Shown here: positions 1-64,000 of the stretch, in pieces | Position numbering within the stretch: the stretch's first letter is position 1 | Layout of the letters: every line of letters begins with the position of its first letter | The notes under the pieces: model-generated | Seen by the model: the letters and a program-made list of their open reading frames with translations, nothing else | The model's database searches: none | Told to the model about the DNA's origin: nothing | Source of the DNA: Bacteroidota bacterium | GTDB taxonomy: Bacteria; Bacteroidota; Rhodothermia; Balneolales; Balneolaceae | Assembly: GCA_051746985.1 (NCBI GenBank) | Contig: JBNJFP010000003.1 | Coordinates: 52,018 to 116,017 of the forward strand | Length of the DNA stretch: 64,000 nucleotides | Direction: 5' to 3' | Program-made: the position numbers and the translations under genes

Positions 1-954
1 ACCGAAACCATTTTGGCAGTGGATTATGAATTTGGAACCAGAACCCATGATTTGGCTTATCAGATGACGGCACCCACTCAAGGTCGATGGGGACTCGCAA
101 AAGACCTTGTCAACAGTTATTTGATGGATGATGGCACTCCTTTTACGGATCAGTCCGACTTTGATACCATGGAATTCTATGAGGAGATGCAGAATCGCGA
201 TCCACGGTTGACCCAAACCACAGCAGGACCTGATTTTTCTACCTATGGCTCTGATGAACGTGAGCCTGTAGATTTGGATATAACCAGAACCGGATATCGA
301 GTGATAAAAGCCTTGCCTCCAAAAGGAGAGCAATGGGGTTCAGGTGGTTCGTATAATGATGTTATTCTTTTCCGTTATGCCGAGGCGTTGCTGGTTTATG
401 CTGAGGCAAAAGCCGAGCTGGGAACACTTACCCAGGGAGATTTGGATATGTCCATCAATGAATTGCGTGATCGGGTTGGAATGCCTGACTTAAATATGGC
501 TGATGCGAATGCAAATCCCGATTCTTATCAGGAATCCCTGTATGATAATGTTGACCAAGGCGCAAATAAAGGAGTCATTCTGGAGATTCGCCGAGAACGA
601 AGAATTGAGCTGGTGAACGAAGGCTTCCGATGGGATGACATCATGCGTTGGAAAGAAGGACAAATATTTGAAGACCCAATAAGAGGTTTATACTTCTCAG
701 GTTTGGGTGCTCATGATTTTAATGACGATGGTGATGCCGATGTATATGTCCATGATGGTGATGATTCTGGAGCCCCCGACGAGGTAACTTCCACAGTAAA
801 TATTAATGAAAGGCAACTTACTGATGGCGATTCTGGAAACATGGAACTGTTCCAGGGAGGATCATTTGATGAATCCAAGGATTACTATTATCCGATACCT
901 CGTGAAGACTTAGAGTTAAACGATAATTTAGAGCAAAATCCGGGCTGGGATTAA
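1..954 (+). CDS. RagB/SusD-family nutrient-binding outer-membrane lipoprotein, C-terminal part (5' end lies outside the window)
   Basis: The frame is open from base 1 to the stop at 952-954. SusD-type C-terminal stretches FRYAEALLVYAEAKAEL and RRERRIEL..FRWDDIMRW are present. Confidence 0.85.
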   Translation, partial: TETILAVDYEFGTRTHDLAYQMTAPTQGRWGLAKDLVNSYLMDDGTPFTDQSDFDTMEFYEEMQNRDPRLTQTTAGPDFSTYGSDEREPVDLDITRTGYRVIKALPPKGEQWGSGGSYNDVILFRYAEALLVYAEAKAELGTLTQGDLDMSINELRDRVGMPDLNMADANANPDSYQESLYDNVDQGANKGVILEIRRERRIELVNEGFRWDDIMRWKEGQIFEDPIRGLYFSGLGAHDFNDDGDADVYVHDGDDSGAPDEVTSTVNINERQLTDGDSGNMELFQGGSFDESKDYYYPIPREDLELNDNLEQNPGWD

Positions 955-996
955 TAGATTGTAAATGACAGGCGGCTTCAAACTACTTCCTTATAA

Positions 997-1024
997 CCCT
1001 TCCTGGATTTTCAGGAAGGGTTTA
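997..1024 (+). terminator. stem-loop downstream of the SusD gene
   Basis: ACCCTTCCTG-GATTTT-CAGGAAGGGT forms a perfect 10-bp stem followed by TT. It lies 43 nt after the stop codon. Confidence 0.55.
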
Positions 1025-1179
1025 GGGAGTTTAAAAGCCTCTTAAAGTCAATTTTTTATCATTTGAATACGGCTTGATTTAATCGAAAATCACTCCAACA
1101 GCTACTACTGATTACGAAATTATAATTCAAATAGTCGCAGTGGCAAGGTGACTATAGATATTGGGATACAGCCGGATTT

Positions 1180-2100
1180 ATGCTCCCATTAAAATATATC
1201 GGCTGCTTATTCTTCCTATGTACAATGCTGTTTGGATGCAATCAGCCGGATGAAACAAAAGAATTGAAATTAATCGGTCATCGCGGTGCTATGGGATTAC
1301 TACCCGAAAATACCATTCCCGGTTTCATAAAAGCTATTGAACTGGGAGTCAACGGGATCGAGTTGGATGTAGCCATATCTGGTGATGATCAAGTGGTTAT
1401 TTCTCATGAACCTTGGTTTCGTCATGATATATGTCTGACGCCCGAAGGGGATTCTATCGATAAGAAAACACAAAAAAATCATCTTATTTACGATATGAGC
1501 TATGAGCAGATTGCCAAATACGATTGTGGTTCTGTTCAGCATCCCAACTTTCCGGATCAGCAAACACAAACTCTGTCGAAACCGTTATTAAAAAAAGCTA
1601 TCAATGAGATAGAGTCGTTCATAGCCGAAAATAATTACGATCCGGTTTCCTATCATGTTGAATTTAAAAGGAAATCTTCATGGGATAACGAGTTGCAGCC
1701 TGAGCCATCCCGGGTGGTGCAGCTGGTGTACGATGAATTGGCTGAACTGCAGATTTTGGATCGAGTTACTGTTCACTCCTTTGATGAGCAAATGCTTCAG
1801 GAGTTCAAGGAAATTGATTCCTCGGTTCCGCAGATGTATTCCATCCCAAAGAAAAACAACGACCTGGAATCGAATATTGCTACACTGACCTACAATCCGG
1901 GCGTTTATTTCCCTAATTACAGGTCAGTAGATACAACTCTTGTAAAACAGGCTCATGATAATGGGATGCGTATTATTCCCTGGACTGTTGATGAATATGA
2001 TGATATGATTAACCTGATTGATGCAGGCGTTGACGGTATTTTATCTAACTACCCTGACAAATTTGAAAAGGTCAGGAAGTATCAAGGAACTTCAGATTAA
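1180..2100 (+). CDS. glycerophosphodiester phosphodiesterase (GDPD family), lipoprotein
   Basis: GDPD N-terminal motif HRGAMGLLPENTIPGF and ELDV are present. The signal peptide carries the lipobox LFGC. Confidence 0.85.
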   Translation: MLPLKYIGCLFFLCTMLFGCNQPDETKELKLIGHRGAMGLLPENTIPGFIKAIELGVNGIELDVAISGDDQVVISHEPWFRHDICLTPEGDSIDKKTQKNHLIYDMSYEQIAKYDCGSVQHPNFPDQQTQTLSKPLLKKAINEIESFIAENNYDPVSYHVEFKRKSSWDNELQPEPSRVVQLVYDELAELQILDRVTVHSFDEQMLQEFKEIDSSVPQMYSIPKKNNDLESNIATLTYNPGVYFPNYRSVDTTLVKQAHDNGMRIIPWTVDEYDDMINLIDAGVDGILSNYPDKFEKVRKYQGTSD

Positions 2101-2101
2101 A

Positions 2102-3364
2102 ATGAACACCTCAAATTTTTTAATGGTCAAGGCCTGGATAAAATATCCCGTTATCATTCTGCTCCTGCTTTTAGTGGGATGTGGAGAGGATCCTGTTCAG
2201 TCCGATTCTGATCCGCCGGAGGAACCCGTCCCTGCCGAACCGGTGGAAGAAGCACAGCCAGAGGTGCTGTTTACCGAAGCTGATTTGATAGAAGATGGGG
2301 AGCAGTCAACAGTAATCATCGACAGATTAATTGATCTTATTGATGCGACGCCCGAAGATGGCTCTATCTATATTTCAATCTATTTGTTTGAGTACGAACC
2401 GTTATTGGAAGCCCTGGAAAGAGCTCATACTAGGAATGTGAGTTTGAATGTCATGATGGATATGAGTGATCGCAGCAATAATACGAACACAGCCGATAAA
2501 TTAAGAGCGCTGGGTGAGAATGTGAAGATTGTCAGTATTCGTAATAATGCAAGTGCATCAGCGATTAATCACAATAAATTTGTATTGTTGCCCGAAGTAG
2601 AAACCGAGGAAGGTATGGCAGAAGATCTGATCTTTCAGACTTCTCAGAATTTTACAGAATCAGGGTTAGGAAAAATTCAGGATGGGACGATCCTGTCCAA
2701 CAAAGATTTGTATCAGGCGTATCTGGATTACTGGGAAGACATGGATAAGCTGTCCGACAATCAGATGAAAAGTTTTAGTTACCGCGAATATGAGGATGAT
2801 GAAACGGGAACGACGGCCTATTTTTATCCCAAAAGAAAAGATGGTGAAGCCTACGGAGATGATACCATTATTGAAATACTTGATGATATCGACGATCCTT
2901 CTACGGCGACGGTTAAAATCGGGATGTCTGCCTGGACGGATTCTCGAATGGTCATTGTAGATAAATTATCAGAGTTGCTATCGCAAGGTGCTGATCTACA
3001 AGTAGTTACAAAAAGTGGCATTGGCGAAGAAACATATGATGAGCTGCGTCAATTAAGTGATGATGGAGCTACAGTAAAAATATACAATATGGAAAATTCG
3101 GGTGAGCCTAAAATTAACATGCATTCCAAGTTTATGATGATCGATGCTGTTTGGGATGGGGAGGATACCAACCTGTTGTTTACAGGGACACAAAATTTTA
3201 CGATGAATGCGCTAAGAAATAATAATGAAGTGTCACTTTTATTTAGAGATCATGATTTTTTCAGCAAGTATGAAGATTATTTCGAAGAACTGAAGAGCCT
3301 TCCGGGTGTTTGTTGTGATACCCAAAATGCCAAGGATTTTAATTTAACTGTAAAGAAAAGGTAA
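2102..3364 (+). CDS. phospholipase D-like (HKD superfamily) secreted lipoprotein
   Basis: Two HKD-type motifs are present (INHNKFVLL and NMHSKFMMID) plus the lipobox LVGC. I chose the ATG at 2102 because the track start at 2018 overlaps the GDPD gene by 83 nt. Confidence 0.75.
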   Translation: MNTSNFLMVKAWIKYPVIILLLLLVGCGEDPVQSDSDPPEEPVPAEPVEEAQPEVLFTEADLIEDGEQSTVIIDRLIDLIDATPEDGSIYISIYLFEYEPLLEALERAHTRNVSLNVMMDMSDRSNNTNTADKLRALGENVKIVSIRNNASASAINHNKFVLLPEVETEEGMAEDLIFQTSQNFTESGLGKIQDGTILSNKDLYQAYLDYWEDMDKLSDNQMKSFSYREYEDDETGTTAYFYPKRKDGEAYGDDTIIEILDDIDDPSTATVKIGMSAWTDSRMVIVDKLSELLSQGADLQVVTKSGIGEETYDELRQLSDDGATVKIYNMENSGEPKINMHSKFMMIDAVWDGEDTNLLFTGTQNFTMNALRNNNEVSLLFRDHDFFSKYEDYFEELKSLPGVCCDTQNAKDFNLTVKKR

Positions 3365-3369
3365 CCAAT

Positions 3370-4752
3370 ATGAAGAACTATAAACTGCTGTTTGTTCTTG
3401 CGATTTTTTGTCTGTCATCAGCTGCAGCATATGCTCAGGGCGAAAATGAGTCGCCAAATGTAGTGATCATTTTAACAGATGATATGGGATATGCCGATGT
3501 AGGAGCCTATGGCGCTCCCAAGATTGAAACGCCTGAAATTGATGATTTGGCAAGTCAGGGGACAAAATTTACCGATTTTTATGTAGAAAGTCTTTGTTCT
3601 CCCACCCGGGCCGCGTTAATGACGGGCAGCTATGCACATCGTACTGGCAACTCGGGTGTTTACTGGCCTGATTCTGATGAAGGGTTAAATCCCGATGAAA
3701 TTACGATTGCAGAAATGCTAAATAATGAGGGCTATAACACCGGTATGGTTGGGAAATGGCATTTAGGACACCGTGACCTCTTCTTGCCAACCAACCAGGG
3801 TTTCGACTACTACTTTGGCCTTCCGTTTAGTAACGATATGGGTCCGGATGCACGACCGGCAAAGGGACCGTATGATCCATTGCCAGTTATGCGCAATGAA
3901 GAAGTGGTTGAACGCGGCCCTGACCAGAGTCAGTTAACCAAACGATATACCGAAGAAGCCGTTCAGTTTATTGAGGATAAAAAAGACGAAGACGACCCAT
4001 TTTTTCTTTATTTAGCCCACACCATGCCGCACGTTCCGCTGTATGCCAGTGAGGAATTCGAAGGAAAATCGGATTTTGGGTTGTATGGCGATGTGATAGA
4101 AGAAATTGACTGGAGCACCGGACAGGTAATGGATGCCTTAGAGGAAGCTGGCGTTAAAGATAATACGTTGGTTGTTTTTCTTTCGGATAACGGTCCCTGG
4201 CTGCAGAAAGGAAAAGATGGTGGTCTGGCAACTCCGCTTCGCAATGGAAAAGGCACAAGCTGGGAGGGCGGACATCGGGTTCCCGCAATTATGAGTTTGC
4301 CCGGTGAAATCCCTGAAAATTCAACAATTAAAGAGATGGCTACCGTAATGGATTTGTTTCCGACATTAGCCCATTTGACAGGAGCTGATACCCCCGAAGA
4401 CCGGGTAATTGATGGAAAAAATATTTGGCCGCTTCTGACCGGCGAATCCGAAGAAACACCTCATGAAGTTTATTTTTACTATCGCTTAAAAAAGTTACAG
4501 GCAGTGCGTATTGGGGACTGGAAGCTTCATCTTGAAGGAAAAAGAAGAGACTATAATAACGTGAATTATGATTATTCCAAGGATTTCGTTTTCGAACAGG
4601 ATGAAGAGTTATATAACCTCGCGGAAGATGTTGGGGAACAACGGAATTTGGCTAAGGATTATCCAGAAATTGTAGAAAAACTTAAAAACGCCGTTAAGGA
4701 ACACAAAAAGGAGATTAAGAAAAATTCACGTCCTGAGGGTTCTGTAGAGTAA
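3370..4752 (+). CDS. arylsulfatase-family sulfatase (formylglycine-dependent)
   Basis: Signal peptide, N-terminal metal site LTDDMGYAD and formylglycine motif CSPTRAALMTG (C-x-P-x-R) are all present. Confidence 0.9.
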   Translation: MKNYKLLFVLAIFCLSSAAAYAQGENESPNVVIILTDDMGYADVGAYGAPKIETPEIDDLASQGTKFTDFYVESLCSPTRAALMTGSYAHRTGNSGVYWPDSDEGLNPDEITIAEMLNNEGYNTGMVGKWHLGHRDLFLPTNQGFDYYFGLPFSNDMGPDARPAKGPYDPLPVMRNEEVVERGPDQSQLTKRYTEEAVQFIEDKKDEDDPFFLYLAHTMPHVPLYASEEFEGKSDFGLYGDVIEEIDWSTGQVMDALEEAGVKDNTLVVFLSDNGPWLQKGKDGGLATPLRNGKGTSWEGGHRVPAIMSLPGEIPENSTIKEMATVMDLFPTLAHLTGADTPEDRVIDGKNIWPLLTGESEETPHEVYFYYRLKKLQAVRIGDWKLHLEGKRRDYNNVNYDYSKDFVFEQDEELYNLAEDVGEQRNLAKDYPEIVEKLKNAVKEHKKEIKKNSRPEGSVE

Positions 4753-4817
4753 TTTAATTTAGTTAACTCGACTTGTTAATGGCATAAGATTAAAATAGCA
4801 AAGAGGTTAGTTTAAGA

Positions 4818-6377
4818 ATGAATTCGAGATTCTTTTTATTTCTATTATTGGTAATATCGTTGTTTGCAGAAATAAGTTTTGCCCAGCAGGATAAATCCCC
4901 CAAAACTGCAAAGGGATATGTTTATGAAGACATTAACCAAAACGGTGAAAAAGATTCCGAAGAAGAAGGTATTGCCGATGTAATGGTTTCCAATCAGAAG
5001 GATGTAGTTCTAACCGATGAGGACGGTGCCTACGAGCTCCCGGTCGAAGAAAATTCCATCATAAGCGTATCGAAGCCGGCCGAGTATTCATTTGCTAAAA
5101 ATGAGAATAATCTGCCGCAGTTTTATTACGTCCATAAACCGGACGGCTCTCCAGACTTAAAATTTGAGGGTTTTGAAGCTACCGGTTCTATTCCTGATCC
5201 CCTGAATTTTCCGCTCATACCATCCCAAAAGAAAACAACATTTAAGGCTATTGTTTTTGGGGATCCCCAGCCGCGCACAGGCGAAGATCTTTCCTATTAC
5301 AGGGATGATGTACTCTCCGAGCTTGCGGGTACCGATGCGGATATCACCTTGGTGTTGGGAGATATCATGTTTGATGATCTCTCGTTGTACCCGCGGTACA
5401 ATCGAATGATGAAAACATTGGAAATGCCGGTTTTTAACTTGTTTGGCAATCACGATATTAATTTTGATACCGATGGAAATAAACATGCCCGGGAAACTTT
5501 TAAAAAACAATATGGACCCACTTATTTTTCATTTGAGCAGGGAGATGTCCATTTTATTGCATTAAATAATATTGATTACCTTGGCGAAGATGCAGAATAT
5601 CCACCTTACCGGGGATACATCGACAGCAAGCAGTTGGAATGGGTCGAAAATACGGTAGAACATATTGACGATGACAAACTCATTGTGTTACTCTCGCATA
5701 TTCCGATGTATTCTAATGGTGAGAGTGAAACACAAAATATTGTGAACAGGGATGAGCTGTTAGAGATATTTTCCGATCGTGAAAACTTGCTTTATTTAAG
5801 CGGTCATCGCCACAGAATTTTTCACCATTTTTTGGATGATGAGATTGATAACATTACCCCCAATACGATCCATCACATGGCACTGACGGCCGCATCTGGA
5901 GCCTGGTGGGGTGGTCCGAAAGATCACAGAGGCATTCCTATTACGCATCAGCGAGATGGGGTGCCTAATGGGTATCATATTTTTGAGTTTGATGGTAATA
6001 GTTATAAAGAACGGTATAAAGGGGCTGGGCATGCTAAAGATCATCAAGTTCGTATAGAACGACCCAAAAGCAGTTTGACGCTCGAAGAGTATGAAGACTC
6101 GGAATTCATGGTTAACGTTTTTAATGGAAACGAGCGATCAAAGGTGTTATTTCGGATAAGTGGGACAAGTGAATGGAGAGAAATGGAGCAAATGGATCGC
6201 GCCTTTTCTCCCTATTTAAAAGATATCACCGGAGGTGATATAAAAGCGGGATATACACCACATTTTTGGACGGCAGACCTTCCCGCCCTCGATAAGGGAA
6301 TTCATAAAATAGAAGTACTAACACGAGATATGTATGGCAAAGAGTACCGTGAGACAAAAGTCATAGAAATCGACTAA
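4818..6377 (+). CDS. calcineurin-like metallophosphoesterase with N-terminal Ig-like/SdrD-B-like domain
   Basis: Signal peptide is present. Metallophosphoesterase motifs are VFGDPQP, LGDIMFDD, FGNHD, LSHIP and SGHRH. Confidence 0.8.
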   Translation: MNSRFFLFLLLVISLFAEISFAQQDKSPKTAKGYVYEDINQNGEKDSEEEGIADVMVSNQKDVVLTDEDGAYELPVEENSIISVSKPAEYSFAKNENNLPQFYYVHKPDGSPDLKFEGFEATGSIPDPLNFPLIPSQKKTTFKAIVFGDPQPRTGEDLSYYRDDVLSELAGTDADITLVLGDIMFDDLSLYPRYNRMMKTLEMPVFNLFGNHDINFDTDGNKHARETFKKQYGPTYFSFEQGDVHFIALNNIDYLGEDAEYPPYRGYIDSKQLEWVENTVEHIDDDKLIVLLSHIPMYSNGESETQNIVNRDELLEIFSDRENLLYLSGHRHRIFHHFLDDEIDNITPNTIHHMALTAASGAWWGGPKDHRGIPITHQRDGVPNGYHIFEFDGNSYKERYKGAGHAKDHQVRIERPKSSLTLEEYEDSEFMVNVFNGNERSKVLFRISGTSEWREMEQMDRAFSPYLKDITGGDIKAGYTPHFWTADLPALDKGIHKIEVLTRDMYGKEYRETKVIEID

Positions 6378-6441
6378 ATCACATATAGACGAAGGAACTA
6401 TTTAACCATCATTAACGGCAGATCAATAAAAGGGGACTATT

Positions 6442-7506
6442 ATGGCAGAATTTTCTGATTTATGGGCATTAGGAATGTTATTGGCGGCTTTTGCCGGCGG
6501 CGCTTTTGGCAGCTCGCTGGGAGCTCTACCGGCGTTTATCTTTACGGGCTTTTTGGTGATGATCGGGGAAACAGCCAGCATACTAAGCGGTGATTTATTA
6601 GAGATGTTAGAAATGAATGCCGAATTGGCAAACTCAGCGTCTATCACCGGCTCACTTGGCTTTGGTCCGGTATTTGGTCCGCACATAAGTTTTGCTGCCG
6701 GGGCTGCTGCTTCGGCCTATGCCTCTAAAAAAGGCTATATGGATACCGATTTTCCTTACCACGAAGCGAAAAATATTGGTTACGCTTTGGGTACAAGACC
6801 TGATGTACTTTTTGTCGGTGGATTATTCGGGATTCTCGGCTATTGGATTACCACCCTTTCCACCATCATGGAATTGCCCTGGGATCCTATTGCCATAGCG
6901 GTAGTCCTATCAGCAATCATTCACCGAGTCGTGTTTGGTTTTGATATTATTGGGGACAGCAAAGGTGGGCTGTTGAATATGAAACCTTTTGAAGACGATG
7001 AACGCCGCGTAATCGGTGAAGCGGCCACAGAAGAAAAGGGATCAGAAGCTCGTCTAACGGTTGAGCCCTGGCTGGCTCATCAGTATAAATGGGGCAATGT
7101 CTCGATGTTAGGAGCTGTGGTTGGAATTCTTGCAGCCTTCATCACCTACAAAACGGGTAGTGTATTTTTGCCGTTCGGCATAAGTGCCGCCACCCTGCTG
7201 TTTCTGAACTGCGGCGTGGCCAATATTCCGGTGACCCATCATATGTCGTTAATAGCAAGTACCGTTATTGTTGCAGCTACCGGCGGGGAATACCTGGATA
7301 GCTCATTAGCTGCCATGTTGTTGTTGGGTGGGCTGTTTGGCGTGATAGCTGCCCTATTTGGTGAGCTTATACAAAGAGTATTTTATGCCCATGCCGATAC
7401 GCATTTCGATCCGCCCGCAGCTGCCATCGTATTGGGAACGCTTCTAATCGCCATATTAGCCATGGCCGGAGTATTTCCATCCAGCGCCTGGATACCACTG
7501 CCGTAA
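6442..7506 (+). CDS. polytopic membrane protein, family not recognised
   Basis: 354-aa ORF with about 9 Gly/Ala-rich hydrophobic segments. I recognise no catalytic motif. Confidence 0.6.
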   Translation: MAEFSDLWALGMLLAAFAGGAFGSSLGALPAFIFTGFLVMIGETASILSGDLLEMLEMNAELANSASITGSLGFGPVFGPHISFAAGAAASAYASKKGYMDTDFPYHEAKNIGYALGTRPDVLFVGGLFGILGYWITTLSTIMELPWDPIAIAVVLSAIIHRVVFGFDIIGDSKGGLLNMKPFEDDERRVIGEAATEEKGSEARLTVEPWLAHQYKWGNVSMLGAVVGILAAFITYKTGSVFLPFGISAATLLFLNCGVANIPVTHHMSLIASTVIVAATGGEYLDSSLAAMLLLGGLFGVIAALFGELIQRVFYAHADTHFDPPAAAIVLGTLLIAILAMAGVFPSSAWIPLP

Positions 7507-7521
7507 GTTAGCTGGAAATAT

Positions 7522-7550
7522 AAGGCAACACGAGTATTAGGTGTTGCCTT
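7522..7550. terminator. stem-loop after the membrane protein gene
   Basis: AAGGCAACAC-N9-GTGTTGCCTT forms a perfect 10-bp stem 16 nt after the stop. No U-tract follows on the + strand. Confidence 0.4.
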
Positions 7551-7713
7551 AAAAATATTGAGATCAAGAAGCTGTAGAAAAATCGGGTATCATTTAAAAT
7601 GATACCCGTCGAAAGGAATAGCCTCCTCATCCCGATCCAAAAAAATTAAATCGCCGACTCAAAAAAATGGTCGGAGGTTGCAACAAGACACTTCTTATGC
7701 ATTAAAATAAAGA

Positions 7714-7737
7714 GCGGCATCACTTGCCGCTTTTTTT
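7714..7737 (+). terminator. intrinsic terminator (hairpin plus T7)
   Basis: GCGGCA-TCACT-TGCCGC is followed by TTTTTTT and preceded by an A-rich tract, so it may work in both directions. It lies 200 nt from the nearest + strand stop codon. Confidence 0.6.
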
Positions 7738-7855
7738 ATTCAACACTTTAACGTACCATGGGGATCCATTTGAATAGGTTCTGTTGCAGGTTTGGATCCC
7801 AAAAGGAACTTTTTTAATCATGTTCCGTTTTGACGAGTGTTGAAGTACATTTTTT

Positions 7856-9115
7856 ATGAATAAAAAATCACTCAATCCCGTTGGTTCCGATGAGCGCATC
7901 CACGTTCTGGATGCCCTGCGAGGTTTTGCTATATTTGGCATCTTTGTGATCAATATTCGGGTTTTTAGCGGCTATTCCTACATGCTTGATGAGGCTAAAT
8001 CCGAGCTGTTGCTTTCTGATTGGAATGCTGCTTTTGACTGGATCCATACGGTGTTTTTCGGTGGCAAGTTCTACACGCTCTTTTCCCTATTGTTCGGCAT
8101 AGGGTTTGCCATCCAGTTTATTCGGGCATCTTCAACCGATCGCTCTTTCAAGTTGCACTTCAGCCGGCGGTTGTTTTTTCTTTTGTTGATTGGGTTGGTC
8201 CACCTGTGGGGAATTTGGTTTAGCGATATCCTCGTTATTTATGCGCTATGTGGATATATCCTGTTGTTGTTCAAAGATTTTTCTGACCGAGGGTTGCTCT
8301 GGACCGCCTTTCTTATACTGCTATTACCCGGCTTGCATGCTTTATACCTGCAAATGGCTGATGGTGGTTACACCAATTCGCTTTATCAGATGCTTTCCGA
8401 AGCGTGGACTTCAGCCGAGCTGCCGAAAGCATCCGATGAATACGAAACCTTCCAGATGCGTGATTTGGTAGAGGTGATCCAAAGCAGTTCGTGGAGTACG
8501 GTCCTTTCTTTTAATTATATTGGTCCGCTTTTAAGAGGATATGTTATTTTTTTGGATGCAAGGCTTTTCAAGGTGCTGGCGGTATTTATCTTGGGCTTGT
8601 GGACCGGCCGACAGCTGATGTTGCACAAATTGCATGAAAATCGCTCTTTACTCATTCGGATCGCATGTTGGGGCATTGCAATTGGTATCCCCCTAAACAT
8701 TTTTTACGGAATGGATAATCCAACCAACCTTCATGACTCGACCTTTATTTTAGCCCAGGATGCACTTGCCCCATTCGGGTACGTAAGCCTGACGGCTGGA
8801 TATGCGGCCTCGTTCATGTTACTGTACCGAACACACCTCAAAGGTATTTTTACCCGGCTTTTCAATGCTGTTGGTAAAACAGCCCTGTCAAATTATATAC
8901 TGCAATCTGTTATTGGAATAGTCCTATTTTACGAGATTGGATGGGGGATGGGCCAGTATTTGGGATCGGCCTATTTAACACTCGGCGTATTCATTGTTTT
9001 TGGATTCCAGATTATCATCAGCAATATCTGGCTTAAGCGCTACCGTTACGGACCGCTTGAGTGGTTTTGGCGTGTGCTCACCTACGGCCGCTATATTCCA
9101 AACAAACGAAACTAA
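7856..9115 (+). CDS. DUF418/YeiB-like membrane protein
   Basis: 419 aa. The N-terminus IHVLDALRGFAIFGIF, about 10 TM segments and the C-terminus YRYGPLEWFWRVLTYG are typical of the YeiB/DUF418 family. Confidence 0.8.
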   Translation: MNKKSLNPVGSDERIHVLDALRGFAIFGIFVINIRVFSGYSYMLDEAKSELLLSDWNAAFDWIHTVFFGGKFYTLFSLLFGIGFAIQFIRASSTDRSFKLHFSRRLFFLLLIGLVHLWGIWFSDILVIYALCGYILLLFKDFSDRGLLWTAFLILLLPGLHALYLQMADGGYTNSLYQMLSEAWTSAELPKASDEYETFQMRDLVEVIQSSSWSTVLSFNYIGPLLRGYVIFLDARLFKVLAVFILGLWTGRQLMLHKLHENRSLLIRIACWGIAIGIPLNIFYGMDNPTNLHDSTFILAQDALAPFGYVSLTAGYAASFMLLYRTHLKGIFTRLFNAVGKTALSNYILQSVIGIVLFYEIGWGMGQYLGSAYLTLGVFIVFGFQIIISNIWLKRYRYGPLEWFWRVLTYGRYIPNKRN

Positions 9116-9222
9116 CTGCCAGTTTGGGAACACAGCGGATTCAAATCCGTTGACATACTAAAAAACTGGAAATTAAGTTTATAACACCGGGCAGTCGTTC
9201 GCATTAAAACTTGTGTCAATTT

Positions 9223-10236
9223 ATGCTTAAAGCAATTATCGCTATTCTGGGCGTCATTTTTTTTATCCCAACTAATCTTTTGGATTCCGAACTGGAGGAT
9301 CGATTTCGTGATATCGATGAAAACTTTAGCGGTAATATCGGTGTGTACGTCAAGGATCTGAAAAGTGATAAAACGGTGGATTATAATGCCGACCGTGACT
9401 GGTATCTGGCTTCGACCATAAAAATTCCGCTGGCGATAGACCTGTTACAAAGGGTGGAAGCAGGAGAGATTTCTCTGGATGATGAACTGGTTCTTGAAGA
9501 ATCAGACTACGTCGATGGCAGTGGAGATTTGCAAAACCAGGAGCCGGGAACCACATATACCGTTTTAGAACTGATCGAAAATATGATAAAAGACAGCGAC
9601 AGTACAGCCACCGATATGCTGATTCGATTGCTTGGGGAAGAGAAATTTAATGAACGAATTCGAAATAATATTGTAGCAGACATTCACCCTGTAACCACTA
9701 TTTTACAGGTGCGATACGATGCGTACGGTAAACTGCATAAACGAGCGGCCAACCTGAGTAACCTTGACTATATGGATCTGAAAACATTCAGTCCGCTGTC
9801 AGAACGGCTCGAAGAATTTATCAGACTCATTGAAGTGGAAAAGAGTGAATTAAAACAGGATTCTATTGTTGACGCATTTGAAACCTACTATCAGAGCAAA
9901 AAGAATTCGGGCAAGTTAACCGCAATGGGGACTATGATCGAACGGCTTGCCGAGGGAGAGCTGCTTAATGAAGAACACACCGAATTGCTTATCGATATTA
10001 TGACGGGAACTTTTACCGGAGACAATCGCATAAAGGCGGGTTTGCCGGATGGAGCTGATTTTGCCCATAAAACGGGCACTCAAATTGGACGCTCCTGCAA
10101 TATTGGACTTATGATCCCGGAGGGGGGCGACCATGAGGATGGCACCGTCGTAGCCACGTGCAGCGAGAAATACGGTCCCCTGCAAGAAGCCGAGGAGGCC
10201 ATGGCCAAAGTTGGGCAGTCGCTGTCAGACATCTGA
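9223..10236 (+). CDS. class A beta-lactamase-like serine hydrolase
   Basis: S-x-x-K (ASTIK), an SDS/SDN-like loop (DSDSTATD) and KTG (HKTGT) are present. ATG 9223 is preferred over the TTG at 9211. Confidence 0.75.
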   Translation: MLKAIIAILGVIFFIPTNLLDSELEDRFRDIDENFSGNIGVYVKDLKSDKTVDYNADRDWYLASTIKIPLAIDLLQRVEAGEISLDDELVLEESDYVDGSGDLQNQEPGTTYTVLELIENMIKDSDSTATDMLIRLLGEEKFNERIRNNIVADIHPVTTILQVRYDAYGKLHKRAANLSNLDYMDLKTFSPLSERLEEFIRLIEVEKSELKQDSIVDAFETYYQSKKNSGKLTAMGTMIERLAEGELLNEEHTELLIDIMTGTFTGDNRIKAGLPDGADFAHKTGTQIGRSCNIGLMIPEGGDHEDGTVVATCSEKYGPLQEAEEAMAKVGQSLSDI

Positions 10237-10276
10237 AGGTGAGGTTAGATCATTATGTATCTTTTCAGAAATTCGT

Positions 10277-10924
10277 TTATCCCGATCGAAAAATGAGCCC
10301 CCAGCTATCTCCTTTTTTCCAGGCTTTTCCTACATAGGTGCCGTAAACGGTTACCTGCTCCCACTCATCCGGGGTGATATCAATAGGTTCATAAGAGGGG
10401 TTTTCTGGTTGTAGGGTAATGCCATCGTTCTTTCTGCGGATGGTTTTCAAGGTCGTTTCCCCACGATAGCAGATAGCGCCAATCTCTCCATCGGCGGGTT
10501 CCCGGGGATCAATGATGATATAATCGCCATCGCGGATATCAGCATCTATCATGCTTTCTCCATCAACAATGAGGGCAAAATAGTGGTCGGATTGCTCGGG
10601 ATGAATCTCTACGGGCAGGTGTCCCAGGTTCTCACTAATTGCTTCGTGCATGGCTCCCGCCGCAATACGTCCCTTAACGGGGATACCGGGAAAAAATCCA
10701 GAAAGCTGATTTCTTTTACTGGGATGGATCTCGTACTGCCCCCGCTGAATATTAGACAGGTAGTGCTTTTTTGTGAGGCTCTGCAAATGCTGGTAGATAC
10801 TGTTTGAGGAGCTATATCCAAACTCATTTTGCATATCCTCATACGAGGGAAATTGTTGGTAATCTTCGTAATGGGAGAGAATATACTCCCAAAGTTTTTG
10901 CTGTTTGTCGGTAAGTGATTTCAT
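10277..10924 (-). CDS. lexA: LexA-type S24 repressor
   Basis: N-terminal winged-helix region, Ala-Gly cleavage site (RIAAGAMHEA), catalytic Ser in DGESM and Lys in TLKTIRRK. Confidence 0.85.
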   Translation of the reverse strand: MKSLTDKQQKLWEYILSHYEDYQQFPSYEDMQNEFGYSSSNSIYQHLQSLTKKHYLSNIQRGQYEIHPSKRNQLSGFFPGIPVKGRIAAGAMHEAISENLGHLPVEIHPEQSDHYFALIVDGESMIDADIRDGDYIIIDPREPADGEIGAICYRGETTLKTIRRKNDGITLQPENPSYEPIDITPDEWEQVTVYGTYVGKAWKKGDSWGLIFRSG

Positions 10925-10949
10925 AAGGCGCTAAAATACCATTTTTTAT

Positions 10950-10973
10950 ATGAAATAAAACATGAAATAAAAC
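10950..10973. repeat. perfect tandem 12-bp direct repeat in the lexA promoter region (candidate operator)
   Basis: ATGAAATAAAAC occurs twice with no gap, 26-49 nt upstream of the lexA ATG. Confidence 0.4.
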
Positions 10974-11129
10974 TTTTTTATGATGAAAAGAATTGAGCTA
11001 TCTTTTTAAAGAAGAGATTTTACATGACTATTATTGGTTTGTATTCTGGGGTGATATACATCAAACAAAACGCCACCGTATATTATATCGTTATGCAAGG
11101 TGAAAAAATGGAATTAATCCAGAGAACGT

Positions 11130-11549
11130 ATGAATATTGAGATTACCCGGGTAAATGATGCAGTTCACTTTAAAGCACAAAACAACGCCGGTAATACCGT
11201 CCACATAGATGGAGCTGAAGCCGTCGGTGGAGAGGGAAAAGGCATGCGCCCCATGGAACTGATGCTGGTTTCGGTGGCAAGCTGTAGTGCCGTCGATGTG
11301 GTTGAGATATTGAAAAAACAGCGCCAACCGTTAAAAAATATCCAGATTTCGGTCAGCGGTGAACGTCCCGAAAGTGGCGCTCCGCGTCCCTATAAATCTA
11401 TTGATCTGCACTTTACGCTATATGGCAATTTGGAGGAATCCAAAGTAGCGCGGGCAATTAAGCTGGCGGTTGAAGATTACTGTTCGGCGCGGGCTACTTT
11501 GTCGGATGATGTTGAGATAAGCCATAGCTTTGAAATAAAATTCGCTTAA
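11130..11549 (+). CDS. OsmC/Ohr-family peroxiredoxin-like protein
   Basis: 139 aa with the two conserved Cys contexts VASCSAVD and VEDYCSA. Confidence 0.8.
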   Translation: MNIEITRVNDAVHFKAQNNAGNTVHIDGAEAVGGEGKGMRPMELMLVSVASCSAVDVVEILKKQRQPLKNIQISVSGERPESGAPRPYKSIDLHFTLYGNLEESKVARAIKLAVEDYCSARATLSDDVEISHSFEIKFA

Positions 11550-11560
11550 GGAAATAGACT

Positions 11561-12397
11561 ATGAAAATTAATGACGAATTCTGTACGGAATTGATCGAAG
11601 CCCATGAGTCGGCCGATGTTTGTCTGGTGCCTGCCATGGTTGTTAAATGGTTTGAGAAAGTACTGGGATTACTGTTTCCCGAATTTTGTGATCGGACGTT
11701 TGCTGACAGGGATCAAATTATCGCTTATACTGAGGAGTTACGGAGCGAATTGGTGCAGCTCATTGTATGTGAAAATAAAGTGGGTCAGAATGAGGCTGAG
11801 GATATCGCTGATCAATTTTGTGAGACGCTCTCGGTGGTACGGAAAAAGCTGTTGAAAGATGTAGAGGCTATTTTTGAGGGCGATCCGGCGGCCCAAAGTA
11901 AAGGCGAGGTGATACGTACTTATCCCGGATTTTATGCCATGGCAGCTCATCGAATGGCACATCTGCTTTATGAGCGAGAGGTTCCGCTCATCCCCCGAAT
12001 AATCTCTGAGCACGCCCACAGCAAAACAGGCATCGATATTCATCCCGGGGCAAGAATTGGCGAATATTTCTGTATTGATCACGGTACGGGCATTGTGATT
12101 GGAGAAACGACCAAGATTGGAGATCAGGTGAAAATCTACCAGGGGGTCACGCTTGGGGCCATGAGCGTTAAAAAGTCGGATGCATCGAAAAAGCGGCATC
12201 CCACTATTGAAGATGGCGTGGTTATTTATGCCGGCGCCAGTATCCTCGGCGGCGACACCGTTATTGGCAAAAATAGCGTGATTGGCGGCAATGTGTGGCT
12301 GACCGAAAGCGTGCCAACCGAATCCACGATATACTACACTGCAAAAATGAGTCACAATAATGAGGGTGAATCCGATACTATTACTTACAAAACGTAA
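11561..12397 (+). CDS. cysE: serine O-acetyltransferase
   Basis: C-terminal left-handed beta-helix hexapeptide repeats (GIDIHPGARIG, GTGIVIGETTKIGD, GASILGGDTVIG). It is adjacent to the cysteine synthase gene with a 6-nt gap. Confidence 0.8.
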   Translation: MKINDEFCTELIEAHESADVCLVPAMVVKWFEKVLGLLFPEFCDRTFADRDQIIAYTEELRSELVQLIVCENKVGQNEAEDIADQFCETLSVVRKKLLKDVEAIFEGDPAAQSKGEVIRTYPGFYAMAAHRMAHLLYEREVPLIPRIISEHAHSKTGIDIHPGARIGEYFCIDHGTGIVIGETTKIGDQVKIYQGVTLGAMSVKKSDASKKRHPTIEDGVVIYAGASILGGDTVIGKNSVIGGNVWLTESVPTESTIYYTAKMSHNNEGESDTITYKT

Positions 12398-12403
12398 CTA
12401 TTT

Positions 12404-13282
12404 ATGAATATCGAAGACCTTATTGGCAATACGCCACTTGTTGAGATTAATTCAATTTCAACTAATCCCGATGTTACCATTTACTGTAAGCTGGAGGGAC
12501 AGAATCCCGGTGGAAGTGTTAAAGATCGTGCGGCCCTTGGGATGATTAATGGTGCGCTAGAGCGCGGTGATATCCAGCCGGGCGATAATCTGGTGGAGGC
12601 TACCAGCGGAAACACCGGTATAGCGCTGGCAATGATTGCCAAAATTAAAGGGTTGCAGATGACGTTGGTCATGCCCGAAGATACCACCCCCGAACGGATT
12701 AAAACGATGCGGGCGTACGGTGCCAAAGTACTGTTGACGCCTGCCGAAAAGACGATAGAGTATTCGCGGACCAAAGCCGAGGAGATGGCCGAAAGTGAGG
12801 AATACGTTATGCTGAATCAGTTTGGAAATGTTGACAATCCGGGTATGCACTACCACACTACTGGGCCGGAAATTTGGCGCGATACGGATGGGGAGATTAC
12901 TCATTTTGTTTCCGCAATGGGAACTACGGGGACCATTATGGGGGTGTCACGATATTTAAAAGAGCAAAATCCTGAGATACAAATTGTAGGTACCCAGCCA
13001 ACGGATGGATCCAGTATTCCTGGCATTCGCCGGTGGTCGCCTGAATTTCTGCCCGATATTTTTGAGGCAGACCGTGTGGATGAAATTGTGGATGTCAGCG
13101 AAGAGGAAGCGCGCAAGATGACGCGACGCATGGCCGCTGAGGAAAGTATCATGGCGGGCATGAGCAGTGGAGGGGCACTGGCCGCTGCGATAAAAATGGC
13201 AAATCAGATCAAAAAAGGGACTATCGTCTGTATTACCTGTGATCGTGGAGACCGGTACTTAAGCTCCGATCTTTTTGAGTGA
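12404..13282 (+). CDS. cysM: cysteine synthase (CysM-like O-acetylserine sulfhydrylase)
   Basis: PLP-lysine context NPGGSVKDRAALGMI and EATSGNTGIALAMIA closely resemble E. coli CysM as I recall it. 292 aa. Confidence 0.8.
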   Translation: MNIEDLIGNTPLVEINSISTNPDVTIYCKLEGQNPGGSVKDRAALGMINGALERGDIQPGDNLVEATSGNTGIALAMIAKIKGLQMTLVMPEDTTPERIKTMRAYGAKVLLTPAEKTIEYSRTKAEEMAESEEYVMLNQFGNVDNPGMHYHTTGPEIWRDTDGEITHFVSAMGTTGTIMGVSRYLKEQNPEIQIVGTQPTDGSSIPGIRRWSPEFLPDIFEADRVDEIVDVSEEEARKMTRRMAAEESIMAGMSSGGALAAAIKMANQIKKGTIVCITCDRGDRYLSSDLFE

Positions 13283-13393
13283 AGTTTTTCAGAGTATTTT
13301 AGGTGAAATAGTTTAATTTATAGAGAGAGGTTTAGAGAGAGCAATAGCAAAACGCTATAGCTTCGACATTTTATTATTGAGAATGCAATTGAA

Positions 13394-15922
13394 ATGATAG
13401 AGAGAGTATTTAAGGCGTTATACCCGTTTATAAATTATGTTATCACCTATCCTTTCAGGATTTTGCTGGTCAGTTTGTTGACTGCTTTTGTCGGATTTTG
13501 GCTTGCGACCAACCTCAAAATTGATAACGATCTCTCCAAACTTATCCCCCAGTCGTATCCCAGCGTGCAAGCGCTGAATACCTTACGAGAGCAAGTGGGG
13601 GCCGAAAATGAGATGGCCGTGGCCATCGAAAGTCCATCGTATGAAACCAACAAAAAGTTCGCCGAAGCGCTGATCCCCAAGGCGCTGGCGCTCATCAATC
13701 CTGAAACGACGGAACCATTTTTCAGGCGCGTCGAGTTTCGTAAAGAGATCGGTTTTCTCGAGGAGAATGCCCTGTATTTTGCCACCGACCAAGAACTGGA
13801 TTTGCTGCAGGAATTCTTGGAAACGCGAACCGAAGAGGCCAAACAAGAAGCCAATCCTTTTTACTTCGACTTTGGAGAGGAAGAGTCCACTACCGACTCG
13901 CTGGCAGGAGAGCTGGATTCGATGTATGACGAGCTGATCGGCTCGGAGTACCTGGTGTCGGATGATTCCCTTGCCATGGCCGTCAAGTTTTATCCCTCGG
14001 GTTCTCAAACCGATCTGCAATTTATTGAGGACGTTTACGATGCAATGCAGAAGTTGGTCGATGAGATGGAGCCTGCATCTTATCATCCCGAGATGGAAGT
14101 AACGCTGGCCGGTCGGCTCCTGCGAACGCTTATCGAAGTGGAAACCATCACCAAGGACGTTAAGGACTCGTTTGGTATTGGTGTGCTGATGCTCTTGCTG
14201 GTTGTAGTGTTGTACTTTTTTTATAAAAGCTATCGCATTTCAGCCGGCTCGAAATTTAATGGGCGGGTGCTTTTACAGGAAATCGTTCGCATTCCCACAA
14301 TTGTTGTCATTATGGCTTCGCCGCTTGTGATCAGCCTTTGCTGGACGTTCGGCATTGCCTACCTGCTGTTTGGAAATCTAAATATTATGACTTCCACGCT
14401 CGGTCTTTTGCTGTTTGGGATGGGGATTGATTTTGGGATCCATTTTTTTGCCCGGTACTCCGAAGAACGAGCCTCCGATCAAACCGTATCCGAAGCCTTG
14501 ATAACAACCTTCATGACTACCGGTCAGGCTGTAACGGCCGTGGGAATTACCACTTCGGCTGCTTTTTTGGTGCTAAGCATCGCGGATTTTAAGGGGTTCA
14601 GTGAGTTTGGGATAATTGCTGGACTCGGATTACTATTCGCCATCCTGGCCTATGTTGTTTTTCTGCCGGCGTTGATCAGCATCCTGGAACGTTTTCGATT
14701 TTTGAATTTAAAGGTCGCAACCGATCAGCAGGTAGCAGAGAAGCACCATATAAAAACACTTCTCAGCCCAAAACTTTTCGTGCCCTTAATTCTGTTTATC
14801 GGCATTGGTGTTACCGTTTATACGATTACCAATCTACCCAAAGTGACGTTCCAATATGATTTCAGCGAACTTGAGCCGGAATATGTTCGCTACCAGGAAC
14901 TGAACAGCAAAGTTCGAAAAGTCTATAGTGATCGGCGTACTCGGAACGCTGCTTACATCGTAACGGATACGCCGGAGGATGCCCAGAAAGTGGCAGAAGT
15001 ACTGCGGGAGCGTGCGGCGTCTGATACGCTGACGCCAACCATTGATCGGGTCGAAATATTCCAGGATCGCTTTCCTTTCTTGGAGCAGGAGGGAAACCAA
15101 AAGATCGACCGGATTGCAGAGATCAGAGAGCTTCTTTCGGATCCTTTTTTAGAAGGGCAGGACGACCGACAACTGGATCGGCTCAGGCAAGCGGCATCCA
15201 CGCAGCGGCTTATTTCCCTGGATGAAGTGCCCGACTTTTTACGCAATCCGTTTACCTCACAAAGCGGTGAGATTGGAAACTTGGTGCTTATTTATCCGGG
15301 TATAAGCTTGGGAGACGGACGTAATTCCATCAATTTTGCCGATGATGTCGGAGAAGTGCCTATCAGCGAAGATAAAACCTATTATGCGGGTTCTACCTCA
15401 ATTGTCGCTTCCGATATGCTTCGGCTGATGATTGACGAAGCGCCGGTGATGGTATCGCTGACGATCGTGATTATCATCATCCTAAAATTGGTGGTGCTGG
15501 GCAGTGTCAAATGGACGTTGTTGGCATTGCTGCCGCTACTTGCCAGTTTCGTGTGGATGTTTGGGCTGATGGTGCCGTTGGGGTGGCAGCTTAATTTTTA
15601 TAACCTGGTGGTGTTGCCCACGGTGCTGGGAATTGGAGACGACAGCGGTATTCACCTCGTGCACCGTTACTTGGAGGAGGGCAAAGGATCCATCGCAAAA
15701 GTGTTGCATTCCACTGGCGAACATATTACGGTAAGCGTCGCAACAACAATTATGGGGTTTGGCGGGCTGTTATTTTCTCTACATCCCGGGATGCAGTCCA
15801 TCGGGGAGTTGGCAATTTTAGGTATCGTGTTGACACTTTTGGCTGCCCTTTTTCTGTTACCTGCGGTACTGGTACTGATGGAAAAGAGGGAGGCTGCGAA
15901 GGAGATTTCATCTAAGGAATAA
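13394..15922 (+). CDS. MMPL/RND-superfamily exporter
   Basis: 842 aa arranged as two 6-TM bundles, each preceded by a large soluble loop. GIDFGIHF and GDDSGIHLVH lie in the TM bundles. Confidence 0.8.
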   Translation: MIERVFKALYPFINYVITYPFRILLVSLLTAFVGFWLATNLKIDNDLSKLIPQSYPSVQALNTLREQVGAENEMAVAIESPSYETNKKFAEALIPKALALINPETTEPFFRRVEFRKEIGFLEENALYFATDQELDLLQEFLETRTEEAKQEANPFYFDFGEEESTTDSLAGELDSMYDELIGSEYLVSDDSLAMAVKFYPSGSQTDLQFIEDVYDAMQKLVDEMEPASYHPEMEVTLAGRLLRTLIEVETITKDVKDSFGIGVLMLLLVVVLYFFYKSYRISAGSKFNGRVLLQEIVRIPTIVVIMASPLVISLCWTFGIAYLLFGNLNIMTSTLGLLLFGMGIDFGIHFFARYSEERASDQTVSEALITTFMTTGQAVTAVGITTSAAFLVLSIADFKGFSEFGIIAGLGLLFAILAYVVFLPALISILERFRFLNLKVATDQQVAEKHHIKTLLSPKLFVPLILFIGIGVTVYTITNLPKVTFQYDFSELEPEYVRYQELNSKVRKVYSDRRTRNAAYIVTDTPEDAQKVAEVLRERAASDTLTPTIDRVEIFQDRFPFLEQEGNQKIDRIAEIRELLSDPFLEGQDDRQLDRLRQAASTQRLISLDEVPDFLRNPFTSQSGEIGNLVLIYPGISLGDGRNSINFADDVGEVPISEDKTYYAGSTSIVASDMLRLMIDEAPVMVSLTIVIIIILKLVVLGSVKWTLLALLPLLASFVWMFGLMVPLGWQLNFYNLVVLPTVLGIGDDSGIHLVHRYLEEGKGSIAKVLHSTGEHITVSVATTIMGFGGLLFSLHPGMQSIGELAILGIVLTLLAALFLLPAVLVLMEKREAAKEISSKE

Positions 15923-16040
15923 ACGGGCGGATTCTCCCTACAACGAAATTCAGGTTATTGCCACAGGATAGCCCTTCAACTCCTCTCACTATTTATGGCG
16001 GTCAGATGATATCATACCCTAAAAAGAAAACGGGTTGCTT

Positions 16041-16526
16041 ATGAAAGAGATAACAACGGAACGAGAATTGTATCTGGAGTTGATTCAGGATATGTATCAT
16101 GCGGAAGTGTTGTTGATTCCGGAATTGCGATTATTTATTGAGAAATCTTCTTCAGAGACGTTAAAGAATCACGTGCAGAACCATCTTAAAAATTCGCGTT
16201 TGCATGTCACCCGGCTGGAAGAAATTCAGGAGAACTTGAATGCGGAATTCATGGAAGAGCATTGCAGAACGATGAAATCGATGATTCTGGAAACCAAAGA
16301 GCTTGTGGAGCGGTGTTCTGGAAATAAACTGACAGATCGGGCTATCGCTGCATCTTTGCACCGTATTACACAATGTCAGATTACGGTATATCAGATGCTG
16401 TTATCGATGGCAGATGAACTGAATTTTCGCGGCCATAAAAAAATATTGCAAGAATTATTAGAGGATGAACAAGTATTTGATCATGTGATGGGTGCAAGCG
16501 GATCGAAACGAAAAGTACAAGCATAA
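16041..16526 (+). CDS. DUF892 (YciE/YciF-like) ferritin-like stress protein
   Basis: About 160-aa helical protein. The N-terminus L..DMYHAE and overall pattern fit the DUF892 family. ATG 16041 is preferred over the TTG at 16035. Confidence 0.65.
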   Translation: MKEITTERELYLELIQDMYHAEVLLIPELRLFIEKSSSETLKNHVQNHLKNSRLHVTRLEEIQENLNAEFMEEHCRTMKSMILETKELVERCSGNKLTDRAIAASLHRITQCQITVYQMLLSMADELNFRGHKKILQELLEDEQVFDHVMGASGSKRKVQA

Positions 16527-16781
16527 CTTGTAAGAAAAAGTTCTACACCTGCATACATAAAGACCTTACGTTACACCAGCAATTAGCATATTATATTAAT
16601 TATAGATTTTAAGAGAGAGTAATTGACATACTGAAATTTACACGCTTTCGGGTTTTGCTACGGCAGTTCTCGAAAGAGACCTAAAAATTACCTGTAGGTT
16701 TCTATTGGGTTATCCGATAGGATTATCGAATAGTGTGTAACAGGGCCATTTGTCGGCATCTGAAAAGTGCCGGCATTCAAA

Positions 16782-16883
16782 GCCAGTGAGTAAGGGTGTC
16801 CTGTTAAAGGGACTGAGATCATACCTTCTGAACTTGAATCGGGTTATGCCGACGAAAGGAACATCACTGGCTTTTTTATTTTT
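16782..16883 (+). ncRNA. TPP riboswitch aptamer (THI element) with P1 directly followed by a U-tract; no downstream ORF
   Basis: GCCAGUGA..GGGUGUCCUGUUAAAGGGACUGAGAUCAUACCUU..ACUUGAAUCGGGUUAUGCCGACGAAAGGAA..UCACUGGC then UUUUUUAUUUUU. The CUGAGA and AUGCC..CGAAAGGAA cores and the P1-P5 pairings are all identifiable by eye. Confidence 0.8.
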
Positions 16884-16891
16884 AATCTCAA

Positions 16892-17644
16892 TTAGTGTAC
16901 CGTATATCCACCGTCAACCGCCAGGGTTTGTCCTGTAATAAAAGAGGCTTTGTCCGAGCAGAGCCAGACGACGGCTTCTGCTACTTCTTCGGGACGGCCA
17001 AACCGCCCCATGGGATGTGCCGCGATGAGGTCTTTGCGTTCTTGGCTATGACTGCCCACAAACCGGTCAATCATTGACGTTTGAATGGCACCCGGACACA
17101 CGGCGTTTACACGGATTCCCTGCTCGGCATATTCCAGGGCTGCTGTTTTCGTAAGTCCGTTAATGCCGTGCTTGCTGGACACGTAGGCCGGGATGCCCGA
17201 AAATCCCAGTAGTCCTGCAACAGAAGAAACGTTAACAATGGCCCCGCCGGAATGTTTAAGCATTTCCGGGATCTGGTATTTTATACAGAGCCAAGTGCCC
17301 CGAAGGTTGATATCCATGACCCGCGACCAGTTTTCGGCAGAGCACTCCGGCGTAAACGCTTGGTCACCTTCAATGCCAGCATTATTGCACGCATAATTCA
17401 GCTGGCCAAAACGGTCGATCGTTCCCTCGATAAGTGATTTAACCTGGCTTTCTTGACTGATATCTACTTCGAGGGCCAACCCTTTTTCTCCCGACTTTTT
17501 AATGAGCTCAAGGGTTTCTTTTGCTGACTCAAGATTTTTGTCAGCGACAACGACAAAAGCCCCGTGCACGGCAAAAAGTTCGGCCGTTGCTCTTCCGATA
17601 CCTGCTCCAGCGCCTGTAACTAACGCTACTTTTCCTTTCATCAT
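16892..17644 (-). CDS. short-chain dehydrogenase/reductase (SDR)
   Basis: TGAGAGIG Rossmann motif, NNAG, and catalytic S...YVSSK. Confidence 0.9.
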   Translation of the reverse strand: MMKGKVALVTGAGAGIGRATAELFAVHGAFVVVADKNLESAKETLELIKKSGEKGLALEVDISQESQVKSLIEGTIDRFGQLNYACNNAGIEGDQAFTPECSAENWSRVMDINLRGTWLCIKYQIPEMLKHSGGAIVNVSSVAGLLGFSGIPAYVSSKHGINGLTKTAALEYAEQGIRVNAVCPGAIQTSMIDRFVGSHSQERKDLIAAHPMGRFGRPEEVAEAVVWLCSDKASFITGQTLAVDGGYTVH

Positions 17645-17709
17645 AATTTTTTCTCCCCTAATGTTATAATTATCGATTGATAATAAGGATTAAAGGAGTC
17701 AGGTATCGA

Positions 17710-17724
17710 CAGGTAAAATCCTTA
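17710..17724. promoter_or_regulatory. candidate operator, TAGGrA-N3-TyCyTA family
   Basis: CAGGTAAAATCCTTA has 2 mismatches. It lies 66-80 nt upstream of the SDR ATG. Confidence 0.35.
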
Positions 17725-17932
17725 CGCAAAGATAGTGGATTTATGGGCAGATACTTACTTTTGTAACACTACATGATTTATGTCCCTCTTTAGCTAATAG
17801 CTTTGTAAGGTTTTGCTTTACGCACCTGCAAGTAACCTATCTACATCAAATTACACCAACAGAGCATCTCTTTGTTAGTCAGATATGTAGAACTTTACAG
17901 TGTTAATAAACCGCTAATTAAGCAATACAACA

Positions 17933-18391
17933 ATGAAATATTTAATTATGGTATCGCTGCTATTACTCTCATGGGGCAGTCATTCTTCGGTATTTGCCCA
18001 GCAAACCGGTCAGCAACAACAGCAGATGCAGAAACAGATGCAACAGATGATGCAAAATGTGAATGATCTCATGGACCGAACGCAAACCATGAACCAGGAG
18101 ATGAATCGCCGTATGCAGCAAGTCCAAAATGAGGAGATGAAAAACCAGTACCAGATGATGCATCGTTTTAATGAACAGATGCAACTTACCCTGGGTACGA
18201 TGAAAAATGCCGCTGAACGGTGCGACATGATGCAAAAAGATCAAACGATGATGAGGGACCGTGATATGCAGCGCGATATGGATCGCCTTCGCCAAAACCT
18301 GCAGGATATGACGAGTCAGGCTGACGAAGCCGTACAGACCATGGAGCGACTTACCAAGCGCTTGGGTCAGCAGGCAAAGGCTTCAAACTGA
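17933..18391 (+). CDS. secreted Met/Gln-rich coiled-coil protein
   Basis: Signal peptide is present. By my count the mature part has about 21 Met in about 128 residues, in MQxQM-type repeats. Confidence 0.6.
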   Translation: MKYLIMVSLLLLSWGSHSSVFAQQTGQQQQQMQKQMQQMMQNVNDLMDRTQTMNQEMNRRMQQVQNEEMKNQYQMMHRFNEQMQLTLGTMKNAAERCDMMQKDQTMMRDRDMQRDMDRLRQNLQDMTSQADEAVQTMERLTKRLGQQAKASN

Positions 18392-18399
18392 TATAATCA

Positions 18400-19281
18400 G
18401 TGAAAATCGTCCATCTCATATTAAAAATTAATTTAGGTGTTCTGTTGGTATGGCCAGCAGGAGTAGAGCAGTTACAAGCACAAAACCTGTACTACTCCGG
18501 CTCCCTGCAATACGCAACAGGCTCCTACTATTTCACCGAGCGCACTGGCAGCTTCTATTTTAGCAACAGCGTGGGCGTGTCATCAACACGGTGGAGCCTG
18601 TACGTTTCGATGCCGCTTATTTATCAAAACACGCCGTGGATATCTTATTCTAAAACAGGAACAGGTCCGCTTCCCACTGGCGGCCCACAGAGTGGATTGG
18701 TAGATAAGCGCCAACAGCAGGGCAGTGGCAACGGTAGGGGGCAGCGACGGCATACCATAAATCCGGGACCGGCTGATACCGTTAGTTACAGTCAAACTCA
18801 GTTTGGTGATCCTTCTCTATCGGCAAATCTTAAGCTTTGGAACAGCCCGTCCGGACGAAGTATGATCAATGCCAATGGCGGACTCAAGTTTCCCGTCGCT
18901 GATGAGAATTCCGGTTTTGGTACCGGGGCCTGGGATGTAGGAGGAGGGCTAAGCTGGTCGCAGCGTATTCAACAACATTATCTTCTGATGGTAAGCGGGA
19001 TGTATTGGTATCTGGGAGATATGGACGAGCTCGATTTGAATAATTTGCTGAGCTACAGTGCGGCGTTGGGACGTACGTTTTCTGATGGCAAGTTGATGGG
19101 TACGGTATCTTTTATGGGATCCACTGAAATTATTGACGATGTAGATCCACCCGTAAATGTTGGAGCCGGTTTGAATTACCGGCTATCAAATGCAACAAAT
19201 CTTAACACAAATATCTTATTTGGACTAACAGAATCGGCATCAGACTTCAGCATAGGAGTAGGTTGGAGCGTAAATTTTTAA
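18400..19281 (+). CDS. outer-membrane beta-barrel-like protein
   Basis: GTG start 8 nt after the previous stop. Signal peptide, alternating-polarity strands and a C-terminal aromatic residue (GWSVNF) are present. Confidence 0.6.
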   Translation: MKIVHLILKINLGVLLVWPAGVEQLQAQNLYYSGSLQYATGSYYFTERTGSFYFSNSVGVSSTRWSLYVSMPLIYQNTPWISYSKTGTGPLPTGGPQSGLVDKRQQQGSGNGRGQRRHTINPGPADTVSYSQTQFGDPSLSANLKLWNSPSGRSMINANGGLKFPVADENSGFGTGAWDVGGGLSWSQRIQQHYLLMVSGMYWYLGDMDELDLNNLLSYSAALGRTFSDGKLMGTVSFMGSTEIIDDVDPPVNVGAGLNYRLSNATNLNTNILFGLTESASDFSIGVGWSVNF

Positions 19282-19301
19282 CAAAATACTTTGAGGATGA
19301 T

Positions 19302-19754
19302 ATGAAAAGATTATTAATAACTCTTGTTTTAGCAGCTTTGGTGGGTCCACTGTTAACAACGGCATGGGCCCAGCAGCGATCTGGAAAAGGGATGAAAAAG
19401 CAGATGTACGAGCGGGAATATGATATGGATGCGGTCGAGACGATCGAGGGAGAGGTGATTGAGATAACCTACAATCCCGGTCAGAGAAATGCCGCTCGCA
19501 TGGGCGTACACATGATGGTTGCTACGGATGCGGATACCATGTCCGTTCATTTGGGACCGGTTTGGTTTATGGAACAGCAGGAAGAAAAGATTGAGAAAGG
19601 TGACCAGGTTGCGATTACAGGTTCACGTATTACCTATGATGGCTCCCCGGCTCTGATTGCCGCCGAAGTAAAGCGGGAGCAAATGACATTGCGCCTGAGA
19701 GATCGGAATGGATATCCTGTTTGGAGAGGTTGGCGTAAGAGCGGGAATAATTGA
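19302..19754 (+). CDS. periplasmic OB-fold-like protein (MamS/MamX-like domain family)
   Basis: ATG 19302 gives the signal peptide MKRLLITLVLAALVG. The pattern IEGEVIEI..MGVHMMV..VHLGPVWF..GDQVAITGS..LIAAEV..LRLRDRNGYPVW fits that family as I recall it. Confidence 0.55.
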   Translation: MKRLLITLVLAALVGPLLTTAWAQQRSGKGMKKQMYEREYDMDAVETIEGEVIEITYNPGQRNAARMGVHMMVATDADTMSVHLGPVWFMEQQEEKIEKGDQVAITGSRITYDGSPALIAAEVKREQMTLRLRDRNGYPVWRGWRKSGNN

Positions 19755-19803
19755 TGTTAAAACTCGTGCCGTAGCTCTATTGTAATACGGAAAAGTGTGA
19801 GGT

Positions 19804-19831
19804 GTACCTTTTGGCTTGATCCAAAAGGTAC
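19804..19831. terminator. stem-loop between convergent operons
   Basis: GTACCTTTTGG-CTTGAT-CCAAAAGGTAC forms a perfect 11-bp stem. There is no clear U-tract. Confidence 0.4.
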
Positions 19832-20001
19832 TGAAAGATCAAGTCTTTGAATTATGTTTACGCTTAGACCGGCAGAATGCGTGGATTTTGATGGTCCGTA
19901 TTCTTGTGTAAGTAGTTTAAAAGTAGTCATCGGTACAAAATTCACAACCGCATTCTTTGGTCTTCGCACACAATTCAAGGCCAGTTATACCAACTCTAAA
20001 A

Positions 20002-20253
20002 TCATCCACTTTCTGTAGCTGATCTACTCAAAAATTCCTTAATACTTTTTAACGTCCTTAGTTTCCCATAGTCCTCCTCCGGAATTTCAACCTGAAGTTC
20101 CTCGCTGATACCAACCATCATGTTGTAAAAGTCCATAGAGTCAATATCAAGCGTCGGACCTAATTCCTCGTCGGCTTTTAACTGATCAAGATCGGCTTCC
20201 GGGGCAACGCGATGCAGGTGCTTTTTGATGATTGTATCAATGTCGGTGTTCAT
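20002..20253 (-). CDS. acyl carrier protein-like (phosphopantetheine-binding) protein
   Basis: 83-aa acidic four-helix pattern with a Ser attachment context LDIDSMDF. Its start overlaps the E2 stop by 4 nt (ATGA). Confidence 0.7.
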   Translation of the reverse strand: MNTDIDTIIKKHLHRVAPEADLDQLKADEELGPTLDIDSMDFYNMMVGISEELQVEIPEEDYGKLRTLKSIKEFLSRSATESG

Positions 20254-21467
20254 AAATCTTCAGGGTGTTGCAGTTGAGCGTTTAATTTTTCGAGAAATCG
20301 GGATCCCGTATGTCCGTCAGTAGCGCGATGATCTCCGGCCAGTACTACAGAGAGTGTTGGACGAATTCCAATAGAACCATCAACGGCTCGGGTCCGATCG
20401 GTAATTTTCCCAAAGCCAAGTAAAGCTACTTGTGGTGGATAAATAACGCCATACACTTTTTCAGCGCCGCGTTCGCCCAAGCTGGTAATGGTGATTGTGG
20501 CACTGCTAATTTCCCGGCTCTTAAGGTGTCCCTCACGCGCCCGGGTTACCATATCTACAAAATCACTGCGAATTTCATCTAAGGATTTGAGATCAGCATC
20601 CAAAATGGCTGGAATTACCAGTCCGCCTTGACGCAGTGAAACCGCAAAACCTACGTGGATGCCCTCCTCGATATGCATCGCCTCATCCGTCCAGAAGCCA
20701 TTCAGTTCCGGCACTTCGGTCAGCGCATTGGCCACAGCTTTGATCAGCAGCATGGGTGGCAGCAGGCGTTTATCTACCGGTCGGTTTTTATTTTCATCAC
20801 TAAGCCATTCAAGTGCCGCCTTCATGTCAATATCTGTTTCCAGGTAGTAGTGCGGGATTTCTTTATTGGATTTAGACATGGCAGCGGCAATTGATTGACG
20901 CATGCTTTTGCCCTCGGCTTTTGATACATGCTCAGCCATATCCAATTCTTTTTCAAAAGTTTCGTCTGCGGTTTTTTGCTGAGCAAATGCCTCCACATCT
21001 TTGCGATGAATAGTGCCGCCCGATCCGCTGCCTGTTACCTTTTTGAGGTCAATATTTAAATCTTCTGCTACCCGTCTTGCTAAAGGGGATGCCTTTGGTC
21101 GTTGTTTGAGGGTCTCTCTTTTTTCTATTGCCGGCTTCTTGGTTATAACTTCCTGCTCACCTTCGCTCCGAACTTCTTTCTTTTTTTCTTTCGGTGTTTC
21201 AGACGGTTTTACTTCGACTTCTTCGGCTTTTCCTTTGCCATTAATGACGGCCATCACCGAACCAACGGGTACAACTTCCCCTTCTTGAGCCACCAACTCC
21301 GTAATCACGCCATCCTCAAACACTTCGACATCGATCAGACCCTTCTCGGTATCAATTTCCCCGATAATATCTCCTTTTTTTACCGTGTCGCCCGGTTGCA
21401 CGTGCCACTGAATAAGTTTAGCCTCGATCATCTGTGATCCCAGGCTCGGCATGATGAACTTACCCAT
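20250..21467 (-). CDS. 2-oxoacid dehydrogenase E2 (dihydrolipoamide acyltransferase)
   Basis: N-terminal lipoyl domain ([11 protein letters not shown]), a linker, a subunit-binding domain ([15 protein letters not shown]) and a catalytic domain with DHRATDG. ATG 21467 overlaps the E1-beta stop (ATGGGTAA). Confidence 0.9.
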
Positions 21468-22458
21468 GGAGACCTCCCATCTTTTGAATGGATTTAATGA
21501 TTTGTTCGGGTTGTGGCAATGAAGCCTGTTCGAGGTGTTTGGCATAGGGCGCCGGCACTTCCATCCCGCAAATGCGCTCGACCGGTGCATCTAAATCATA
21601 GAACAATTCCTCGGTAATACGGGCACTGAGTTCGGCCGAAATGCCCCCGCTTTTCCATCCTTCATCGACAATAACGGCGCGACCCGTTTTGGTTACGGAT
21701 GCCAAAATCGTTTCACTATCGAGCGGACGCAGCACGCGGAGATCAACCACCTCAGCATCAATATCTTCTTCGGATAATTTTTCGGCCGCTTTGAGTGATT
21801 TCTGGAGGCCGATTCCATACGTCAAAATGCTCACGTCATTTCCTTCGCGACGCACTTTGGCTTTTTGAATATCTACGGCTTGCCCATTGCCGGGCAGCGG
21901 ACCTTCTGAGTTATATAACGTAGAATTTTCGAAAATGAGTACCGGATCGGGGTCTTCCAAAGCTGGCCATAGCATGCCGCGGGCATCTTCGATCGTGGCG
22001 GGCGTTAAAATTTTGAGTCCCGGTATGTGCGCGTACCAACCCTCGAGACTTCGAGAGTGTTGGGCTGCCAGTTGTTTACCACCACCCGTGGCCATCCGAA
22101 TGACAATGGGCACGGTAAACTGTCCGCCAGACATATACTGCAAAATGGCCGCCGTATTGATAATTTGATCCGCTGCCAACAGGCTAAAATTCACGGTCAT
22201 AATTTCTACGATAGGACGCATGCCCGCCACCGCCGCTCCGATGCCGCAGCCGGTAAAGCCCGATTCCGATAGAGGCGTGTCAATGATGCGTTGATCCCCG
22301 AATTCTTCCAACATGCCCTCGCTGACATTGAAGCAGCCTCCGTACAATCCTACGTCTTCGCCCATCAGAAATACGCGGTCGTCTTTTAACATGGCCTCCC
22401 GCATCGCTTCCCGAACGGCTTGACGATAAGTAATAGTTTGTTCTGCAACTTGTGGCAT
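21460..22458 (-). CDS. 2-oxoacid (pyruvate/acetoin-type) dehydrogenase E1 beta subunit
   Basis: 332 aa. The N-terminus [24 protein letters not shown] and the transketolase-like pyrimidine-binding and C-terminal domains are typical. Confidence 0.9.
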
Positions 22459-22461
22459 AAT

Positions 22462-23475
22462 TTATTCTCCTGTAAGGTTGCTGTAAACGTATTTGGTGAT
22501 ATCTTCGATAGGTTCATCCGTCCCATTTTCGGCAAACTGCACCGATGCTTCGACCTCTTCAGTTACCTGCTTATTTAACTGATCCAATTCTTTATCATTT
22601 AATAGACCCTCTTCCTTCAAGTAATCAGCATAAGTTGTAATGGGATCTTTTTTCTTCCACTCTTTTATTTCTTGTTTAGATCGATATCGCTCCGGATCAA
22701 ACATAGAATGTGCCCGGTAACGATAGGTCTGGCACTCCAAAAAATAGGGTTTCTTTTTTTTGCGGATGTGTTTTGTAGCTTTGTCCGAGGCCTTTAATAC
22801 AGCCTTAATGTCCATGCCATCTACGCTATCGGCCTCCATGTTATAGGCTTTTGCTTTCTTCACCAGGTTTGTTTCAGCCTCGGCCAGCTCAAAGGGCATA
22901 CCCATCGAATAGAGGTTGTTTTCACAGACAAAGAGGACTGGCAGATCCCAGAGCGAAGCCAGGTTTAATGACTCGTGGAATTCGCCTTCATCGACCGCAC
23001 CTTCGCCAAAAAAGCAACAGGCCAAGGCATCCTTGTTCTGACGTTTGTAAGCCATAGCGACGCCCACAGCCATTGGCAAACCGTTGCCAACAATCGCCGA
23101 TCCGCCCAAAAAGTTGGTGGCCTTATCATAAAGGTGCATCGAGCCACCGCGTCCCCCACTGCATCCTTCGGCCTTGCCGTATAGCTCTGCCATGATGCTT
23201 TCCATCGACACGCCGCGAATTAGTGCATGTCCATGCTCACGATAAGTGGCTATAACCGCATCTTCTGTTCTGAGATTTTCAATTACGCCTACTGCAACGG
23301 CTTCTTCGCCATCATAGAGGTGTAAAAAGCCACGGATTTTTTCCTGGGTGTAAAACTCATAGGCTTTTTCCTCGAGCTGACGAATACGCATCATCTGTTT
23401 AAGCAGATGCAGATTTTCATCTTTTTCTGTCTTCGACTTCTTTTTTAAAGTCGCACTTTTCTTCTTGGTCGCCAT
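22462..23475 (-). CDS. 2-oxoacid dehydrogenase E1 alpha subunit (TPP-dependent)
   Basis: FLHLYDGEEAV, the TPP-binding GDGA-like region FFGEGAVDEGEFHESLN..NN, and YRYRAHS. ATG 23475 (MATKKK) is chosen because the longer track start would overlap the upstream gene. Confidence 0.9.
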   Translation of the reverse strand: MATKKKSATLKKKSKTEKDENLHLLKQMMRIRQLEEKAYEFYTQEKIRGFLHLYDGEEAVAVGVIENLRTEDAVIATYREHGHALIRGVSMESIMAELYGKAEGCSGGRGGSMHLYDKATNFLGGSAIVGNGLPMAVGVAMAYKRQNKDALACCFFGEGAVDEGEFHESLNLASLWDLPVLFVCENNLYSMGMPFELAEAETNLVKKAKAYNMEADSVDGMDIKAVLKASDKATKHIRKKKKPYFLECQTYRYRAHSMFDPERYRSKQEIKEWKKKDPITTYADYLKEEGLLNDKELDQLNKQVTEEVEASVQFAENGTDEPIEDITKYVYSNLTGE

Positions 23476-23488
23476 AATTTGATCTGTT

Positions 23489-25231
23489 TTAGGATGATGT
23501 TTTTTCAACCTTTTCGCGTTCCTGATCCCGCAGCAATCTCCGCATGATTTTTCCACTACGTGTTTTGGGCAGTTCGTCGATAAATTCGATTTCTTTGGGC
23601 GCTACCGCTGAACCCAATCGCTCGCGGGCAAATCCTTTAAGTTCCAGGTTGAGCTCTTCGCTCGGTTCAAAACGCTCTTTCAATGTGATAAAAGATTTGA
23701 CCAGTTCACCCATCACGGGATCCGGTTTCCCGATTACCGCTGCTTCGGCTACCGCCTCGTGCTCCATCAAAATACTTTCCACCTCGAACGGACCCACCAT
23801 GTGTCCGGCCGTTTTGATGATGTCGTCCGCCCGCCCGACAAACCAGAAATACCCATCTTCATCCCGGCTGGCCAGATCTCCGGTCAGATACCAATCACCT
23901 ACAAAGCATTGCTGGTAGCGCTCCTCGTCATCGAGGTAGCCTCGAAACATTGAGGGCCATCCTTTCTTTAGCGCCAGGTGACCTGATTCACCCGTCTCAG
24001 CAAATTTTATATCGTCTCCTCCGTTCTCATCATAATCTAAAATTTCAGCTTCAACGCCGGGTAGCGGTTTACCCATTGATCCCGGCTTGACCGGCATAGA
24101 GGGATAGTTGGCAATCATGATGCCGCCCGTCTCGGTTTGCCACCAGTTGTCGAGGATCGGCATGTCCAGCATTTTTTGAGCCCATCGCACGGCTTCGGGA
24201 TTCAGCGGTTCGCCCACGCTGTGAATCAGTCGCAGGGCACCTAAATCATATTCTTTGCGAATATCAATATTCATGCGCATTAGTCGTCGAATGGCCGTTG
24301 GAGCTGTGTACCAAATACTGACTTTTTGTTCTTCCAGCGTCTGATACCATAATCGAGCGTCAAACTCCGCTTCGACTACCAGGTTGGTAATGCCATGCAT
24401 TAATGGAGATAATATCCCATACGAAGTTCCGGTCACCCATCCCGGATCGGCGGTGCACCAGAAGATGTCATCGGAGTGGAAATCCAGCACATATTTACCG
24501 GTAATAAAATGGGTTAGCGCTGCTTCGTGGACATGAATCACGCCCTTCGGCATGCCGGTGGTTCCGCTGGTGAAATGCAACAGCGCCCGGTCTTCGGGGG
24601 ACGTTTCAGTAATAACGAAATCAGAGCTGGCCTCCATCATCAATCGCTGGAAAGAGCGCACATTCTCGGATTGGTGATCAGTAATGTCAGTGAGTAATAC
24701 ATATTGTAGATGATCCAAACGATCTAAAAGCCCAGATATCTTTTTATCGAAAAGTGATTTTGTGGTTACTAAAATTTTGGCTTTTCCCTTGCTTAGTCGC
24801 TGGTAAATGGGTTCGGGACCGTAAATTGAAAAAAGCGGACAGTAAATGCTTCCATTTTTCAGGGTGCCCAGTGCTGAAATGTACAACTCGGGAATACGTC
24901 CGGTAAGGGTACAGACGACATCGCCTTTTTGAAGGCCTAAGTTTTGCAAAACATTGGCAAAGCGATTGGTCTGTTCCTTTAGCTCATGATAGGTGAACTC
25001 TTTACTGTTTCCCTGATTCCCAATCCAGTGCAATGCCACTTTCCCTTCTTGGATGTTATCCGCATGACGATCAATCGCCAAGTAGGCCATATTAAATCCC
25101 TTTTTGCCGGAAGATTTTACTAGCTCTTCTTTAACCTGATCCCATCGAAAAGAAGCGTATTCTTTATCGTAGTTACTCATATTAGGATTAGGTCGCCTAA
25201 GAAATTGTTCGGTCAGATCTTTTCGAGACAT
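23489..25231 (-). CDS. AMP-forming acyl-CoA synthetase (AcsA/acetate-CoA ligase-like)
   Basis: AMP-binding motifs LHFTSGTTGMPKG, WQTETGG, YLTGD and KTRSGKIMRR. ATG 25231 is preferred over the TTG at 25276. Confidence 0.85.
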   Translation of the reverse strand: MSRKDLTEQFLRRPNPNMSNYDKEYASFRWDQVKEELVKSSGKKGFNMAYLAIDRHADNIQEGKVALHWIGNQGNSKEFTYHELKEQTNRFANVLQNLGLQKGDVVCTLTGRIPELYISALGTLKNGSIYCPLFSIYGPEPIYQRLSKGKAKILVTTKSLFDKKISGLLDRLDHLQYVLLTDITDHQSENVRSFQRLMMEASSDFVITETSPEDRALLHFTSGTTGMPKGVIHVHEAALTHFITGKYVLDFHSDDIFWCTADPGWVTGTSYGILSPLMHGITNLVVEAEFDARLWYQTLEEQKVSIWYTAPTAIRRLMRMNIDIRKEYDLGALRLIHSVGEPLNPEAVRWAQKMLDMPILDNWWQTETGGIMIANYPSMPVKPGSMGKPLPGVEAEILDYDENGGDDIKFAETGESGHLALKKGWPSMFRGYLDDEERYQQCFVGDWYLTGDLASRDEDGYFWFVGRADDIIKTAGHMVGPFEVESILMEHEAVAEAAVIGKPDPVMGELVKSFITLKERFEPSEELNLELKGFARERLGSAVAPKEIEFIDELPKTRSGKIMRRLLRDQEREKVEKTSS

Positions 25232-25317
25232 TGATTCCCTTTCTATTTGTTGGCTGGATAATTTCAGTATATCCAATAGGTAAAAGGGGCAGGAAAAGGA
25301 TATCTACTGTTTTGCTG

Positions 25318-25332
25318 TAGAAGTATTACCTA
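25318..25332. promoter_or_regulatory. candidate operator, TAGGrA-N3-TyCyTA family (degenerate)
   Basis: cTG TAGAAGTATTACCTA CAAg lies 87-101 nt upstream of the acyl-CoA synthetase ATG. Confidence 0.3.
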
Positions 25333-25404
25333 CAAGGTTTTTGCAATATGATATCTGTGTGAGGACAAATGGGTAACCTTGGAAAGGCAAGCAGCCGAGG
25401 CAGA

Positions 25405-25419
25405 TAGGGTAATGTACTA
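25405..25419. promoter_or_regulatory. candidate operator, TAGGrA-N3-TyCyTA family (degenerate)
   Basis: TAGGGTAATGTACTA CAAG lies 99-113 nt upstream of the cytochrome-porin ATG at 25518. Confidence 0.3.
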
Positions 25420-25517
25420 CAAGCGGGCGGGTAAATACCCATTAATAAAGTGATCAGGGTTACAGCTATTATCCGTTGAGAAATTATTGTTGGAAGAAGA
25501 CTCAATCAGGAGTAGAT

Positions 25518-26678
25518 ATGAGAATAAATCGACATGGGGCCTCCTTGCTGTTTTTGATACTCACCTTTTTTTTCGTAGCAGCAATTACCCAAACGAATAC
25601 TCCCAGAAAGGATATAAAGAATTATGAATCTGCTCTTATCGACACGGTGAGCATGCAGTCTCCAGGAAAAACACTCTACTCTGAAGCGTGTGCTGCGTGT
25701 CACGGTGTTACCGGAAAGGGGGTGGCGCAAAGTCAACTCGGATTTGAAACACCGGTGCCTGATTTTTCGGATTGTGATTTTTCGAATCGAGAGCCCGATG
25801 GTGACTGGATTGCTGTAGCTCACCAGGGAGGACCGGTTCGGGGATTTGCAAAAGATATGCCTGCTTTCGGCAAGGCGTTAAGCGAGCAGCAGCTTCAAAA
25901 AATAATGGACCATATTCGCACCCTCTGCAGGGATGAAAACTGGCCGCGCGGAGAATTAAATATGCCCCGTCCGTTAGTAACTGAAAAGGCGTACCCCGAA
26001 GATGAAGCGGTGATCAGTACCTCGGTTGATATCGAAAACGAAGGCAATGTGCTGAACGAACTGGTCTATGAGCAACGGTTTGGAGCTCGCAATCAATTAG
26101 AGATTGTAGTGCCTTTTGGTTTTAGCGAAACTCCGGCGGGCAATTGGAATGGTGGGCAGCTGGGTGATGTGGCATTGGGAGTTAAACGAGCGCTATATCA
26201 CAACTTTGACAGCGGGTCGATTTTTAGTGCTGCGGGAGAAGTACTTTTTCCTACCGGTGATCGAGCAACGGGCTTTGGTAAGGGAACAACGATCTTTGAG
26301 CCTTTCATTTCCTTTGGACAACTCCTGCCAGCCAATGGATTTTTACAGCTTCAGAGCGGAGTGGAACTTCCTTTGCTACGTGACAAAGCTACGGAAGAAG
26401 CTTTTTGGAGGGCGGCTTTGGGCACCAGCCTGACACACGGTAGCTGGGGAAGAACGTGGTCGCCCATGGTCGAAGTTTTGGGTTCACGGGAATTTGAGTC
26501 AGGTGGGGTTAACCACTGGGATATTGCGCCGCAAGTGCAGGTGACCCTCAATAAACGTCAGCACATCATGATGAATGTGGGCGTACGAATTCCCGCTGAT
26601 GATGCCAGCCGCGACACCCAGTTTATGGTATATATCCTTTGGGATTGGTTCGACGGCGGATTTTTTGAAGGATGGTGA
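25518..26678 (+). CDS. monoheme class I cytochrome c fused to a C-terminal outer-membrane-barrel-like domain
   Basis: Signal peptide, a single CAACHG heme motif with a downstream Met (KDMPAFG), then about 250 aa of alternating beta-strand-like segments ending in an aromatic residue (FEGW). ATG 25518 is chosen. Confidence 0.65.
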   Translation: MRINRHGASLLFLILTFFFVAAITQTNTPRKDIKNYESALIDTVSMQSPGKTLYSEACAACHGVTGKGVAQSQLGFETPVPDFSDCDFSNREPDGDWIAVAHQGGPVRGFAKDMPAFGKALSEQQLQKIMDHIRTLCRDENWPRGELNMPRPLVTEKAYPEDEAVISTSVDIENEGNVLNELVYEQRFGARNQLEIVVPFGFSETPAGNWNGGQLGDVALGVKRALYHNFDSGSIFSAAGEVLFPTGDRATGFGKGTTIFEPFISFGQLLPANGFLQLQSGVELPLLRDKATEEAFWRAALGTSLTHGSWGRTWSPMVEVLGSREFESGGVNHWDIAPQVQVTLNKRQHIMMNVGVRIPADDASRDTQFMVYILWDWFDGGFFEGW

Positions 26679-26707
26679 CAAGGTTCTCAAATCATAAATA
26701 GAGCGTT

Positions 26708-28366
26708 ATGTATAAAAATGTATTCATCTTATTCGTACTTCCGCTTAGCGTGCTTTTGGTCGGCACGTTTTTTTATCAATCTGCCGATAGTAATGATCAA
26801 AATGTAACGTTTTTTCAAGATACGAATCCTCATCTTTTTGCAACGGCGGATGCCTGCATGAGCTGTCACAATGGTTTGGTTACGCCCTCGGGCGAAGATA
26901 TTTCTTTTGGTACGGATTGGTCTGCTACCATGATGGCCAATTCGGCGCGCGATCCTTACTGGCATGCGGCGGTGCGTCGAGAGGTTATGGATCATCCCGA
27001 ATCGCAGGTGCATATCGAAAGCGAGTGCTCAACCTGTCACATGCCGATGGCTCATTACGAGGCCAAGTATGGTGGTAATACGCCCGAAATATTTTCTAAT
27101 TTGCCGATAAATCAAGCAATGAGTCGGCAAAATCTGCTGGCCGCCGATGGCGTTTCGTGTACCACCTGCCATCAAATTACTGAAGAGAACCTGGGCACCG
27201 CGGAGAGTTTTGTCGGACGGTTCGGGATTGATACGCTCAATAGTTTGGGACAGCGAGAAGTATTTGGACCTTATCCTGTTGATGAGGGACTGCAGAATAT
27301 TATGCATTCTTCGTCGGGGTTTTTACAGGCTGAATCGAAACATATTCAGCTTTCCGAAACCTGTGCTACTTGTCATACGCTGATTACCGAGTCACTGGGG
27401 CCGGATGGAGAAGTGGTGGGAGAATTGCCCGAGCAGGTACCGTATCAAGAGTGGCAACACAGCAGCTTTGTGGATGAACAGAGTTGCCAATCGTGTCACA
27501 TGCCGGTCGTGAAAGAGGAAGTGGCGATTTCTTCAGTGATGGGTCAGCCCCGTGAGGAGGTATCGCGCCACACCTTCAAGGGCGGCAACTTTTTTATGCT
27601 GAAGATGCTCAATCGCTATCGAAATGATTTGGGCGTCAAGGCGCTGCCCCGGGAGATGGATGATGCCGTTAACCGGACGATAGATCATCTGCAAAGCGAG
27701 TCGGCAAAAATGGAGTTTAACAGGCTCGAAGTTGACGGAAACGAGTTACTGGCAGAAGTTGATATCACAAATCTTGCCGGACATAAACTGCCCACGGCCT
27801 ATCCTTCGCGAAGAACCTGGATTCATTTCACTATTACTGACGATGAGGGGAAGGTGCTTTATGAGTCCGGTGCTGTACGCGAGGATGGTTCTATTGTTGG
27901 AAATGTTAACGATGAGAATCCCAGCACATTTGAGCCTCATTACACCGAAATCAGCGAGCCCGATCAGGTACAAATTTATGAAACGATCATGGTCGATCCC
28001 CAGGAAAATGTTACAACCGGCTTGTTAACAGCGGTTCGGTTTATCAAAGATAACCGCATTTTGCCGGATGGATTCGACAAGGAAACGGCAGATGAATGGA
28101 TTGAGGTGCACGGGGCCGCCTTTGAGGACGATAATTTTTTGGGAGGAAGTGATCAGGTTACATATCGAGTAGAGCTTCCAGAAACCGATAAACCACTAAA
28201 AATAAATGCTGAGTTGTGGTATCAGCCCATTGGATTCCGGTGGGCCCAGAATTTGGCAGATTACAATGCCGATGAGACCAATCGATTTGTGGGCTATTTC
28301 GATGCTATGTCGGCAGAATCTGCTTTAAAGTTGACCGAAGTTGAAACAAAATATAATCAAGAATAA
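26708..28366 (+). CDS. pentaheme c-type cytochrome
   Basis: Signal peptide plus five CxxCH motifs: CMSCH, CSTCH, CTTCH, CATCH and CQSCH. Confidence 0.85.
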   Translation: MYKNVFILFVLPLSVLLVGTFFYQSADSNDQNVTFFQDTNPHLFATADACMSCHNGLVTPSGEDISFGTDWSATMMANSARDPYWHAAVRREVMDHPESQVHIESECSTCHMPMAHYEAKYGGNTPEIFSNLPINQAMSRQNLLAADGVSCTTCHQITEENLGTAESFVGRFGIDTLNSLGQREVFGPYPVDEGLQNIMHSSSGFLQAESKHIQLSETCATCHTLITESLGPDGEVVGELPEQVPYQEWQHSSFVDEQSCQSCHMPVVKEEVAISSVMGQPREEVSRHTFKGGNFFMLKMLNRYRNDLGVKALPREMDDAVNRTIDHLQSESAKMEFNRLEVDGNELLAEVDITNLAGHKLPTAYPSRRTWIHFTITDDEGKVLYESGAVREDGSIVGNVNDENPSTFEPHYTEISEPDQVQIYETIMVDPQENVTTGLLTAVRFIKDNRILPDGFDKETADEWIEVHGAAFEDDNFLGGSDQVTYRVELPETDKPLKINAELWYQPIGFRWAQNLADYNADETNRFVGYFDAMSAESALKLTEVETKYNQE

Positions 28367-28481
28367 AAGAGACTGTTGTATCAGAATACTTGGGAGAAAT
28401 GTTCAGGTCGAATTTTTTCGCTCTGTTGTTTTCTGCCAGTCTAATGTTAAAAACCGAACCTTAACCTGAAGTAAATCTATT

Positions 28482-29093
28482 ATGAAAGTAACTAACCTTT
28501 TATTGACTTTTTCACTGCTAATATTTTTTGTCGCCTGTGGTGGTGGCGGGGAATCATCTGAAACGGAGACTGCAGAATCTCAACAGTCCCAAGAACAAGA
28601 ACCGGAAGAAACGAGTACAACGACGGACGACGATGTTCGCACGGTTGATATCATTGGTATTGATGATATGAAGTTCGCCGTCGAAAGCGAGATGGAGGGA
28701 ATAACTGTGGGTGGTTCAACGGGAGGTGAAGGTGATCTTATTTTGCTTGAAGCTATTGAAGTACAGCCGGGCGAAGAAATTCGTATCCGACTGACAACAA
28801 GAAGTGATCTGCCAGCTTCGGCAATGGCTCATAATTGGGTCCTGATGATACTTGATGCTGATGCGAATGATTATGTTTCTCAAGCTTCCAAGGCTCAAGA
28901 TGAGGATTATATGCCCGAAGAGTTGAGTGACCAAGTGTTATATCATACCGAAATGGTAGCCGGAGGTGAAACCACGGAAGTTACGTTTACGGCTCCCGAA
29001 GAGCCGGGAGATTATGAATACCTCTGCAGTTTTCCGGGGCATTATGCAGCGGGAATGAAGGGAGTGTTAGTTGTAAATAATGAAGCAGATTAG
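28482..29093 (+). CDS. azurin/plastocyanin-family blue copper lipoprotein
   Basis: Lipobox FFVAC, an acidic linker, and a cupredoxin C-terminal ligand loop CSFPGHYAAGM (Cys-His-Met) with an upstream His (AMAHNW). Confidence 0.85.
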   Translation: MKVTNLLLTFSLLIFFVACGGGGESSETETAESQQSQEQEPEETSTTTDDDVRTVDIIGIDDMKFAVESEMEGITVGGSTGGEGDLILLEAIEVQPGEEIRIRLTTRSDLPASAMAHNWVLMILDADANDYVSQASKAQDEDYMPEELSDQVLYHTEMVAGGETTEVTFTAPEEPGDYEYLCSFPGHYAAGMKGVLVVNNEAD

Positions 29094-29134
29094 GCAAATT
29101 GAATTCCCTGTGCGTTAGTTAAATTGTTTCGAAG

Positions 29135-29344
29135 CTAAACTGTTGTGACGTTCTTATTTTTGCGAACGTTACAACAAGTAGCGCAGGGATTTAAGTCAAC
29201 ATAAAGCGTTTTAGCCTTTTGTAAAGCCTCTTCGTCGGTATCAAAATCTCCAAGTTTAACCATGCCTTTCCTGATGGGCAGCCAAACGCAGTCGGTTTTG
29301 TGGATTTCATGCACACCATGCTTTTTGATGTAATAGGTAGTCAT
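29135..29344 (-). CDS. small Cys-containing protein (Ada-like metal-binding pattern)
   Basis: 69 aa. The pattern IHKTDCVW...F.T.EEA...A......NPCATCC resembles short H-x3-C ... C-x2-C metal-binding proteins. Confidence 0.5.
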   Translation of the reverse strand: MTTYYIKKHGVHEIHKTDCVWLPIRKGMVKLGDFDTDEEALQKAKTLYVDLNPCATCCNVRKNKNVTTV

Positions 29345-29472
29345 AAAGGCGCTCCTAATTTTTAGGCTTTTGTTAACTTCCGATTTGGGAAATTAGTATA
29401 ACAAGTGGTCAATTGTTGTAATGAATTTCCTTATATCTGAATGCTTGCCTCTTCAAACTGGATAGCTGAATA

Positions 29473-29487
29473 TAGGGAGGATCCTTA
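29473..29487. promoter_or_regulatory. candidate operator, perfect TAGGrA-N3-TyCyTA palindrome
   Basis: TAGGGAGGATCCTTA is intergenic. It is followed by the block ATCCTTACAGGCA-N10-TTCTCTTA, which is shared with the site at 54047-54077. Confidence 0.5.
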
Positions 29488-29860
29488 CAGGCAATTTATC
29501 CTGTTCTCTTACATCAAGTTGTTAGCTCATCATATATAATATCGGCCCTTACTTGATAGCTAACTATATTCATCAAGTGAGACTTGGTTAACAGTTTTCA
29601 ATAAATAAAACGACGTATTCATGGAAGAGTTAGATCCGATATCCCCACAAGAAAAATTAATTTTTAAAGAACATTATCATAGAATTCAATATGCCTTAAA
29701 AAGGATGTCAAGGCGGAGTTATTTAAAAGTTATTACTAACTCATCTAATAGATACCAAGGCAGATATGAAAGATTTCAAGGGATCTACTAAATGTCATCA
29801 AATTGTAATTTCTTGAAATTTTTACGGCATAAATTTGAATAAACAGAATGAGAGTAAAAA

Positions 29861-30253
29861 ATGAAGACTCCAACAATAGAGAGAAATTCCCCTTACAGCG
29901 ATCAGGAACTCGAATATTTCCGAAAAATTATCATCAAAAAACGCAATGAGGCTGCCCAGGAGTTGGAAAGTCTCAAAAGAGCTCTGCAAGAAGAGATGGA
30001 TAATGTAACGACTAAAGTCACTTATTCTTCCCACATGGGCGATATTGGTACAAATACCAGAGAACGGGATAAAATCTATATCTTACACAATCGAACCCGC
30101 AAATTTATTAGCTATCTGGATCGTGCACTTCAACGCATAGACAATAAAGCCTACGGAATTTGCAAGGTTACGGGTAAAAAAATTCCCAAAGGTCGGCTCG
30201 AGGTTGTACCCCATACCCAACTTAGCATCGAGGCCAAAAGAAAACAGCAGTAA
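29861..30253 (+). CDS. TraR/DksA-family protein lacking the C4 zinc finger
   Basis: Coiled-coil N-terminal part. The C-terminus NKAYGICKVTGKKIPKGRLEVVPHTQLSIEAK has only one Cys. It is a paralog of 47219..47620. Confidence 0.75.
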   Translation: MKTPTIERNSPYSDQELEYFRKIIIKKRNEAAQELESLKRALQEEMDNVTTKVTYSSHMGDIGTNTRERDKIYILHNRTRKFISYLDRALQRIDNKAYGICKVTGKKIPKGRLEVVPHTQLSIEAKRKQQ

Positions 30254-30354
30254 TATCTTTTTTTGATTGCGATGTGTAATCGAGATGGATTGGCTTTCAA
30301 GTGAACCCTGTTTGCAGTGTTATCCTGGGAATCTTAATATTGGGAAGTGATTGT

Positions 30355-31614
30355 TTAGAAAAACAATATTCCGATTGTACTTGAAACTATTATCAGGGCA
30401 CAAAAAACAAGTAGTTTCAGGGCATTTTTTATACCGCTAAAAAATGCAAAGATGACTCCCTTTATGAAGGTATTTGCAATGGCAACAAGGATTAATGCAT
30501 TCCCTGCTGCCTCCATGGAAAGGGTATCACCGCCTATTTGCAACAAAGACAGAGTGATGGAGTCGATGTCAACCATGCCCGAAATTACCGACAATCCATA
30601 AACGCCCGGATCTCCCAGCCACTGCCTGCTGGCTTCTGCCAATAGCATAACCAAAGCTAAAATAATCCCAAACTGAATGGCGGTATTCAGCTGAAGGGGG
30701 TTTTTTATGGAGGAGATTTGCTTGCGCTTTTTGGAATGGTCGCTCTTGAGCCATACCCAAAGGGCCAATCCAGAGGTTGTCACAAGCATCGCTGCTACAG
30801 GAGGAGCGACCCGGTAAATCAAGATTGGATTGAAAATCCCAATCCATAACAGCATTCGAGCGAGGGCCGTAAAATTCGCGATTAAAGCACCAATAACTAA
30901 GGTGTCAGTAGTAGTTTCTCCTTCCCGTGCAAATCGTCCCAGTGTTACAGTTACCGCTATAGATGAAACCAACGCCCCGGTAAAAGAGGTGAAAAGTATT
31001 CCCTTTTCGTTGCCCAGGTATTTCATTGAAAAATAGCCTACGTAAGAGAGCCCGGCGATCAAAACGACCATTCCCCATATTTCAAATGGATTTAAGACCT
31101 CCCAGGGGCCGTATCCCTGATTGGGAAGGAGGGGTAAAACAACCGCTGAAATTATCAGGAATAGTATCCCTGAATAAAACTCCTGGGGTTCTATGGTTTT
31201 GATCCAAGTATGGAGTCTGGGTTTGATGCTCAGTATCAAAACCATGACAACAGTTATGGCCACCGGTAAAATGAGGTATCCTTTGATTACGGCCACTCCA
31301 ATTCCGAAGGTGATGAACGCCGCCATCTCAGTGGTGAGTCCGAGCAAGCCTGTTTGTTGAACGTGCTGGTAATAACCGATCATGATAATTAGTACAAAAG
31401 CAAGCAGGGCGGCACCCAGTACCAAATCCCCGATATGCTCGGAAAGGATTCCCCACAGGCCACCGGATAATGCGATAAGTGTAAAGGTACGAACGCCGGC
31501 TGTGCGCTGTCCCTCTTTTTTTCGTTGGAAATACCAGCCGCGCTCAATGCCGATGATGAACCCCAGCACCAATATCAGTCCCATCTTGCCCAGTAACCGA
31601 ATTTCTGTATCCAT
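30355..31614 (-). CDS. MgtC/SapB-family membrane protein with DUF4010-like C-terminal domain
   Basis: 419 aa. The N-terminus GFIIGIERGW is typical of MgtC, and about 10 TM segments follow. Confidence 0.7.
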   Translation of the reverse strand: MDTEIRLLGKMGLILVLGFIIGIERGWYFQRKKEGQRTAGVRTFTLIALSGGLWGILSEHIGDLVLGAALLAFVLIIMIGYYQHVQQTGLLGLTTEMAAFITFGIGVAVIKGYLILPVAITVVMVLILSIKPRLHTWIKTIEPQEFYSGILFLIISAVVLPLLPNQGYGPWEVLNPFEIWGMVVLIAGLSYVGYFSMKYLGNEKGILFTSFTGALVSSIAVTVTLGRFAREGETTTDTLVIGALIANFTALARMLLWIGIFNPILIYRVAPPVAAMLVTTSGLALWVWLKSDHSKKRKQISSIKNPLQLNTAIQFGIILALVMLLAEASRQWLGDPGVYGLSVISGMVDIDSITLSLLQIGGDTLSMEAAGNALILVAIANTFIKGVIFAFFSGIKNALKLLVFCALIIVSSTIGILFF

Positions 31615-31622
31615 TCACCTAT

Positions 31623-32441
31623 CTATTGTTTGAGGATACTATGCCTTTGTCTTTCTTCTACATATTTTTCTGCAGGGATGTTGAGAAACGGTACCGTAGT
31701 CTTGTATCCGATCCGACTACCGTGATCTCTTTCAATAATTTTTTGGAAAAGCGTTTTTTTGTAGCGGGTCAGAACTAACAGCTTGGGGGTGTGCGTTTTT
31801 AAATATTTAAAAAATCCTTCTTCGAAAGAGGAATTAAAAACCCGTTCAAAAGATAGCTTGTCGTATTCCAGACGCTCTTTTAAGATTTCCTTGAATCCGC
31901 GGAATTTTATCAGTTCCTGGAGGGAATCATCGGTAAATAGATGCAGTACATGCAGGTTGGCATTAAAATGTCTGGCCCAATCGGATATTTCTTTTGATGC
32001 AGATAAATCTCCTTCGTTAAAATCGGTCATAAATACAATATTCTCAAAATCCGAATAGATACTATCTTGTGGAACGGCAAGTACTGGGATGTCGGATTTT
32101 GAAATGACTTTTGATGTTGTACTTCCCAACAGTTTTCTACCACCAGAACTGCCTTTATTTCCCATGACAATAAGGTCCGCCTTAATATCTTGGGCCTGCC
32201 TCAGTATTGACACATCGGGATCGCCGATTTCACTAATGATTTGGCTTTCAATTTCTTTAAATCGGTTATCACTTGTTAATTGCTCGAAATGTTTATCTAA
32301 TGTAAATGAGAATGAACTTGTCATCGAGTGCATTACATAAAGACGAGCCTTAAGATTTATGGCTAATTCAAGGGCAAAGGAAATGGCTGTTTTTGAACAA
32401 TCAGAAAAGTCAGTTGGGACTAGTATATTTTTAATATTCAT
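31623..32441 (-). CDS. universal stress protein, tandem Usp domains
   Basis: N-terminus ILVPTDFSDCS, ATP-binding-type motif GNKGSSGGRKLLGSTTSKV, and a second Usp-like half. It lies 8 nt upstream of the MgtC-like gene. Confidence 0.85.
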   Translation of the reverse strand: MNIKNILVPTDFSDCSKTAISFALELAINLKARLYVMHSMTSSFSFTLDKHFEQLTSDNRFKEIESQIISEIGDPDVSILRQAQDIKADLIVMGNKGSSGGRKLLGSTTSKVISKSDIPVLAVPQDSIYSDFENIVFMTDFNEGDLSASKEISDWARHFNANLHVLHLFTDDSLQELIKFRGFKEILKERLEYDKLSFERVFNSSFEEGFFKYLKTHTPKLLVLTRYKKTLFQKIIERDHGSRIGYKTTVPFLNIPAEKYVEERQRHSILKQ

Positions 32442-32510
32442 GTTGCTGTGTTTATGAAGAACTATTTGTTTGGCCTCCTATAAGTTAGGGTGATAATTTC
32501 TTTTTATATG

Positions 32511-32525
32511 TAGGTCATTTGCTTA
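32511..32525. promoter_or_regulatory. candidate operator, TAGGrA-N3-TyCyTA family
   Basis: aTG TAGGTCATTTGCTTA lies 70-84 nt upstream of the USP ATG. Confidence 0.3.
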
Positions 32526-32829
32526 AATATCGTATTTCGAAACGTATGGAAATCTACTGCTGATCCTATTTAGCAAAGAGTGTTACAAGGTAGGTGAAAA
32601 TTCTACATGAGATAGGCAGTAGAGCCCTACAATTTACCAGCCCAATGTTGGTTATAATAGGTATAGAAATTTGACATACTGTTTTTGCACAGTCTCTATG
32701 GGGTGCTACGGCATTTCATGAGATAAACCCAAACTATTCCGCGGGTTTCTTTTTGTGATCTACCCAATTTGGGAAGTGCAAAAAGTGTGCAACGGTATTT
32801 TGTTGGTGCCTTGATCGGTACTGGCAAAC

Positions 32830-32930
32830 AAGCTGACGGTTGAGGGTGTCTCTTAAGTGAGACTGAGATTATACCTCCATAACTTGACCTGGATAATTCC
32901 GGCGAAAGGAAACCGTTAGCTTTTTTTTAT
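32830..32930 (+). ncRNA. TPP riboswitch aptamer (THI element) with a 12-bp P1 directly followed by a U-tract; no downstream ORF
   Basis: AAGCUGACGGUU GAGGGUGUCUCUUAAGUGAGACUGAGAUUAUACCUCC..ACUUGACCUGGAUAAUUCCGGCGAAAGGAA ACCGUUAGCUU then UUUUUUUAU. P3 is GUCUC/GAGAC and the CUGAGA core is present. Confidence 0.8.
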
Positions 32931-33068
32931 TTCTGATCTTTTCGGCCTACCTCTGTATGCAATATTTACGAAGTATGTTTAAACAATACGCGCTGTAAAA
33001 ATTAGGAATAAAGGCTTAAATCCAGTTATTGGATTAGAAGCATTAGAGGAAGGAGTTTTTAGCACAAT

Positions 33069-33109
33069 AAAAAAAGGGAATCACGACTTATTATTTGACG
33101 CAATTCCCC
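33069..33109 (-). terminator. intrinsic terminator of hsp20
   Basis: On the - strand, GGGAAT..N..ATTCCC is followed by TTTTTTT, about 20 nt after the hsp20 stop. Confidence 0.55.
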
Positions 33110-33129
33110 TGTAATTTAGAATGGTTACT

Positions 33130-33585
33130 TTAGTCGATCTTAACAGATTGCCGTTTACTTTTTTCGGCTTTTGGGATATGAACAGTCAGGACCCCGTCTT
33201 TAAATGTCGCCTTGATTTTATCTTCTTTCACACTTGCTGGAAGCGAGAATTTGCGTTCAAATGAACCGAAAGAACGTTCACGTCGAAGATATCCGTTGTG
33301 TTCTTCTTCGGTTTCGTGTTTTCGTTCTCCTTGAATTGAGAGAATATTGTCCTGAACGTTGAGTGTAATGTCTTGTTTTGACATTCCGGGTAGGTCGACT
33401 TCGATCATATATTCGTTGTCGGTTTCCATCATGTCTGTTCGAGGTGCCCAGGATCGCAATCCCATTTCTGAATCATCAAGTCGCCAGCTGAACGGAATTA
33501 GATCATTAAAAATGCGGTCCATTTCGCGACGAAGATTGTTAATGGGTTCCACAGAGGGGCGATCATATTTTGTTAATGGAGTCAT
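33130..33585 (-). CDS. Hsp20/alpha-crystallin small heat-shock protein
   Basis: Alpha-crystallin domain with the C-terminal motif ATFKDGVLTVHIPK. 151 aa. Confidence 0.9.
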   Translation of the reverse strand: MTPLTKYDRPSVEPINNLRREMDRIFNDLIPFSWRLDDSEMGLRSWAPRTDMMETDNEYMIEVDLPGMSKQDITLNVQDNILSIQGERKHETEEEHNGYLRRERSFGSFERKFSLPASVKEDKIKATFKDGVLTVHIPKAEKSKRQSVKID

Positions 33586-33710
33586 AATTTTTGTCTCATT
33601 TATTTTATTGTTACAAATGTTTGTTAACCATCAAGAATCTAAGTGATAAAAGGTTTTATAAGTATGGTATTAGTCACCAGTTAGGCATAGTAAAAAGAAG
33701 GATTGGCCTT

Positions 33711-33725
33711 TAGGAATTCTCCCTA
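33711..33725. promoter_or_regulatory. candidate operator, perfect TAGGrA-N3-TyCyTA palindrome
   Basis: TAGGAATTCTCCCTA lies 126-140 nt upstream of the hsp20 ATG. Confidence 0.5.
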
Positions 33726-33778
33726 CAGTACACTGCTATGAATTTTAAGAGGCCAATTTTTCCTAATAAAATATGAGG

Positions 33779-35506
33779 CTATTTCTGAATTTCTACAGGC
33801 TCCGCTTGCTGTCCATTGCCAGTATTAACCAATCCCAATTGAAACTCATCCATGGGTTTGTGGTAATCATAAGGCCCATGAACGACCACGGGGATATGAT
33901 CGAAATTATGCGGTGGGGCGGGCGAAGATATTTGCCACTCTAATCCTCTGCTTCCCCAAGGGTTTGCCGGTGCCTTTTTACTATTGAATAAGGAGGCGAT
34001 TAAGTAATAGATAACAAGCAACAAGCCAATGCCAAGGATGTAGGCGCCTACAGTTGAAAGCTGATGAAATCCCTGGAATTCATCTATATAATTGAAATAA
34101 CGTCTTGGCATGCCGAGTATTCCCATCGCAAATTGCGGGAGAAAGGTTACGTTAAATCCAATGAATATGATAAAGCAGGCAATTTTAGCCTGTATTTCGT
34201 TAAACATTTTACCCGTCATCTTGGGCCACCAGTAATGTAAGCCGCCTAAAAATGCCATCAACATTCCACCTACCATCGTAAAATGAAAATGGGCAACTAC
34301 GTAGTAGGTATCGTGCAGATGAACATTTAATGGGATGGTAGCAAGCGCAATTCCGGTAAACCCGCCAACCAGAAAAAGAAAGAAAAAACCAAATATATAC
34401 AGCAGCGGAGATTTTAGATCAATGGAGCCTTTATATAGGGTGGCTGTCCAGTTAAACATTTTAATGCCTGTGGGGATGCCAACCAGAAATGTTAAGAATG
34501 AAAATACCATCCCAGCGAGAGGCGATTGACCGGATACAAACATATGATGTCCCCATACAAGGAAACTAATAAAAGCAATGGCCAGTGATGAAAGTGCTAT
34601 GGCCCAGTAGCCGAAAATATGTTTTCTTGCGAAAGTGGTAACGACTTCAGAAACAATTCCAAAACCGGGGACGATCATAATATAAACGGCGGGGTGACTG
34701 TAGAACCAGAAAAAGTGCTGGTAGAGCACGGGATCGCCTCCGAGGGCCGGATCAAAAATACCAATTCCAAGGATTCGCTCCATGGCCACCAGCGCCAGGG
34801 TAATGGCAAGCACAGGAGTTGCTAATATCTGCATGACACTTGTCGCATAAAGGGCCCAGCAAAATAACGGTAGTTTATCCCAGGTGAGGCCGGGCGCCCG
34901 CATTTTATGAATGGATGTAATGAAATTTACGCCCGTGAGAATAGAAGAGAACCCAATCACAAAAATACCGAAAACGACAAGGGTAACGCCCCCAGCTGTG
35001 GTTGAAGAGTAGGGCAGATAAAAAGTCCAGCCAGTATCTACTCCTCCGCCAATTATTCCAAAAAGCATAATGCCAGCACCTATTAACAAAATATAGTAAC
35101 TGGCTAAGTTCAGCCGGGGAAATGCCAGATCTTTTGCTCCCAACTGGATGGGCAGGATAAAATTTCCCATCACAGTGGGTACCGAAGGAATAAGAAAGAG
35201 GAAAATCATTACGGCCCCGTGCAGGGTAAAAAGCTGGTTGTATGTGTTCGCTTCGATAAAGGTTTTGGCGGGGGTCCAAAGTTCGGTGCGAATTAGCAGC
35301 GCCAGAATGCCCCCGACGATAAAAAAGATTGTAATAGTGACGAGGTAGAGGATGCCAATTCTTTTATGGTCTAAGGTGGTCAGCCAGGACCAGATTCCCT
35401 TTTCGGTATTTATGTAGTGCTCTTTGGGATCAGGATCGGGTTTATATCTTTTTACGCTTACTTTTTTTGCAGGAGAAGCTGGTATAGTCCCCGTAGAATT
35501 TGTCAT
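33779..35506 (-). CDS. ctaD: heme-copper (cytochrome c) oxidase subunit I, A2-type
   Basis: 12 or more TM segments. CuB/heme ligands are [17 protein letters not shown] (YS motif with no helix-VI Glu) and WGHHMF. No subunit II or III gene lies adjacent. Confidence 0.9.
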
Positions 35507-35641
35507 TATTCCATTCGCTCTCTTTAATATTTTTACCTATCAAGAAGAATACGCGAACTTATGGCTTAGAAGTAAAAGGACATCCCTAAAACGACATGTG
35601 GTTAAATGCCTTACAATTGGATTTCAGTGAGTTTTGTAGGC

Positions 35642-36385
35642 CTATTCAGCAAAAATTATTTTTATTAGCCACATAAGCACTATGCCTGCAGAAAATGATA
35701 CGAAGTGAATGATGTTTACCCCTAACTTTTCGTGTTTATTTACTTCCGGAACCAGGTCCGAAGCTCCGATATACAGAAAGTTGCCTGCCGCAAATGGGAT
35801 CAGAAAATCGACATTGATGTGATGGGAGATGAAATAAGCAAGGATACCTCCACCCAGAAACGTCAGTCCGGAAATAACGTTGAACAGCAGGGCGTTGGAT
35901 TTCTCCCAGCCGCCGTGTATGAGGATGGCAAAATCACCCAACTCTTGCGGGATCTCGTGAGCCGCTGCCGCTATCCACGCCATCAACCCAAGTTGAATAT
36001 CAATTAAGAATATTCCCCCGATGGCCAATCCCCCGAGAAAATTATGCAATCCGTCCCCAATCAGAATGAGGTAGGTCATAGGTTTGTGGGCATTCTTGCG
36101 ATCCAGTTGGCAATGCCGCCAGTGCAGAAATTGTTCAAGGATAAAAAACAGGCCGAAGCCGATGAGTACCCACATAAAATTAGTGGTAGAATCCTCGAAT
36201 TCGGTCAGGCTTGCAGGAATCATATGCAAAAAGGCTCCACCCATTAATGAGCCCGCAGCAAAAGCGACCAATGGCATTTGAATGTTGCGGAGCGTCTTAT
36301 CGCTGAGAATCAATGTGATACTACCCACGAGAGCAATGGCACTCATTAGCAATCCCGTAATAATAATCCAGCCTAATGCTCCCAT
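35642..36385 (-). CDS. ZIP-family divalent metal transporter
   Basis: 247 aa with 8 TM segments and the ZIP signature HEIPQELGDFAIL. Confidence 0.85.
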   Translation of the reverse strand: MGALGWIIITGLLMSAIALVGSITLILSDKTLRNIQMPLVAFAAGSLMGGAFLHMIPASLTEFEDSTTNFMWVLIGFGLFFILEQFLHWRHCQLDRKNAHKPMTYLILIGDGLHNFLGGLAIGGIFLIDIQLGLMAWIAAAAHEIPQELGDFAILIHGGWEKSNALLFNVISGLTFLGGGILAYFISHHINVDFLIPFAAGNFLYIGASDLVPEVNKHEKLGVNIIHFVSFSAGIVLMWLIKIIFAE

Positions 36386-36471
36386 GATGAAAATATTAGT
36401 TTTCTATTGATCTGCATCAAAGCTGCTAAAGTTGTCCTGATATAGCCATAAGTCCATACCTCTCATTGATG

Positions 36472-36486
36472 TAGGAGATTTTCTTA
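36472..36486. promoter_or_regulatory. candidate operator, TAGGrA-N3-TyCyTA family
   Basis: aTG TAGGAGATTTTCTTA has 1 mismatch. It lies 87-101 nt upstream of the ZIP ATG and about 200 nt upstream of the P-type ATPase. Confidence 0.4.
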
Positions 36487-36682
36487 GGATAAGCTTCTCG
36501 ATATCCTCCTGCTTTATCGATGAGGAAATATCTAATTTTGTACTTAGGCTATTTTGGTGGTGTAAGCTTTTTAACCACTTTTCCGTTCTGCAGTCAGAAG
36601 AGTTCATGAGTTTATTTATTGAAGGCACTACAGAAATATTGAAATCATTGCAAGGCGTGGGATATAATTATCGGATAAGAAA

Positions 36683-39409
36683 ATGGATGTAATGTCAGCG
36701 AAAACCCAATCATCAAGCGAGATACAAAAGACGGAACGCTTATGGTACATCTTAGCTGAAGATGAAGTGTGCAAGAATTTAAAAACTTCTGCCACGAAGG
36801 GATTAAGTAAAGAGGAAGCCCAAAGGCGGTTCGTACAATTTGGTCCGAATGAAATTGAAAAAGAGGTTGGGTTGAGTCGTTGGCAGATCCTGCTTCATCA
36901 GTTTAAGGATCCGCTGATTTATATTCTTGTCGCCGCCGCTTTTGTAACACTGATACTGCAGGACTATATCGATTCTGCCGTAATAACCGCCGTCGTATTA
37001 CTGAACGCTTTAATTGGATATATCCAGGAAAACAAGGCCCAAAAGGCTATTCAATCACTTTCCAAGCTGTCGGATCCGCGTGTGAAAGTCCTTCGAGAGG
37101 GACATGAGATGGAGATCCCCAGTCGTAGTCTTGTACCCGGTGATATTGTGCTGCTTAGCTCCGGGGCACGCGTGGCCGCCGATATGCGTCTTCTTAAAAT
37201 AAAGACACTCGATGTTGATGAGTCGGCTCTTACCGGTGAGTCAACGGTGATCAGAAAGCAGGTATCCGCGTTGGAGACAGAAGGATTGGTTCCGGCCGAT
37301 CAGAATAATATGGTATTTGCAGGCACCATTATTTCCCGGGGACGTGCTAAAGCGGTGGTAGTCCGCACCGGGGGATCCACCGAACTCGGAAAGATTGCGA
37401 CAACGGTAAGGGATATCGGGGAAAGCAAAACGCCACTGCAGGAAAAAGTAGATAAGCTGGGTACGTTTATCGGTTATGTCATTATGGGTTTTGCTGTCAT
37501 AATTACCGCTATAGGAATTCTGTACCAGATGGATCCGTCCGAAATTTTTATCACAGTCGTTGCTATGGCAGTCTCAGCTATCCCCGAAGGCTTGCCGGTA
37601 GTGCTCACCGTAACACTGGCTATAGGGGTGCAAAAGATGGCCAATCGACGAGCTATCATCCGTTCCTTGCCGGCGGTAGAAACACTGGGCAGTACCACGG
37701 TGATCGGATCGGACAAGACGGGCACGCTCACCAAGAACCAAATGACGGTACGACAGATATGGGCAGATAATACGCTATATCAAACTACCGAAGCGGGTTA
37801 CCAACTTGAGGGATCTATTGTGATGGCTGATTCCAAGGTTTTGCCCAAGCCGAATAACGGCCTTTATAATACGCTGTTAGCAGGTACATTAGCCAACGAA
37901 GTAAACGTTGAGAGCGTGGAATCCGGAGAGCCTCAGGGAGATCCCACCGAAATAGCACTGCACGTGTCTGCCTATAAAGGAGGCATTCGGCTATCAGAAA
38001 TACGACTCTCCATGCAAGAGTTAGATCAGTTGCCGTTTGAACCCGAGAGAAAGTTCATGGGCACATTGAATGATACCGGCGAACGAAAAATCATTTTTTT
38101 AAAAGGAGCGCCCGAGGTCATTCTTGATAAATGTAGTCGAATATTAGTTGAAGGAGAAGAAGCGCCTATTGATCGCGGGTTGGTTCGATCTGCTGCCACA
38201 AAAATGGCGAAAGATGGACTGCGGGTACTTGCGATGGCATATCGTACGACAAACATCGATGATTTAGATGATCCCTCACTCTTTGCCGAGGATTTTACCT
38301 TCGCCGGATTGCAGGGCATGGAAGATCCTATTCGTCCCGAGGTAGTAGAAGCTGTTGAGAAAGTTCATCAATCAGGAATCAAAGTAATTATGATTACCGG
38401 GGACCATCTTGAAACGGCCGTTGCTATCGGACGGCAGTTGGGATTGGATGCCAATAAGGGGGCACTGGAGGGGATTTTTATTGATCAGCTTTCGGATGAG
38501 GAGCTGGACCAAAGGCTCAGGGATTGTAATATATTTGCTAGGGTTACGCCCGAGCATAAATTTCGTATCGTAAATCGACTTAAAAGTGCCGGAGAAGTGG
38601 TGGCGGTAACCGGCGATGGCATTAATGATGCGCCGGCGTTGCAGGCGGCACATCTGGGTATTGCCATGGGGAAGAGCGGTACTGACGTCGCTCGCGAAGC
38701 ATCGGATATGGTTCTTTCGGATGATAATTTTGCGACCATAACATCGGCTATTGAGGAAGGAAGGATCGTTTTTTCAAACATCCGAAAGGTCACTTTTTTT
38801 CTTTTATCAACCGCCGTGGGTGAGCTGATCGTGATTTTTGCGGCGGTACTGATGAATTGGCCGCTGCCGTTTATCGCGGTGCAGATACTTTGGATTAATT
38901 TGGTAACCAACGGCCTACAAGATATTGCCCTGGCTTTTGAACCGGGAGAGCCGGGCATCATCAGGCGAAAACCACGTCCACCCGATGAGGGCATTCTCAC
39001 TACCCGATTGATTGAGCGGCTGGGTGGAGTCGGAATGGTACTGGCGGCAGGAACGCTGGCCACGTTTTGGTGGACGTATAATCAGTATGATAATTTAGAA
39101 ATAGCACAAACCGCAGCAATGACACAAATGGTTGTGTTTCAGTTTTTCCATGTGTTCAACTGCCGCTCTCTGGATCGAAGTATTTTCCGCATTAATTTCT
39201 TTTCAAATAAATTCCTGTTCATCAGTGTGATAGCTGCGTTGGTTGCTCATTTGGGGGTGTTGCACATTGGATTTATGCAGACCATTTTCCGAACGGTACC
39301 GCTTAGTATTGAACAGTGGCTTGGAATTGTATTAGTGGGAGTGCTGGTTGTCATCGGTGGTGAAATTGATAAAATAGTTAATATCCGCCGCAAAAATTTT
39401 ATTGGGTGA
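36683..39409 (+). CDS. P-type cation-transporting ATPase (P2A/SERCA-like, CtpF-like)
   Basis: LTGES actuator motif, DKTGTLT phosphorylation site, TGDGINDAPAL hinge and 10 TM segments. 908 aa. Confidence 0.9.
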   Translation: MDVMSAKTQSSSEIQKTERLWYILAEDEVCKNLKTSATKGLSKEEAQRRFVQFGPNEIEKEVGLSRWQILLHQFKDPLIYILVAAAFVTLILQDYIDSAVITAVVLLNALIGYIQENKAQKAIQSLSKLSDPRVKVLREGHEMEIPSRSLVPGDIVLLSSGARVAADMRLLKIKTLDVDESALTGESTVIRKQVSALETEGLVPADQNNMVFAGTIISRGRAKAVVVRTGGSTELGKIATTVRDIGESKTPLQEKVDKLGTFIGYVIMGFAVIITAIGILYQMDPSEIFITVVAMAVSAIPEGLPVVLTVTLAIGVQKMANRRAIIRSLPAVETLGSTTVIGSDKTGTLTKNQMTVRQIWADNTLYQTTEAGYQLEGSIVMADSKVLPKPNNGLYNTLLAGTLANEVNVESVESGEPQGDPTEIALHVSAYKGGIRLSEIRLSMQELDQLPFEPERKFMGTLNDTGERKIIFLKGAPEVILDKCSRILVEGEEAPIDRGLVRSAATKMAKDGLRVLAMAYRTTNIDDLDDPSLFAEDFTFAGLQGMEDPIRPEVVEAVEKVHQSGIKVIMITGDHLETAVAIGRQLGLDANKGALEGIFIDQLSDEELDQRLRDCNIFARVTPEHKFRIVNRLKSAGEVVAVTGDGINDAPALQAAHLGIAMGKSGTDVAREASDMVLSDDNFATITSAIEEGRIVFSNIRKVTFFLLSTAVGELIVIFAAVLMNWPLPFIAVQILWINLVTNGLQDIALAFEPGEPGIIRRKPRPPDEGILTTRLIERLGGVGMVLAAGTLATFWWTYNQYDNLEIAQTAAMTQMVVFQFFHVFNCRSLDRSIFRINFFSNKFLFISVIAALVAHLGVLHIGFMQTIFRTVPLSIEQWLGIVLVGVLVVIGGEIDKIVNIRRKNFIG

Positions 39410-39455
39410 AATAACTGTATCGATAGGTTATTGATCAATACTTAACTGTTTTTTG

Positions 39456-39470
39456 TAGGAAAAATCCCTA
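39456..39470. promoter_or_regulatory. candidate operator, perfect TAGGrA-N3-TyCyTA palindrome
   Basis: tTG TAGGAAAAATCCCTA lies 98-112 nt upstream of the hemG-like ATG. Confidence 0.5.
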
Positions 39471-39567
39471 TTACAACTGACTCATTTGGCCTTCTGTCCT
39501 GAAGAGAACCGATTGCATAAATTTTTTCAAATAACTTGAAAATTATCACACCACCCAACTACCTACT

Positions 39568-40128
39568 ATGAAACTGCTAATTGTTTATGGCACTACCGAG
39601 GGACAGACGCGAAAAATTTGTGAATACCTGCGAGATAAAGCGGTGGATGACGGACATGAGGTTACCGTTCTCGATTCTACGGCCGCGGATATAGATCCGG
39701 GTGGCTTTGATGCAGTTATTATTGGAGGTTCACTGCACGCAGAAAAATATCAAACGTCAGTTTTACATTATGTCCGGGAACACCATCAGATGCTAAACAA
39801 AATGCCCACGGGCTTTTTATCGGTAAGTCTGGCAGCGATTCACGATGATCCCCAGTACCAAAAAGAGTTAGAGGAAATCACCGGAAAGTTTTTAGAAAAG
39901 ACGGGATGGGACCCCATGTTTGTGGAGCAGGTGGCCGGAGCACTTCGCTATACTAAGTACAGTTTTTGGAAGAAATTCATCATGCGGATGATTGCTCAAA
40001 AAAGCGGTGGTAGTACTGATACTTCTCATGATGTGGAGTACACCGACTGGAACCAGGTGAAATGGTTTCTTGGTCAGCTGGAAAAAGAGGTTGATCGATT
40101 TAAATCCAAGGAGGTAGTTAAAAAATGA
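39568..40128 (+). CDS. hemG: flavodoxin-fold protein, HemG-like (menaquinone-dependent protoporphyrinogen oxidase family)
   Basis: N-terminus MKLLIVYGTTEGQTRKI. The C-terminal stretch AGALRYTKYSFWKKFIMRMIAQKSGGSTDTSHDVEYTDWNQV closely parallels E. coli HemG as I recall it. Confidence 0.65.
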   Translation: MKLLIVYGTTEGQTRKICEYLRDKAVDDGHEVTVLDSTAADIDPGGFDAVIIGGSLHAEKYQTSVLHYVREHHQMLNKMPTGFLSVSLAAIHDDPQYQKELEEITGKFLEKTGWDPMFVEQVAGALRYTKYSFWKKFIMRMIAQKSGGSTDTSHDVEYTDWNQVKWFLGQLEKEVDRFKSKEVVKK

Positions 40129-40523
40129 CAGAGCTTGCTCAAAAATCATACATCAAGGAAATTGAACGTATAGTCGAACATCTTATGGGAGATTGGATGG
40201 CCCATAATTTTTCAGATATGGACCGTTATTTTGCCAATCATGTAGTGATGATTGAATCCGATACCCACAGGCGCATCATGGGCATTGACAATGTTTTAGA
40301 ACAATATGAGCTATTCGTCGAAGATGCTGAAATACATGAATATGACATTACAGAGCTATTGATAGATTTGGTTGAAGAAACAGCGGTAGCTTATGTTACC
40401 TATCGAATTAAATATGAAACAGATGGGACTAAGTTTGACGAGTCCAATACCGAAATCCTGGTATTCAATGAGCACAACAAAGAGTGGAAAATCGTGTGGC
40501 GGACCCAGCTTATAGGTACCTAA
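40125..40523 (+). CDS. NTF2/SnoaL-like small protein
   Basis: 132 aa with a cone-like alpha+beta pattern ending in W.IVWR. It overlaps the hemG-like stop by 4 nt (ATGA). Confidence 0.5.
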   Translation: MTELAQKSYIKEIERIVEHLMGDWMAHNFSDMDRYFANHVVMIESDTHRRIMGIDNVLEQYELFVEDAEIHEYDITELLIDLVEETAVAYVTYRIKYETDGTKFDESNTEILVFNEHNKEWKIVWRTQLIGT

Positions 40524-40593
40524 TACTACGATAATTGTAAGAGAGAAAAACGTGTATAAAGTTGGCGCCGCTATTCTATTTGGGATGGCAGTT

Positions 40594-41113
40594 TTACATT
40601 GTATTCCGGCACCGGGCTGGCCTCAGTTTCATGTCATTGTATAAGGCTCGACCAGCGCACCGAAGGACCTGTAAAAGCCCGGGCTCAATCCTGCGCAGTG
40701 CCTGTTGTTCGATATGTACCTGTGTATATATTGTTGTTAGTTCATCGCTGTCCTTGGTAAACGGACCGACGCCCCAGTAGCTTTCCGGGAAGTAATTTGC
40801 AAAATAGTTGCCGTACAGCAGCTATTGTTCCCGGGGCAGTACAATATCAGAAAGAACGCTGGTCAATATCTGGTTTTTAGTTGTATAAATAGCGGATGTG
40901 AGCACGCTCGAAGAACGCGTTTCTGGTCCCGTTCCTTTAAATTTGAATTGTGGGACCAAAGCCCCTCCAATGCGACCAATCATTCAATACGCTTGCTATA
41001 AAAGGCCAACTTCGCTGACTTTTGATCAAGATTATAATACCATCACCGGTTTCCGAGACTACATGAAAAGGGTCATCCAGCCGTGACCTTGTCACCCGGT
41101 GCCAAACAGCCTT
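40594..41113 (-). pseudogene. probable decayed gene (family not recognised)
   Basis: The - strand gives protein-like stretches in two frames: ..HVVSETGDGIIILIKSQRSWPFIASVLND.. then ..GTGPETRSSSVLTSAIYTTKNQILTSVLSDIVLPREQ*LLYGNYFANYFPESYWGVGPFTKDSDELTTIYTQVHIEQQALRRIEPGL.. There is an in-frame TAG at 40822-40824 and at least one frame change near 40930-40975. No intact ORF of 60 aa or more with a start codon exists. Confidence 0.35.
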
Positions 41114-41208
41114 TTACCATCCGGTAGCGTTTCTATGAAGTGTAATACTCTGCATTATGGATACCACAGAGAGAAATTGGCACGTAAATAAAAAACACTC
41201 ATTGTGCA

Positions 41209-42483
41209 TTATATCACGGTATGATCGGCCACTAACTCCGACATGGGCATCCCCCATCCTGGAATTTTTCCACCCATGGTATAGTACATAGTCTTAAAGC
41301 CCATCTTAAGTAAATGCGGGGTATATCCCATTTTTAGAATGCTGGTATCACCGCCCCACCATTCATCCGTATGCATATAAAATCCTTTATGCGAGCCCAT
41401 GTCTCCCATGCAAATAAGCTTGAATTTGAGCGGGTCGATGGAATCTTTGGGTTGATATCCGCCGACTTCTTTTCCAAGTACTTTTGCCAGTACTTCGGCC
41501 TCCATGTGACCCAGCGATCCCAACTTAGGTACCGTTATAGATGCCGCATCCCCCACTGCAAATATTTCGGGATAATCGGGATTTCTCATGTAAAGATCTG
41601 TTATGATAAATCCCTGATCGTCAGATATTGGCAGGTCTTTAAGAAAATCATGTGCTTTCCAGTTTGGAAAAATTATTTTGAGCTCCGCTTCCAGGTTACT
41701 GCCGTCATTAAATTCAATTCCATCTTCATAAAGTTTCTTGATACCCCGGGTATTGGCCTTATATCCGTATCCCATCTCCTTTACCATGGGCAGCAATTGC
41801 TCAAGGATCTTTTCTCCTGCATCTTCCGCAATAACTTCAGCGGGAGTGAACATAGTTATATTCTCTGCTCCACCCAGTCCTCGTTCTTTGAGCCAATCCG
41901 CCATAGAAAAGGATATCTCAACCGGCGGACCTTCACATGCGGCTTCTGCAACAGGTATTTCAGGCAGTTTATCACTTTTCCCCTGAACAAATAGATCCGA
42001 ACCAACGGCAATGGGTCCGCCTTTATAACCGCCCTCATGAAGATGTCTTCGTATTTTATCACCGTAATAGGTGTCCGTGAAGGTATGGCCGTATTTTCCG
42101 AATCCATCTATCTCATCAAATGCCAATTTATTTCCAACGGCTATAACCAGGTAATCATAATTGATTTCTTCAATAGCTGAACCCGGACGTTCTCCAGGCC
42201 TGTAATCTACGCTCTTATTCTCTACATCAATTCCCAGTACTTCAGCTTGGATGAAATCAATATTATCACGTTCTAAAAACTTGATAAATGGTAAATGAAG
42301 AGAAGTCTCAGGATTATTGTTGTTCCATACTTCAAGTGGAATATTAGGTATGAAGGTTAGATATGGTTTTCGATCAATACAGGTTATTTTAACGCCTTCT
42401 CCTGCATATTCACGGATATACCGAGCTGTTGTTAATCCGGCAAAATTGGTTCCCAAAATGAGAATGTGCGGTTGTGAAGCCAT
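41209..42483 (-). CDS. FAD-dependent pyridine nucleotide-disulfide oxidoreductase, sulfide:quinone oxidoreductase-like
   Basis: N-terminal Rossmann ILILGTNFAGLT and second motif FAVGDAA. The 424-aa size and the Cys at ACEGPP and LICMGD fit SQR-type flavoproteins. Confidence 0.65.
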   Translation of the reverse strand: MASQPHILILGTNFAGLTTARYIREYAGEGVKITCIDRKPYLTFIPNIPLEVWNNNNPETSLHLPFIKFLERDNIDFIQAEVLGIDVENKSVDYRPGERPGSAIEEINYDYLVIAVGNKLAFDEIDGFGKYGHTFTDTYYGDKIRRHLHEGGYKGGPIAVGSDLFVQGKSDKLPEIPVAEAACEGPPVEISFSMADWLKERGLGGAENITMFTPAEVIAEDAGEKILEQLLPMVKEMGYGYKANTRGIKKLYEDGIEFNDGSNLEAELKIIFPNWKAHDFLKDLPISDDQGFIITDLYMRNPDYPEIFAVGDAASITVPKLGSLGHMEAEVLAKVLGKEVGGYQPKDSIDPLKFKLICMGDMGSHKGFYMHTDEWWGGDTSILKMGYTPHLLKMGFKTMYYTMGGKIPGWGMPMSELVADHTVI

Positions 42484-42697
42484 AATAAGTTACGTTTTCT
42501 GTATTAAATACGATGAATCACTTAAGTAATTAGTTTTGTGTATTTCGCATTGTAATCATTGCAGTATTAGTTTGTTGTAGTATTATCTCTGAATGTAATT
42601 TCTTTATCATATCGATGGCCTGTGAATTATTTCCCTACAAAAAAAATTCGTAACCGTTTTGTGAACCTGTAGGAATTGAATGAAAAGAAACAACCTC

Positions 42698-43888
42698 TTA
42701 TCGTCTTATTTCTACATGCACCTCATCCTCAATACGTTCATCGGGGTGTGTGATCACCGATTCTCCTGCTTCCAAGCCGCTGGCAATCTGAGTCTGTAAC
42801 CCGCTTTGGTAGCCGATTTGCACTTGGCGAAGCCGGGCCGTGCCATCATCCACAATAAAGAGGCCCCACTGTTCACCGCCGGTTCGAAAGAGCGAGGAGG
42901 AGGGTACTTGTAAGACTTCATCACCCTCCCAGATGATAAATTCGGTTACTACGCGATATCCGTCGCCAAGTCGTTGCCACTGATCGTGAGCGGAAAGAAT
43001 ATCGACAATCACCGGCACGCGCTGTTCTTCAACGCCCAATGCTGATATCCTCGTATAACCCGAGGGCTCCACAACCCGAACGGAACCTTCCAGAATCTGA
43101 TCTAATCCCCATCGCTTGATTCTTACTTTGGTGCCTTGCTCCACTTGCACCGCATCGGTGGAAAGTAAATCAACTTTTATTTCCAACGAATACGGATCGC
43201 CGATTTCCATGATTGGGGTGCCCGCTTGGACCGTCCCTTCACTTTGTTGGTGGATCTTCAGCAGGCGTCCGCTGACCGGCGCTCCAATCGATATTTGCTC
43301 CTGTCCGCCCGATGCTTGAAATGCCTGTAGCGCAGATTGTGCTGCGCGAATTTCGTACTCTGCTACGTTCACCGCAAACTCTGCCGATGCCTGTTGGGCT
43401 GCGGCCCGACGAGCAGTCAACTTCGCTTGATCCAAACCCTGCTCACTTCCAATACCGGATTCAAAAAGACGTTGAATGCGCTGAAGTTCTACATCAGAAA
43501 TGCGTTTTTCTTCCCGGGCCAGGTTTAGATTTTCTTCGGCTTGACTGAGGCGCGCCTTGGCCGCGTCGAGTTGGGATTCGGCTACTTCGCGTTGACGAGC
43601 GCTGATCAAGTCGGGCACCGGCTGTATCTGAAAAAGCTCTTGTCCAGCTGCCACAGAGTCACCAACCTCGTATGGTATGCGCAGAATATAGCCGGTAACG
43701 GGTGCCGAAATGGTAAATCGATCGGTAACCCGGGTAATGCCTTCCTCTTCGATGGTGACCTCCAGTGGTGCATCCCGAACCTGTTCAACATTTACCGGTA
43801 TAGGCGATGGCAAAAATCCCCATACCATAATGAGAATGACGATAATCACAAATACCGATAGGTAGATCTGTTTTTTTGTGATGCTCAT
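42698..43888 (-). CDS. HlyD/MacA-type periplasmic adaptor (membrane fusion protein)
   Basis: N-terminal TM anchor, a long coiled-coil hairpin (QLDAAKARLSQAEENL..AEYEIRAAQSALQ) and a beta-barrel domain. It lies 3 nt downstream of the permease gene. Confidence 0.85.
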   Translation of the reverse strand: MSITKKQIYLSVFVIIVILIMVWGFLPSPIPVNVEQVRDAPLEVTIEEEGITRVTDRFTISAPVTGYILRIPYEVGDSVAAGQELFQIQPVPDLISARQREVAESQLDAAKARLSQAEENLNLAREEKRISDVELQRIQRLFESGIGSEQGLDQAKLTARRAAAQQASAEFAVNVAEYEIRAAQSALQAFQASGGQEQISIGAPVSGRLLKIHQQSEGTVQAGTPIMEIGDPYSLEIKVDLLSTDAVQVEQGTKVRIKRWGLDQILEGSVRVVEPSGYTRISALGVEEQRVPVIVDILSAHDQWQRLGDGYRVVTEFIIWEGDEVLQVPSSSLFRTGGEQWGLFIVDDGTARLRQVQIGYQSGLQTQIASGLEAGESVITHPDERIEDEVHVEIRR

Positions 43889-43891
43889 AGC

Positions 43892-46255
43892 TTATTCTCT
43901 CGTTTTAAGAACCCCGATTAAATCCAAGCGATTTAGTTTTCTGCGGATTAAGCCTGCTGAAAGCAAGCCGGAAATGATAACTACTAATGCCGCCAGGGTA
44001 TATGTAGCACTACTAATGTTCATCGGGATGCGATAAAGCTCGGTTTGCAACGACCAGATGATGAACCACGTCAATCCCCAGCCCAGCAGAAATCCGATAG
44101 GGATGGCCAAAAGCACGAGAATGGCCAATTCACCCAGCAGGATGTATGAAATTTCTCCCCGCGTGAAACCCAGCACCCGTAGGCTGGCCAGCTCGCGACT
44201 GCGCTCCGAAAGTGATATGCGGGCATTATTATAGACGACGCTAAACGCAGTGGCTCCGGCAAAAAGCGAGATAAAAAGTGACATAATCAGCCAGGTTTGT
44301 GCCGTCGATTCATAAAACCGTTCAATAATTTTTTGTTTGGATATGATTTCTCCCACCAGTGGACTCTCTTGTAACTCGGCTATTATTGCATCCTCAAACT
44401 CTTTGTCAATAAGTAGGTAGCTGCCACTGATTACCAGTTGTTCCGGGAGTAATTTGTTGAGCTCGTTAATATTCATGTACCCGTTAAGACCAATAAACTG
44501 GCTGACAAACCCTGCAATGTGGATGCGTGCAGAACCGCGGCTTCCATCCAGAAAACTAACGGTGAGCGTATCACCTTTGTTTACGTGTAGGATATCACCG
44601 AGTTTTTTGGTCAGTAGTAGGCCCTGTTGGGGAATCGTTACCGGTTGTGTTTGGGTATTGAGGATTTTTCTGAGTTTCATGTCCGGATGGTATCCCTGTA
44701 TGGCAGTAAGGTGATTGCGATGGGCGGAAATTAACCGAACCGGCACGGCGCGATAGGTTTCCCCGTAATAAACGCCGGGCATTCGCCGTAATTCCATCAA
44801 TGCGTGTTGTGATACCTCTTCTCGAAAAGAAACACCCAGATCAAAAGGCTGGGCCTGACGAAAATCCACTTCAATAAGGTATTTCACCGAATCGTTGCTC
44901 ATTCGTCCAACGACCATGAGGGCGGCAGCAAAAGCAACGCCCAATATCCCAAAGATAATTTTTGTACGATTTCGACCAATTTGACGCAGTACCATTTTTG
45001 TGGGCTGATCGAGAAACGGAGCGGCTCCCCATTTTTCCAGTAAACTACGGTGATAGAGTTTTGGGGGTTCGGGACGCATAGCTTCGGCAGGGGGCAAGGT
45101 TACGGCATCCTTTACGGCAAAAAAGACTCCACTGTAAGCGGCTCCGGCACTGATGAGGGAAGCGGCAACGATATCCCAGGGATTAATTACAAAGTTGAGG
45201 TAGGGAAAGCGGTAGTAGCTGGCGTAGAGGGCAGAAAGTTGTTGTCCCAGATAATAGCCAAGCAGTACGCCTCCGACCAAACCAATGGCAACAATAACCG
45301 AAACCATGAGCACAAAATGAGTTCCGATTTCGCGGTTGCTGTAGCCAAAAGCTTTAAGGATGCCGATCTGCTCGCGCTGTGTTCTAATCAGACGTCCGAG
45401 AACTACATTAAGTAGAAAAGCTGCTACGGCAATAAAAATGGTGGGAATAATCGTAGCCGTTTGGCTGAGCTGATTCATTTCTTCAGTGATAAAAAAATGT
45501 GAGTTCTGATCTTCCCGGGCAATGGCTCCCAGTCCGCCGTGTGGTTCGAGGATTCGATCCAGTTGTGCGATTACATCCTTTTCATTGGCTCCCCGAGTGA
45601 GTGAGAGAACTACATTATTAAAGACCCCTTCCATATCGAAGGCAGCCTCCAACGGGGCACTACGCATCCATAAAATACCAAAACGTTTAAGATCCGGTGA
45701 AAGGCTGCCGGGTTGGCCTTGGTAGATAAACTCCGGGGATAAGCCAATGCCCACAATATCGAGTTGTTTTTCTTTTCCGTTGATAACTGCTTCGAGCTGG
45801 TCGCCTACTGAAAACCCATGCTCCTCGGCAAAGCCATCGCCCAGTACAATTTCATCATCTACGTAGGGTGTGGGCAATCGGCCTTGGCGTAGGTACAGCT
45901 TGTTTAAAAGTGATTCTTGTTCATCGGGCAGCGAGATAATCATCCCGATTACGGTTTCATCAAATCCGTTAACGTCAAGGTTAACACCGGATTGAATGCG
46001 CGTTTCAACTCTGTTTACACCTTCAATTTCGCGAATTCGTCCGGACACCGAGTTGGGTGCCCGTTTTAGTGAAGCAAAGATATTGGCAAAATAATAGTCC
46101 TGGTAGTACGACTCTTGGGTTTGGCGGAGCGAATCGAGCGTGCTTAAAAAGGTAATATAGGTCGCCGCCCCGCAAGTGATCATCAGGGCGATGACGAACA
46201 CCATACCCCACATATTGGAGATATCGCGCAGCAGTTTTCGGTTGATCGCTCGCAT
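43892..46255 (-). CDS. ABC transporter permease with two FtsX-type domains (MacB-like)
   Basis: 787 aa with two 4-TM FtsX modules, each preceded by a large periplasmic domain. Confidence 0.85.
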   Translation of the reverse strand: MRAINRKLLRDISNMWGMVFVIALMITCGAATYITFLSTLDSLRQTQESYYQDYYFANIFASLKRAPNSVSGRIREIEGVNRVETRIQSGVNLDVNGFDETVIGMIISLPDEQESLLNKLYLRQGRLPTPYVDDEIVLGDGFAEEHGFSVGDQLEAVINGKEKQLDIVGIGLSPEFIYQGQPGSLSPDLKRFGILWMRSAPLEAAFDMEGVFNNVVLSLTRGANEKDVIAQLDRILEPHGGLGAIAREDQNSHFFITEEMNQLSQTATIIPTIFIAVAAFLLNVVLGRLIRTQREQIGILKAFGYSNREIGTHFVLMVSVIVAIGLVGGVLLGYYLGQQLSALYASYYRFPYLNFVINPWDIVAASLISAGAAYSGVFFAVKDAVTLPPAEAMRPEPPKLYHRSLLEKWGAAPFLDQPTKMVLRQIGRNRTKIIFGILGVAFAAALMVVGRMSNDSVKYLIEVDFRQAQPFDLGVSFREEVSQHALMELRRMPGVYYGETYRAVPVRLISAHRNHLTAIQGYHPDMKLRKILNTQTQPVTIPQQGLLLTKKLGDILHVNKGDTLTVSFLDGSRGSARIHIAGFVSQFIGLNGYMNINELNKLLPEQLVISGSYLLIDKEFEDAIIAELQESPLVGEIISKQKIIERFYESTAQTWLIMSLFISLFAGATAFSVVYNNARISLSERSRELASLRVLGFTRGEISYILLGELAILVLLAIPIGFLLGWGLTWFIIWSLQTELYRIPMNISSATYTLAALVVIISGLLSAGLIRRKLNRLDLIGVLKTRE

Positions 46256-46259
46256 AGCA

Positions 46260-46982
46260 TTACCACTCCATTTGGTCAGGGGATATCTTGGTCTCGTTAA
46301 TCTTTATATCGGATATCATGCCGTCATGAAGGCTGATAATCCGATCCGCCATATCCCCGATAACCACGTTGTGGGTGATTAGAACCGTAGCAGTGCCCAA
46401 GCTATCGTTGACTTTCTGCAGGGCTTTGAGGACGACAATTCCCGTCTTGGAATCCAGCGCCCCGGTGGGTTCATCGCAGAGCAGTACGTCGGGGTTTTTA
46501 GCCACCGCCCGGGCAATGGCTACCCGTTGTTGTTCTCCACCGGACATTTGAGCCGGAAAGTGATCCATGCGATCGCCCAAATCTACCAGCGCCAATGCTT
46601 CTTCGGGAGTCATCGGATGCTCTGCAATTTCAGTAACGATCGCCACATTTTCCCGGGCCGTAAGGCTGGGAATCAGGTTGTAAAACTGGAAGACGAAACC
46701 CACATTGAGCCGCCGAAAATTGGTGAGCTGTTTTTCCGAGGCATGTGTCAGATCGATATCACGGTAGGTTACTTGCCCGTCACTGGCGGTGTCTAATCCA
46801 CCTAAAATATTAACGAGTGTGGACTTTCCGCTACCGGATGCACCCAGTAGTACGACGACTTCGCCCGTAAAAACTTCCAGATCAATACCGCGAAGTGCTT
46901 GCACCTGTACTTCGCCCATCTGATATATTTTGGTGAGATCCCGGGCCGAAAAAATGCACTCTTTGGATTGGGTCATTTGCAA
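46260..46982 (-). CDS. ABC transporter ATP-binding protein (MacB/LolD family)
   Basis: Walker [10 protein letters not shown], signature MSGGEQQR and Walker B LLCDEPT. Confidence 0.9.
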
Positions 46983-47076
46983 AATAGTCGTCGTTTTTTA
47001 GAAAAGTACTACTCAGCGCAAATCACTGTTGTACGAACTTCCCGCAGTCCATTTTATAAAATCAACTACGTTACTG

Positions 47077-47091
47077 TAGGGCAATTGCTTA
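47077..47091. promoter_or_regulatory. candidate operator, TAGGrA-N3-TyCyTA family
   Basis: cTG TAGGGCAATTGCTTA CAAg lies in a divergent region, 95-109 nt from the ABC ATPase ATG and 128-142 nt from the dksA-like ATG. Confidence 0.4.
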
Positions 47092-47218
47092 CAAGCCGGG
47101 CTTGATAAAGGCGTCAGTAAATTTATTACAGTAATCTCAGTCGAACTCCTATAGACTTCCTTTCTTATAAATTGATAATTAATACAAACAAGTAGTTGTT
47201 AATAGAATAGTTGATTTT

Positions 47219-47620
47219 ATGTCTGCAGAACAATCCCCAAAAACCCAATTAAGTGACAAAGAGTTGCAATATTTTAAAAACCTGCTCCTCGAAAAACGTG
47301 AAGAAGCCCAGGGGGAACTGGATATCATTCGTGATGCGCAATCCAATTTGGATGATGCCGATGATGCCGATCAATCATCGCAGACGCACCACATGGGTGA
47401 TGTAGGTACCGACGAGCAGGATACTGAAATGAATTACCTGCAAATCGAGCGCTTGCGGGAATATATTATGCATATAAATGAGGCCCTGGAACGTATCGAG
47501 AATAAAACCTACGGTATATGCCAGGCAACCGGCAAGCCTATTGCGAAAGGACGTTTGGAAGCCGTGCCGCATACTCGATACAGCATTGAAGCAAAAAACA
47601 TGGGAATAGCTGAAAATTAA
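47219..47620 (+). CDS. TraR/DksA-family protein lacking the C4 zinc finger (paralog of 29861..30253)
   Basis: SDKELQYFKNLLL.., HHMGDVGTD and the C-terminus NKTYGICQATGKPIAKGRLEAVPHTRYSIEAK. Confidence 0.75.
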   Translation: MSAEQSPKTQLSDKELQYFKNLLLEKREEAQGELDIIRDAQSNLDDADDADQSSQTHHMGDVGTDEQDTEMNYLQIERLREYIMHINEALERIENKTYGICQATGKPIAKGRLEAVPHTRYSIEAKNMGIAEN

Positions 47621-47641
47621 TTCAATTACATTGATAAAATT

Positions 47642-47875
47642 ATGGATAACCAATCGTACGATTATAACGATGAACCTGTATTTCACGAACGTCCACAGCT
47701 ACTGGCAGAGAAAGCCTACCGCGGATTTTCAGTAAAGAATACCGAACAGCATTACGAAGGAGTGAAAATAACAGCGGCTAACAAAGAGGGTAAAAGCTTT
47801 ACAGCAACCGGTGAAACCGAAAAAGAGGCCTTAAAAAAGCTGATAGATCACATCGATTTAATGCTGGATCAGTAA
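47642..47875 (+). CDS. hypothetical small protein
   Basis: 77-aa ORF 21 nt after the dksA-like stop. I recognise no motif. Confidence 0.4.
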   Translation: MDNQSYDYNDEPVFHERPQLLAEKAYRGFSVKNTEQHYEGVKITAANKEGKSFTATGETEKEALKKLIDHIDLMLDQ

Positions 47876-48032
47876 AAGATCATAGAAATAAAATGAGGTT
47901 GCGGTATCGATGACGCGGATAAAGTAAAGCAAGCGTAATCAGACCAGAAAGGAAGTTTTTATTGTACTAATCTAATTACAGTTCGAAATATCAGAAGTTA
48001 AACAAGTCCATCTAACTAAGAATAAACAGATT

Positions 48033-48374
48033 ATGAAAACGCAAGAGACCAAGAAAACAAATCGCGAAAAGTATATCGAAAACCTGACTGCCAAATTGAA
48101 AGAATGGGATCATGATTTGGCAGAGATGGAAGAAAAGTTTGACCAGAGAAAAGCTGAGTTAAAAACCACTTATAAAAAGCAGGCAGAAGAACTTAAAGAG
48201 CGCCGAAAAGAGATTAAAAACAAATTAAAGAATCTTAAGGCAACCGGTGAAGAAACTTACGATCGTGCAAAGAAAGATGTAGAAGGCCTTTGGAGCGATT
48301 TAAAAACAGGATTAAAATCAATGAGGGAAGACTTGGCTGAGAAAACAAAAAAGGCATCCAAGAAAAAAGCCTGA
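48033..48374 (+). CDS. Lys/Glu-rich coiled-coil protein (stress-protein-like)
   Basis: 113 aa with a continuous heptad-like K/E pattern and no signal peptide. Confidence 0.45.
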   Translation: MKTQETKKTNREKYIENLTAKLKEWDHDLAEMEEKFDQRKAELKTTYKKQAEELKERRKEIKNKLKNLKATGEETYDRAKKDVEGLWSDLKTGLKSMREDLAEKTKKASKKKA

Positions 48375-48426
48375 TAAAAGCCGACAGAAATGAAATAAAC
48401 CAAGGAAATCCAAAAACATGTAACCG

Positions 48427-49083
48427 ATGTTTAAGAACCGCGAAGATGCCGGAAAACAGCTGGGTAAAGCCCTCGAAAAGTATCAGTCGGAACGACCGTT
48501 GATATTGGGTATCCCCCGGGGAGGCGTCGAAGTGGGATACCATGTGGCTTTAACTCTGGATTGTGATTTTGATGTGATTGTCGTGCGTAAGCTTGGACAT
48601 CCCCAGCAGCCCGAAGCTGCCTTTGGGGCCTTGGCAGAAGATGGGAGTTTGTACTTAAATCCGTGGTCTAATAAATACTTGACAAAGAAATCTATTGAAA
48701 AGGTAATGAGGCGCGAGCAAAAAGAAATTGGGCGCAGAATAGAAGCGTATCGCCAGGGGCAAGCGTTGCCTGAGTTAACTGATCGGCTTGTGGTTTTAGT
48801 AGATGATGGTATTGCCACGGGGTCCACCATTTCTGCGGCTATTAATATGTGTGGCAAGAAGCATCCCAAAAAAGTAGTAGTGGCTGCCCCTGTAGCTGGT
48901 ATTCGTCAAGTTCGGAAAATAGCACCTAAAGTGGATGAAATTGTTATCCTTAGTAAGAGGGAGGAGTTTTATGCCGTCTCTCAAGCCTATATAAATTTTA
49001 GCAATTTAGCCGACAATGAAGTCATCTACTTTATGGAACAGTGGCGGAAAAAAGCGGCCCCAAAAGTACGTTTTGATCAATAG
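48427..49083 (+). CDS. phosphoribosyltransferase-family protein
   Basis: PRPP-binding loop VVLVDDGIATGSTI and N-terminus FKNREDAGKQLG..LGIPRGGV, as in the putative PRTases found next to DLH-like hydrolases. Confidence 0.8.
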   Translation: MFKNREDAGKQLGKALEKYQSERPLILGIPRGGVEVGYHVALTLDCDFDVIVVRKLGHPQQPEAAFGALAEDGSLYLNPWSNKYLTKKSIEKVMRREQKEIGRRIEAYRQGQALPELTDRLVVLVDDGIATGSTISAAINMCGKKHPKKVVVAAPVAGIRQVRKIAPKVDEIVILSKREEFYAVSQAYINFSNLADNEVIYFMEQWRKKAAPKVRFDQ

Positions 49084-50177
49084 CCTGCAGATGATTTGAA
49101 AACCATGAATTCATTAATGTTCGTTCTGTCAATGGCACCAGTGAGACGACCATCATCGGTAACTGGCAAAAACGATTTTTGCTCGGATTGCATTTTTCGG
49201 TAGATCGCTGTCAACTCCTCCGATTCTGGAACGGTATCAAATTCACTGTTCATGATATCTTTAACCGTTAGTGAACTGTCTTTGCCTTTCATTGCTTTTA
49301 TGATATTCTGGTTATAAACGATGCCCACAGGTTTATTGCCATTCGAATTAGTAACAATGAAATCACGCTCTGTGCCCGATAGAATTAAATCAATGACTGA
49401 TTCCACCGAGTCGTTAGGGTTGAGAACTGTGATATTCGTCATCATCGCATCTTTGGCTTTATATCCCCTGAGGAGTGTGAGTTGTTGGACCATCACATTT
49501 TCTCCAAAGGCGCCAAAGAAGACAAAAACGCCAATCAACGCCAGGAACGGATTATAGAGCAATCCAAAAAAGAAAAATATTACTGCTACCAGTTGTCCAA
49601 GGTTCGCAGCAATTTGAGTAGCTTGAACCCGATCCATCCGCATGGAAAGCAGGGCCCTTAGAATGCGTCCGCCGTCCATTGGGAAAGCAGGTATAAAATT
49701 GAAGGCCGCCAAAAGGACGTTGGCGTAAAATAGTAGAAATAAGAAGTTCCGGGCAGATATTTCGCTAAAAAATTGTTCAACTTGGCTTTCATCCAGCTGT
49801 TGTATGAAATCGAACGGGATTACCAGGTATAGAACAAAGGCAATCACAATATTTACGACCGGACCCGCCAGGGTGATAAGTAATTCTTCTCTGGGTTCTT
49901 CGGGAATATCTTCCAGGCTGGCAACACCGCCAATAGGTAACAGCGTTATCTCTTTTGTTGAGATACCAAATTGCTTTGCAGAAAGAGCGTGCCCCAGCTC
50001 ATGCAGCACAACGCATCCGAATAAAACAATGACAAAGAGATTGCTCCAGAATATCCCGGCTGTGCTGGTGCCGCTCCATATCCCGGAAAAGATAATCCAA
50101 AGGATTAATAATAAGAACGTCCAGTGAACCTGTACCCGTACTCCTGCAATTCTTCCAAGTGTCAACGCTCTTTTCAT
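49077..50177 (-). CDS. site-2 protease family (M50) zinc metalloprotease with C-terminal CBS pair
   Basis: HELGHAL (HExxH), second motif FPMDGGRIL, about 6 TM segments and a C-terminal CBS-like tandem. Its 3' end overlaps the convergent PRTase gene by 7 nt. Confidence 0.85.
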   Translation of the reverse strand: MKRALTLGRIAGVRVQVHWTFLLLILWIIFSGIWSGTSTAGIFWSNLFVIVLFGCVVLHELGHALSAKQFGISTKEITLLPIGGVASLEDIPEEPREELLITLAGPVVNIVIAFVLYLVIPFDFIQQLDESQVEQFFSEISARNFLFLLFYANVLLAAFNFIPAFPMDGGRILRALLSMRMDRVQATQIAANLGQLVAVIFFFFGLLYNPFLALIGVFVFFGAFGENVMVQQLTLLRGYKAKDAMMTNITVLNPNDSVESVIDLILSGTERDFIVTNSNGNKPVGIVYNQNIIKAMKGKDSSLTVKDIMNSEFDTVPESEELTAIYRKMQSEQKSFLPVTDDGRLTGAIDRTNINEFMVFKSSAGY

Positions 50178-50202
50178 CTTTTGAATATCTATTCGCTAAA
50201 GG

Positions 50203-52611
50203 TCAAACTTTTGCCAGCTTATGATTTGTTTCGAGCTGGTGAATCGTTTTAATGACTTGTATAACACTATCCGGATTTAATGAGATAGAATCAATACCCG
50301 CATCCACCAAAAATGCAGCGTAATCTGGGTTGTTACTGGGCGCCTGACCGCAAAATCCAATATTTATACCCGCTTTATGTGTCTTCTTGATAACATCTGT
50401 AATGGCAGTTTTGACGGCCTCATCGTTTTCGTCAAACAGGTACGAAAGTGAGGCAGAATCACGATCTACGCCCAGAACAAGCTGGGTCAGGTCGTTGGAG
50501 CCAATTGAAAATCCATCGAAATATTTTGCAAACTGGGTGGCCAATATCACGTTGGACGGAATTTCGCACATCATATACACTTGCAGCCCGTTTTCACCAC
50601 GTTTTAAACCGTATGATTCCATCACGGACAGCACCTTTTGCGCCTCTGTTAGGGTTCGACAAAAAGGGATCATAACAATAATATTATCCAGCCCTATCTC
50701 TTCGCGCACTTTTTTAAGGGCTTTGCATTCCAGCTTAAAGCCTTCCTGATAATCATCGCTATAATATCGACAGGCACCTCTCCATCCCAACATGGGATTT
50801 TCTTCGTGCGGTTCAAAAGGTTTCCCTCCAATTAAGCCAGCATATTCATTGGTTTTAAAGTCGCTGGTGCGCACGATCACCGGCTTGGGATACTGGGAGC
50901 CCGCAATTTTAGCAATGCCTTCTGCCAGTTGATCTACAAAATATTCCGATTTGTGCTCGTAGTTTTGGGTTAATTTTTCGATCTCGTTGCGGTCGGATTC
51001 ATCTTTTACATCATCAAAATGGATCAATGCCATCGGGTGCGTTTTAATATGATAGCTGATAATAAATTCCATGCGCGCCAGCCCAACGCCTTGAACGGGC
51101 AGTTGCCACCACTTGAAGGCCGATTCGGGTACGGCCATATTCAGCATAATGTCAGTAGATATTTTTGGGAGGTTTCCGAGGTCAATTTCTTCAACCGTAA
51201 ATTCCAGGAGTCCATTGTAAACTTTGCCCTCATCACCCTCTGCGCAAGAAAGTGTAATTTCTTGCCCGTCTTGGAATGTAGATGTTGCATGCTGCGTGCC
51301 AACGATAGCCGGAATACCCAGCTCGCGGCTCACGATAGCAGCGTGGCAGGTACGTCCGCCTGAATCGGTGATGATGCCGGCCGCCTTTTTCATCGATGGA
51401 ACCCAATCCGGTTCGGTCATCTTTGTAACCAAGATATTGTTGGAGGTAATGGATGCAAGATCGTCCACGCTTTCCACCTTTTTGATGGTTCCACTGACGA
51501 TACTACTCCCGATGCTGAGTCCGGTCAGCAGAACCGAGGCATTGTTATCCACAAGGGAGTAATTTTTAAAGATGGTGTGGTTTGTTGCTGTGTGTATTGT
51601 TTCGGGACGCGCCTGTACGATATAAAGTTCATCCGTGCGATCATCTTTGACCCACTCGATATCCATCGGCCGCTGGTAATGATCTTCGATGGCTTTTGCC
51701 CACTGTCCCAGCGTGATGATTTCAGAATCGGATAAAATATACTGCGATCTCTCTTCGGGGCTGGTGGGCACATTTTTGACACTGCTACCATCATCGGAAC
51801 TGTAGATCATTTTCTGTTCTTTGTTGCCCAGCTTTTTTTCAAGGATGGGGACAACGTCATCGCGATTTAAAAGCGGCTTAAATACTAAAAACTGATCCGG
51901 ATTAACAATTCCGCGCACCACATTTTCGCCCAGCCCCCACGCACCGTTAATAACAATTACATCGGGGAAACCGGTTTCCGTGTCGATGGTGAAAATAACT
52001 CCCGAACTGCCCATGTCAGCGCGGATCATCTTTTGCACTCCCGCAGAAAGGGCGATCTTGAAATGGTCAAATCCTTTTTCTTCTCGATAAACGATTGCAC
52101 GGGCCGTAAATAGCGAACTGAAACATTTTTTGCAGCTATCAAGCAGCTCACTTTCTCCCCGCACGTTGAGGTACGTTTCCTGGAGTCCCGCAAAGCTGGC
52201 AGAGGGCAGATCTTCGGCTGTGGCGCTACTTCGGATGGCCACATCTACATTTTGGGTATCGTACTTTTGGCATAACTCCCGGTAGCTCTTCACAATGCTT
52301 TCTGCTACGTCCTGCGGCCAAGTCGCCTGGTCAATTTTCTTTCTGATTTGGCGACTTGCTTGTTCAACGGATATGCTTTTCTCGTGGTAGTTGCGTAACT
52401 GCTGGGTGATGGGATCCTTTAACCCATTTGCTGAAATGAAGGTACGGTATGCCGCCGAGGTGGTGGCGAACCCCGAGGGGATATTGATGCCCATCGGCAC
52501 CAAATGTTGTATCATTTCTCCGAGGGAGGCATTTTTGCCGCCTACTTCACCTACGTTTTTATTATCAACCTCGTGCAGCCATCGAATAAATAAATTTTGG
52601 TGATTTGCCAT
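50203..52611 (-). CDS. ppsA: phosphoenolpyruvate synthase
   Basis: 802 aa. N-terminal ATP-grasp region (VGGKNASLGEM), phosphohistidine domain GGRTCHAAIVSRELGIPA and C-terminal PEP-utilising TIM barrel SIGSNDLTQL. Confidence 0.9.
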   Translation of the reverse strand: MANHQNLFIRWLHEVDNKNVGEVGGKNASLGEMIQHLVPMGINIPSGFATTSAAYRTFISANGLKDPITQQLRNYHEKSISVEQASRQIRKKIDQATWPQDVAESIVKSYRELCQKYDTQNVDVAIRSSATAEDLPSASFAGLQETYLNVRGESELLDSCKKCFSSLFTARAIVYREEKGFDHFKIALSAGVQKMIRADMGSSGVIFTIDTETGFPDVIVINGAWGLGENVVRGIVNPDQFLVFKPLLNRDDVVPILEKKLGNKEQKMIYSSDDGSSVKNVPTSPEERSQYILSDSEIITLGQWAKAIEDHYQRPMDIEWVKDDRTDELYIVQARPETIHTATNHTIFKNYSLVDNNASVLLTGLSIGSSIVSGTIKKVESVDDLASITSNNILVTKMTEPDWVPSMKKAAGIITDSGGRTCHAAIVSRELGIPAIVGTQHATSTFQDGQEITLSCAEGDEGKVYNGLLEFTVEEIDLGNLPKISTDIMLNMAVPESAFKWWQLPVQGVGLARMEFIISYHIKTHPMALIHFDDVKDESDRNEIEKLTQNYEHKSEYFVDQLAEGIAKIAGSQYPKPVIVRTSDFKTNEYAGLIGGKPFEPHEENPMLGWRGACRYYSDDYQEGFKLECKALKKVREEIGLDNIIVMIPFCRTLTEAQKVLSVMESYGLKRGENGLQVYMMCEIPSNVILATQFAKYFDGFSIGSNDLTQLVLGVDRDSASLSYLFDENDEAVKTAITDVIKKTHKAGINIGFCGQAPSNNPDYAAFLVDAGIDSISLNPDSVIQVIKTIHQLETNHKLAKV

Positions 52612-52762
52612 AGTATCGCCTTCTGTTGTTTAGTAATTGCTATCCAGAGCTTGGGAAAGATATGTTCGGGAACCTGTTGGTAATTTAAACTTACCGTGCA
52701 TAAGCGCTTGAAATTGCAATGGCATCCTCTTGAAGGGTGTAGTCAAATCATGTAGGCAGTAT

Positions 52763-52777
52763 TAGGAATAACTCTTA
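52763..52777. promoter_or_regulatory. candidate operator, TAGGrA-N3-TyCyTA family
   Basis: TAGGAATAACTCTTA CAA has 1 mismatch. It lies 90-104 nt upstream of ATG 52867 and about 150 nt upstream of ppsA. Confidence 0.4.
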
Positions 52778-52866
52778 CAATCAATCTTGAACAAAACGTA
52801 CAGCAAAAGTGGTAGGGAAAGATAATTTTATAACATGTTCCGAAATATAAATATAGCGATGTGGTT

Positions 52867-53538
52867 ATGTACGAAATTATAATGCAACTTCCTTTTAATG
52901 GTCACCGCGTAGATGGAAGGCTTACTCTGCCGGTGAAAGCCAAAAGTATAATCATCTTTTCGCATGGTTTTGGTCGGTCATCATTGATGCCCCATGAACA
53001 TCGAATGGCCGTAACCTTTCAACAAGCGGGTTATGGGACGCTTGTTTTAGATACCGTTGGCGATTATCAAGATATTTCTGATAACCCTCGGGAGGTTGAA
53101 TATCTGGCTAAGGGATTGCTTGCCGCTACCAACTGGCTGCACAGCCATTCGGAGTATAATCTGCTGGATATAGCCTATTGTGGAAGTGGATCAGGCGCTG
53201 GTCCGACCCTGCGTGCGGCATCAGAGTTGGGAGAGGTGATCAAAGCCGTTGTTTGTCTGGGTGGATATATGGATCTGGAAAAAACGCAACTGTCAGAAGT
53301 ATCTGTTCCAACGCTGCTAATAGTAGGCGAGCTTGATTTTGAAACGGTTGGAAGAAATAAAAAGGCACTTTCAAAATTGAGTAGCCCCAAACAGTTAGCG
53401 GTTATTCCCGGCGCATCCCATCTTTTTGAGGAGCCTGATAAGCTGAACGAAGCAGCACATATTGCCATATCTTGGTATCGAAAGTATCTGTCATCAGGAA
53501 AAGAAAAGTCGGAAACACTTTTCAGGCCCAGTGTTTAA
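52867..53538 (+). CDS. dienelactone hydrolase-like alpha/beta hydrolase (paralog 1)
   Basis: IIFSHGFG, a nucleophile-elbow-like YCGSGSGAG and the C-terminus VIPGASHLFEEP shared with 54140..54805. ATG 52867 is preferred over the GTG at 52861. Confidence 0.7.
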   Translation: MYEIIMQLPFNGHRVDGRLTLPVKAKSIIIFSHGFGRSSLMPHEHRMAVTFQQAGYGTLVLDTVGDYQDISDNPREVEYLAKGLLAATNWLHSHSEYNLLDIAYCGSGSGAGPTLRAASELGEVIKAVVCLGGYMDLEKTQLSEVSVPTLLIVGELDFETVGRNKKALSKLSSPKQLAVIPGASHLFEEPDKLNEAAHIAISWYRKYLSSGKEKSETLFRPSV

Positions 53539-53568
53539 CATGAATAACTTACACTAAGTCAGCAGGCG

Positions 53569-53985
53569 ATGAGGAAGACAACAATGGAACAAACAAATTT
53601 GCCGGTAGCAGATAGCGAGGTTACCTCTGGTCAGATAAAACGTTTTTTAGAGGTTATCGAGGAAAGTACCTGTCAGTATTACGCCAGTGATTTTCTTGAT
53701 CTCCTGGATGATGAGAGTTTGGGCATCATAGAAGAGAGGATTCATCACATGTTTGAAGTGTTTCAAACCCTGGAGGTTTCCACAGAAAATCATTGCTATT
53801 TGGTTTTTCGGTGTACGCCCAAATCGGTGGTTTATAAAGACTGGAAAATATCGGAGCTGGCTTGTGCCTATATGTTTATGAATGGGGATTTAACCGATGT
53901 AAGAGTTATTGCAGAACAGCAAAGCAGACTTCTCAACCGAATATTGAACACGATGCATCCCCGAAAGATAGCGCCGATGATATAG
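53569..53985 (+). CDS. hypothetical protein
   Basis: 138-aa ORF between the two DLH paralogs. I recognise no motif. Confidence 0.45.
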   Translation: MRKTTMEQTNLPVADSEVTSGQIKRFLEVIEESTCQYYASDFLDLLDDESLGIIEERIHHMFEVFQTLEVSTENHCYLVFRCTPKSVVYKDWKISELACAYMFMNGDLTDVRVIAEQQSRLLNRILNTMHPRKIAPMI

Positions 53986-54038
53986 CTTTTACTTTGCAAA
54001 TTGCCCTGTTGAAGAACCTGCCACAAAGAAAGGGCTCG

Positions 54039-54053
54039 TAATAGGTATCCTTA
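54039..54053. promoter_or_regulatory. candidate operator, TAGGrA-N3-TyCyTA family (weak left arm)
   Basis: TAATAGGTATCCTTA CAGGCA. Its right arm and downstream block ATCCTTACAGGCA-N10-TTCTCTTA are identical to 29481-29511. It lies 87-101 nt upstream of ATG 54140. Confidence 0.4.
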
Positions 54054-54139
54054 CAGGCAGGGATACAATTTCTCTTATAGTCTGGTCAATAATAATTGGT
54101 GATTATGGGCAAAGAGATCATCATAAAAAGGTGTTAAAT

Positions 54140-54805
54140 ATGTATAAGGAACTGCTTTTGCCTGTTGATAAGGTTAGCCTGAGAGGGAGTTTGCGAGTAC
54201 CTGATGAGGTCAAGGGATTCGTAATTTTTTCCCATGGTAGTGGAAGCAGCAGAAAAAGTCCAAGAAATCGTTTTGTTGCTGAAACGCTTGAGGCAAATGG
54301 CTTTGCGACGCTGCTTTTTGATTTACTTACGGAAGAAGAGGATAGGGAATATGCCCGGCGATTCAATATTAATGTACTGTCGCATCGGTTGATTACCGCC
54401 ACCAAATGGTTGAGAAGTCAGCCCGAATATGCCCAATGGAAGATGGGGTATTTTGGAGCAAGTACAGGAGCGGCTTCGGCCCTTATTGCGGCCTCCACTT
54501 TGGGACCGGAGGTAATAAAGGCAGTGGTTTCACGAGGAGGGCGCCCCGATATGGCTACAACTGCACTACCGAATGTGAAGAGTCCTACTTTGTTGCTGGT
54601 GGGCGGATTGGATACCAAAGTAATAAAACTCAACCAGCAAGCGTATGATGAGCTGAAGTGCAAAAAAGAGCTTGCGATCATCCCGGGGGCCTCACACCTG
54701 TTTGAAGAGCCGGGAACCTTGGAGCAGGTAACGCGTCTGGCCAATAACTGGTTTTTGAAATACCTGTACCAATTCGAAAAAGACATCGAAAAGGATTTTT
54801 TCTAA
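54140..54805 (+). CDS. dienelactone hydrolase-like alpha/beta hydrolase (paralog 2)
   Basis: VIFSHGSGSS, nucleophile elbow YFGASTGAA and IIPGASHLFEEPG. ATG 54140 is preferred over the GTG at 54131. Confidence 0.75.
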   Translation: MYKELLLPVDKVSLRGSLRVPDEVKGFVIFSHGSGSSRKSPRNRFVAETLEANGFATLLFDLLTEEEDREYARRFNINVLSHRLITATKWLRSQPEYAQWKMGYFGASTGAASALIAASTLGPEVIKAVVSRGGRPDMATTALPNVKSPTLLLVGGLDTKVIKLNQQAYDELKCKKELAIIPGASHLFEEPGTLEQVTRLANNWFLKYLYQFEKDIEKDFF

Positions 54806-54938
54806 CGGAGGATAATAATGCGGAGAAAAAGAAAATCTATCTAGAGAAAAACGAAAATGTACCTTTTAAGATGAGTGTGCCGCGATACTTTATCGGGGTA
54901 AGCTGATCGCGCTAACTTTAGCTAAAAAGATTAAGTTG

Positions 54939-55361
54939 ATGGATTCAGACACCACAAAAATGTTGCCCCATACTGCTGATGTAGCATTGTTAATTACTTC
55001 CGAGACTCTTCCCGGTTTGTTTCGGTTGGGTTTGCAGAGTTTAAATAATTTACTAAAGCCGGATTATGCTCCAAAAATGAATGAGGCAAAGGTTACGGAA
55101 GTCATCGAATTGAAATCGCCGGATAGAACCACCTTGCTTATTGATTTTCTTTCGGAAGTATTGACGCTGAGTCAAATACACAAGGCCATATTTTCTGACT
55201 TTGATATCAACAGAATGACTGACTGCGAGCTGTCAGCTACCCTTTCAGGGAAGAAAGTTGACTTATTTGATGAGGATGTCAAAGCGGTAACGTATCACGA
55301 AGCTAATATGTCATTGAATGAGGATGGCGATTGGCAAACAAAAATTATTTTTGATATTTGA
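54939..55361 (+). CDS. archease-family protein
   Basis: N-terminus LPHTADVAL, VKAVTYHEANM and the C-terminal IIFDI are typical archease landmarks. There is no rtcB in the window. Confidence 0.75.
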   Translation: MDSDTTKMLPHTADVALLITSETLPGLFRLGLQSLNNLLKPDYAPKMNEAKVTEVIELKSPDRTTLLIDFLSEVLTLSQIHKAIFSDFDINRMTDCELSATLSGKKVDLFDEDVKAVTYHEANMSLNEDGDWQTKIIFDI

Positions 55362-55458
55362 CCGTTATGATTGATCAAGTATCGTTACGGATGGATGACT
55401 GTCTATGGGTTACCATACGGTTTTTTAACTCCACCTTTCAATAAAAGGGATAAATAAT

Positions 55459-56832
55459 TTACGACTCCTCTTTGATATCATATTTGTCAATTTTGGAGTA
55501 TAACAACCTTCTGTTGATGCCAAGCAGTTTTGCAGCTTTTGTTTTATTCCAGTTAGTTCGGTGGAGGCCTTTCAAAATCAGATCTTTTTCAACAGACTCT
55601 ATAATTTTCTGCATGGGAATATTTCCATCTTCAGTATGAGAGTCATAAATATTAGAAAGATCAGATTTTAAAGAAATTGAAAGATCTTTGCGCTCGAGAA
55701 CCGTTCCGTTCATCAAAACGGTAGCCCGTTCGATGGTGTTTTCGAGTTCTCTAACATTACCAGGCCAGTGATATGATTTCAAATACTCAAGGGCATCGTC
55801 TGAAATATAAATATCTTCGCTTTGCGAATACTTTTTCAGGAAATATTTAGACAGGGGTTCAATATCATCCAATCGGTCGCGCAAAGGAGGAATGGAAAGA
55901 TTCAACACATTTAATCGATAATATAAATCTTCGCGGAAGTTATTATTCTCGACTTCTTTTTGGAGATTTTTATTGGTGGCAGCAATGATCCGGGCATCTG
56001 TTTTAATAGTATTTTCGCCGCCTACACGTTGGAACGTAAAGTTTTGAAGAACGCGCAGAAGCTTAATCTGAGTCCGTGGCGATAAGGCGTTGACTTCATC
56101 CAGAAAAATGGTGCCACCGTCAGCCAGTTCAAATCTTCCCAGTCGAAGTTGGTTTGCTCCGGTAAAAGCGCCTGCTTCGTGACCAAAAAGTTCGCTTTCG
56201 AGCAGGGAATCGGGTAAGGCGCCGCAATTAACCTTGATAAAGGGTTCATTGGATCGGTTGGAATGACGATGAATGGCATCCGCAATAACTTCTTTACCTG
56301 TTCCGCTTTCCCCTTCCAGCAAAACCGTTGTATCCTTGGGTGCAATTTTGCCGATCATCTTAAGGATTTCCTGCATCTCTTTGCTGACCCCTACAATATG
56401 TTGCTCAATATCGGGCCATTTGTTGTCGTCGCTTGGTGGACTGGTGTCCAGTGATCTTCTTTTTTTGCGCTGTTTTACCGCAGCATGTACGATTGAAAGA
56501 AACTCATCGATATCAAAGGGTTTTTCCAGGTAATCAAAGGCACCGGCTTTCATCGCTTCAATAGGTTTTTCATTAGACCCATAAGCGGTAAAAATAATAA
56601 TGGGTATTTGCGGTAGCTGGCTGTTAATCGTTTTTAAGGCTTGCAGACCTGATAGCTCGGGCATTTTGATATCCATGAGAATTGCCAGTGGGCGATGTTC
56701 AATGGCAAGCTGTACGGCTTCGGACCCATTGGAAGCCTGCAAAATTGCGTACCCTTCATCCTCTAACAGTTCAATGATATTGAGCCGCATGGAAGGTTCG
56801 TCGTCTGCTACAAGAATATGGTTGGAGGACAT
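55459..56832 (-). CDS. sigma54-dependent response regulator (NtrC family)
   Basis: REC domain ([16 protein letters not shown]), AAA+ domain with GESGTGKE and the sigma54-contact GAFTGA motif, and a C-terminal Fis-type HTH ([19 protein letters not shown]). Confidence 0.9.
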
Positions 56833-56841
56833 AGTTCGATG

Positions 56842-58452
56842 TCAGTTTTGATCGGATATAGGGAGCTTGATGACACAAATGGTGCCAAGTTTGTATTTTA
56901 CCTGTTCCACATTGGTGTTGTCATCCCACACCTCCAAGATAGCATTTTCTTTGTCAGGTTTTTCAAAATGTATCGACCCCCTGTGGGCTTTTACAATTTC
57001 ATTGCAGATCGAAAGACCCAAGCCCGTACCATTGGGTTTTGTTGAGAAAAAGGGATCGAATATTTTTGGTTTTATCTTGTCAGACATTCCCAGACCAAAA
57101 TCTCTTATTTTTATGAGGATATGGTCTTGCCCTTCAGCAAAGGACGTAGAAATGATAATTTCACATATTTCGGGAGAAGCTTCTACCGCATTTTTCAGAA
57201 CGTTTGTAAACACATGCTGCATCGACTCACTATCGGCATAAATCTGTGGCAGGTCGGCCTGGAGATCCTTCGTAAAGGTGATGGTATGGGTTGGATAAGC
57301 TTCTTTCAAACGGTTGGCCTTTTCGTTTAGCAAACTGTTAACATCTATTTCTTGGTGGGAGTTAACCGCTGGTTTTGAAAAAAGCAATAGCCGTTTGATT
57401 AATTTAGATACCCGCTCAATTTCGTTATGGACGATTTGTAAGGATTCATCAGAAATAAGCGCTTGGTGATCCTGCCCATTGCTGATCTTTCGCAGTTTGC
57501 GCTCCCAGATTTGTACGCGTGTTTTAATGATGGATATGGGGGTATTGATTTCATGAGCCGTTCCTGCAATTAAATTACCGAGGGTTGCCATTTTTTCTTT
57601 TTGGAAAAGCTCTTTTTCCAACTTTTTGCGCTTCTTTTGTTCCTTCTGCTGTGCATCGGTCATTTCATTAATGGCCTTGCTGATCTCTCCGAGTACTCCT
57701 CTGTATTCTTTTAGCCGGTGAGATGAGTCGTATTTCATTTTTGAGAGGCCCTCTTTAATCTCTTCCATGCGCTTACGAAGTCCCCAAACAATAAGTACGG
57801 TAAAGAATAGTCCTAATAAAATGGCCCCCACCGTTAAAAAGAAAGTGCCACTTTGAATATTTTGAGAGGTAGAGAGTTTCCGTTCAATGTGGATACGTGC
57901 CCAGGCGGCGCCAATAAGTTCCCCATCCACATAAATGGGTTGTGTGGTTAATGGGAAAACGGCTGGATCGAACCGATGGACTTCGGTTAACAGCGTATCA
58001 TCCTGGATGGTCTTGCGAGCCTGTTCACGAATAATATTATACGATCGGGGAGGAGGACCAAAAGCGGGCTTGGGATCCTCAATAGTTGGAAAGCTATATC
58101 CGATAAACTCATCGAGTTCATAAAAATATAATCCCCCTTCAATCCGGTGAAAATTGCTGAGTACATTTTCAACATCTTGTGATAAAAGAGAGTCGGCCTT
58201 CCGCTCGTCTTGCTTGGTGATTTTATCTTTGTCAGCTAAATATTGCTCCCAGGCTGGTTTCAAGTCTTCTTCGGCCGCTTGCCTGACTTTCTTAACGGCT
58301 GTTTGAGTCATGTTTTTATTATCCTCAATAATCTCATCAGCAGATTTAAGAACGCCCTTATAAAGATAGAACGAAGCAATAGTAATAAATAGAATGACAA
58401 AAGCGGCAAGCAGAATAATTTGATGGTTCTTTTGTATGCCGGAAAAATTCAT
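56842..58452 (-). CDS. sensor histidine kinase
   Basis: N-terminal TM, extracytoplasmic region and a second TM. H-box AGTAHEINTPISII and ATPase G-boxes DFGLGM and GTGLGLSI. Confidence 0.9.
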   Translation of the reverse strand: MNFSGIQKNHQIILLAAFVILFITIASFYLYKGVLKSADEIIEDNKNMTQTAVKKVRQAAEEDLKPAWEQYLADKDKITKQDERKADSLLSQDVENVLSNFHRIEGGLYFYELDEFIGYSFPTIEDPKPAFGPPPRSYNIIREQARKTIQDDTLLTEVHRFDPAVFPLTTQPIYVDGELIGAAWARIHIERKLSTSQNIQSGTFFLTVGAILLGLFFTVLIVWGLRKRMEEIKEGLSKMKYDSSHRLKEYRGVLGEISKAINEMTDAQQKEQKKRKKLEKELFQKEKMATLGNLIAGTAHEINTPISIIKTRVQIWERKLRKISNGQDHQALISDESLQIVHNEIERVSKLIKRLLLFSKPAVNSHQEIDVNSLLNEKANRLKEAYPTHTITFTKDLQADLPQIYADSESMQHVFTNVLKNAVEASPEICEIIISTSFAEGQDHILIKIRDFGLGMSDKIKPKIFDPFFSTKPNGTGLGLSICNEIVKAHRGSIHFEKPDKENAILEVWDDNTNVEQVKYKLGTICVIKLPISDQN

Positions 58453-58525
58453 AACAAATATTAAGTCTGTTCTCTAAGTCATCGTCAATGTAAGAAATGC
58501 AGAAACAGTGCCATAAAACAAAAAA

Positions 58526-58542
58526 TAGTTAGGGGCTAACTA
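58526..58542. promoter_or_regulatory. perfect inverted repeat, candidate enhancer (UAS) site
   Basis: TAGTTAG-GGG-CTAACTA lies about 125 nt upstream of the -24/-12-like element at 58664. Confidence 0.3.
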
Positions 58543-58663
58543 AAGGTTAATTAATATGGGCTACGATAGATAGCGTGTGCGGATTTATTACAAAGTGTGA
58601 TAAATCATGACAACCATCTGTACCAAGAGTGCCTCTTGGTCTGTATAAGCACGTAAATATAGC

Positions 58664-58679
58664 TGGCATAGTTATTGTA
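58664..58679 (+). promoter_or_regulatory. sigma54-type -24/-12-like promoter upstream of susC-like gene
   Basis: TGGCAT-AGTTA-TTGTA has the correct GG-N10 spacing, with -12 TTGT in place of TTGC. It lies about 87 nt upstream of ATG 58766 and is divergent from the sigma54 activator operon. Confidence 0.35.
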
Positions 58680-58765
58680 AATTTATACTACGGACGGCAA
58701 CAGATTTAAGTTTTTAGGCTTGAATCGTTATTTACATAAGTTAATAAATATAAAATATCAGGGAC

Positions 58766-61753
58766 ATGGAGTTACATACATACAGGCGGATTTTATTTAA
58801 GGATGTAATTAAAAAAATAGGAGTTGTCATTACGGCAACAGTGATGATGCTCTTTATTTCAACGGATGGTTTTGCAGATGCTGGAATTACCGGGGATGCG
58901 TTGGCTGGATCTATTTACGGTACGGTGGTTGACGCCCAAACCGGAGAGCCGTTACCCGGTGCCAATGTTATATTGGAAGGCACCAATCAAGGTACTTCGG
59001 TAGATGCCAATGGTAATTATGAGCTAACAGGTGTTGAGCCGGGAACGCACACGCTTGTTGTTCGTTTCGTGGGGTTTCAGGAATTTCGCCAGGAGGTAGA
59101 AGTTTCCGATGAGCAATCCACAGAGGTTAACATAGAACTCCAGGAAGAGTCGGTTGGCCTTGACGAAGTGGTTGTTACAGCAACAGGAGAAATGCGTTCC
59201 AAAGAAGTTGGAACCAGTCTATCGAGAATTGATGCCAATGAATTTGAAGCGGGTTCGGTAAGTAATACCGAAGATATACTAAATGGCAGGGTGACCGGTG
59301 CTACCATACTATCTAATTCAGGGAATCCCGGTACGGGAGGTACAATCAGGCTGCGGGGAAACAATAGTATTTCGCAGAACAACAATCCTATTATTTACGT
59401 GGATGGAGTTAGAATCAGTAGTGGCAGCACTCCAACTCATCAAGCTTCCAGGCAATCATCATCACCACTAAATGATATTAATCCGAGTGATATTGAAAAT
59501 ATTGATATTGTAAAAGGAGCGGCCGCAACAACCCTATACGGAACGGAAGCCTCGGGCGGAGTTATCAGAATTACAACCAAGCAAGGCCGGTCTGGCGAAA
59601 CCCAATGGAATGCTGGTATTACCGGTGGATTTAATAATATAGGACACTTTGGTCCCAAGGAAGATAATCCCACAGGCTTATTTATGGGAAGATGCCGTGG
59701 TGATGGTTTGGAAACCTACGATGGGACGACCTTTGAGGATGCGAACTGCCCCGATAATGATTCCTGGCTGCAAAATGGTTTGGTGCAGCGTTATAACTTA
59801 GATGTTTCCAGCGGTGTCGATAATTTCACGTATTACTTGTCGGGTGAATATGAAAATGAAGAAGGTGTCATCAATAATGGTGGTGGAACCCGTGGATTAG
59901 GGTTCCGTGGTAACTTCCAGTTTAATCCTATTGATGAGGTATCCATAACCTATAACTCATCTTATAACAACGACAACACTGATTGGGTGCCTTCTGGTAA
60001 TAATGGCGATGGTTTTGTGCTGAATGTAACGCGTGGCCCGGGCGGTAACTTTTCTGGTGCCTCGGGTTGTGACGATCCTAATGCCATTTGTGTTGACAAT
60101 GGAGAAATCCTTGAAAGCGTGAATATTTCTAACAGGGAGCACTTTGTTAATAGCCTGGTTATTGAAACCAATACGTTTGAAAACCTCAGTAACCGATTGA
60201 CCTTTGGGTACGATTACAATACTTCTGAATTGGAGTCAACCCAGAACTTTGGATACTCGAGAACGCCTTTAGGTCAGCAAAGTATCACCGATTGGAAAGA
60301 AACGGTTCTTTCATTTGAATATCTTGGAACGTTAGATCAGGCAATAAATGAAGACATTAACCTGACGTTAAACTGGGGTGGACAACTTTATAGAGAAAAA
60401 TCGCAAACGACCGACTTGTTTGCCGAAGATTTTTCGGGTCCTCAGGAACCTACACTTACCTCCGGAGCACGAACGAACATTAGTGGCGACTCCAGGATTA
60501 CCGTTACAACCGGTGGATTTTTTGGTCAGGCCGCTTTCGACTTATACGACAAGTTGTTTGTTGAAACCGGGGTCCGTGTAGATGGGCACTCGGCTTTCGG
60601 TGACAATTATGGGTTAGAAGTATATCCCAAGGTAAGTACCTCTTATGTGCTATCGGATTACGATTTTTGGCCTACCTCGTGGTGGAATACCATGCGATTG
60701 CGTGCCGCAGTTGGACAAGCTGGTCAGGCCCCGGGAGCTTTTGACGCCGTTCGAACCTGGCGGCCCATTGCCGGGGAAGATGGTCAGCCCGGATTTACGC
60801 CAAATCAAATTGGTAACCCTGATCTTGGACCCGAGCGAAGTACGGAATTTGAAACCGGCTTTACTGCCAGTTTTCTTGACGGCCGGGTATCCACAGATTT
60901 TACCTACTATGATCAAACAACGACGGATGCGCTAATTCCGATACCTTCGGTCCCTTCTGAAGGATTCCTTGCATCACAGGTACAAAATGTAGGTGAGGTT
61001 AAGAACAGTGGAATTGAAGCCGATTTGGATCTTACCGTCTTACAGTTATCGGATGTTCAATGGGATATGAAATTCGGTTTTTCCAAAGAAAATAGTGAGG
61101 CCGTAAATTTAGGCAATACCGATGAAATTACTGTTGCCTACTTTGCACGAACATATATTAAAGAAGGCTATCCGGTTCCGGGAGTCTTTGGGGCTAAAAT
61201 TACCAACCCGGATGAGGTTGCCGATCCAGAATATGAGGAAGATCATTATTTTGGTCCGTCATATCCTGATAAATCTATTTCATTGGGTACCACTATTCGA
61301 CTTAAGGATGGCCTTGTATTAGATGCCTTGGGTGAATTCAAATACGGTGGTTACATGTTAAACGGAACGGCCTATCAAAATGTACGCCGTGGTGTATGGC
61401 CCTCGTGCTATGATTCGCAGCAACAAGATCCTTCTTCGCTTACAGCAAGCGAAAGAGCAAGATGTGCGCTAAACTCCGGCGATGTAAGTCCACGGTACGA
61501 CCATTGGATTGAGTCAACAGACTTTTTTAAGCTGCGTCACATTTCTTTGACCTATAATTTCCCCGAGAAATTATTAGTGGGCGGGGTTCAATCGGCTAAG
61601 CTTAAGTTAGCAGCCCGCAATTTGTTGACAATCACTGACTATTCAGGAACCGATCCTGAGATAGACGATTATCGCAACAGCTTGGCACGGCGCGATTATT
61701 ATGCTATGCCAACGTACAGATCCTTTTTAGCAACGTTTAACTTCTCGTTCTAA
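58766..61753 (+). CDS. SusC/RagA-family TonB-dependent outer-membrane receptor
   Basis: N-terminal CarboxypepD_reg-like domain (GTVVDAQTGEPLPGANV), a plug (LDEVVVTATG) and a large barrel ending in ..TFNFSF. 995 aa. Confidence 0.9.
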   Translation: MELHTYRRILFKDVIKKIGVVITATVMMLFISTDGFADAGITGDALAGSIYGTVVDAQTGEPLPGANVILEGTNQGTSVDANGNYELTGVEPGTHTLVVRFVGFQEFRQEVEVSDEQSTEVNIELQEESVGLDEVVVTATGEMRSKEVGTSLSRIDANEFEAGSVSNTEDILNGRVTGATILSNSGNPGTGGTIRLRGNNSISQNNNPIIYVDGVRISSGSTPTHQASRQSSSPLNDINPSDIENIDIVKGAAATTLYGTEASGGVIRITTKQGRSGETQWNAGITGGFNNIGHFGPKEDNPTGLFMGRCRGDGLETYDGTTFEDANCPDNDSWLQNGLVQRYNLDVSSGVDNFTYYLSGEYENEEGVINNGGGTRGLGFRGNFQFNPIDEVSITYNSSYNNDNTDWVPSGNNGDGFVLNVTRGPGGNFSGASGCDDPNAICVDNGEILESVNISNREHFVNSLVIETNTFENLSNRLTFGYDYNTSELESTQNFGYSRTPLGQQSITDWKETVLSFEYLGTLDQAINEDINLTLNWGGQLYREKSQTTDLFAEDFSGPQEPTLTSGARTNISGDSRITVTTGGFFGQAAFDLYDKLFVETGVRVDGHSAFGDNYGLEVYPKVSTSYVLSDYDFWPTSWWNTMRLRAAVGQAGQAPGAFDAVRTWRPIAGEDGQPGFTPNQIGNPDLGPERSTEFETGFTASFLDGRVSTDFTYYDQTTTDALIPIPSVPSEGFLASQVQNVGEVKNSGIEADLDLTVLQLSDVQWDMKFGFSKENSEAVNLGNTDEITVAYFARTYIKEGYPVPGVFGAKITNPDEVADPEYEEDHYFGPSYPDKSISLGTTIRLKDGLVLDALGEFKYGGYMLNGTAYQNVRRGVWPSCYDSQQQDPSSLTASERARCALNSGDVSPRYDHWIESTDFFKLRHISLTYNFPEKLLVGGVQSAKLKLAARNLLTITDYSGTDPEIDDYRNSLARRDYYAMPTYRSFLATFNFSF

Positions 61754-61764
61754 GAGGATATACC

Positions 61765-63000
61765 ATGAAATTGATTCCAAAGAAATTGAAGACACAAAAA
61801 TCGAATGTTATGAAGAAACTAATATCAGTAATAGCGATTATTACTTTAATAAGTGGTTGTGATGTCCAGAATCCAGGGCCTATAGAGGAGAGTTCATTAG
61901 ATTCTGAAGAGGCCGTGCCCGGCTTGGTCGTGGGGATGTCTGCAGACCTTTCCTTTGCATATCGTTCTACGACCTACTGGGGTAGTATCTGGGCTGACGA
62001 GCAGACCCATAGTGGAACATTTTCAGCGCCCACTGTTTTTAGTAGTGGCGAAATAAATAGTGCAGATGTTGATCCCTGGTGGGAAGATGCCCAACGTGCA
62101 CGATGGGTAGCCGAAGATGGTATCGAAAGAATAGAAGGTATCCTTGGGGATGATGAATTCAATAACAGTCCAGATGTGGCCAAGGCATATCTTTATGCGG
62201 GATATTCGAACCGCATGTTAGGTGAAAATGCCTGTAACGCTGTAATTGATGGCGGAGAACGACAACCCAATACTGTTCATTTTGAACGAGCAGAAGAGCA
62301 TTTTTCCAATGCCTTAACTATAGCAGATAATCTGGGAGATGATCATTTATACAACGCCGCACTGGCAGGACGTGCATCAGTTCGAGCTGCGTTGGGTAAC
62401 TGGACCGAAGCAGCCAATGATGCTGTAGATGTCCCCATCGATTATGTGTTCGAGGCCGTATATTCAATAAACAGTGCCCGCGAAAATAACGACTGGCCTT
62501 CCCGAACTACCGAAAGAGGAGAGTACACCGTTTGGGATACACAGTGGGAAGGCGTTGACGATCCCCGGCTTCCGCAAGAAGTACAGGAAACTTCCGAAGG
62601 CGATACCGCAACGGCAGCTAATGGTACTACGCCCTGGATTACCCAGATGAAGTATCCGTCTGATGATACAAATATAGCCCTTTCCAAAGGAACCGAAATG
62701 CTGCTAATTCGTGCGGAAATGGAATTGCGCGAAAACCAGGATTTTGATCAGGCAATGGATTACATCAACCAGGGAAGAGATTACCACGGGCTGTCAGACC
62801 TAAGCGCAAATGATCTTGAAGAAGCGTGGGGACACCTGCAGGACGAACGCGGCAAAGACATGTGGTTGGAAGGCCGTCGTTTTTGGGATCTCAGAAGATG
62901 GTATGAAGATTCCGGTCCCGCCAACAACAACTATCTTGATCCCCAAGACAAGTGTGTACCCATCGGACAGGGAGAGCTTGATATGAACGAAAATTTATAA
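61765..63000 (+). CDS. RagB/SusD-family lipoprotein
   Basis: Lipobox LISGC (an alternative start at ATG 61810 gives MKKLISVIAI..). It lies 11 nt after susC, and the C-terminus RRFWDLRRW is typical. Confidence 0.85.
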   Translation: MKLIPKKLKTQKSNVMKKLISVIAIITLISGCDVQNPGPIEESSLDSEEAVPGLVVGMSADLSFAYRSTTYWGSIWADEQTHSGTFSAPTVFSSGEINSADVDPWWEDAQRARWVAEDGIERIEGILGDDEFNNSPDVAKAYLYAGYSNRMLGENACNAVIDGGERQPNTVHFERAEEHFSNALTIADNLGDDHLYNAALAGRASVRAALGNWTEAANDAVDVPIDYVFEAVYSINSARENNDWPSRTTERGEYTVWDTQWEGVDDPRLPQEVQETSEGDTATAANGTTPWITQMKYPSDDTNIALSKGTEMLLIRAEMELRENQDFDQAMDYINQGRDYHGLSDLSANDLEEAWGHLQDERGKDMWLEGRRFWDLRRWYEDSGPANNNYLDPQDKCVPIGQGELDMNENL

Positions 63001-63103
63001 GCCAATCTAATATCCCAAAAGCAGTATTCTGATTCCTTTTTTATACAGAGTCTGTTTTTGGGATATATTTTTCTATAAAAATAAACTATTAATCAATATT
63101 ACT

Positions 63104-64000
63104 ATGAGCAGGAAAAATATATCTGCGTTAGAAAATTATGCCCAGCTTCAACACCTGATTGTACTTTTGCTCTTTTTATTTGTGGCTTGTACTCCACAAG
63201 AAGGGGCCCAGATTGTTGATAATGAATCAGACCGTGGAAAGCGATTGGTGGGGGAACAGGCAATGGTGAGTTCCGCGCATCCCCTGGCAAGTGAAGCCGG
63301 ATTGGAAATGTTGGAAAAGGGCGGAAATGCCGTTGACGCCGCCGTAGCAACTGCTTTTGCTTTAAATGTAGTGGAGCCAAATATGTCGGGCGTAGGGGGC
63401 GGTGGCAGTATGTTAGTTTGGGATAAAAATGAAAAGGAATCGGATTATGTCGATTTCTATTCTGCAAAACGTGCCGAGTCTTATAAGGATGTAAACTATG
63501 ACCAATACGGAGAGGATGACTTTAATCTTTTATCCACTGGCATCCCGGGTACCGTAGATGGTTTGTTACAAGCTTTGGAACAACATGGAACGATGAGTCG
63601 CGAAGAGGTTATGGGGCCGGCCATTGAATATGCTACAGAAGGATTTCCGATCTATATGACGCTGGCCCAGTTTATCAGGGATGAAGAGGAAAAACTAACG
63701 CGTTATGAAGGAGCTAAGAAAACCTTTTATCCTGATGGAGAACCGCTGGACGTTGGGGAAGTCCTGAAGCAGCCAGAGTTGGCGGAAACACTGCAATCTA
63801 TTTCTGACGAAGGGGCCTCAGCTTTTTACGAGGGCGAAAATGCTCAGGATATTGTGGAGGTGCTTAACGAGGCGGGGAACCCCGCAACCGTTGATGATCT
63901 CTCAGAGTATGAGCCTCAATGGGATAAAACACCTTTAAAAGGCCATTATAAAGATTACCAGTTACTTTCTGCGCCCCTCCCGCAAACCGGTGTTTATATA
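63104..64000 (+). CDS. ggt: gamma-glutamyltransferase, N-terminal part (3' end lies outside the window)
   Basis: This gene is absent from the ORF track because no stop is reached. The frame is open from ATG 63104 to 64000 (299 codons). It encodes MVSSAHPLASEAGLEMLEKGGNAVDAAVATAFALNVVEPNMSGVGGGGSMLVWD, which is typical of GGT. Confidence 0.8.
   Translation, partial: MSRKNISALENYAQLQHLIVLLLFLFVACTPQEGAQIVDNESDRGKRLVGEQAMVSSAHPLASEAGLEMLEKGGNAVDAAVATAFALNVVEPNMSGVGGGGSMLVWDKNEKESDYVDFYSAKRAESYKDVNYDQYGEDDFNLLSTGIPGTVDGLLQALEQHGTMSREEVMGPAIEYATEGFPIYMTLAQFIRDEEEKLTRYEGAKKTFYPDGEPLDVGEVLKQPELAETLQSISDEGASAFYEGENAQDIVEVLNEAGNPATVDDLSEYEPQWDKTPLKGHYKDYQLLSAPLPQTGVYI

Follow-up and report, generated by a model that had tools for sequence, protein, structure and literature searches.

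The question raised by this locus is which protein, if any, acts on a palindrome that recurs between the genes of a 64,000-nucleotide stretch of Balneolaceae DNA (the window), and which genes it might control. An earlier note had described a 15-bp palindrome, TAGGrA-N3-TyCyTA, and proposed it as the operator of a stress regulon; we find that the palindrome is a real, conserved operator, but that its unit is larger than was claimed.

A 19-bp dyad in intergenic DNA

The three perfect matches reported at 29473, 33711 and 39456 are correctly placed, and the estimate that the exact pattern would arise by chance about 0.1 times or fewer per 64 kb agrees with our computed 0.07; these three loci amount to five strand matches, a number reached in 0 of 100 shuffles. 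The true motif is a 19-bp dyad, TGTAGGGAAWTTCCYTACA (TGTAGGG-N5-CCYTACA), the 15-bp pattern being too short to carry the signal. Using a palindromic matrix 23 positions wide (~13 bits), fitted to the intergenic DNA of the window and applied with a site cut-off of ≥12 bits, we identified 18 intergenic dyads versus 0.13 expected from a first-order Markov simulation (17 in that comparison, because the intergenic set was slightly trimmed there), counts that are not independent of the matrix, both coming from the same intergenic DNA. All 18 are confined to 16.5–54.1 kb of the window; in coding DNA, which makes up 87% of it, matches top out at 11.9 and 10.8 bits, with none at ≥12 bits in the whole-window scan. 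The scan bears out the claim that the sites are all intergenic, and the comparison of coding with intergenic frequency and with shuffled controls that the earlier note had suggested likewise finds the motif concentrated intergenically, coding matches being weaker.

Eleven of the 15 sites originally listed score 12–21 bits (29473, 33711, 39456, 36472, 52763, 47077, 32511, 25318, 25405, 54039 and 17806). The remainder did less well: 17710 is weak (17708–17726, 8.5 bits), 15926 is a half-site only (3.0 bits) and not a full site, and the candidates at 42578 (5.9 bits) and 35583 (a 2-nt-spacer variant, 1.3 bits) are unsupported, the true neighbouring dyads lying at 42621–42639 and 35597–35615. These two belong to seven dyads that had been overlooked, together with those at 29417–29435, 16529–16547, 17827–17845, 32589–32607 and 47112–47130.

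Transcription units and putative promoters beside the dyads

The gene names given previously match Pfam, which supports the assignments of the putative targets below unless another source is named; the dyads are given without strand. TGTAAGAAAAAGTTCTACA (16529..16547, 18.4 bits) directly follows the DUF892 stop codon and on its + side faces a -10-like TACGTT at 16567 and a TPP riboswitch aptamer (16782..16877, +, Rfam 61.1 bits) followed by a U-run. This aptamer has no gene downstream and converges on the 3' end of an SDR gene; it probably makes up the 3' portion of a ~300-nt RNA whose transcription is driven by the operator. A second TPP aptamer (32832..32927, +, 67.6 bits), also followed by a U-run, points toward the 3' end of hsp20 and is faced by the + side of the dyad at 32589..32607 (12.4 bits), with a -10-like TACAAT at 32628; an alignment showed the two aptamers to be paralogs with a common 5' block, TTGACATACTG...GCTACGGCA. 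The SDR gene (16892–17644, -) diverges from an operon of hyp152, a MetA-type outer-membrane protein and hyp163 (17933–19754, +; region 16892..19754), and between them lie paired dyads at 17804–17822 (12.1 bits) and 17827–17845 (12.6 bits), near the weak third site mentioned above. Similarly, the acetate-CoA ligase, E1 alpha, E1 beta, E2 and ACP operon (25276 down to about 20002, -; NCBIfam 869.8 bits for the ligase) diverges from a cytochrome c-porin/multiheme cluster (25476–28366, +; region 19757..28366), with TGTAGAAGTATTACCTACA (25316..25334, 19.5 bits) and a second dyad (25403..25421, 14.1 bits) between them.

Two dyads, TGTAATGAATTTCCTTATA (29417..29435, 18.2 bits) and TATAGGGAGGATCCTTACA (29471..29489, 16.8 bits, the perfect match at 29473), lie upstream of a first dksA/traR zinc-finger gene (29861..30253, +), whose ortholog in locus L003 (74% identity) has four dyad sites upstream. 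The operon encoding a USP and MgtC/DUF4010 (30355..32441, -) has a dyad 77 nt upstream (32509..32527, 13.6 bits), hsp20 (33130..33585, -; Pfam and synteny) has TTTAGGAATTCTCCCTACA 133 nt upstream (33709..33727, 19.2 bits, the perfect match at 33711), and the stand-alone gene for cytochrome c oxidase subunit I (CtaD; 33779..35506, -; NCBIfam 680.7 bits, passing the cutoff of 670.75) has one 100 nt upstream (35597..35615, 15.7 bits). The divergent ZIP transporter (35642–36385, -) and Ca-type P-type ATPase (36683–39409, +) genes, within 35642..39409 and both also supported by NCBIfam, lie 94 and 204 nt, respectively, from a dyad at 36470..36488 (14.4 bits). The pair encoding a HemG-like flavodoxin_5 (NCBIfam 137.5 bits, slightly below the cutoff of 142) and a SnoaL-like protein (39568..40523, +) has TGTAGGAAAAATCCCTATT 105 nt upstream (39454..39472, 16.7 bits, the perfect match at 39456), and the Pyr_redox_2 oxidoreductase gene (41209..42483, -), whose product weakly matches sulfide:quinone reductase, has a dyad 147 nt upstream (42621..42639, 14.8 bits). 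The best dyad of the window, TGTAGGGCAATTGCTTACA (47075..47093, 21.2 bits), and a second at 47112..47130 (12.0 bits) lie between the divergent ABC-MacB-HlyD exporter operon (46982 down to 42698, -) and second dksA/traR zinc-finger gene (47219–47620, +). A dyad at 52761..52779 (13.3 bits) separates the PEP synthase and M50/CBS peptidase operon (52611 down to 49077, -; NCBIfam 1134 bits for PEP synthase) from DLH1 (52861–53538, +), and another at 54037..54055 (16.7 bits) lies 85 nt upstream of DLH2 (54131..55361, +, including the archease region); the downstream archease gene (54936–55361) may belong to the same transcription unit.

The dyads lie 49–216 nt from the start codons, most of them at 77–160 nt, which is a wider span than the 70–140 nt reported earlier. 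The dyad has a fixed geometry to a -10-like box, which lies ~29–30 nt from it on the gene side: a T at +24 is found on the gene-proximal side of 31/41 sites versus the distal side of 12/41, and TANNNT hexamers starting at +26 to +34 number 29 gene-proximal versus 12 distal. With this spacing the dyad would be centred at about -41.5, where class II activators bind; both this placement and activation itself are suggested by a statistical -10 signal drawn from partly related sequences.

A candidate kinase and response regulator

When the window-only matrix was applied to 16 related Balneolaceae loci, in which 12.6% of the DNA is intergenic, it scored ≥12 bits at 20 sites between genes and at 4 in coding DNA (p ~7e-15), where Markov simulation expected 0.93 sites. 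The gene families of the island recur in these loci in shuffled order, and dyads precede functionally matching genes as well as the orthologs of hsp20 (L005, L007), pyr_redox (L039), acetate-CoA ligase (L003) and dksA (L003), as the earlier note had proposed to check.

As that note stated, no obvious cognate regulator is encoded in the window; tblastn found none, including any kinase or regulator of the type described here. In six related loci (L005-7, L011, L012 and L014) hsp20 and the ATPase gene are accompanied by genes for a kinase of PAS-PAS-HisKA_3 architecture and for a REC+GerE regulator, hsp20 being by synteny the most constant neighbour of the pair. The best solved relatives of the regulator are NarL (1.4e-26) and DevR/DosR (2.9e-26), the second PAS domain of the kinase matches the FixL heme domain (1e-26), and most kinase homologs retain the heme-pocket residues EHD..Y, IGIGREV and RKDG..FP. 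The 80 metagenome loci fetched by the kinase alone carry the same families as the island, and the hyp152 and outer-membrane protein pair adjoins the kinase gene in five loci (L052, L062, L066, L072 and L078). Among 69 scorable metagenome and genome loci, 24 have a dyad of ≥12 bits no more than 400 nt ahead of the kinase gene versus ~0.8 by chance, usually 155–185 nt before the start codon and over a range of 39–100% kinase identity and 40–68% GC. This linkage points to autoregulation of the pair and makes it the likely source of the cognate regulator, although the adjacency could mean merely that the pair is a target of another factor. In the closest relatives (L001 and L039) the pair is absent from the fetched stretch. 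Members of the Fodinibius branch, which have the best autoregulatory sites, lack the proximal heme histidine at the aligned position, so oxygen sensing is not assured there.

Taken as a whole, the best explanation, to which we give a probability of about 0.7, is that the dyad is the operator of a NarL/FixJ-family regulator with a LuxR-type helix-turn-helix, paired with a FixL-like kinase (heme-PAS and HisKA_3 core) and activating the island. The kinase would sense low oxygen or a related heme-ligand or redox signal and phosphorylate the regulator, whose dimer would occupy the dyad with its centre ~41–42 bp upstream of the transcription start, replacing a -35 element and recruiting RNA polymerase. 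Presumably encoded outside the window, the pair would in this way co-activate ~15 transcription units of the 38-kb island: hsp20, USP-MgtC, the P-type ATPase, ZIP, the spare cytochrome oxidase subunit I, the HemG-like flavodoxin, PEP synthase with the M50/CBS protease, the two DLH hydrolases, the acetate-CoA ligase/2-oxoacid dehydrogenase operon, the cytochrome-porin cluster, the ABC exporter, the two DksA-like proteins and the two TPP-aptamer RNAs. We infer the identity of the binding protein, its binding to the dyad, the direction of regulation, the signal and the hypoxic induction of the targets.

Alternative readings and known systems

Perfect copies of the palindrome could fold into a stem of 8 bp closed by a 3-nt loop, and the 15-bp pattern shows no enrichment once two mismatches are allowed (32 found, 32 expected). 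This might suit an origin as RNA hairpins, whether terminators or thermometers, as a dispersed repeat, or by chance in AT-rich spacers; however, this is the least probable reading and is refuted by the Markov simulation and the counts of one-sided deviations. The Markov and shuffle controls predict less than one site against the 17–19 observed, the flanks are not conserved beyond the 19 bp, and an Rfam search had no match at the dyad sites. Among 83 distinct sites none has a fully complementary stem, most keeping just 4–6 of 8 mirrored pairs, and departures from consensus are one-sided in 238 cases versus two-sided in 51; because the halves vary independently, we consider this a protein-binding dyad and not an RNA hairpin. 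With the intergenic enrichment, the conservation before Balneolaceae orthologs and the lack of a regulator in the window, these independent halves support the reading as a stress-regulon operator. It is also very improbable, and largely refuted, that the dyads serve a sigma-54-dependent NtrC-type response regulator as upstream activating sequences, even though such a regulator (55459–56832) and its kinase (56842–58452) at the edge of the island are the only regulator-like system of the window, distances of 70–200 nt would fit, and in Myxococcus oxygen-use regulons with USPs among their members are under the control of NtrC-type systems (PMC11841059). No dyad has a GG-N10-GC sigma-54 promoter between it and its gene; the sole good intergenic example (58498, -) lies in front of the NtrC operon. 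Related loci that carry the motif lack the NtrC pair, and the NmpR site, GCGCA-N5-TGCGC, is unrelated to the dyad (PMC11841059).

Two alternatives deserve more weight. That another factor encoded elsewhere (Crp/Fnr-, MerR- or other LuxR-type) binds the dyad, the kinase-regulator pair being a mere target operon, is unlikely but the strongest of the rivals: the window lacks a cognate regulator, L011, L012 and L014 carry the pair with no dyad upstream of it, there is one perfect FNR-type box at 36407–36420, and in Burkholderia an Anr/Fnr-like factor controls a similar gene set (PMC3721108). Against it, the regulator of the pair is the only DNA-binding one to recur across about 100 loci, FNR boxes show no enrichment (6 found versus 4.6 expected), the half-site matches LuxR helix-turn-helix sites of the FixJ type, and the dyad tracks the pair over the ranges of identity and GC given above. 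Somewhat less likely again is a repressor, the same regulator or another protein, that occludes RNA polymerase until a stress signal arrives because the dyad overlaps the inferred promoter's -35 region, its proximal half CTTACA resembling TTGACA; a third half-site that, in front of the kinase gene, separates the dyad from the -10-like box would also suit this. However, the -10-like box lies 19–20 nt from the TACA end, more than the spacing of a sigma-70 -35/-10 pair allows, sites before the regulator's own operon would suit positive autoregulation, and the relatives NarL, FixJ and DosR are chiefly phosphorylation-dependent activators.

Returning to the NarL/FixJ-type operator that we favour, the motif had not been recognised in the earlier note as a known operator, but its half-site, TAGGGA/TAAGGA, is closest to the FixJ box (published site TAAGTAATTTCCCTTA; SELEX product GTAGTTTCCC; PMC4999443), and the dyad is not an FNR box. 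The gene content of the island parallels both the Burkholderia lxa locus and the Mycobacterium DosR regulon. The island is dormancy-like, resembling the DosR regulon of tuberculosis, while its operator differs from the DosR box.

A palindromic operator in the window and in related loci

An earlier note on this DNA described a 15-bp palindrome, TAGGRA-N3-TYCYTA, as a candidate operator whose three perfect matches were unlikely to be due to chance. We confirmed the matches at 29473, 33711 and 39456, and the chance argument also held, there being five strand matches against 0.07 expected, with none of 100 shuffles reaching five. At two mismatches the same pattern was found 32 times in the window against an expectation of 32, and due to this lack of enrichment we regard 15 bp as not long enough to capture the signal. 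Inspection of the flanking bases showed the conserved unit to be wider, TGTAGG...CCTACA; the hexamer TGTAGG is intergenic in 13 of its 32 occurrences, with intergenic DNA making up 13% of the window. A palindromic 23-column matrix, fitted by expectation-maximisation to the intergenic DNA of the window (~13 bits, ~23 expected sites), identified 18 intergenic sites of 12 bits or more, compared with 0.13 expected from a first-order Markov simulation, and the intergenic location claimed for the motif is borne out by the best coding matches in the window, which reach only 11.9 and 10.8 bits. All 18 sites fall within 16.5–54.1 kb; the intergenic DNA on either side, 2.8 kb in all, has none. The 15 sites originally listed fared unevenly: 11 score 12–21 bits, 17710 scores poorly, 15926 amounts to a single half-site, and neither 42578 nor 35583 is supported; the list also lacked seven good sites, e.g., 29417–29435 (18.2 bits) and 16529–16547 (18.4 bits). 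The small ORFs at 29621, 40562, 40898, 47642 and 29135 were left out of the gene count; all five are without conserved counterparts in the fetched loci, and a Pfam search gave no match for the first four.

The SusC/SusD genes of the window are the mark of a Bacteroidota-type genome, and a search with the P-type ATPase led to Balneolaceae loci (Fodinibius, Aliifodinibius, Gracilimonas, Rhodohalobacter and Halalkalibaculum) at 65–80% identity. An exact copy of the window hsp20 was found only on a 9-kb Logan contig from SRR34348043. Around the ATPase these relatives share hsp20, USP, PEP synthase, SDR, DLH and flavodoxin_5 genes with the window, in addition to the MMPL, acetate-CoA ligase, dksA-like, MgtC/DUF4010 and pyr_redox families, and as the same families recur in shuffled order they behave as a regulon rather than an operon. 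The exact 15-bp pattern had no matches in 45 related loci; it had been too strict, and a relaxed consensus recovered the motif. The matrix trained only on the window identified 20 intergenic versus 4 coding sites of 12 bits or more in 16 related loci (binomial p ~7e-15, with 12.6% of their DNA intergenic), and a simulation of their intergenic DNA expected 0.93 sites where 19 were observed. Reverse training, on the relatives alone, drifted to a 5-bit AT-rich motif and was uninformative as cross-validation. Phylogenetic footprinting, which the earlier note had suggested as a check, found dyads preceding orthologs of the window targets in the fetched relatives (denoted by L-numbers): L005 and L007 have them before hsp20, L039 before pyr_redox, and L003 before both acetate-CoA ligase and the dksA-like gene, the last with four dyads. 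That the operator is real and conserved we regard as very nearly certain.

Across 83 distinct intergenic sites the consensus is TGTAGGGAAWTTCCYTACA, a dyad with T-R-G-G-type half-sites about one helical turn apart. Such symmetry could be read as an RNA hairpin or terminator; we rejected this because none of the 83 sites is fully complementary over the eight mirrored positions, most having four to six, and because deviations from the consensus are one-sided in 238 cases versus two-sided in 51. Rfam gave no match at the dyad sites. Each half fits a consensus independently, as in a dyad bound by a dimer. The boxes of DosR and FNR were also rejected as the operator, neither being enriched in the window: the DosR core GGGAC-N4-GTCCC, with up to two mismatches, was found 11 times against 17 expected, with no occurrence at a dyad, and the FNR box TTGAT-N4-ATCAA / TGA-N6-TCA, with up to one mismatch, 6 times against 4.6 expected. 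One FNR/Anr-type palindrome, TTGATCTGCATCAA at 36407–36420, is perfect and lies 22 nt upstream of the ZIP start codon; a copy with one mismatch, TTGTTAACCATCAA at 33621–33634, lies 36 nt upstream of hsp20; given the overall lack of enrichment these may be chance occurrences or a second layer of oxygen control.

Candidate regulator and promoter geometry

Apart from LexA, two proteins of the DksA/TraR type and, at 55.5–58.5 kb, an NtrC-type pair, the window encodes no regulators, and the earlier statement that no obvious cognate regulator lies in the window stands, as tblastn matched only the REC domain of the NtrC-type protein, at 29% identity. This protein, a sigma-54 activator (55459–56832, minus strand), forms an operon at the island edge with a histidine kinase (56842–58452, minus strand), preceded by a near-consensus sigma-54 promoter, TGGCACTGTTTCTGCA, at 58498–58513 (minus strand). 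A sigma-54/NtrC reading of the palindrome was rejected because none of the dyads has a GG-N10-GC promoter between it and its gene, and the single good sigma-54 promoter is that of the NtrC operon itself; this operon has no link to the palindrome, and the NtrC pair does not travel with the motif in relatives. The LexA repressor gene (10277–10924, minus strand; LexA_DNA_bind and Peptidase_S24 domains) lies upstream of the island, adjoining OsmC and a class A beta-lactamase-like gene, and is unrelated to the palindrome.

In the relatives L005-7, L011, L012 and L014 the island encodes a kinase of 464 aa (PAS-PAS-HisKA_3-HATPase) together with a REC+GerE regulator of 223 aa (the pair covering L005:6973-9056), with Pfam Response_reg and GerE domains at L005:8385-9056 and L014:14376-15041. 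The best solved relatives of the regulator in the PDB are NarL (1.4e-26) and DevR/DosR (2.9e-26), followed by EvgA (3.7e-25), VraR, RcsB (5e-17) and FixJ. The kinase has a core of the DesK/NarX type, and its second PAS domain matches the FixL heme domain (1e-26, ~45% identity), the heme-pocket signature (EHD.Y, IGIGREV, RKDG.TFP) being kept in most members of the family. Neither protein reached an NCBIfam equivalog cutoff, the scores being 83.5 bits for FixJ (cutoff 255) and 186.8 bits for FixL (cutoff 850). In the Fodinibius/Aliifodinibius branch (L005-L007, L047-L049 and L060) the proximal heme histidine is lost at the aligned column, kinase residues ~185–195 reading LEDNY/SDDNY instead of EHD.Y, and the sensor of this branch may have changed ligand or cofactor; these genomes nonetheless carry the strongest autoregulatory dyads. 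Kinases of the L053 and L080 type retain the histidine.

As a linkage test, 80 metagenome loci were fetched by kinase alignment alone. The window-trained matrix gave 51 intergenic versus 25 coding matches in these loci, whose DNA is 9.5% intergenic, and of the 69 scorable loci, 24 have a site of 12 bits or more in the 400 nt before the kinase gene, compared with ~0.8 by chance, part of this evidence being phylogenetically non-independent (e.g., L053-56 have identical sequence). The dyad is usually 155–185 nt before the kinase start codon, across 39–100% kinase identity, and variants such as GTAGGGG-N5-CCCTAC are recognisable even in loci of 60–68% GC. The same loci hold hsp20, PEP synthase, SDR, ATPase, DLH, DUF892 and USP genes, together with the hyp152+OMP pair, flavodoxin_5 and PRTase, and no other recurring DNA-binding regulator was found in the loci examined. 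In L005 and L007 the strongest dyads (20.4 and 18.4 bits, respectively) are upstream of the kinase-regulator operon. The simplest reading is that the dyad is recognised by the regulator of a two-component system that controls its own expression, and based on this co-localisation we put the probability that the operator belongs to the FixL-like/NarL-type pair at roughly 0.75.

In L005 6727-6820, L007 6715-6810, L050 9781-9830 and similar regions preceding the kinase gene, the full dyad is succeeded after 2–4 nt by an extra half-site, TGTAGGG(G), and then by a TATGAT/TATAAT-like box; often there is a weaker full site ~60 nt further upstream. This arrangement suggests cooperative binding of several dimers at the autoregulated kinase-regulator promoter.

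For promoter geometry we oriented 41 unidirectional sites toward their gene. A T at +24 was found on the gene-proximal side in 31 of these and on the distal side in 12, and TANNNT hexamers starting at +26 to +34 numbered 29 proximal versus 12 distal. A -10 box starting ~29–30 nt from the dyad centre would place the dyad near -41/-42, overlapping the position of the -35 element, the classical geometry of a class II activator; the proximal DevR box is at about the same promoter position. This geometry makes activation by the phosphorylated regulator the favoured mechanism; a rival in which a repressor binds the dyad stems from the proximal half, CTTACA, whose sequence might pass for a poor -35 hexamer. 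The signal, judged from the homology to FixL, would be low O2 or another heme ligand, and we consider hypoxic activation from about -41.5 plausible, with odds slightly better than even. In the activation that we favour, a sensor with a FixL-type heme-PAS domain and a DosS-type HisKA_3 core would relay phosphate to the NarL/FixJ-subfamily regulator, which once phosphorylated would directly fire ~15 promoters of a DosR-like dormancy island. One island gene may be served differently: a near-consensus sigma-70 promoter at 36639–36668 (plus strand; TTGAAA, 18 nt, TATAAT, 11/12 matches) ends 15 nt before the start codon of the P-type ATPase, so the ATPase may be transcribed constitutively from this promoter, leaving the dyad at 36470 to act chiefly on ZIP.

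Aptamer RNAs in the island and a wider reading

Rfam searches identified four TPP riboswitch aptamers, all scoring above the cutoff (61–68 bits) and none with a downstream gene. The two in the window, at 16782–16877 and 32832–32927 (both plus strand), are directed into the 3' end of SDR and that of hsp20, respectively; that of L001 (3418-3513, plus strand) points into SDR, and that of L008 (7618-7710, minus strand) is followed by a separate canonical terminator hairpin. In both window copies and in L001 a U-tract follows the closing stem directly. The window copies are paralogs with a common 5' block, TTGACATACTG...GCTACGGCA, and each is faced by a dyad that has, at +29/+30, a -10-like box (TACGTT at 16567 and TACAAT at 32628), from which we predict ~300-nt RNAs within the regulon, at about 16580–16885 and 32640–32930. 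These could be riboswitch-gated antisense RNAs or small RNAs. No TPP aptamers were found in nine metagenome loci with the kinase-regulator pair. This presumably operator-driven RNA pair with no downstream gene is the most unusual loose end of the analysis.

Another oddity of the island is a cytochrome c oxidase subunit I gene (33779–35506, minus strand; CtaD equivalog, 680.7 bits) between ZIP and hsp20, which has its own operator and stands alone, with subunit II and III genes absent nearby; its product looks like an additional catalytic subunit kept for a low-oxygen island.

A wider reading, which we think unlikely, would join a previously undescribed oxygen-sensing phosphorelay, a DosR-like island and, within its regulon, two TPP-aptamer RNAs providing cofactor-gated antisense or small-RNA control. 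In this lineage the two operator-driven ~300-nt RNAs, each consisting of the conserved 5' block and a TPP aptamer, would converge on the 3' ends of hsp20 and SDR and so layer a further control on the hypoxia regulon; if this reading held, such a phosphorelay would probably also occur in neighbouring halophilic Bacteroidota besides the Balneolaceae. A non-exhaustive literature search found no description of a DosR-like regulon from Bacteroidota or Balneolaceae.

On the main reading, with the TPP-aptamer RNAs left aside, the island would be a third independently wired low-oxygen persistence island, after mycobacterial DosR and the Anr-like lxa of Burkholderia. The recurring effectors (hsp20, USPs, P-type ATPase, phosphoribosyltransferases, M50/CBS protease and DLH) are here combined with another sensor and another operator, and in another phylum. 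The role of this conserved effector set in hypoxic dormancy would then be approachable in a non-pathogenic halophile, and the operator model could be used for regulon annotation in Balneolaceae and related metagenome-assembled genomes.

Comparison with known systems

The regulator shares its REC plus LuxR-type HTH architecture with FixJ of the FixL-FixJ systems of rhizobia and Caulobacter. The half-site TAAGGGAA/GTAGGGAA of the dyad is common to the published FixJ site, TAAGTAATTTCCCTTA, and to a SELEX product, GTAGTTTCCC (PMC4999443), and among the sites compared these appear closest to it. However, the dyad spacing is one base off (15/19 bp here versus 16/18 bp), and the kinase core is HisKA_3 here and HisKA in FixL. 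FixJ also has very few direct targets (fixK, nifA), whereas the regulator described here appears to drive ~15 effector promoters directly, without a FixK-type intermediary. The RcsB box TN(G/A)GAN4TC(T/C)NA, the BvgA heptad TTTCCTA and the EvgA half-site TTCYTACA have nearly the same half-site as TAGGAA / TTCYTACA; in RcsB, EvgA, BvgA and the NarL 7-2-7 site, however, the spacing or relative orientation of the half-sites differs, e.g., RcsB has N4 versus N5 here, and the EvgA repeat has TACA at its centre whereas the dyad has it at its edges.

In layout the window resembles the lxa locus of Burkholderia cenocepacia, likewise one island with one repeated operator. The lxa locus is a 50-gene island with one motif at 17 intergenic points, contains USPs, alpha-crystallin, a cation ATPase, ribonucleotide reductase, metabolic enzymes and two-component systems, and is needed for anoxic persistence (PMC3721108). 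Its motif differs in being Anr/Fnr-like (TGA-N6-TCA), the presumed regulator being a CRP/FNR protein.

As in DosS/DosT-DosR of M. tuberculosis, a heme-based kinase with a HisKA_3 core would act on a NarL-family regulator that appears to be autoregulated, and DosR too directly controls tens of genes through a ~20-bp palindrome. Members of the DosR regulon include alpha-crystallin/hsp20, several USPs, a cation P-type ATPase and ribonucleotide reductase (PMC3721108). The contents overlap through Pfam matches in the window, and through class II ribonucleotide reductase, phosphoribosyltransferase and nicotinate phosphoribosyltransferase in the Halalkalibaculum locus L039. The DosR regulon further includes a phosphoribosyltransferase, a DLH-type hydrolase, an M50/CBS protease, archease and pncB2, and families matching this set were found in the window and L039. 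In L039 the three enzyme genes lie together at 2197-6241, adjoining dyads at 4108 and 6282, a cluster that we take to mirror nrdZ, Rv0571c and pncB2 of the M. tuberculosis DosR regulon.

The differences from DosRST begin with the sensor, which has two PAS domains of the FixL type and no GAF, whereas DosRST has tandem GAF domains. The DosR box consensus is GGGAC-N4-GTCCC within TTSGGGACTWWAGTCCCSAA, with a GGG-CCC gap of 8 nt versus 5 nt in the dyad here. The recognition helix of the regulator reads KTIESYRAR; that of DosR is KTVKNYVSR, so its Lys182 and Asn183 are replaced here. The host phylum is also different, the Balneolaceae being Bacteroidota sensu lato. Based on the PAS rather than GAF sensor, the HisKA_3 rather than HisKA core, scores below the equivalog cutoffs, the distinct operator and the apparent direct control of effectors rather than through a FixK-type intermediary, the system would work like DosRST or FixLJ but is a member of neither.

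Follow-up and report, generated by a model that had tools for sequence, protein, structure and literature searches.

The window, a 64-kb stretch of DNA that was analysed as a whole, carries two copies of an RNA element that appears to end in a TPP aptamer. In the reading that we favour, to which we give a probability of about 0.45, each copy would be a gene in its own right, encoding a structured noncoding RNA of ~265–290 nt in which the aptamer serves as the RNA's own terminator and TPP acts on the RNA itself. TPP riboswitches are the most widespread riboswitch class; in bacteria, they are known to act in cis, as leaders of genes for thiamine synthesis or transport. Pfam searches of the window reveal no gene for thiamine biosynthesis or transport, as an earlier note on this DNA had stated. 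The two copies are composed of the following parts.

16623 to 16633, plus strand: copy 1, invariant 5′ block UUGACAUACUG, mostly single-stranded in predicted folds
16638 to 16740, plus strand: copy 1, 5′ domain, a four-way junction supported by independent MFE folds and covariation
16638 to 16646 with 16732 to 16740, plus strand: copy 1, closing helix Pb
16647 to 16674, plus strand: copy 1, hairpin H1 with a UNCG tetraloop, compensatory changes at 8 of 11 pairs
16675 to 16703, plus strand: copy 1, hairpin H2 with a 12-nt A-rich loop, compensatory changes at 2 of 5 pairs
16704 to 16731, plus strand: copy 1, hairpin H3, variable
16751 to 16775, plus strand: copy 1, spacer hairpin H4 (UGUCGGCAUCU / AGUGCCGGCA), with no U-tract after it
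16782 to 16871, plus strand: copy 1, TPP aptamer with P1 to P5 but without P3a, RF00059 61.1 bits
16782 to 16789 with 16864 to 16871, plus strand: copy 1, G+C-rich P1 of 8 bp (GCCAGTGA pairing with TCACTGGC), read from the sequence
16872 to 16883, plus strand: copy 1, U-tract TTTTTTATTTTT flush against P1, the presumed intrinsic termination site and RNA 3′ end
32671 to 32828, plus strand: copy 2, 5′ block (32671–32681), four-way-junction domain with Pa, Pb and H1 to H3 (32676–32798) and spacer hairpin H4 (32799–32828), from folds and covariation
32830 to 32932, plus strand: copy 2, TPP aptamer and U-tract, RF00059 67.6 bits

Both aptamers exceed the gathering threshold of the Rfam TPP model RF00059 (54.3 bits) in a cmsearch, with matches at 16782–16877 and 32832–32927, and the aptamer that the earlier note had recognised by eye at 16782–16871 is thereby confirmed. 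The core features of the model are present, including the UGAGA after P3, the ACC in J3-2 and a P4–P5 pyrophosphate arm ending in CG-AAGGAA. The 8-bp P1 of copy 1, followed directly by its U-tract just as had been claimed, is lengthened to 11–13 bp by A-U pairs (16779–16791 with 16861–16874). In copy 2, which spans 32671–32932 as a whole, P1 comprises 10–12 bp (32830–32841 with 32911–32922) and the U-tract lies at 32921–32932. The ~150 nt upstream of the aptamer are also homologous between the copies. TTGACATACTG has just two exact occurrences in the window, at 16623 and 32671, the gap from there to GCTACGGCA is the same 23 nt in either copy, and GGTTTCT and AGTGTG(T/C)AAC align between them, so that the shared blocks at matching offsets and the homologous second copy described earlier hold up as well. 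The element contains no conserved ORF on either strand. A small protein encoded on the minus strand was ruled out, as the ORFs are non-homologous and their frames are not conserved.

Genomes and metagenomes of Fodinibius/Aliifodinibius (Balneolales) yielded eight distinct instances of the family, five of paralogue type 1 and three of type 2. All eight share one architecture, which consists of the 5′ domain, the spacer hairpin, a TPP aptamer closed by a long P1, and the U-tract. The aptamer scores above the gathering threshold in seven of them, with orthologues at 61–67 bits; that of the locus L027 falls below it, at 48.2 bits. A scan of genome and metagenome contigs for the two-block pattern gave true matches in L002, L005, L010 and L011, all with the 23-nt gap. 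Eight other matches have different gaps, and those among them that were checked lack a TPP aptamer. A degenerate version of the pattern gave three matches in viral contigs with the wrong spacing, which we take as chance. An nhmmer profile of the 5′ domain returned only the known instances from all sequence searched. Orthologues of copy 1 beside the SDR gene are absent in L019–L023, and those of copy 2 beside Usp are absent in F. roseus, F. sediminis, A. salicampi and L016. At orthologous positions, the element is missing from Fodinibius sp. SL11, F. roseus, F. sediminis, F. salsisoli and A. salicampi. The family is narrow, being found in one genus, and patchy. Fodinibius is a salt-loving soil bacterium.

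Judged from sequence and predicted folds, the 5′ domain is a novel cloverleaf-like structured RNA domain of ~120 nt without a known family. A search of the upstream halves of both copies found no Rfam family at E ≤ 10. Independent MFE folds of homologues give the same architecture, with z-scores of −4.6 and −6.6. The 5′ block is exactly UUGACAUACUG in seven of eight instances and reads UUGAUUUACUG in L017; in copy 1, its ACUG end pairs with 16741–16743 to give the short helix Pa. The closing helix Pb covaries, changing from A-U to G-C between the paralogue types and from G·U to G-C in L027. Because of this covariation, Pb (UUrCAC with GUGyAA) replaces an outer stem proposed by RNAalifold (ACAUACU with AGUGUGU), which shows no covariation and is broken by a U-to-C change in L027. 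The H2 loop (CCUG/CCG) could form three to five pairs with the 3′ strand of Pa, but these are inconsistent among homologues and no pseudoknot is claimed.

Covariation was counted on a MAFFT alignment that was not fitted to the structure, with slid partners and 500 shuffles as controls. Over the whole unit, 95.1% of cells pair, compared with 42–47% with slid partners, and 19 of 59 pairs are changed on both sides, compared with 0–6. None of the 500 shuffles matches the observed values for pairing and covariation. The compensatory changes fall in both the 5′ domain and the aptamer, where P1 (at 4 of 11 pairs), P2, P3 and P5 show them and P4 is invariant. In H4, 98% of cells are paired across its nine pairs, of which five vary on one side and one on both sides. 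Since G·U pairs are numerous, the structure is specific to this strand. The aptamer core is unchanged in both paralogue types, including the CUGAGA, ACC, CUUGA and CGAAAGGAA segments.

Conservation extends ~95 nt further upstream of the conserved block, starting at a palindrome, a feature that the earlier note did not mention. The corresponding segments are these.

16529 to 16547, no strand assigned: copy 1, operator-like palindrome TGTAAGAAAAAGTTCTACA (consensus TGTAGG-N7-CCTACA)
16561 to 16597, plus strand: copy 1, putative promoter with a AGACCTTAC box (16561–16569) and a −10-like TATATT (16592–16597)
32589 to 32658, plus strand: copy 2, palindrome GGTAGGTGAAAATTCTACA (32589–32607), AGAGCCCTAC box and −10-like TATAAT (32653–32658)

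The palindrome lies ~76–94 nt upstream of the conserved RNA block in copy 1 and occupies the same relative position in all eight instances. The window is enriched in this motif, with 26 near-matches, a number that none of 100 shuffles reached, where 8.6 are expected; sites also lie upstream of stress and redox genes there. The promoter-like columns are conserved in both paralogue types at a fixed spacing to the palindrome, and the region of copy 2 is kept in its orthologues L017 and L018. A consensus promoter scan reports GTTACA-16-TATATT in copy 1. The two types differ by a 13-nt indel between the −10-like box and TTGACATACTG, which suggests that the conserved block lies inside the RNA. Copy 2 would need a promoter of its own, since the gene upstream of it is divergent. 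Two other placements were rejected. TTGACA as the −35 element of a downstream promoter has no −10 element at the right spacing in any copy, and a Bacteroidetes-type −7 box (TAnnTTTG) overlapping the block matches type 1 poorly and is contradicted by the 13-nt indel. The promoter assignment, drawn from conservation, is given as putative.

At the other end of the element, a run of five to eight U residues follows P1 directly, with no spacer, in all eight instances. P1 is the only stem at the U-tract, and a consensus scan finds no other hairpin terminator in the copy 1 region on either strand. The arrangement resembles an intrinsic terminator in its G+C-rich stem and U-tract but lacks the short loop (3–8 nt) of a simple hairpin; the 'loop' here is a three-way junction of 75–80 nt, which is atypical, and the consensus scan calls no terminator at this position. 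Folding without a ligand term predicts 8–10 contiguous pairs in P1, with a duplex ΔG of −12.6 to −14.2 kcal/mol (−14.2 for copy 2) and a mean pairing probability of 0.92–0.99 (0.93–0.99 in copy 1). There is no conserved anti-terminator, as the partners that compete for the 5′ strand of P1 differ among homologues. The proposal in the earlier note that ligand-stabilised closure of the aptamer itself forms the terminator is not supported by these predictions. With P1 stable in the absence of ligand and no conserved anti-terminator, termination at P1 and the U-tract looks largely constitutive, although a kinetic effect of TPP on termination is possible. For some RF00059-like RNAs, a preference for thiamine or TMP has been reported (PMC9481103).

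If each copy is indeed an independent noncoding RNA gene, transcription would end at P1 and the U-tract largely irrespective of ligand, so that every mature molecule would carry a folded TPP aptamer as its 3′ end. Bound TPP would then compact the three-way junction, which might raise the terminating fraction, shield the 3′ end from exonucleases, or both, as proposed for c-di-GMP and sRNAs that end in Vc2. TPP would thereby set the level of the RNA. The conserved 5′ domain together with the invariant single-stranded UUGACAUACUG might be the effector part, binding some mRNA or protein. Scanning the 5′ block and H2 loops against the start regions of 51 genes of the window gave best duplexes of −11 to −16.5 kcal/mol, which is the level of noise, and no target common to both copies. 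A minority of transcripts might read through and be antisense to the convergent gene; for this reason the stand-alone and antisense outputs are not mutually exclusive. A purely trans-acting role does not explain the tight, conserved tail-to-tail linkage to the SDR gene, which lies among the following neighbours.

16892 to 17644, minus strand: SDR gene (FabG / glucose-1-dehydrogenase-like), convergent with copy 1, Pfam adh_short_C2, E = 1e-70
17933 to 19754, plus strand: three-gene cassette of p152, the OM barrel p293 and p163
20250 to 25276, minus strand: operon of AMP-binding, E1alpha (TPP-dependent E1_dh), E1beta and E2 genes, from Pfam
33130 to 33585, minus strand: Hsp20 gene, convergent downstream of copy 2, Pfam HSP20

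All eight instances (five of type 1 and three of type 2) have a convergent gene as the next one after the U-tract, and a same-strand gene directly downstream is found in no orthologous locus. Two outcomes that the earlier note had named as refuting it, a cmsearch score below the threshold and such a same-strand coding gene, are not seen. Taken with the conservation and compensatory changes of the ~265-nt unit, this bears out the view of the earlier note that the element is not a classical cis leader, and its observation that copy 1 is directly followed by the convergent SDR gene and by no plus-strand ORF is likewise correct. Only 8 nt separate the SDR stop codon from the U-tract in the copy 1 locus, and the SDR mRNA must therefore overlap the element in antisense with its 3′ UTR. 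The SDR is the convergent neighbour in five of five type 1 loci, 8 to ~45 nt from the U-tract; both outer flanks are rearranged among these loci and the SDR linkage is kept. In L021, L022 and L027, the SDR directly follows AMP-binding, E1alpha, E1beta, E2 and ACP-like genes, and the element of L027 is directly opposite the 3′ end of this intact cluster. In the window, the cluster is ~3 kb from the SDR, its TPP-dependent 2-oxoacid dehydrogenase E1 genes lie at 22462–23556 and 21460–22458 on the minus strand, and a perfect copy of the palindrome (25316–25334) is present in the upstream region of the operon. The ancestral position of the SDR gene is at the end of a cluster with a TPP-dependent 2-oxoacid dehydrogenase E1, but its own product does not depend on TPP. 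Plus-strand genes resume past it at 17933; neither these nor the E1 cluster had figured in the earlier note.

Membership of the SDR in a cluster with a TPP-dependent E1 gives a rationale to the foremost alternative, a TPP-gated cis-antisense controller. With ample TPP, transcription would stop at P1 and the U-tract; when TPP is scarce, read-through would produce RNA antisense to the SDR and, with the ancestral gene order, to all of the AMP-binding, E1alpha/beta, E2, ACP and SDR cluster. A TPP-dependent pathway would thus be repressed when its cofactor is missing, in the manner of AspocR (B12) and the S-box antisense RNA of C. acetobutylicum (SAM), which supply both precedent and logic (PMC2258182; PMC8079631). 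The constant SDR linkage amid rearranged outer flanks, the gene order of L027, L021 and L022, and the lack of an SDR terminator of its own in the window are all in keeping with this account. However, P1 is predicted to form without ligand and no anti-terminator is conserved, so no switch is visible. In the window, L002 and L005, a read-through transcript would be antisense to the SDR alone before it entered the unrelated three-gene cassette in the sense direction, and the element is missing from most genomes that have the SDR/E1 cluster. The convergent neighbours of type 2 (Hsp20, COX1 and ZIP) have no link to TPP, and in copy 2 a hairpin read from the sequence as the Hsp20 terminator (~33065–33125) intervenes between that gene and the element. 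The same Hsp20–gap–Usp arrangement is seen in L017; in L018, a gene cut by the contig end occupies the Hsp20 position. A simple antisense switch also leaves the conserved 150-nt 5′ domain unexplained. We regard the antisense controller as a serious but less likely alternative.

A broader picture, in which both outputs are combined, is offered tentatively and is of a similarly low likelihood. Here a TPP aptamer outside thiamine metabolism would act as the 3′ sensor and terminator of a stress-regulon noncoding RNA that reports cofactor availability. This RNA might control the E1 cluster and stress genes in trans through the 5′ domain, in cis as antisense RNA, or in both ways, with termination tuned by ligand-induced folding of the 'loop' and P1 plus U-tract as the platform.

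Rather improbable, in our assessment, is a purely structural role, with the aptamer fold co-opted as a stable, possibly bidirectional terminator or 3′ cap that would serve both the noncoding RNA and the convergent SDR mRNA, and with TPP binding that lacks a regulatory effect. Such a role would suit a P1 that is long and ligand-independent in silico, an SDR stop codon 8 nt away with no other terminator, and the sub-threshold aptamer tolerated in L027. The SDR of L019, a locus without the element, carries a small hairpin and U-run of its own. Nonetheless, the ligand-contacting core is invariant in both types while the helices covary, the pattern left by selection for binding, beyond that for a mere hairpin. 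Read on the minus strand, P1 has only three U residues after it and would make a poor terminator.

Control of the cassette at 17933–19754 by a long-range leader or excludon, through 1 kb of read-through that is also antisense to the SDR, is very improbable: past the SDR, on the strand of the element, the cassette is present in the window, L002, L005, L010 and L011, and five SDR loci without the element do not have it, but L027 has the element and no cassette, which largely refutes the idea and led us to reject the cassette as the regulated operon. The cassette also has its own upstream region with a palindrome site (17827–17845), its proteins look envelope-related or metal-handling and not thiamine-related, and copy 2 has no plus-strand gene for 3.7 kb downstream. 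An orphaned pseudo-riboswitch, the decaying relic of a classical leader after rearrangement, was raised as a possibility for orphan aptamers by Barrick and Breaker (PMC2258182) and would fit the patchy distribution and the weakened aptamer of L027, but it is just as improbable, because two paralogues and their orthologues keep the aptamer, long P1, U-tract, 5′ domain, promoter-like region and 19 compensated pairs, no homologue has a same-strand gene downstream, and the unit has been duplicated together with its promoter-like region, which speaks for a functional gene.

An independent RNA that ends in its own TPP aptamer would have partial counterparts among known systems. The Vc2 c-di-GMP riboswitch forms the 3′ end of upstream V. 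cholerae sRNAs, and its compact ligand-bound aptamer is proposed to set RNA abundance (Pursley & Waters, bioRxiv 10.1101/617340). The predicted likeness is an aptamer as the 3′ terminus of a noncoding RNA. Vc2, however, lies upstream of tfoY, and the 3′ ends of its sRNAs are reported not to arise from termination, whereas the present element has no downstream gene, a U-tract that abuts P1, TPP as the ligand and a conserved structured domain upstream. AspocR of Listeria, which responds to B12, and the SAM-I riboswitch opposite the C. acetobutylicum ubiG operon are riboswitch-controlled antisense RNAs (PMC8079631; PMC2258182). They resemble the element in having their own promoter (putative here) and an aptamer downstream of, and opposite to, other genes, which in those systems depend on the sensed cofactor and in type 1 are the SDR and, most clearly in L027, a cluster with a TPP-dependent E1; OFF logic would give a check on cofactor availability. 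In those systems, the aptamer opens a long antisense RNA at its 5′ end and is coupled to an ordinary terminator/anti-terminator platform. In contrast, the element has a 150-nt structured domain before the aptamer and P1 as its sole terminator stem, and copy 2 is opposite genes unrelated to TPP.

EutX/Rli55 (B12) and SreA/SreB (SAM) are riboswitch-containing RNAs that act in trans (PMC8079631), and in each a metabolite aptamer belongs to an RNA that acts on something besides a downstream ORF. In EutX/Rli55, the aptamer is 5′ of an ANTAR effector and decides its transcription, whereas the candidate effector of the element is 5′ of the aptamer and would always be transcribed first; SreA is the terminated leader of a real operon. 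The HMP-PP (thiS motif) riboswitch, a terminator-embedded aptamer that regulates thiS (PMC6478431), likewise merges aptamer and intrinsic terminator in thiamine-related sensing. Its tiny aptamer sits inside a classical terminator stem and ligand disrupts termination to give an ON switch, whereas in the present element a full-size TPP aptamer lies within the terminator stem P1, with no gene behind it. Classical TPP riboswitches (RF00059, THI element) share the aptamer sequence, the fold and the ligand-contacting core. The element differs from them in that it is not in a 5′ UTR, accompanies no thiamine gene and has no expression platform, and in that P1 is two to three times as long as usual and a conserved 5′ domain is present in addition.

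The present weight of these findings is limited by distribution in one genus, and the case is built on sequence and predicted folds. If it is correct, a stand-alone RNA ended by a selected TPP aptamer would extend the set formed by EutX/Rli55, AspocR, SreA and the Vc2 sRNAs to the TPP class, and would extend riboswitch-containing regulatory RNAs to the little-studied phylum Balneolota. The use of P1 as the terminator could show whether ligand-induced folding of a junction alone tunes termination or 3′-end stability. For the organisms that carry it, the element might provide a cofactor check, coupling TPP supply to a cluster that encodes a TPP-dependent enzyme.

The window holds two matches to the TPP riboswitch family RF00059, at 16782-16877 (61.1 bits, copy 1) and 32832-32927 (67.6 bits, copy 2), against a gathering score of 54.3, and an Rfam scan of the whole 64 kb returned only these two aptamers. 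The score of the first bears out the earlier note, which had recognized a TPP aptamer by eye in an RNA element at 16623-16883 (copy 1). Every detail of its sequence description agrees with our reading of the window and with the Rfam scan, including a second homologous copy (copy 2, 32671-32932, + strand) and the lack of any thiamine synthesis or transport gene in the Pfam annotation of the whole window. TTGACATACTG has exact matches in the window only at 16623 and 32671, GCTACGGCA follows it after a gap of 23 nt in both copies, and the copies can be aligned from end to end. A consensus scan of both strands around each copy detected no ordinary hairpin terminator, so that P1, the helix closing the aptamer, is the sole stem abutting the U-tracts. 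Copy 1 ends as follows, and copy 2 is constructed in the same way.

16782-16789, + strand: 5′ strand of P1, GCCAGTGA
16864-16871, + strand: 3′ strand of P1, TCACTGGC
16872-16883, + strand: U-tract, TTTTTTATTTTT, directly 3′ of P1

Homologs were sought by scanning one genome per species, and then metagenomes, for two invariant blocks. The genome scan gave two true matches, in MAGs of Fodinibius and Aliifodinibius (Balneolales), each sharing the spacing, the TPP aptamer and the convergent SDR gene of copy 1; the metagenomes gave two more, in scans that demanded both blocks exactly and that more diverged relatives would escape. Two diverged copy-2 orthologs (L018 and L017) were reached through Usp orthologs (84% and 71% identical) and share the Hsp20-gap-Usp arrangement of copy 2, and a further copy-1 ortholog (L027) was reached through its SDR ortholog (85% identical); its aptamer scores a sub-threshold 48.2 bits against RF00059. 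There are thus eight distinct instances, five related to copy 1 (type 1) and three to copy 2 (type 2). Because the element is missing at corresponding positions in F. roseus, F. sediminis, A. salicampi, F. salsisoli, Fodinibius sp. SL11 and several MAGs, the family is narrow and patchy. Our literature search found no paper linking riboswitches to the Fodinibius/Aliifodinibius clade. Upstream of the element in L027 lie ~800 nt without a called gene (11046-11860), with a 38-aa GIY-YIG fragment; the stretch may be left over from a mobile element or homing endonuclease and, if so, could bear on the spread or loss of the RNA gene.

Independent minimum-free-energy folds give one architecture for six of the seven original sequences, and the seventh (L017) adopts it within 0.5 kcal/mol once one helix is enforced. 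The two copies in the window have fold z-scores of -4.6 and -6.6. Listed 5′ to 3′, the parts are:

5′ block, + strand: UUGACAUACUG, invariant and mostly single-stranded, its ACUG end entering the short helix Pa
Pb: closing helix, UUrCAC with GUGyAA, forming a cloverleaf-like four-way junction with H1, H2 and H3
H1: hairpin capped by a UNCG tetraloop (UACG; UUCG in L027)
H2: hairpin with an A-rich loop of 12-15 nt
H3: variable hairpin
H4: spacer hairpin between the 5′ domain and the TPP aptamer
P1: 8-10 contiguous pairs closing the aptamer, 11-13 with an A-U extension into the U-tract
3′ end: run of 5-8 U, 3′ of P1

Covariation was counted on a MAFFT alignment fitted to no structure. Standard pairs fill 95.1% of pair cells, versus 42-47% once the 3′ partners have been shifted 1-3 columns out of register; two-sided changes occur at 19 of 59 pairs, versus 0-6 after the shift, and none of 500 shuffles attains the observed values. 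Compensatory changes affect 8 of 11 pairs in H1, 2 of 5 in H2 and 4 of 11 in P1, counts that overstate the independent events because the eight sequences come from few closely related lineages. Pb, which is off by one column in this alignment, exchanges A-U for G-C between the types, and a G.U becomes G-C in L027. An alternative outer stem offered by RNAalifold was rejected, being broken by the same L027 change that keeps Pb paired. The fold is specific to the plus strand because it has many G.U pairs. No conserved ORF was found on either strand, and the 5′ domain constitutes a new RNA motif; searched against Rfam, it gave no family at E<=10.

The earlier note had also proposed that closure of P1 by the ligand forms the terminator, and here the models point the other way. 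Partition-function folding with no ligand term gives the P1 pairs beside the U-tract a mean probability of 0.92-0.99, and the P1 duplex alone amounts to -12.6 to -14.2 kcal/mol; as modeled, P1 greatly exceeds the length that a switch requires. When transcripts are cut before the P1 3′ strand, the 5′ strand is free or weakly paired, and since its weak partners vary among homologs, there is no conserved anti-terminator. Given also the ligand-free stability of P1, transcripts probably terminate here by default, and the most that TPP could do is adjust the efficiency kinetically, through a pre-organized junction, or act once termination has occurred.

Upstream of the RNA, both types in all species share a further conserved series: the palindrome TGTAGG-N7-CCTACA (consensus), 13 nt, AGACCyTAC, ~22 nt and TTATAwT. 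The distance from this -10-like box to UUGACAUACUG differs between types by a 13-nt indel while the geometry further upstream is fixed, from which we infer that the box is a -10 element and that the invariant block lies within the RNA. Near-matches to the palindrome are enriched in the window (26 versus 8.6 expected; 0 of 100 shuffles attain 26) and mostly intergenic. Sites lie upstream of both RNA copies and of Usp, Hsp20, COX1, flavodoxin, Pyr_redox_2, DksA-like and cytochrome c genes, as well as in the SDR/cassette intergenic region, and a perfect copy precedes the AMP-binding/E1 operon.

16529-16547: palindrome site at copy 1
32589-32607: palindrome site at copy 2
17827-17845, 25316-25334, 25403-25421, 29471-29489, 32509-32527: sites elsewhere
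33709-33727, 35597-35615, 39454-39472, 42621-42639, 47075-47093: sites elsewhere, continued

The palindrome looks like the operator of an uncharacterized stress/redox regulon, and because it is shared with stress and redox genes, both RNAs appear to be members. DksA/TraR-type zinc-finger paralogs at 29861-30253 and 47219-47620 each have a site upstream, and a third homolog adjoins the Usp-MgtC operon in L014, L016 and L017. A LexA-like repressor gene (Peptidase_S24 plus LexA DNA-binding domain; 10277-10924, - strand), adjoining OsmC, hexapeptide-transferase and PLP-enzyme genes, has no relation to the RNA element.

We tentatively favor, at a probability of roughly 45%, a stand-alone TPP-sensing noncoding RNA that ends at its own aptamer. 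A regulon promoter of its own would drive transcription, and how far TPP occupies the 3′ module would determine termination efficiency and/or 3′-end stability and thereby the level of the RNA, whose 5′ domain would be the effector. A search among 51 genes found no trans targets.

The main rival, which we judge unlikely though well ahead of the others, is a TPP-gated antisense RNA directed against the SDR/E1 cluster as a cofactor check. It draws on the genes around the two copies:

16892-17644, - strand: SDR gene, convergent with copy 1 (Pfam adh_short_C2, E = 1e-70)
17933-19754, + strand: inserted three-gene cassette, opposite in orientation to the E1 cluster
25276 to 20250, - strand: acyl-CoA-synthetase-like (AMP-binding), E1alpha, E1beta and E2 operon (Pfam)
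33130-33585, - strand: Hsp20 gene, convergent, downstream of copy 2

Between the SDR stop codon and the copy 1 U-tract there are 8 nt (16884-16895), and no other terminator exists, so the predicted 3′ UTR of the SDR mRNA must extend, in antisense, into the aptamer. This tail-to-tail linkage is conserved, the convergent SDR being the constant type 1 partner at 8 to ~45 nt from the U-tract. E1alpha (E1_dh) is a TPP-dependent enzyme. In L021, L022 and L027 the SDR gene is directly 3′ of the E1 cluster on the same strand, so it is ancestrally the last gene of that cluster, and in L027 the element stands opposite the intact cluster, also as an antisense role would have it. Against this reading are the lack of a visible switch, the unexplained 5′ domain and the context of copy 2, since type 2 elements always lie between a divergent Usp-MgtC operon and a convergent Hsp20 gene. 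Hsp20's own terminator hairpin separates it from the element in the window (33065-33125) and in L017 (705-750); it is potentially bidirectional and would also halt copy 2 read-through. The two readings are compatible if short and read-through forms differ in role.

Several features of these loci may be recorded here. In related genomes AMP-binding, E1alpha, E1beta, E2, a small ACP-like protein and the SDR are encoded contiguously (window cluster 20002-25276, - strand), a set in which a TPP-dependent 2-oxoacid dehydrogenase stands beside acyl-carrier and FabG-like components. Fodinibius sp. SL11, without the element, has a small hairpin and U-run of its own after the SDR gene (L019, 10750-10830). 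On its two sides the Hsp20 hairpin has an A-run and a U-run. Only in the window are the MMPL gene and copy 1 separated by a DUF892 (YciE/YciF-like stress protein) gene, at 16035-16526; it may have been inserted recently, since in L002 and L005 MMPL is followed immediately by the element.

A structural terminator or cap indifferent to the ligand is less probable still; the aptamer core is invariant and its helices covary, a pattern indicating that ligand binding, and not a hairpin alone, is under selection. We give very little credence to a long-range leader ("excludon") of the three-gene cassette. This cassette encodes a secreted, extremely Met/Gln-rich protein (152 aa, no Pfam match), an outer-membrane barrel of the Phenol_MetA_deg type (293 aa) and a MamS/MamX-like protein (163 aa); together they may handle metals at the envelope. 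The cassette splits the E1 cluster from the SDR gene, on the element's strand, in the window, L002, L005, L010 and L011, and is missing from the remaining SDR loci compared; at first it seemed to co-occur strictly with the element, but L027, with its intact cluster and no cassette, refutes this. A decaying orphan is just as improbable: both the covariation and the duplication of the complete unit, with its promoter-like region, contradict it.

The aptamer belongs to RF00059 on three counts, its score, its core and its covariation. Taken whole, the unit lacks both the same-strand downstream gene and the alternative-structure expression platform of a classical riboswitch, and therefore is not one. 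It resembles riboswitch-containing regulatory RNAs yet differs from each. The closest precedent for the favored stand-alone RNA is Vc2, a riboswitch at the end of sRNAs whose stability it controls (bioRxiv 10.1101/617340), although the element has a U-tract terminator and no gene after it. An antisense role would make the element a cofactor check in the manner of two riboswitch-controlled antisense systems, AspocR (PMC8079631) and the C. acetobutylicum S-box (PMC2258182); however, EutX/Rli55 and AspocR carry the aptamer at the 5′ end, whereas here it is at the 3′ end. The element's terminator stem closes around the aptamer, whereas the HMP-PP riboswitch has the opposite geometry (PMC6478431). 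Barrick and Breaker drew attention to a few orphan aptamers, which in their view may regulate trans-acting RNAs or else be pseudo-regulatory (PMC2258182). The comparative evidence suggests that at least one such orphan aptamer is a conserved gene.

Follow-up and report, generated by a model that had tools for sequence, protein, structure and literature searches.

We found that copy 2, an element at positions 32663-32932 (+) of the window (the whole 64,000-nt stretch of DNA analysed here; Balneolaceae assembly GCA_051746985.1, contig JBNJFP010000003.1, positions 52,018-116,017, forward strand), is, as far as sequence comparison can establish it, a real and conserved RNA gene of about 265 nt in salt-loving Balneolaceae. 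We infer that it is an independently transcribed structured RNA, its 5' end and transcription start being themselves inferred. The reading that we favor, and to which we attach about even confidence, is that of a modular stress-island RNA, in which a TPP aptamer acts as a ligand-gated terminator and which has no gene to control at this site.

Two copies of the RNA in one genome

Copy 2 lies among genes of the opposite strand and has a paralog, copy 1, in the same window.

16620-16880 (+): copy 1, with the same modules as copy 2, convergent with an SDR gene at 16892-17644 (-)
31623-32441 (-): USP gene (Pfam)
33130-33585 (-): hsp20 gene (Pfam HSP20), convergent with copy 2, with its own palindrome at about 33709-33727
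33779-35506 (-): COX1 gene (Pfam)

An earlier note on this DNA, made from the letters alone, had described copy 2 as an orphan, flanked on both sides by genes of the opposite strand and without a same-strand ORF to regulate. Pfam confirmed the USP and Hsp20 genes on the - strand, and the next gene on the + strand starts only at 36683, past three genes of the - strand. The same note held the two copies to be alike in architecture and in length (about 260 nt), and this stands: TTGACATACTG is exact at 32671 in copy 2 and at 16623 in copy 1, the distance from this motif to the T tract is 260 nt and 258 nt, respectively, and the predicted folds of both copies have a common layout, which runs from a multi-branched 5' domain through a hairpin to a P1-closed aptamer. 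The identity in the 5' half, estimated by eye at about 60%, was measured at 65% in the 5' domain and 56% in the linker, compared with 69% in the aptamer and 66% overall. Relative to shuffled controls, the folds had z = -5.5 (copy 2) and z = -4.5 (copy 1).

Relatives of the RNA in Balneolaceae

Relatives were collected by a pattern scan, a profile search and searches with neighboring genes. The pattern, an exact TTGACATACTG-N16-28-TGCTACGGCA, was run over species-representative genomes and metagenomes. It gave three true matches among the genomes, all in Balneolaceae, namely a Fodinibius MAG (L002) with a near-exact match to copy 1, an Aliifodinibius MAG (L005) and a Balneolaceae MAG (L004), while the metagenomes added nine contigs. 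Because both the genome scan and the metagenome scan required the exact 21-nt motif, the true spread of the family is underestimated. Further members were reached through protein homologs: L022 and L023 via homologs of hsp20, L025, L026 and L028 via homologs of the L022 cpn60, and L029 and L030 via another cpn60 homolog. By profile search, the clade B contigs proved to contain a further copy, which is more diverged and has no TTGACATACTG. At least two lineages have two paralogs per genome, and the MAG that matches copy 1 (L002) has a third locus. In the searches run here, the family was found only in Balneolaceae genomes and in metagenome contigs.

Five further hsp20 loci from Fodinibius and Gracilimonas (L018-L021 and L024) carry no element and have a different context, with a kinase and a response regulator. 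A covariance model built on 16 distinct members (R2) returned no further copies in the initial search of 305 kb or in L029 and L030, and nothing related was found upstream of cpn60 in L028. A near-match to the motif at 9150, TTGACATACTA, was dismissed, as no domain follows it.

A TPP aptamer whose P1 runs into a U tract

The 3' module of copy 2 was identified as a TPP aptamer by its match to Rfam RF00059 at 32832-32927 (+), with 67.6 bits (E = 4e-11) against a gathering score of 54.3, and the claim of the earlier note that this is a genuine TPP aptamer is thereby borne out. Copy 1 matches at 16782-16877 (+) with 61.1 bits. Exactly two Rfam matches exceed the gathering score in the whole window, and both are TPP matches on the + strand.

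32830-32922 (+): TPP aptamer with a 12-bp P1 (RF00059, 67.6 bits; family covariation)
32921-32932 (+): T tract (T8, A, TTT) directly out of P1, an intrinsic-terminator-like end

The extent of the aptamer, its 12-bp P1 with one G-U pair and the following T8 can be read directly in the sequence, as had been proposed. The P1 strands are AAGCUGACGGUU (32830-32841) and AACCGUUAGCUU (32911-32922). The first two T of the T8 run (32921-32928) fall inside P1, which leaves six U past the helix, followed by A and UUU.

In an alignment of 13 family aptamers, CUGAGA, AACUUG and CG.AAG are invariant, and the covariance-model alignment together with the invariant columns accounts for the conserved TPP core, that is, CUGAGA, the ACC...GA junction and the GCG.A.GG strand. 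Based on the thiM structures, we take CUGAGA to be the pyrimidine sensor and GCG.A.GG to be the pyrophosphate sensor. Compensatory changes occur in 16 of the 24 predicted aptamer pairs across these 13 sequences, as expected for covarying P1-P5 helices; judged by this conservation, the aptamer is under selection. The scores of the relatives against RF00059 range from 50 to 70 bits.

P1 is unusually long across the family (11-14 bp), and the 3' ends are of two kinds. The first kind, in which P1 leads without interruption into a U tract, comprises copy 1 with its orthologs, copy 2, L005, L022, L023, L025 and L029, and its members score 61-70 bits. In the second kind, to which clades B and C, L004 and L028 belong, a strong hairpin terminator stands apart from the aptamer, 20-35 nt beyond it, and the aptamers of clades B and C and L004 score 50-53 bits; in clade B, this terminator is bidirectional and common to the RNA and hsp20. 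A same-strand gene that the platform could control is absent in the window, which has none before 36683, and present in L022, L025 and L029. Pfam annotation of the neighbors revealed no thiamine biosynthesis, salvage or transport gene adjoining any member found.

We also considered a helix between the linker and the aptamer that would compete with the aptamer fold. Such an "anti-aptamer" helix was significant only in clade A (copy 1, L005), with p < 0.002 and p = 0.006, and could not be demonstrated for copy 2 (p = 0.47). It was rejected as a general expression platform, being not significant in copy 2, L028 and L004.

A four-way-junction domain conserved by covariation

Upstream of the aptamer, a tail, a multi-branched domain and a linker were delimited as follows.

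32663-32684 (+): predicted 5' tail including TTGACATACTG (32671-32681); family consensus UUGAnAUnnUGA, exact in both window copies
32685-32792 (+): four-way-junction domain (covariation and single-sequence folds)
32685-32691 with 32786-32792 (+): Pa, the closing helix
32692-32724 (+): H1, with a UACG tetraloop at 32707-32710
32725-32748 (+): H2, with a conserved 12-nt A-rich loop at 32731-32742
32749-32785 (+): H3
32737-32797 (+): candidate pseudoknot, H2 loop UUCCG (32737-32741) with CGGUA (32793-32797) just 3' of Pa
32800-32827 (+): linker hairpin UUGUUGGUGCC / GGUACUGGCAA, predicted in the MFE fold

MAFFT with RNAalifold over all clades misaligned the helices and returned almost no structure, and a covariance model was used instead. 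In the resulting alignment of 16 distinct sequences (A6), 91.3% of the cells of the 5' domain are paired and compensatory changes occur in 32 of 36 pairs, values that none of 500 shuffles reached, while pairing falls to 38-47% when the 3' partners are slid by 1-3 columns. This covariation in relatives supports the argument of the earlier note for selection on an RNA as opposed to a duplication scar; the outcome by which the note would have been refuted, a 5' domain neither covarying nor conserved in relatives, did not occur. Since the alignment was fitted to the structure, the figures are somewhat inflated. The predicted helices of the 5' domain are nonetheless secure, owing to the size of the effect and to the agreement of the single-sequence folds, which were multi-branched in all nine members folded and gave the same four-helix junction in eight of them; the exception is copy 2, where the MFE structure deviates in H3. 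The many G-U pairs of the domain are compatible with the + strand only.

The pseudoknot is probably part of the 5' domain. Its cells are paired in 81% of cases, compared with 20-50% in slid controls, and compensatory changes convert CCG:CGG to CUG:CAG in clade A and to CCU:AGG in L028. We regard this support as only moderate, because the helix was picked after inspection of the sequences. Pairing of the 5' tail with AGUGUG or with CGGU was also proposed and lost its support once L004 and clade C were included.

The invariance of the TTGACATACTG tail among the members found by the pattern is an ascertainment effect. Among members found without the pattern, the tail is kept as UUGA...UGA in clade C, L022, L023 and L025, and the tails of L026 and L028 are each one base off this form. 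Hairpins homologous to that of the linker, with a conserved 5' strand UUUGUCGG, are present in copy 1, L005, L022, L023, L025 and L029. No Rfam 15 family matched the 5' domain at E <= 10 (search region 32500-33000), and the corresponding region of copy 1 (16450-16950) gave, besides TPP, only a chance snoRNA match of 13.6 bits. A small ORF in the 5' region was ruled out, as it would have only 7 codons in copy 2 and is missing from copy 1. We propose that the 5' domain (125 nt) is a candidate new class of structured RNA, with a structure supported by covariation and folding and a role that is not known.

Genomic contexts and separable modules

The neighborhoods of the members differ in the strand and in the kind of the downstream gene, which is convergent in six of nine genomic contexts.

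Copy 1, L005, L023: convergent SDR gene, stop codon 12 nt from the U tract
Copy 2, clade B: convergent hsp20
Clade C: convergent small GlsB-like gene
L004: convergent MMPL gene
L028: convergent 97-aa ORF
L022: same-strand Cpn60 gene, with AAGGAG and an ATG 20 nt past the U tract
L025: same-strand MgtE/CBS ORF opening at the U tract, with PRTase, cpn60 and cheB-like genes after it
L029, L030 (independent assemblies from different sources): linker hairpin and aptamer/terminator directly before cpn60, without the 5' domain
L026: 5' domain alone, about 65 nt before archease-rtcB, without the aptamer

The loci with the aptamer only (L029/L030) and with the 5' domain only (L026) establish that the two modules are separable and that each is able to sit in a leader.

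The nearest relatives of copy 2 are L022 (78% identical) and L025 (73%). Homology between the window and L022 covers 32587-32912, which includes the operator, the promoter and the RNA, and resumes at 33069-33700 with hsp20; the 156 nt in between in the window correspond to 2.6 kb in L022, which hold cpn60 and a 176-aa gene. No cpn60 remnant was found in the window. In copy 2, clade B, L022 and L025, the far end of the locus is occupied by a convergent hsp20 gene or a fragment of one, which gives the locus the apparent order "RNA, optional cargo genes, convergent hsp20". The orphan state described earlier thus holds for this genome and some other lineages, and not for the closest relatives, in which the module lies directly upstream of cpn60 or of an mgtE-like operon. 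The deeply diverged clade B is likewise without a cargo gene. Since copy 2 is fully intact and clade B also lacks cargo, the gene-less state of copy 2 is either ancient or well tolerated and gives no impression of decay.

Putative promoter and operator, and the surrounding stress island

Two sequence features upstream of the RNA were recognized as candidates for its control.

32589-32607 (no strand assigned): operator-like palindrome GGTAGGTGAAAATTCTACA, one mismatch from TGTAGG-N7-YCTACA
32625-32658 (+): promoter-like region, with a CCCTACA box at 32625-32631, 21 nt, and TATAAT at 32653-32658

A (C)TTACA/CTACA box followed after about 20 nt by TATAnT lies upstream of most members read, and the spacing of the boxes resembles that of Bacteroidota -33/-7 promoters. 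The TATAAT-like box is conserved 12-18 nt upstream of TTGACATACTG (32653-32658 in copy 2), and because of this box the motif is probably a transcribed 5' tail and not a promoter. The TTGACA of TTGACATACTG was rejected as a -35 box, as none of the members has a -10 hexamer 17 nt further downstream.

In copy 1, L002, L005, L022, L023, L025 and L028, the palindrome precedes the RNA start by about 65-85 nt. A regular-expression scan found seven further sites in the window, all intergenic, compared with a mean of 1.3 and a maximum of 5 in shuffled sequence. They are located upstream of copy 1, hsp20 and flavodoxin, near two DksA/TraR-like genes and in two further divergent promoter regions. The palindromic operator is thus shared with hsp20, flavodoxin and DksA/TraR-like genes, which suggests that the RNAs are co-regulated with the stress genes of the island, an inference from the shared site.

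The Pfam families around the members include USP, Hsp20, COX1, MgtC, SDR, MMPL and DUF892, and in relatives either Cpn60 or MgtE. Among the genes of the island are further USP, MgtC/DUF4010, DUF892, a P-type ATPase and archease, and a PAS-HisKA_3 kinase and a LuxR/NarL-type response regulator adjoin hsp20 in relatives. The response regulator is one candidate for the protein that would bind the palindrome. In our own view, which is an analogy only, the stress island resembles a DosR-type dormancy regulon.

Proposed mechanism and alternative explanations

In the mechanism that we propose, the promoter and the palindromic operator would drive the RNA together with the stress island, and the linker hairpin would lead into the TPP aptamer, whose 12-bp P1 and U tract would themselves be the terminator stem. 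When TPP (with Mg2+) is bound, the aptamer would compact and P1 would close, upon which RNA polymerase would terminate and release an RNA of about 265 nt; if the aptamer were not folded in time, the polymerase would read through. For the closest relatives, this predicts that read-through drives the same-strand cpn60 or mgtE-PRTase-cpn60 genes, which start about 10-25 nt past the U tract, and that the module is an OFF-type transcription attenuator. Copy 2 would have two outputs, the terminated RNA and, at low ligand, antisense transcription toward the 3' end of hsp20. The earlier note had read-through run antisense to hsp20 and ctaD, of which the orientation is confirmed and no more than that; in clade B, a bidirectional terminator stands before hsp20. 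In the absence of expression data, the transcription start, a termination that responds to ligand and any activity of the released RNA remain inferred; every functional statement made here about the family is an inference from sequence and context.

Some observations do not fit an attenuator alone. The 12-bp P1 may be stable enough to terminate with or without ligand, and without a link to thiamine genes the logic of sensing TPP is unexplained. In clades B and C, L004 and L028, a dedicated terminator is combined with a convergent gene; read-through is therefore not the output, the released RNA must matter in these four lineages, and the attenuator model is consequently not the whole story. The dedicated terminators, the long P1, the lack of a demonstrable alternative helix in copy 2 and the absence of any association with thiamine genes together make it probable that the free RNA is functional in itself through its 5' domain, in a way that is undetermined.

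An alternative that takes this further, and that we consider possible if somewhat unlikely, is a trans-acting small RNA or protein-binding RNA, in which the 5' domain and the tail are the effector, the TPP aptamer is a 3' end that sets stability or conformation, and downstream co-transcription is secondary. It would account for the convergent downstream gene in six of nine contexts, for the strong terminator dedicated to the RNA after the aptamer in four lineages, for the paired paralogs in the genomes of at least two lineages and the third locus of L002, and for a 5' domain conserved more deeply than any downstream context; the long P1 (11-14 bp) throughout the family is also unlike a strand-exchange switch. 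However, neither complementarity to a target nor a protein partner was identified, and lone modules placed directly before genes (L026, L029) behave as cis-acting leaders do. If the output of copy 2 were instead the read-through, the RNA could be a dedicated antisense or transcriptional-interference regulator of hsp20, in that read-through at low TPP would collide or pair with the hsp20 transcript. We find this doubtful. Copy 2, clade B, L022 and L025 all retain an RNA that faces a convergent hsp20, the RNA and hsp20 units carry the same operator, and no strong terminator on the + strand lies between 32932 and the hsp20 stop codon, but clade B has its bidirectional terminator between the RNA and hsp20, cargo genes separate the two in L022 and L025, other paralogs face an SDR gene, an MMPL gene, a GlsB-like gene or a 97-aa ORF, and the 5' domain would be left unexplained. 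Even harder to credit is a decaying relic, according to which copy 2 is a former cpn60 leader that became functionless when its cargo was deleted. L022 has cpn60 and the 176-aa gene exactly at the 156 nt of the window, where no cpn60 remnant is left, as this explanation would have it. Against it, the modules of copy 2 are all intact (67.6 bits, among the highest of the family; 12 pairs in P1; z = -5.5), the gene-less state facing hsp20 recurs in the deeply diverged clade B with a terminator of its own, and the lack of a gene is common to copy 1 and its orthologs, in species with an identity of only 67-86%.

The modular stress-island RNA with a ligand-gated terminator remains our preferred explanation, and it can be extended, speculatively and in a form that we think unlikely to be correct, to a two-sensor stress regulator. 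The 5' domain would then be a new aptamer class, or an element that binds a protein or RNA polymerase, for a stress signal, and the TPP-type aptamer would report metabolic state (TPP·Mg2+, or thiamine triphosphate or adenosine thiamine triphosphate) and not vitamin homeostasis; together, they might control chaperonin and Mg-transporter-like genes in cis and, at loci without cargo, work as free RNAs. Thiamine triphosphate and adenosine thiamine triphosphate exist in cells and are linked to stress, and we know of no cellular receptor for either of them.

Comparison with known riboswitches

TPP riboswitches are the most widespread class of riboswitches and are regarded as dedicated regulators of thiamine genes. 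It was unexpected to find a canonical-looking TPP aptamer wired to chaperonin, Mg-transporter-like and small-heat-shock loci, to find its own P1 helix serving, as predicted here, as the terminator, and to find that several lineages retain it as the 3' end of a free-standing RNA without a gene to control. By sequence and structure, the 3' module is a member of the TPP class (RF00059), with the CUGAGA core and the CG.AAGG strand kept, and L022, L025 and L029 have it in a 5' leader with a terminator, which resembles an OFF switch. The family differs from the class in its contexts, which are chaperonin, Mg-transporter-like, Hsp20 and USP stress genes or no gene; in its platform, which is its own 11-14-bp P1 and U tract and not a separate terminator/antiterminator pair; and in that most of its aptamers are fused behind the 125-nt domain that has no Rfam match. 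We infer that the family puts the TPP riboswitch to a new use, within a stress-island RNA of modular build that is gene-less here and cis-acting in the nearest relatives.

Riboswitches that control non-coding RNAs have reportedly been described, such as the B12 riboswitches with the AspocR antisense RNA and with Rli55/EutX and the SAM riboswitches SreA and SreB, which are said to act in trans. These systems share with the family an aptamer that governs or forms a non-coding transcript and not an mRNA leader, and a possible antisense output on a convergent gene. In them, however, the aptamer is said to be 5' with the effector downstream, whereas the family has an effector-like domain 5' and the aptamer 3', and the ligand class is another one. 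In other riboswitch classes, an unusual gene association has led to the recognition of altered ligand specificity. An altered specificity is a possibility for the family aptamer as well, for which there are no binding data, and thiamin or TMP is the preferred ligand of some RNAs that are assigned to the TPP class (review PMC9481103).

The HMP-PP (thiS-motif) riboswitch is similar in that its aptamer and its intrinsic terminator reportedly form a single structure and do not compete, and in that its ligand belongs to thiamine metabolism (eLife 2019, PMC6478431). Its aptamer is reported to lie inside a small terminator hairpin and its ligand to turn a thiamine gene ON. In contrast, the family has a full TPP aptamer enclosed by the terminator stem and is predicted to turn OFF genes unrelated to thiamine. 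Tandem two-input riboswitches (guanine/PRPP, TPP/HMP-PP; PMC9481103) likewise place two domains in series before one terminator, and their domains also occur separately; the upstream domain of the family is, by comparison, not a known aptamer, being supported by structure and covariation only and without binding data. The only tandem arrangements involving TPP given in the review are TPP/TPP and TPP/HMP-PP (PMC9481103). Our search of full-text literature returned no account that describes this RNA, reports riboswitches from Balneolaceae or connects TPP riboswitches with chaperonin genes.

If the ligand is TPP, the RNA would link vitamin B1 or energy status to proteostasis genes, and if the specificity of the aptamer has shifted, a new signaling ligand would be identified. 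The natural variants of the family, which include members with both domains, with the aptamer alone and with the 5' domain alone, as well as versions that have a cargo gene and versions that lack one, constitute a ready experimental series.

Separate occurrence of the RNA domains

Among the loci recovered through cpn60 homologs in relatives, we found that the 5' four-way-junction domain in L026 (107-249) has no TPP aptamer with it and precedes, by about 65 nt, an archease-rtcB (RNA repair) operon in which DksA, PRTase, and cpn60 follow; there is no 5' four-way-junction domain at the window's own archease gene (54936-55361). The TPP aptamer/terminator is found without the 5' domain in L029/L030 (5840-6003), directly upstream of a GroEL-like cpn60 without groES, and this aptamer-alone arrangement before cpn60 is present in both of these independent assemblies. 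A chaperonin gene preceded by a TPP-type riboswitch appears to be undescribed so far.

A further locus, L028, contains a third paralog (1241-1565), which follows a DksA/TraR gene, carries a terminator of its own, and is followed by a convergent 97-aa ORF. Because the MAG that is the source of L028 also includes the Fodinibius contig L002, a near-exact match to copy 1, the window organism may carry more copies than the two seen in the window.

The only TPP-related protein context seen was an operon encoding E1 alpha, E1 beta, and E2 of a TPP-dependent 2-oxoacid dehydrogenase. This operon occupies window 20250-23556 (minus strand) in the same island; in the Balneolaceae MAG locus L004 (4489-7961), it immediately precedes the RNA and has the same orientation.

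Shared upstream palindrome

The palindrome TGTA[AG]G-N7-YCTA has seven sites in the window, all of them intergenic, as compared to a shuffle mean of 1.3.

Palindrome sites (window positions)
16529, 25334, 29489, 33727, 39454, 47093, 52779; plus 32589: TGTA[AG]G-N7-YCTA

Each of the two RNAs has such a site upstream, as do hsp20, a flavodoxin gene, and DksA/TraR-like genes, among others. The palindrome probably serves as operator for a regulon of the stress or dormancy-like type; one candidate for its regulator is a LuxR/NarL-type response regulator, the gene of which adjoins hsp20 in relatives.

Possible alternative pairings and termination

In clade A, which includes copy 1 and L005, the linker hairpin has a 5' strand (UUUGUCGGCA) complementary to the P5 3' strand plus pyrophosphate-sensor strand of the aptamer (UGCCGACGAA).

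Complementary segments of linker and aptamer
16744-16762 with 16848-16860 (window): copy 1; likewise in L005, an Aliifodinibius MAG locus

For copy 1 and L005, the duplexes have energies of -18.3 and -12.5 kcal/mol (p < 0.002 and p = 0.006 when compared with shuffled sequences), and we consider this duplex a candidate anti-aptamer helix. The linker/aptamer complementarity of copy 2 was not significant in the shuffle test.

In window 16878-16895, the convergent SDR gene ends with a stop codon 12 nt from the U tract of copy 1. The aptamer P1 of copy 1 is probably a bidirectional terminator serving both transcription units.

On the 3' side of the four-way junction, L004 has three copies of a self-complementary GGUUAAC(C) motif (3405-3440), which permit two mutually exclusive hairpins; the diverged metagenome contigs of clade B have one GGUUAACC at the equivalent position.
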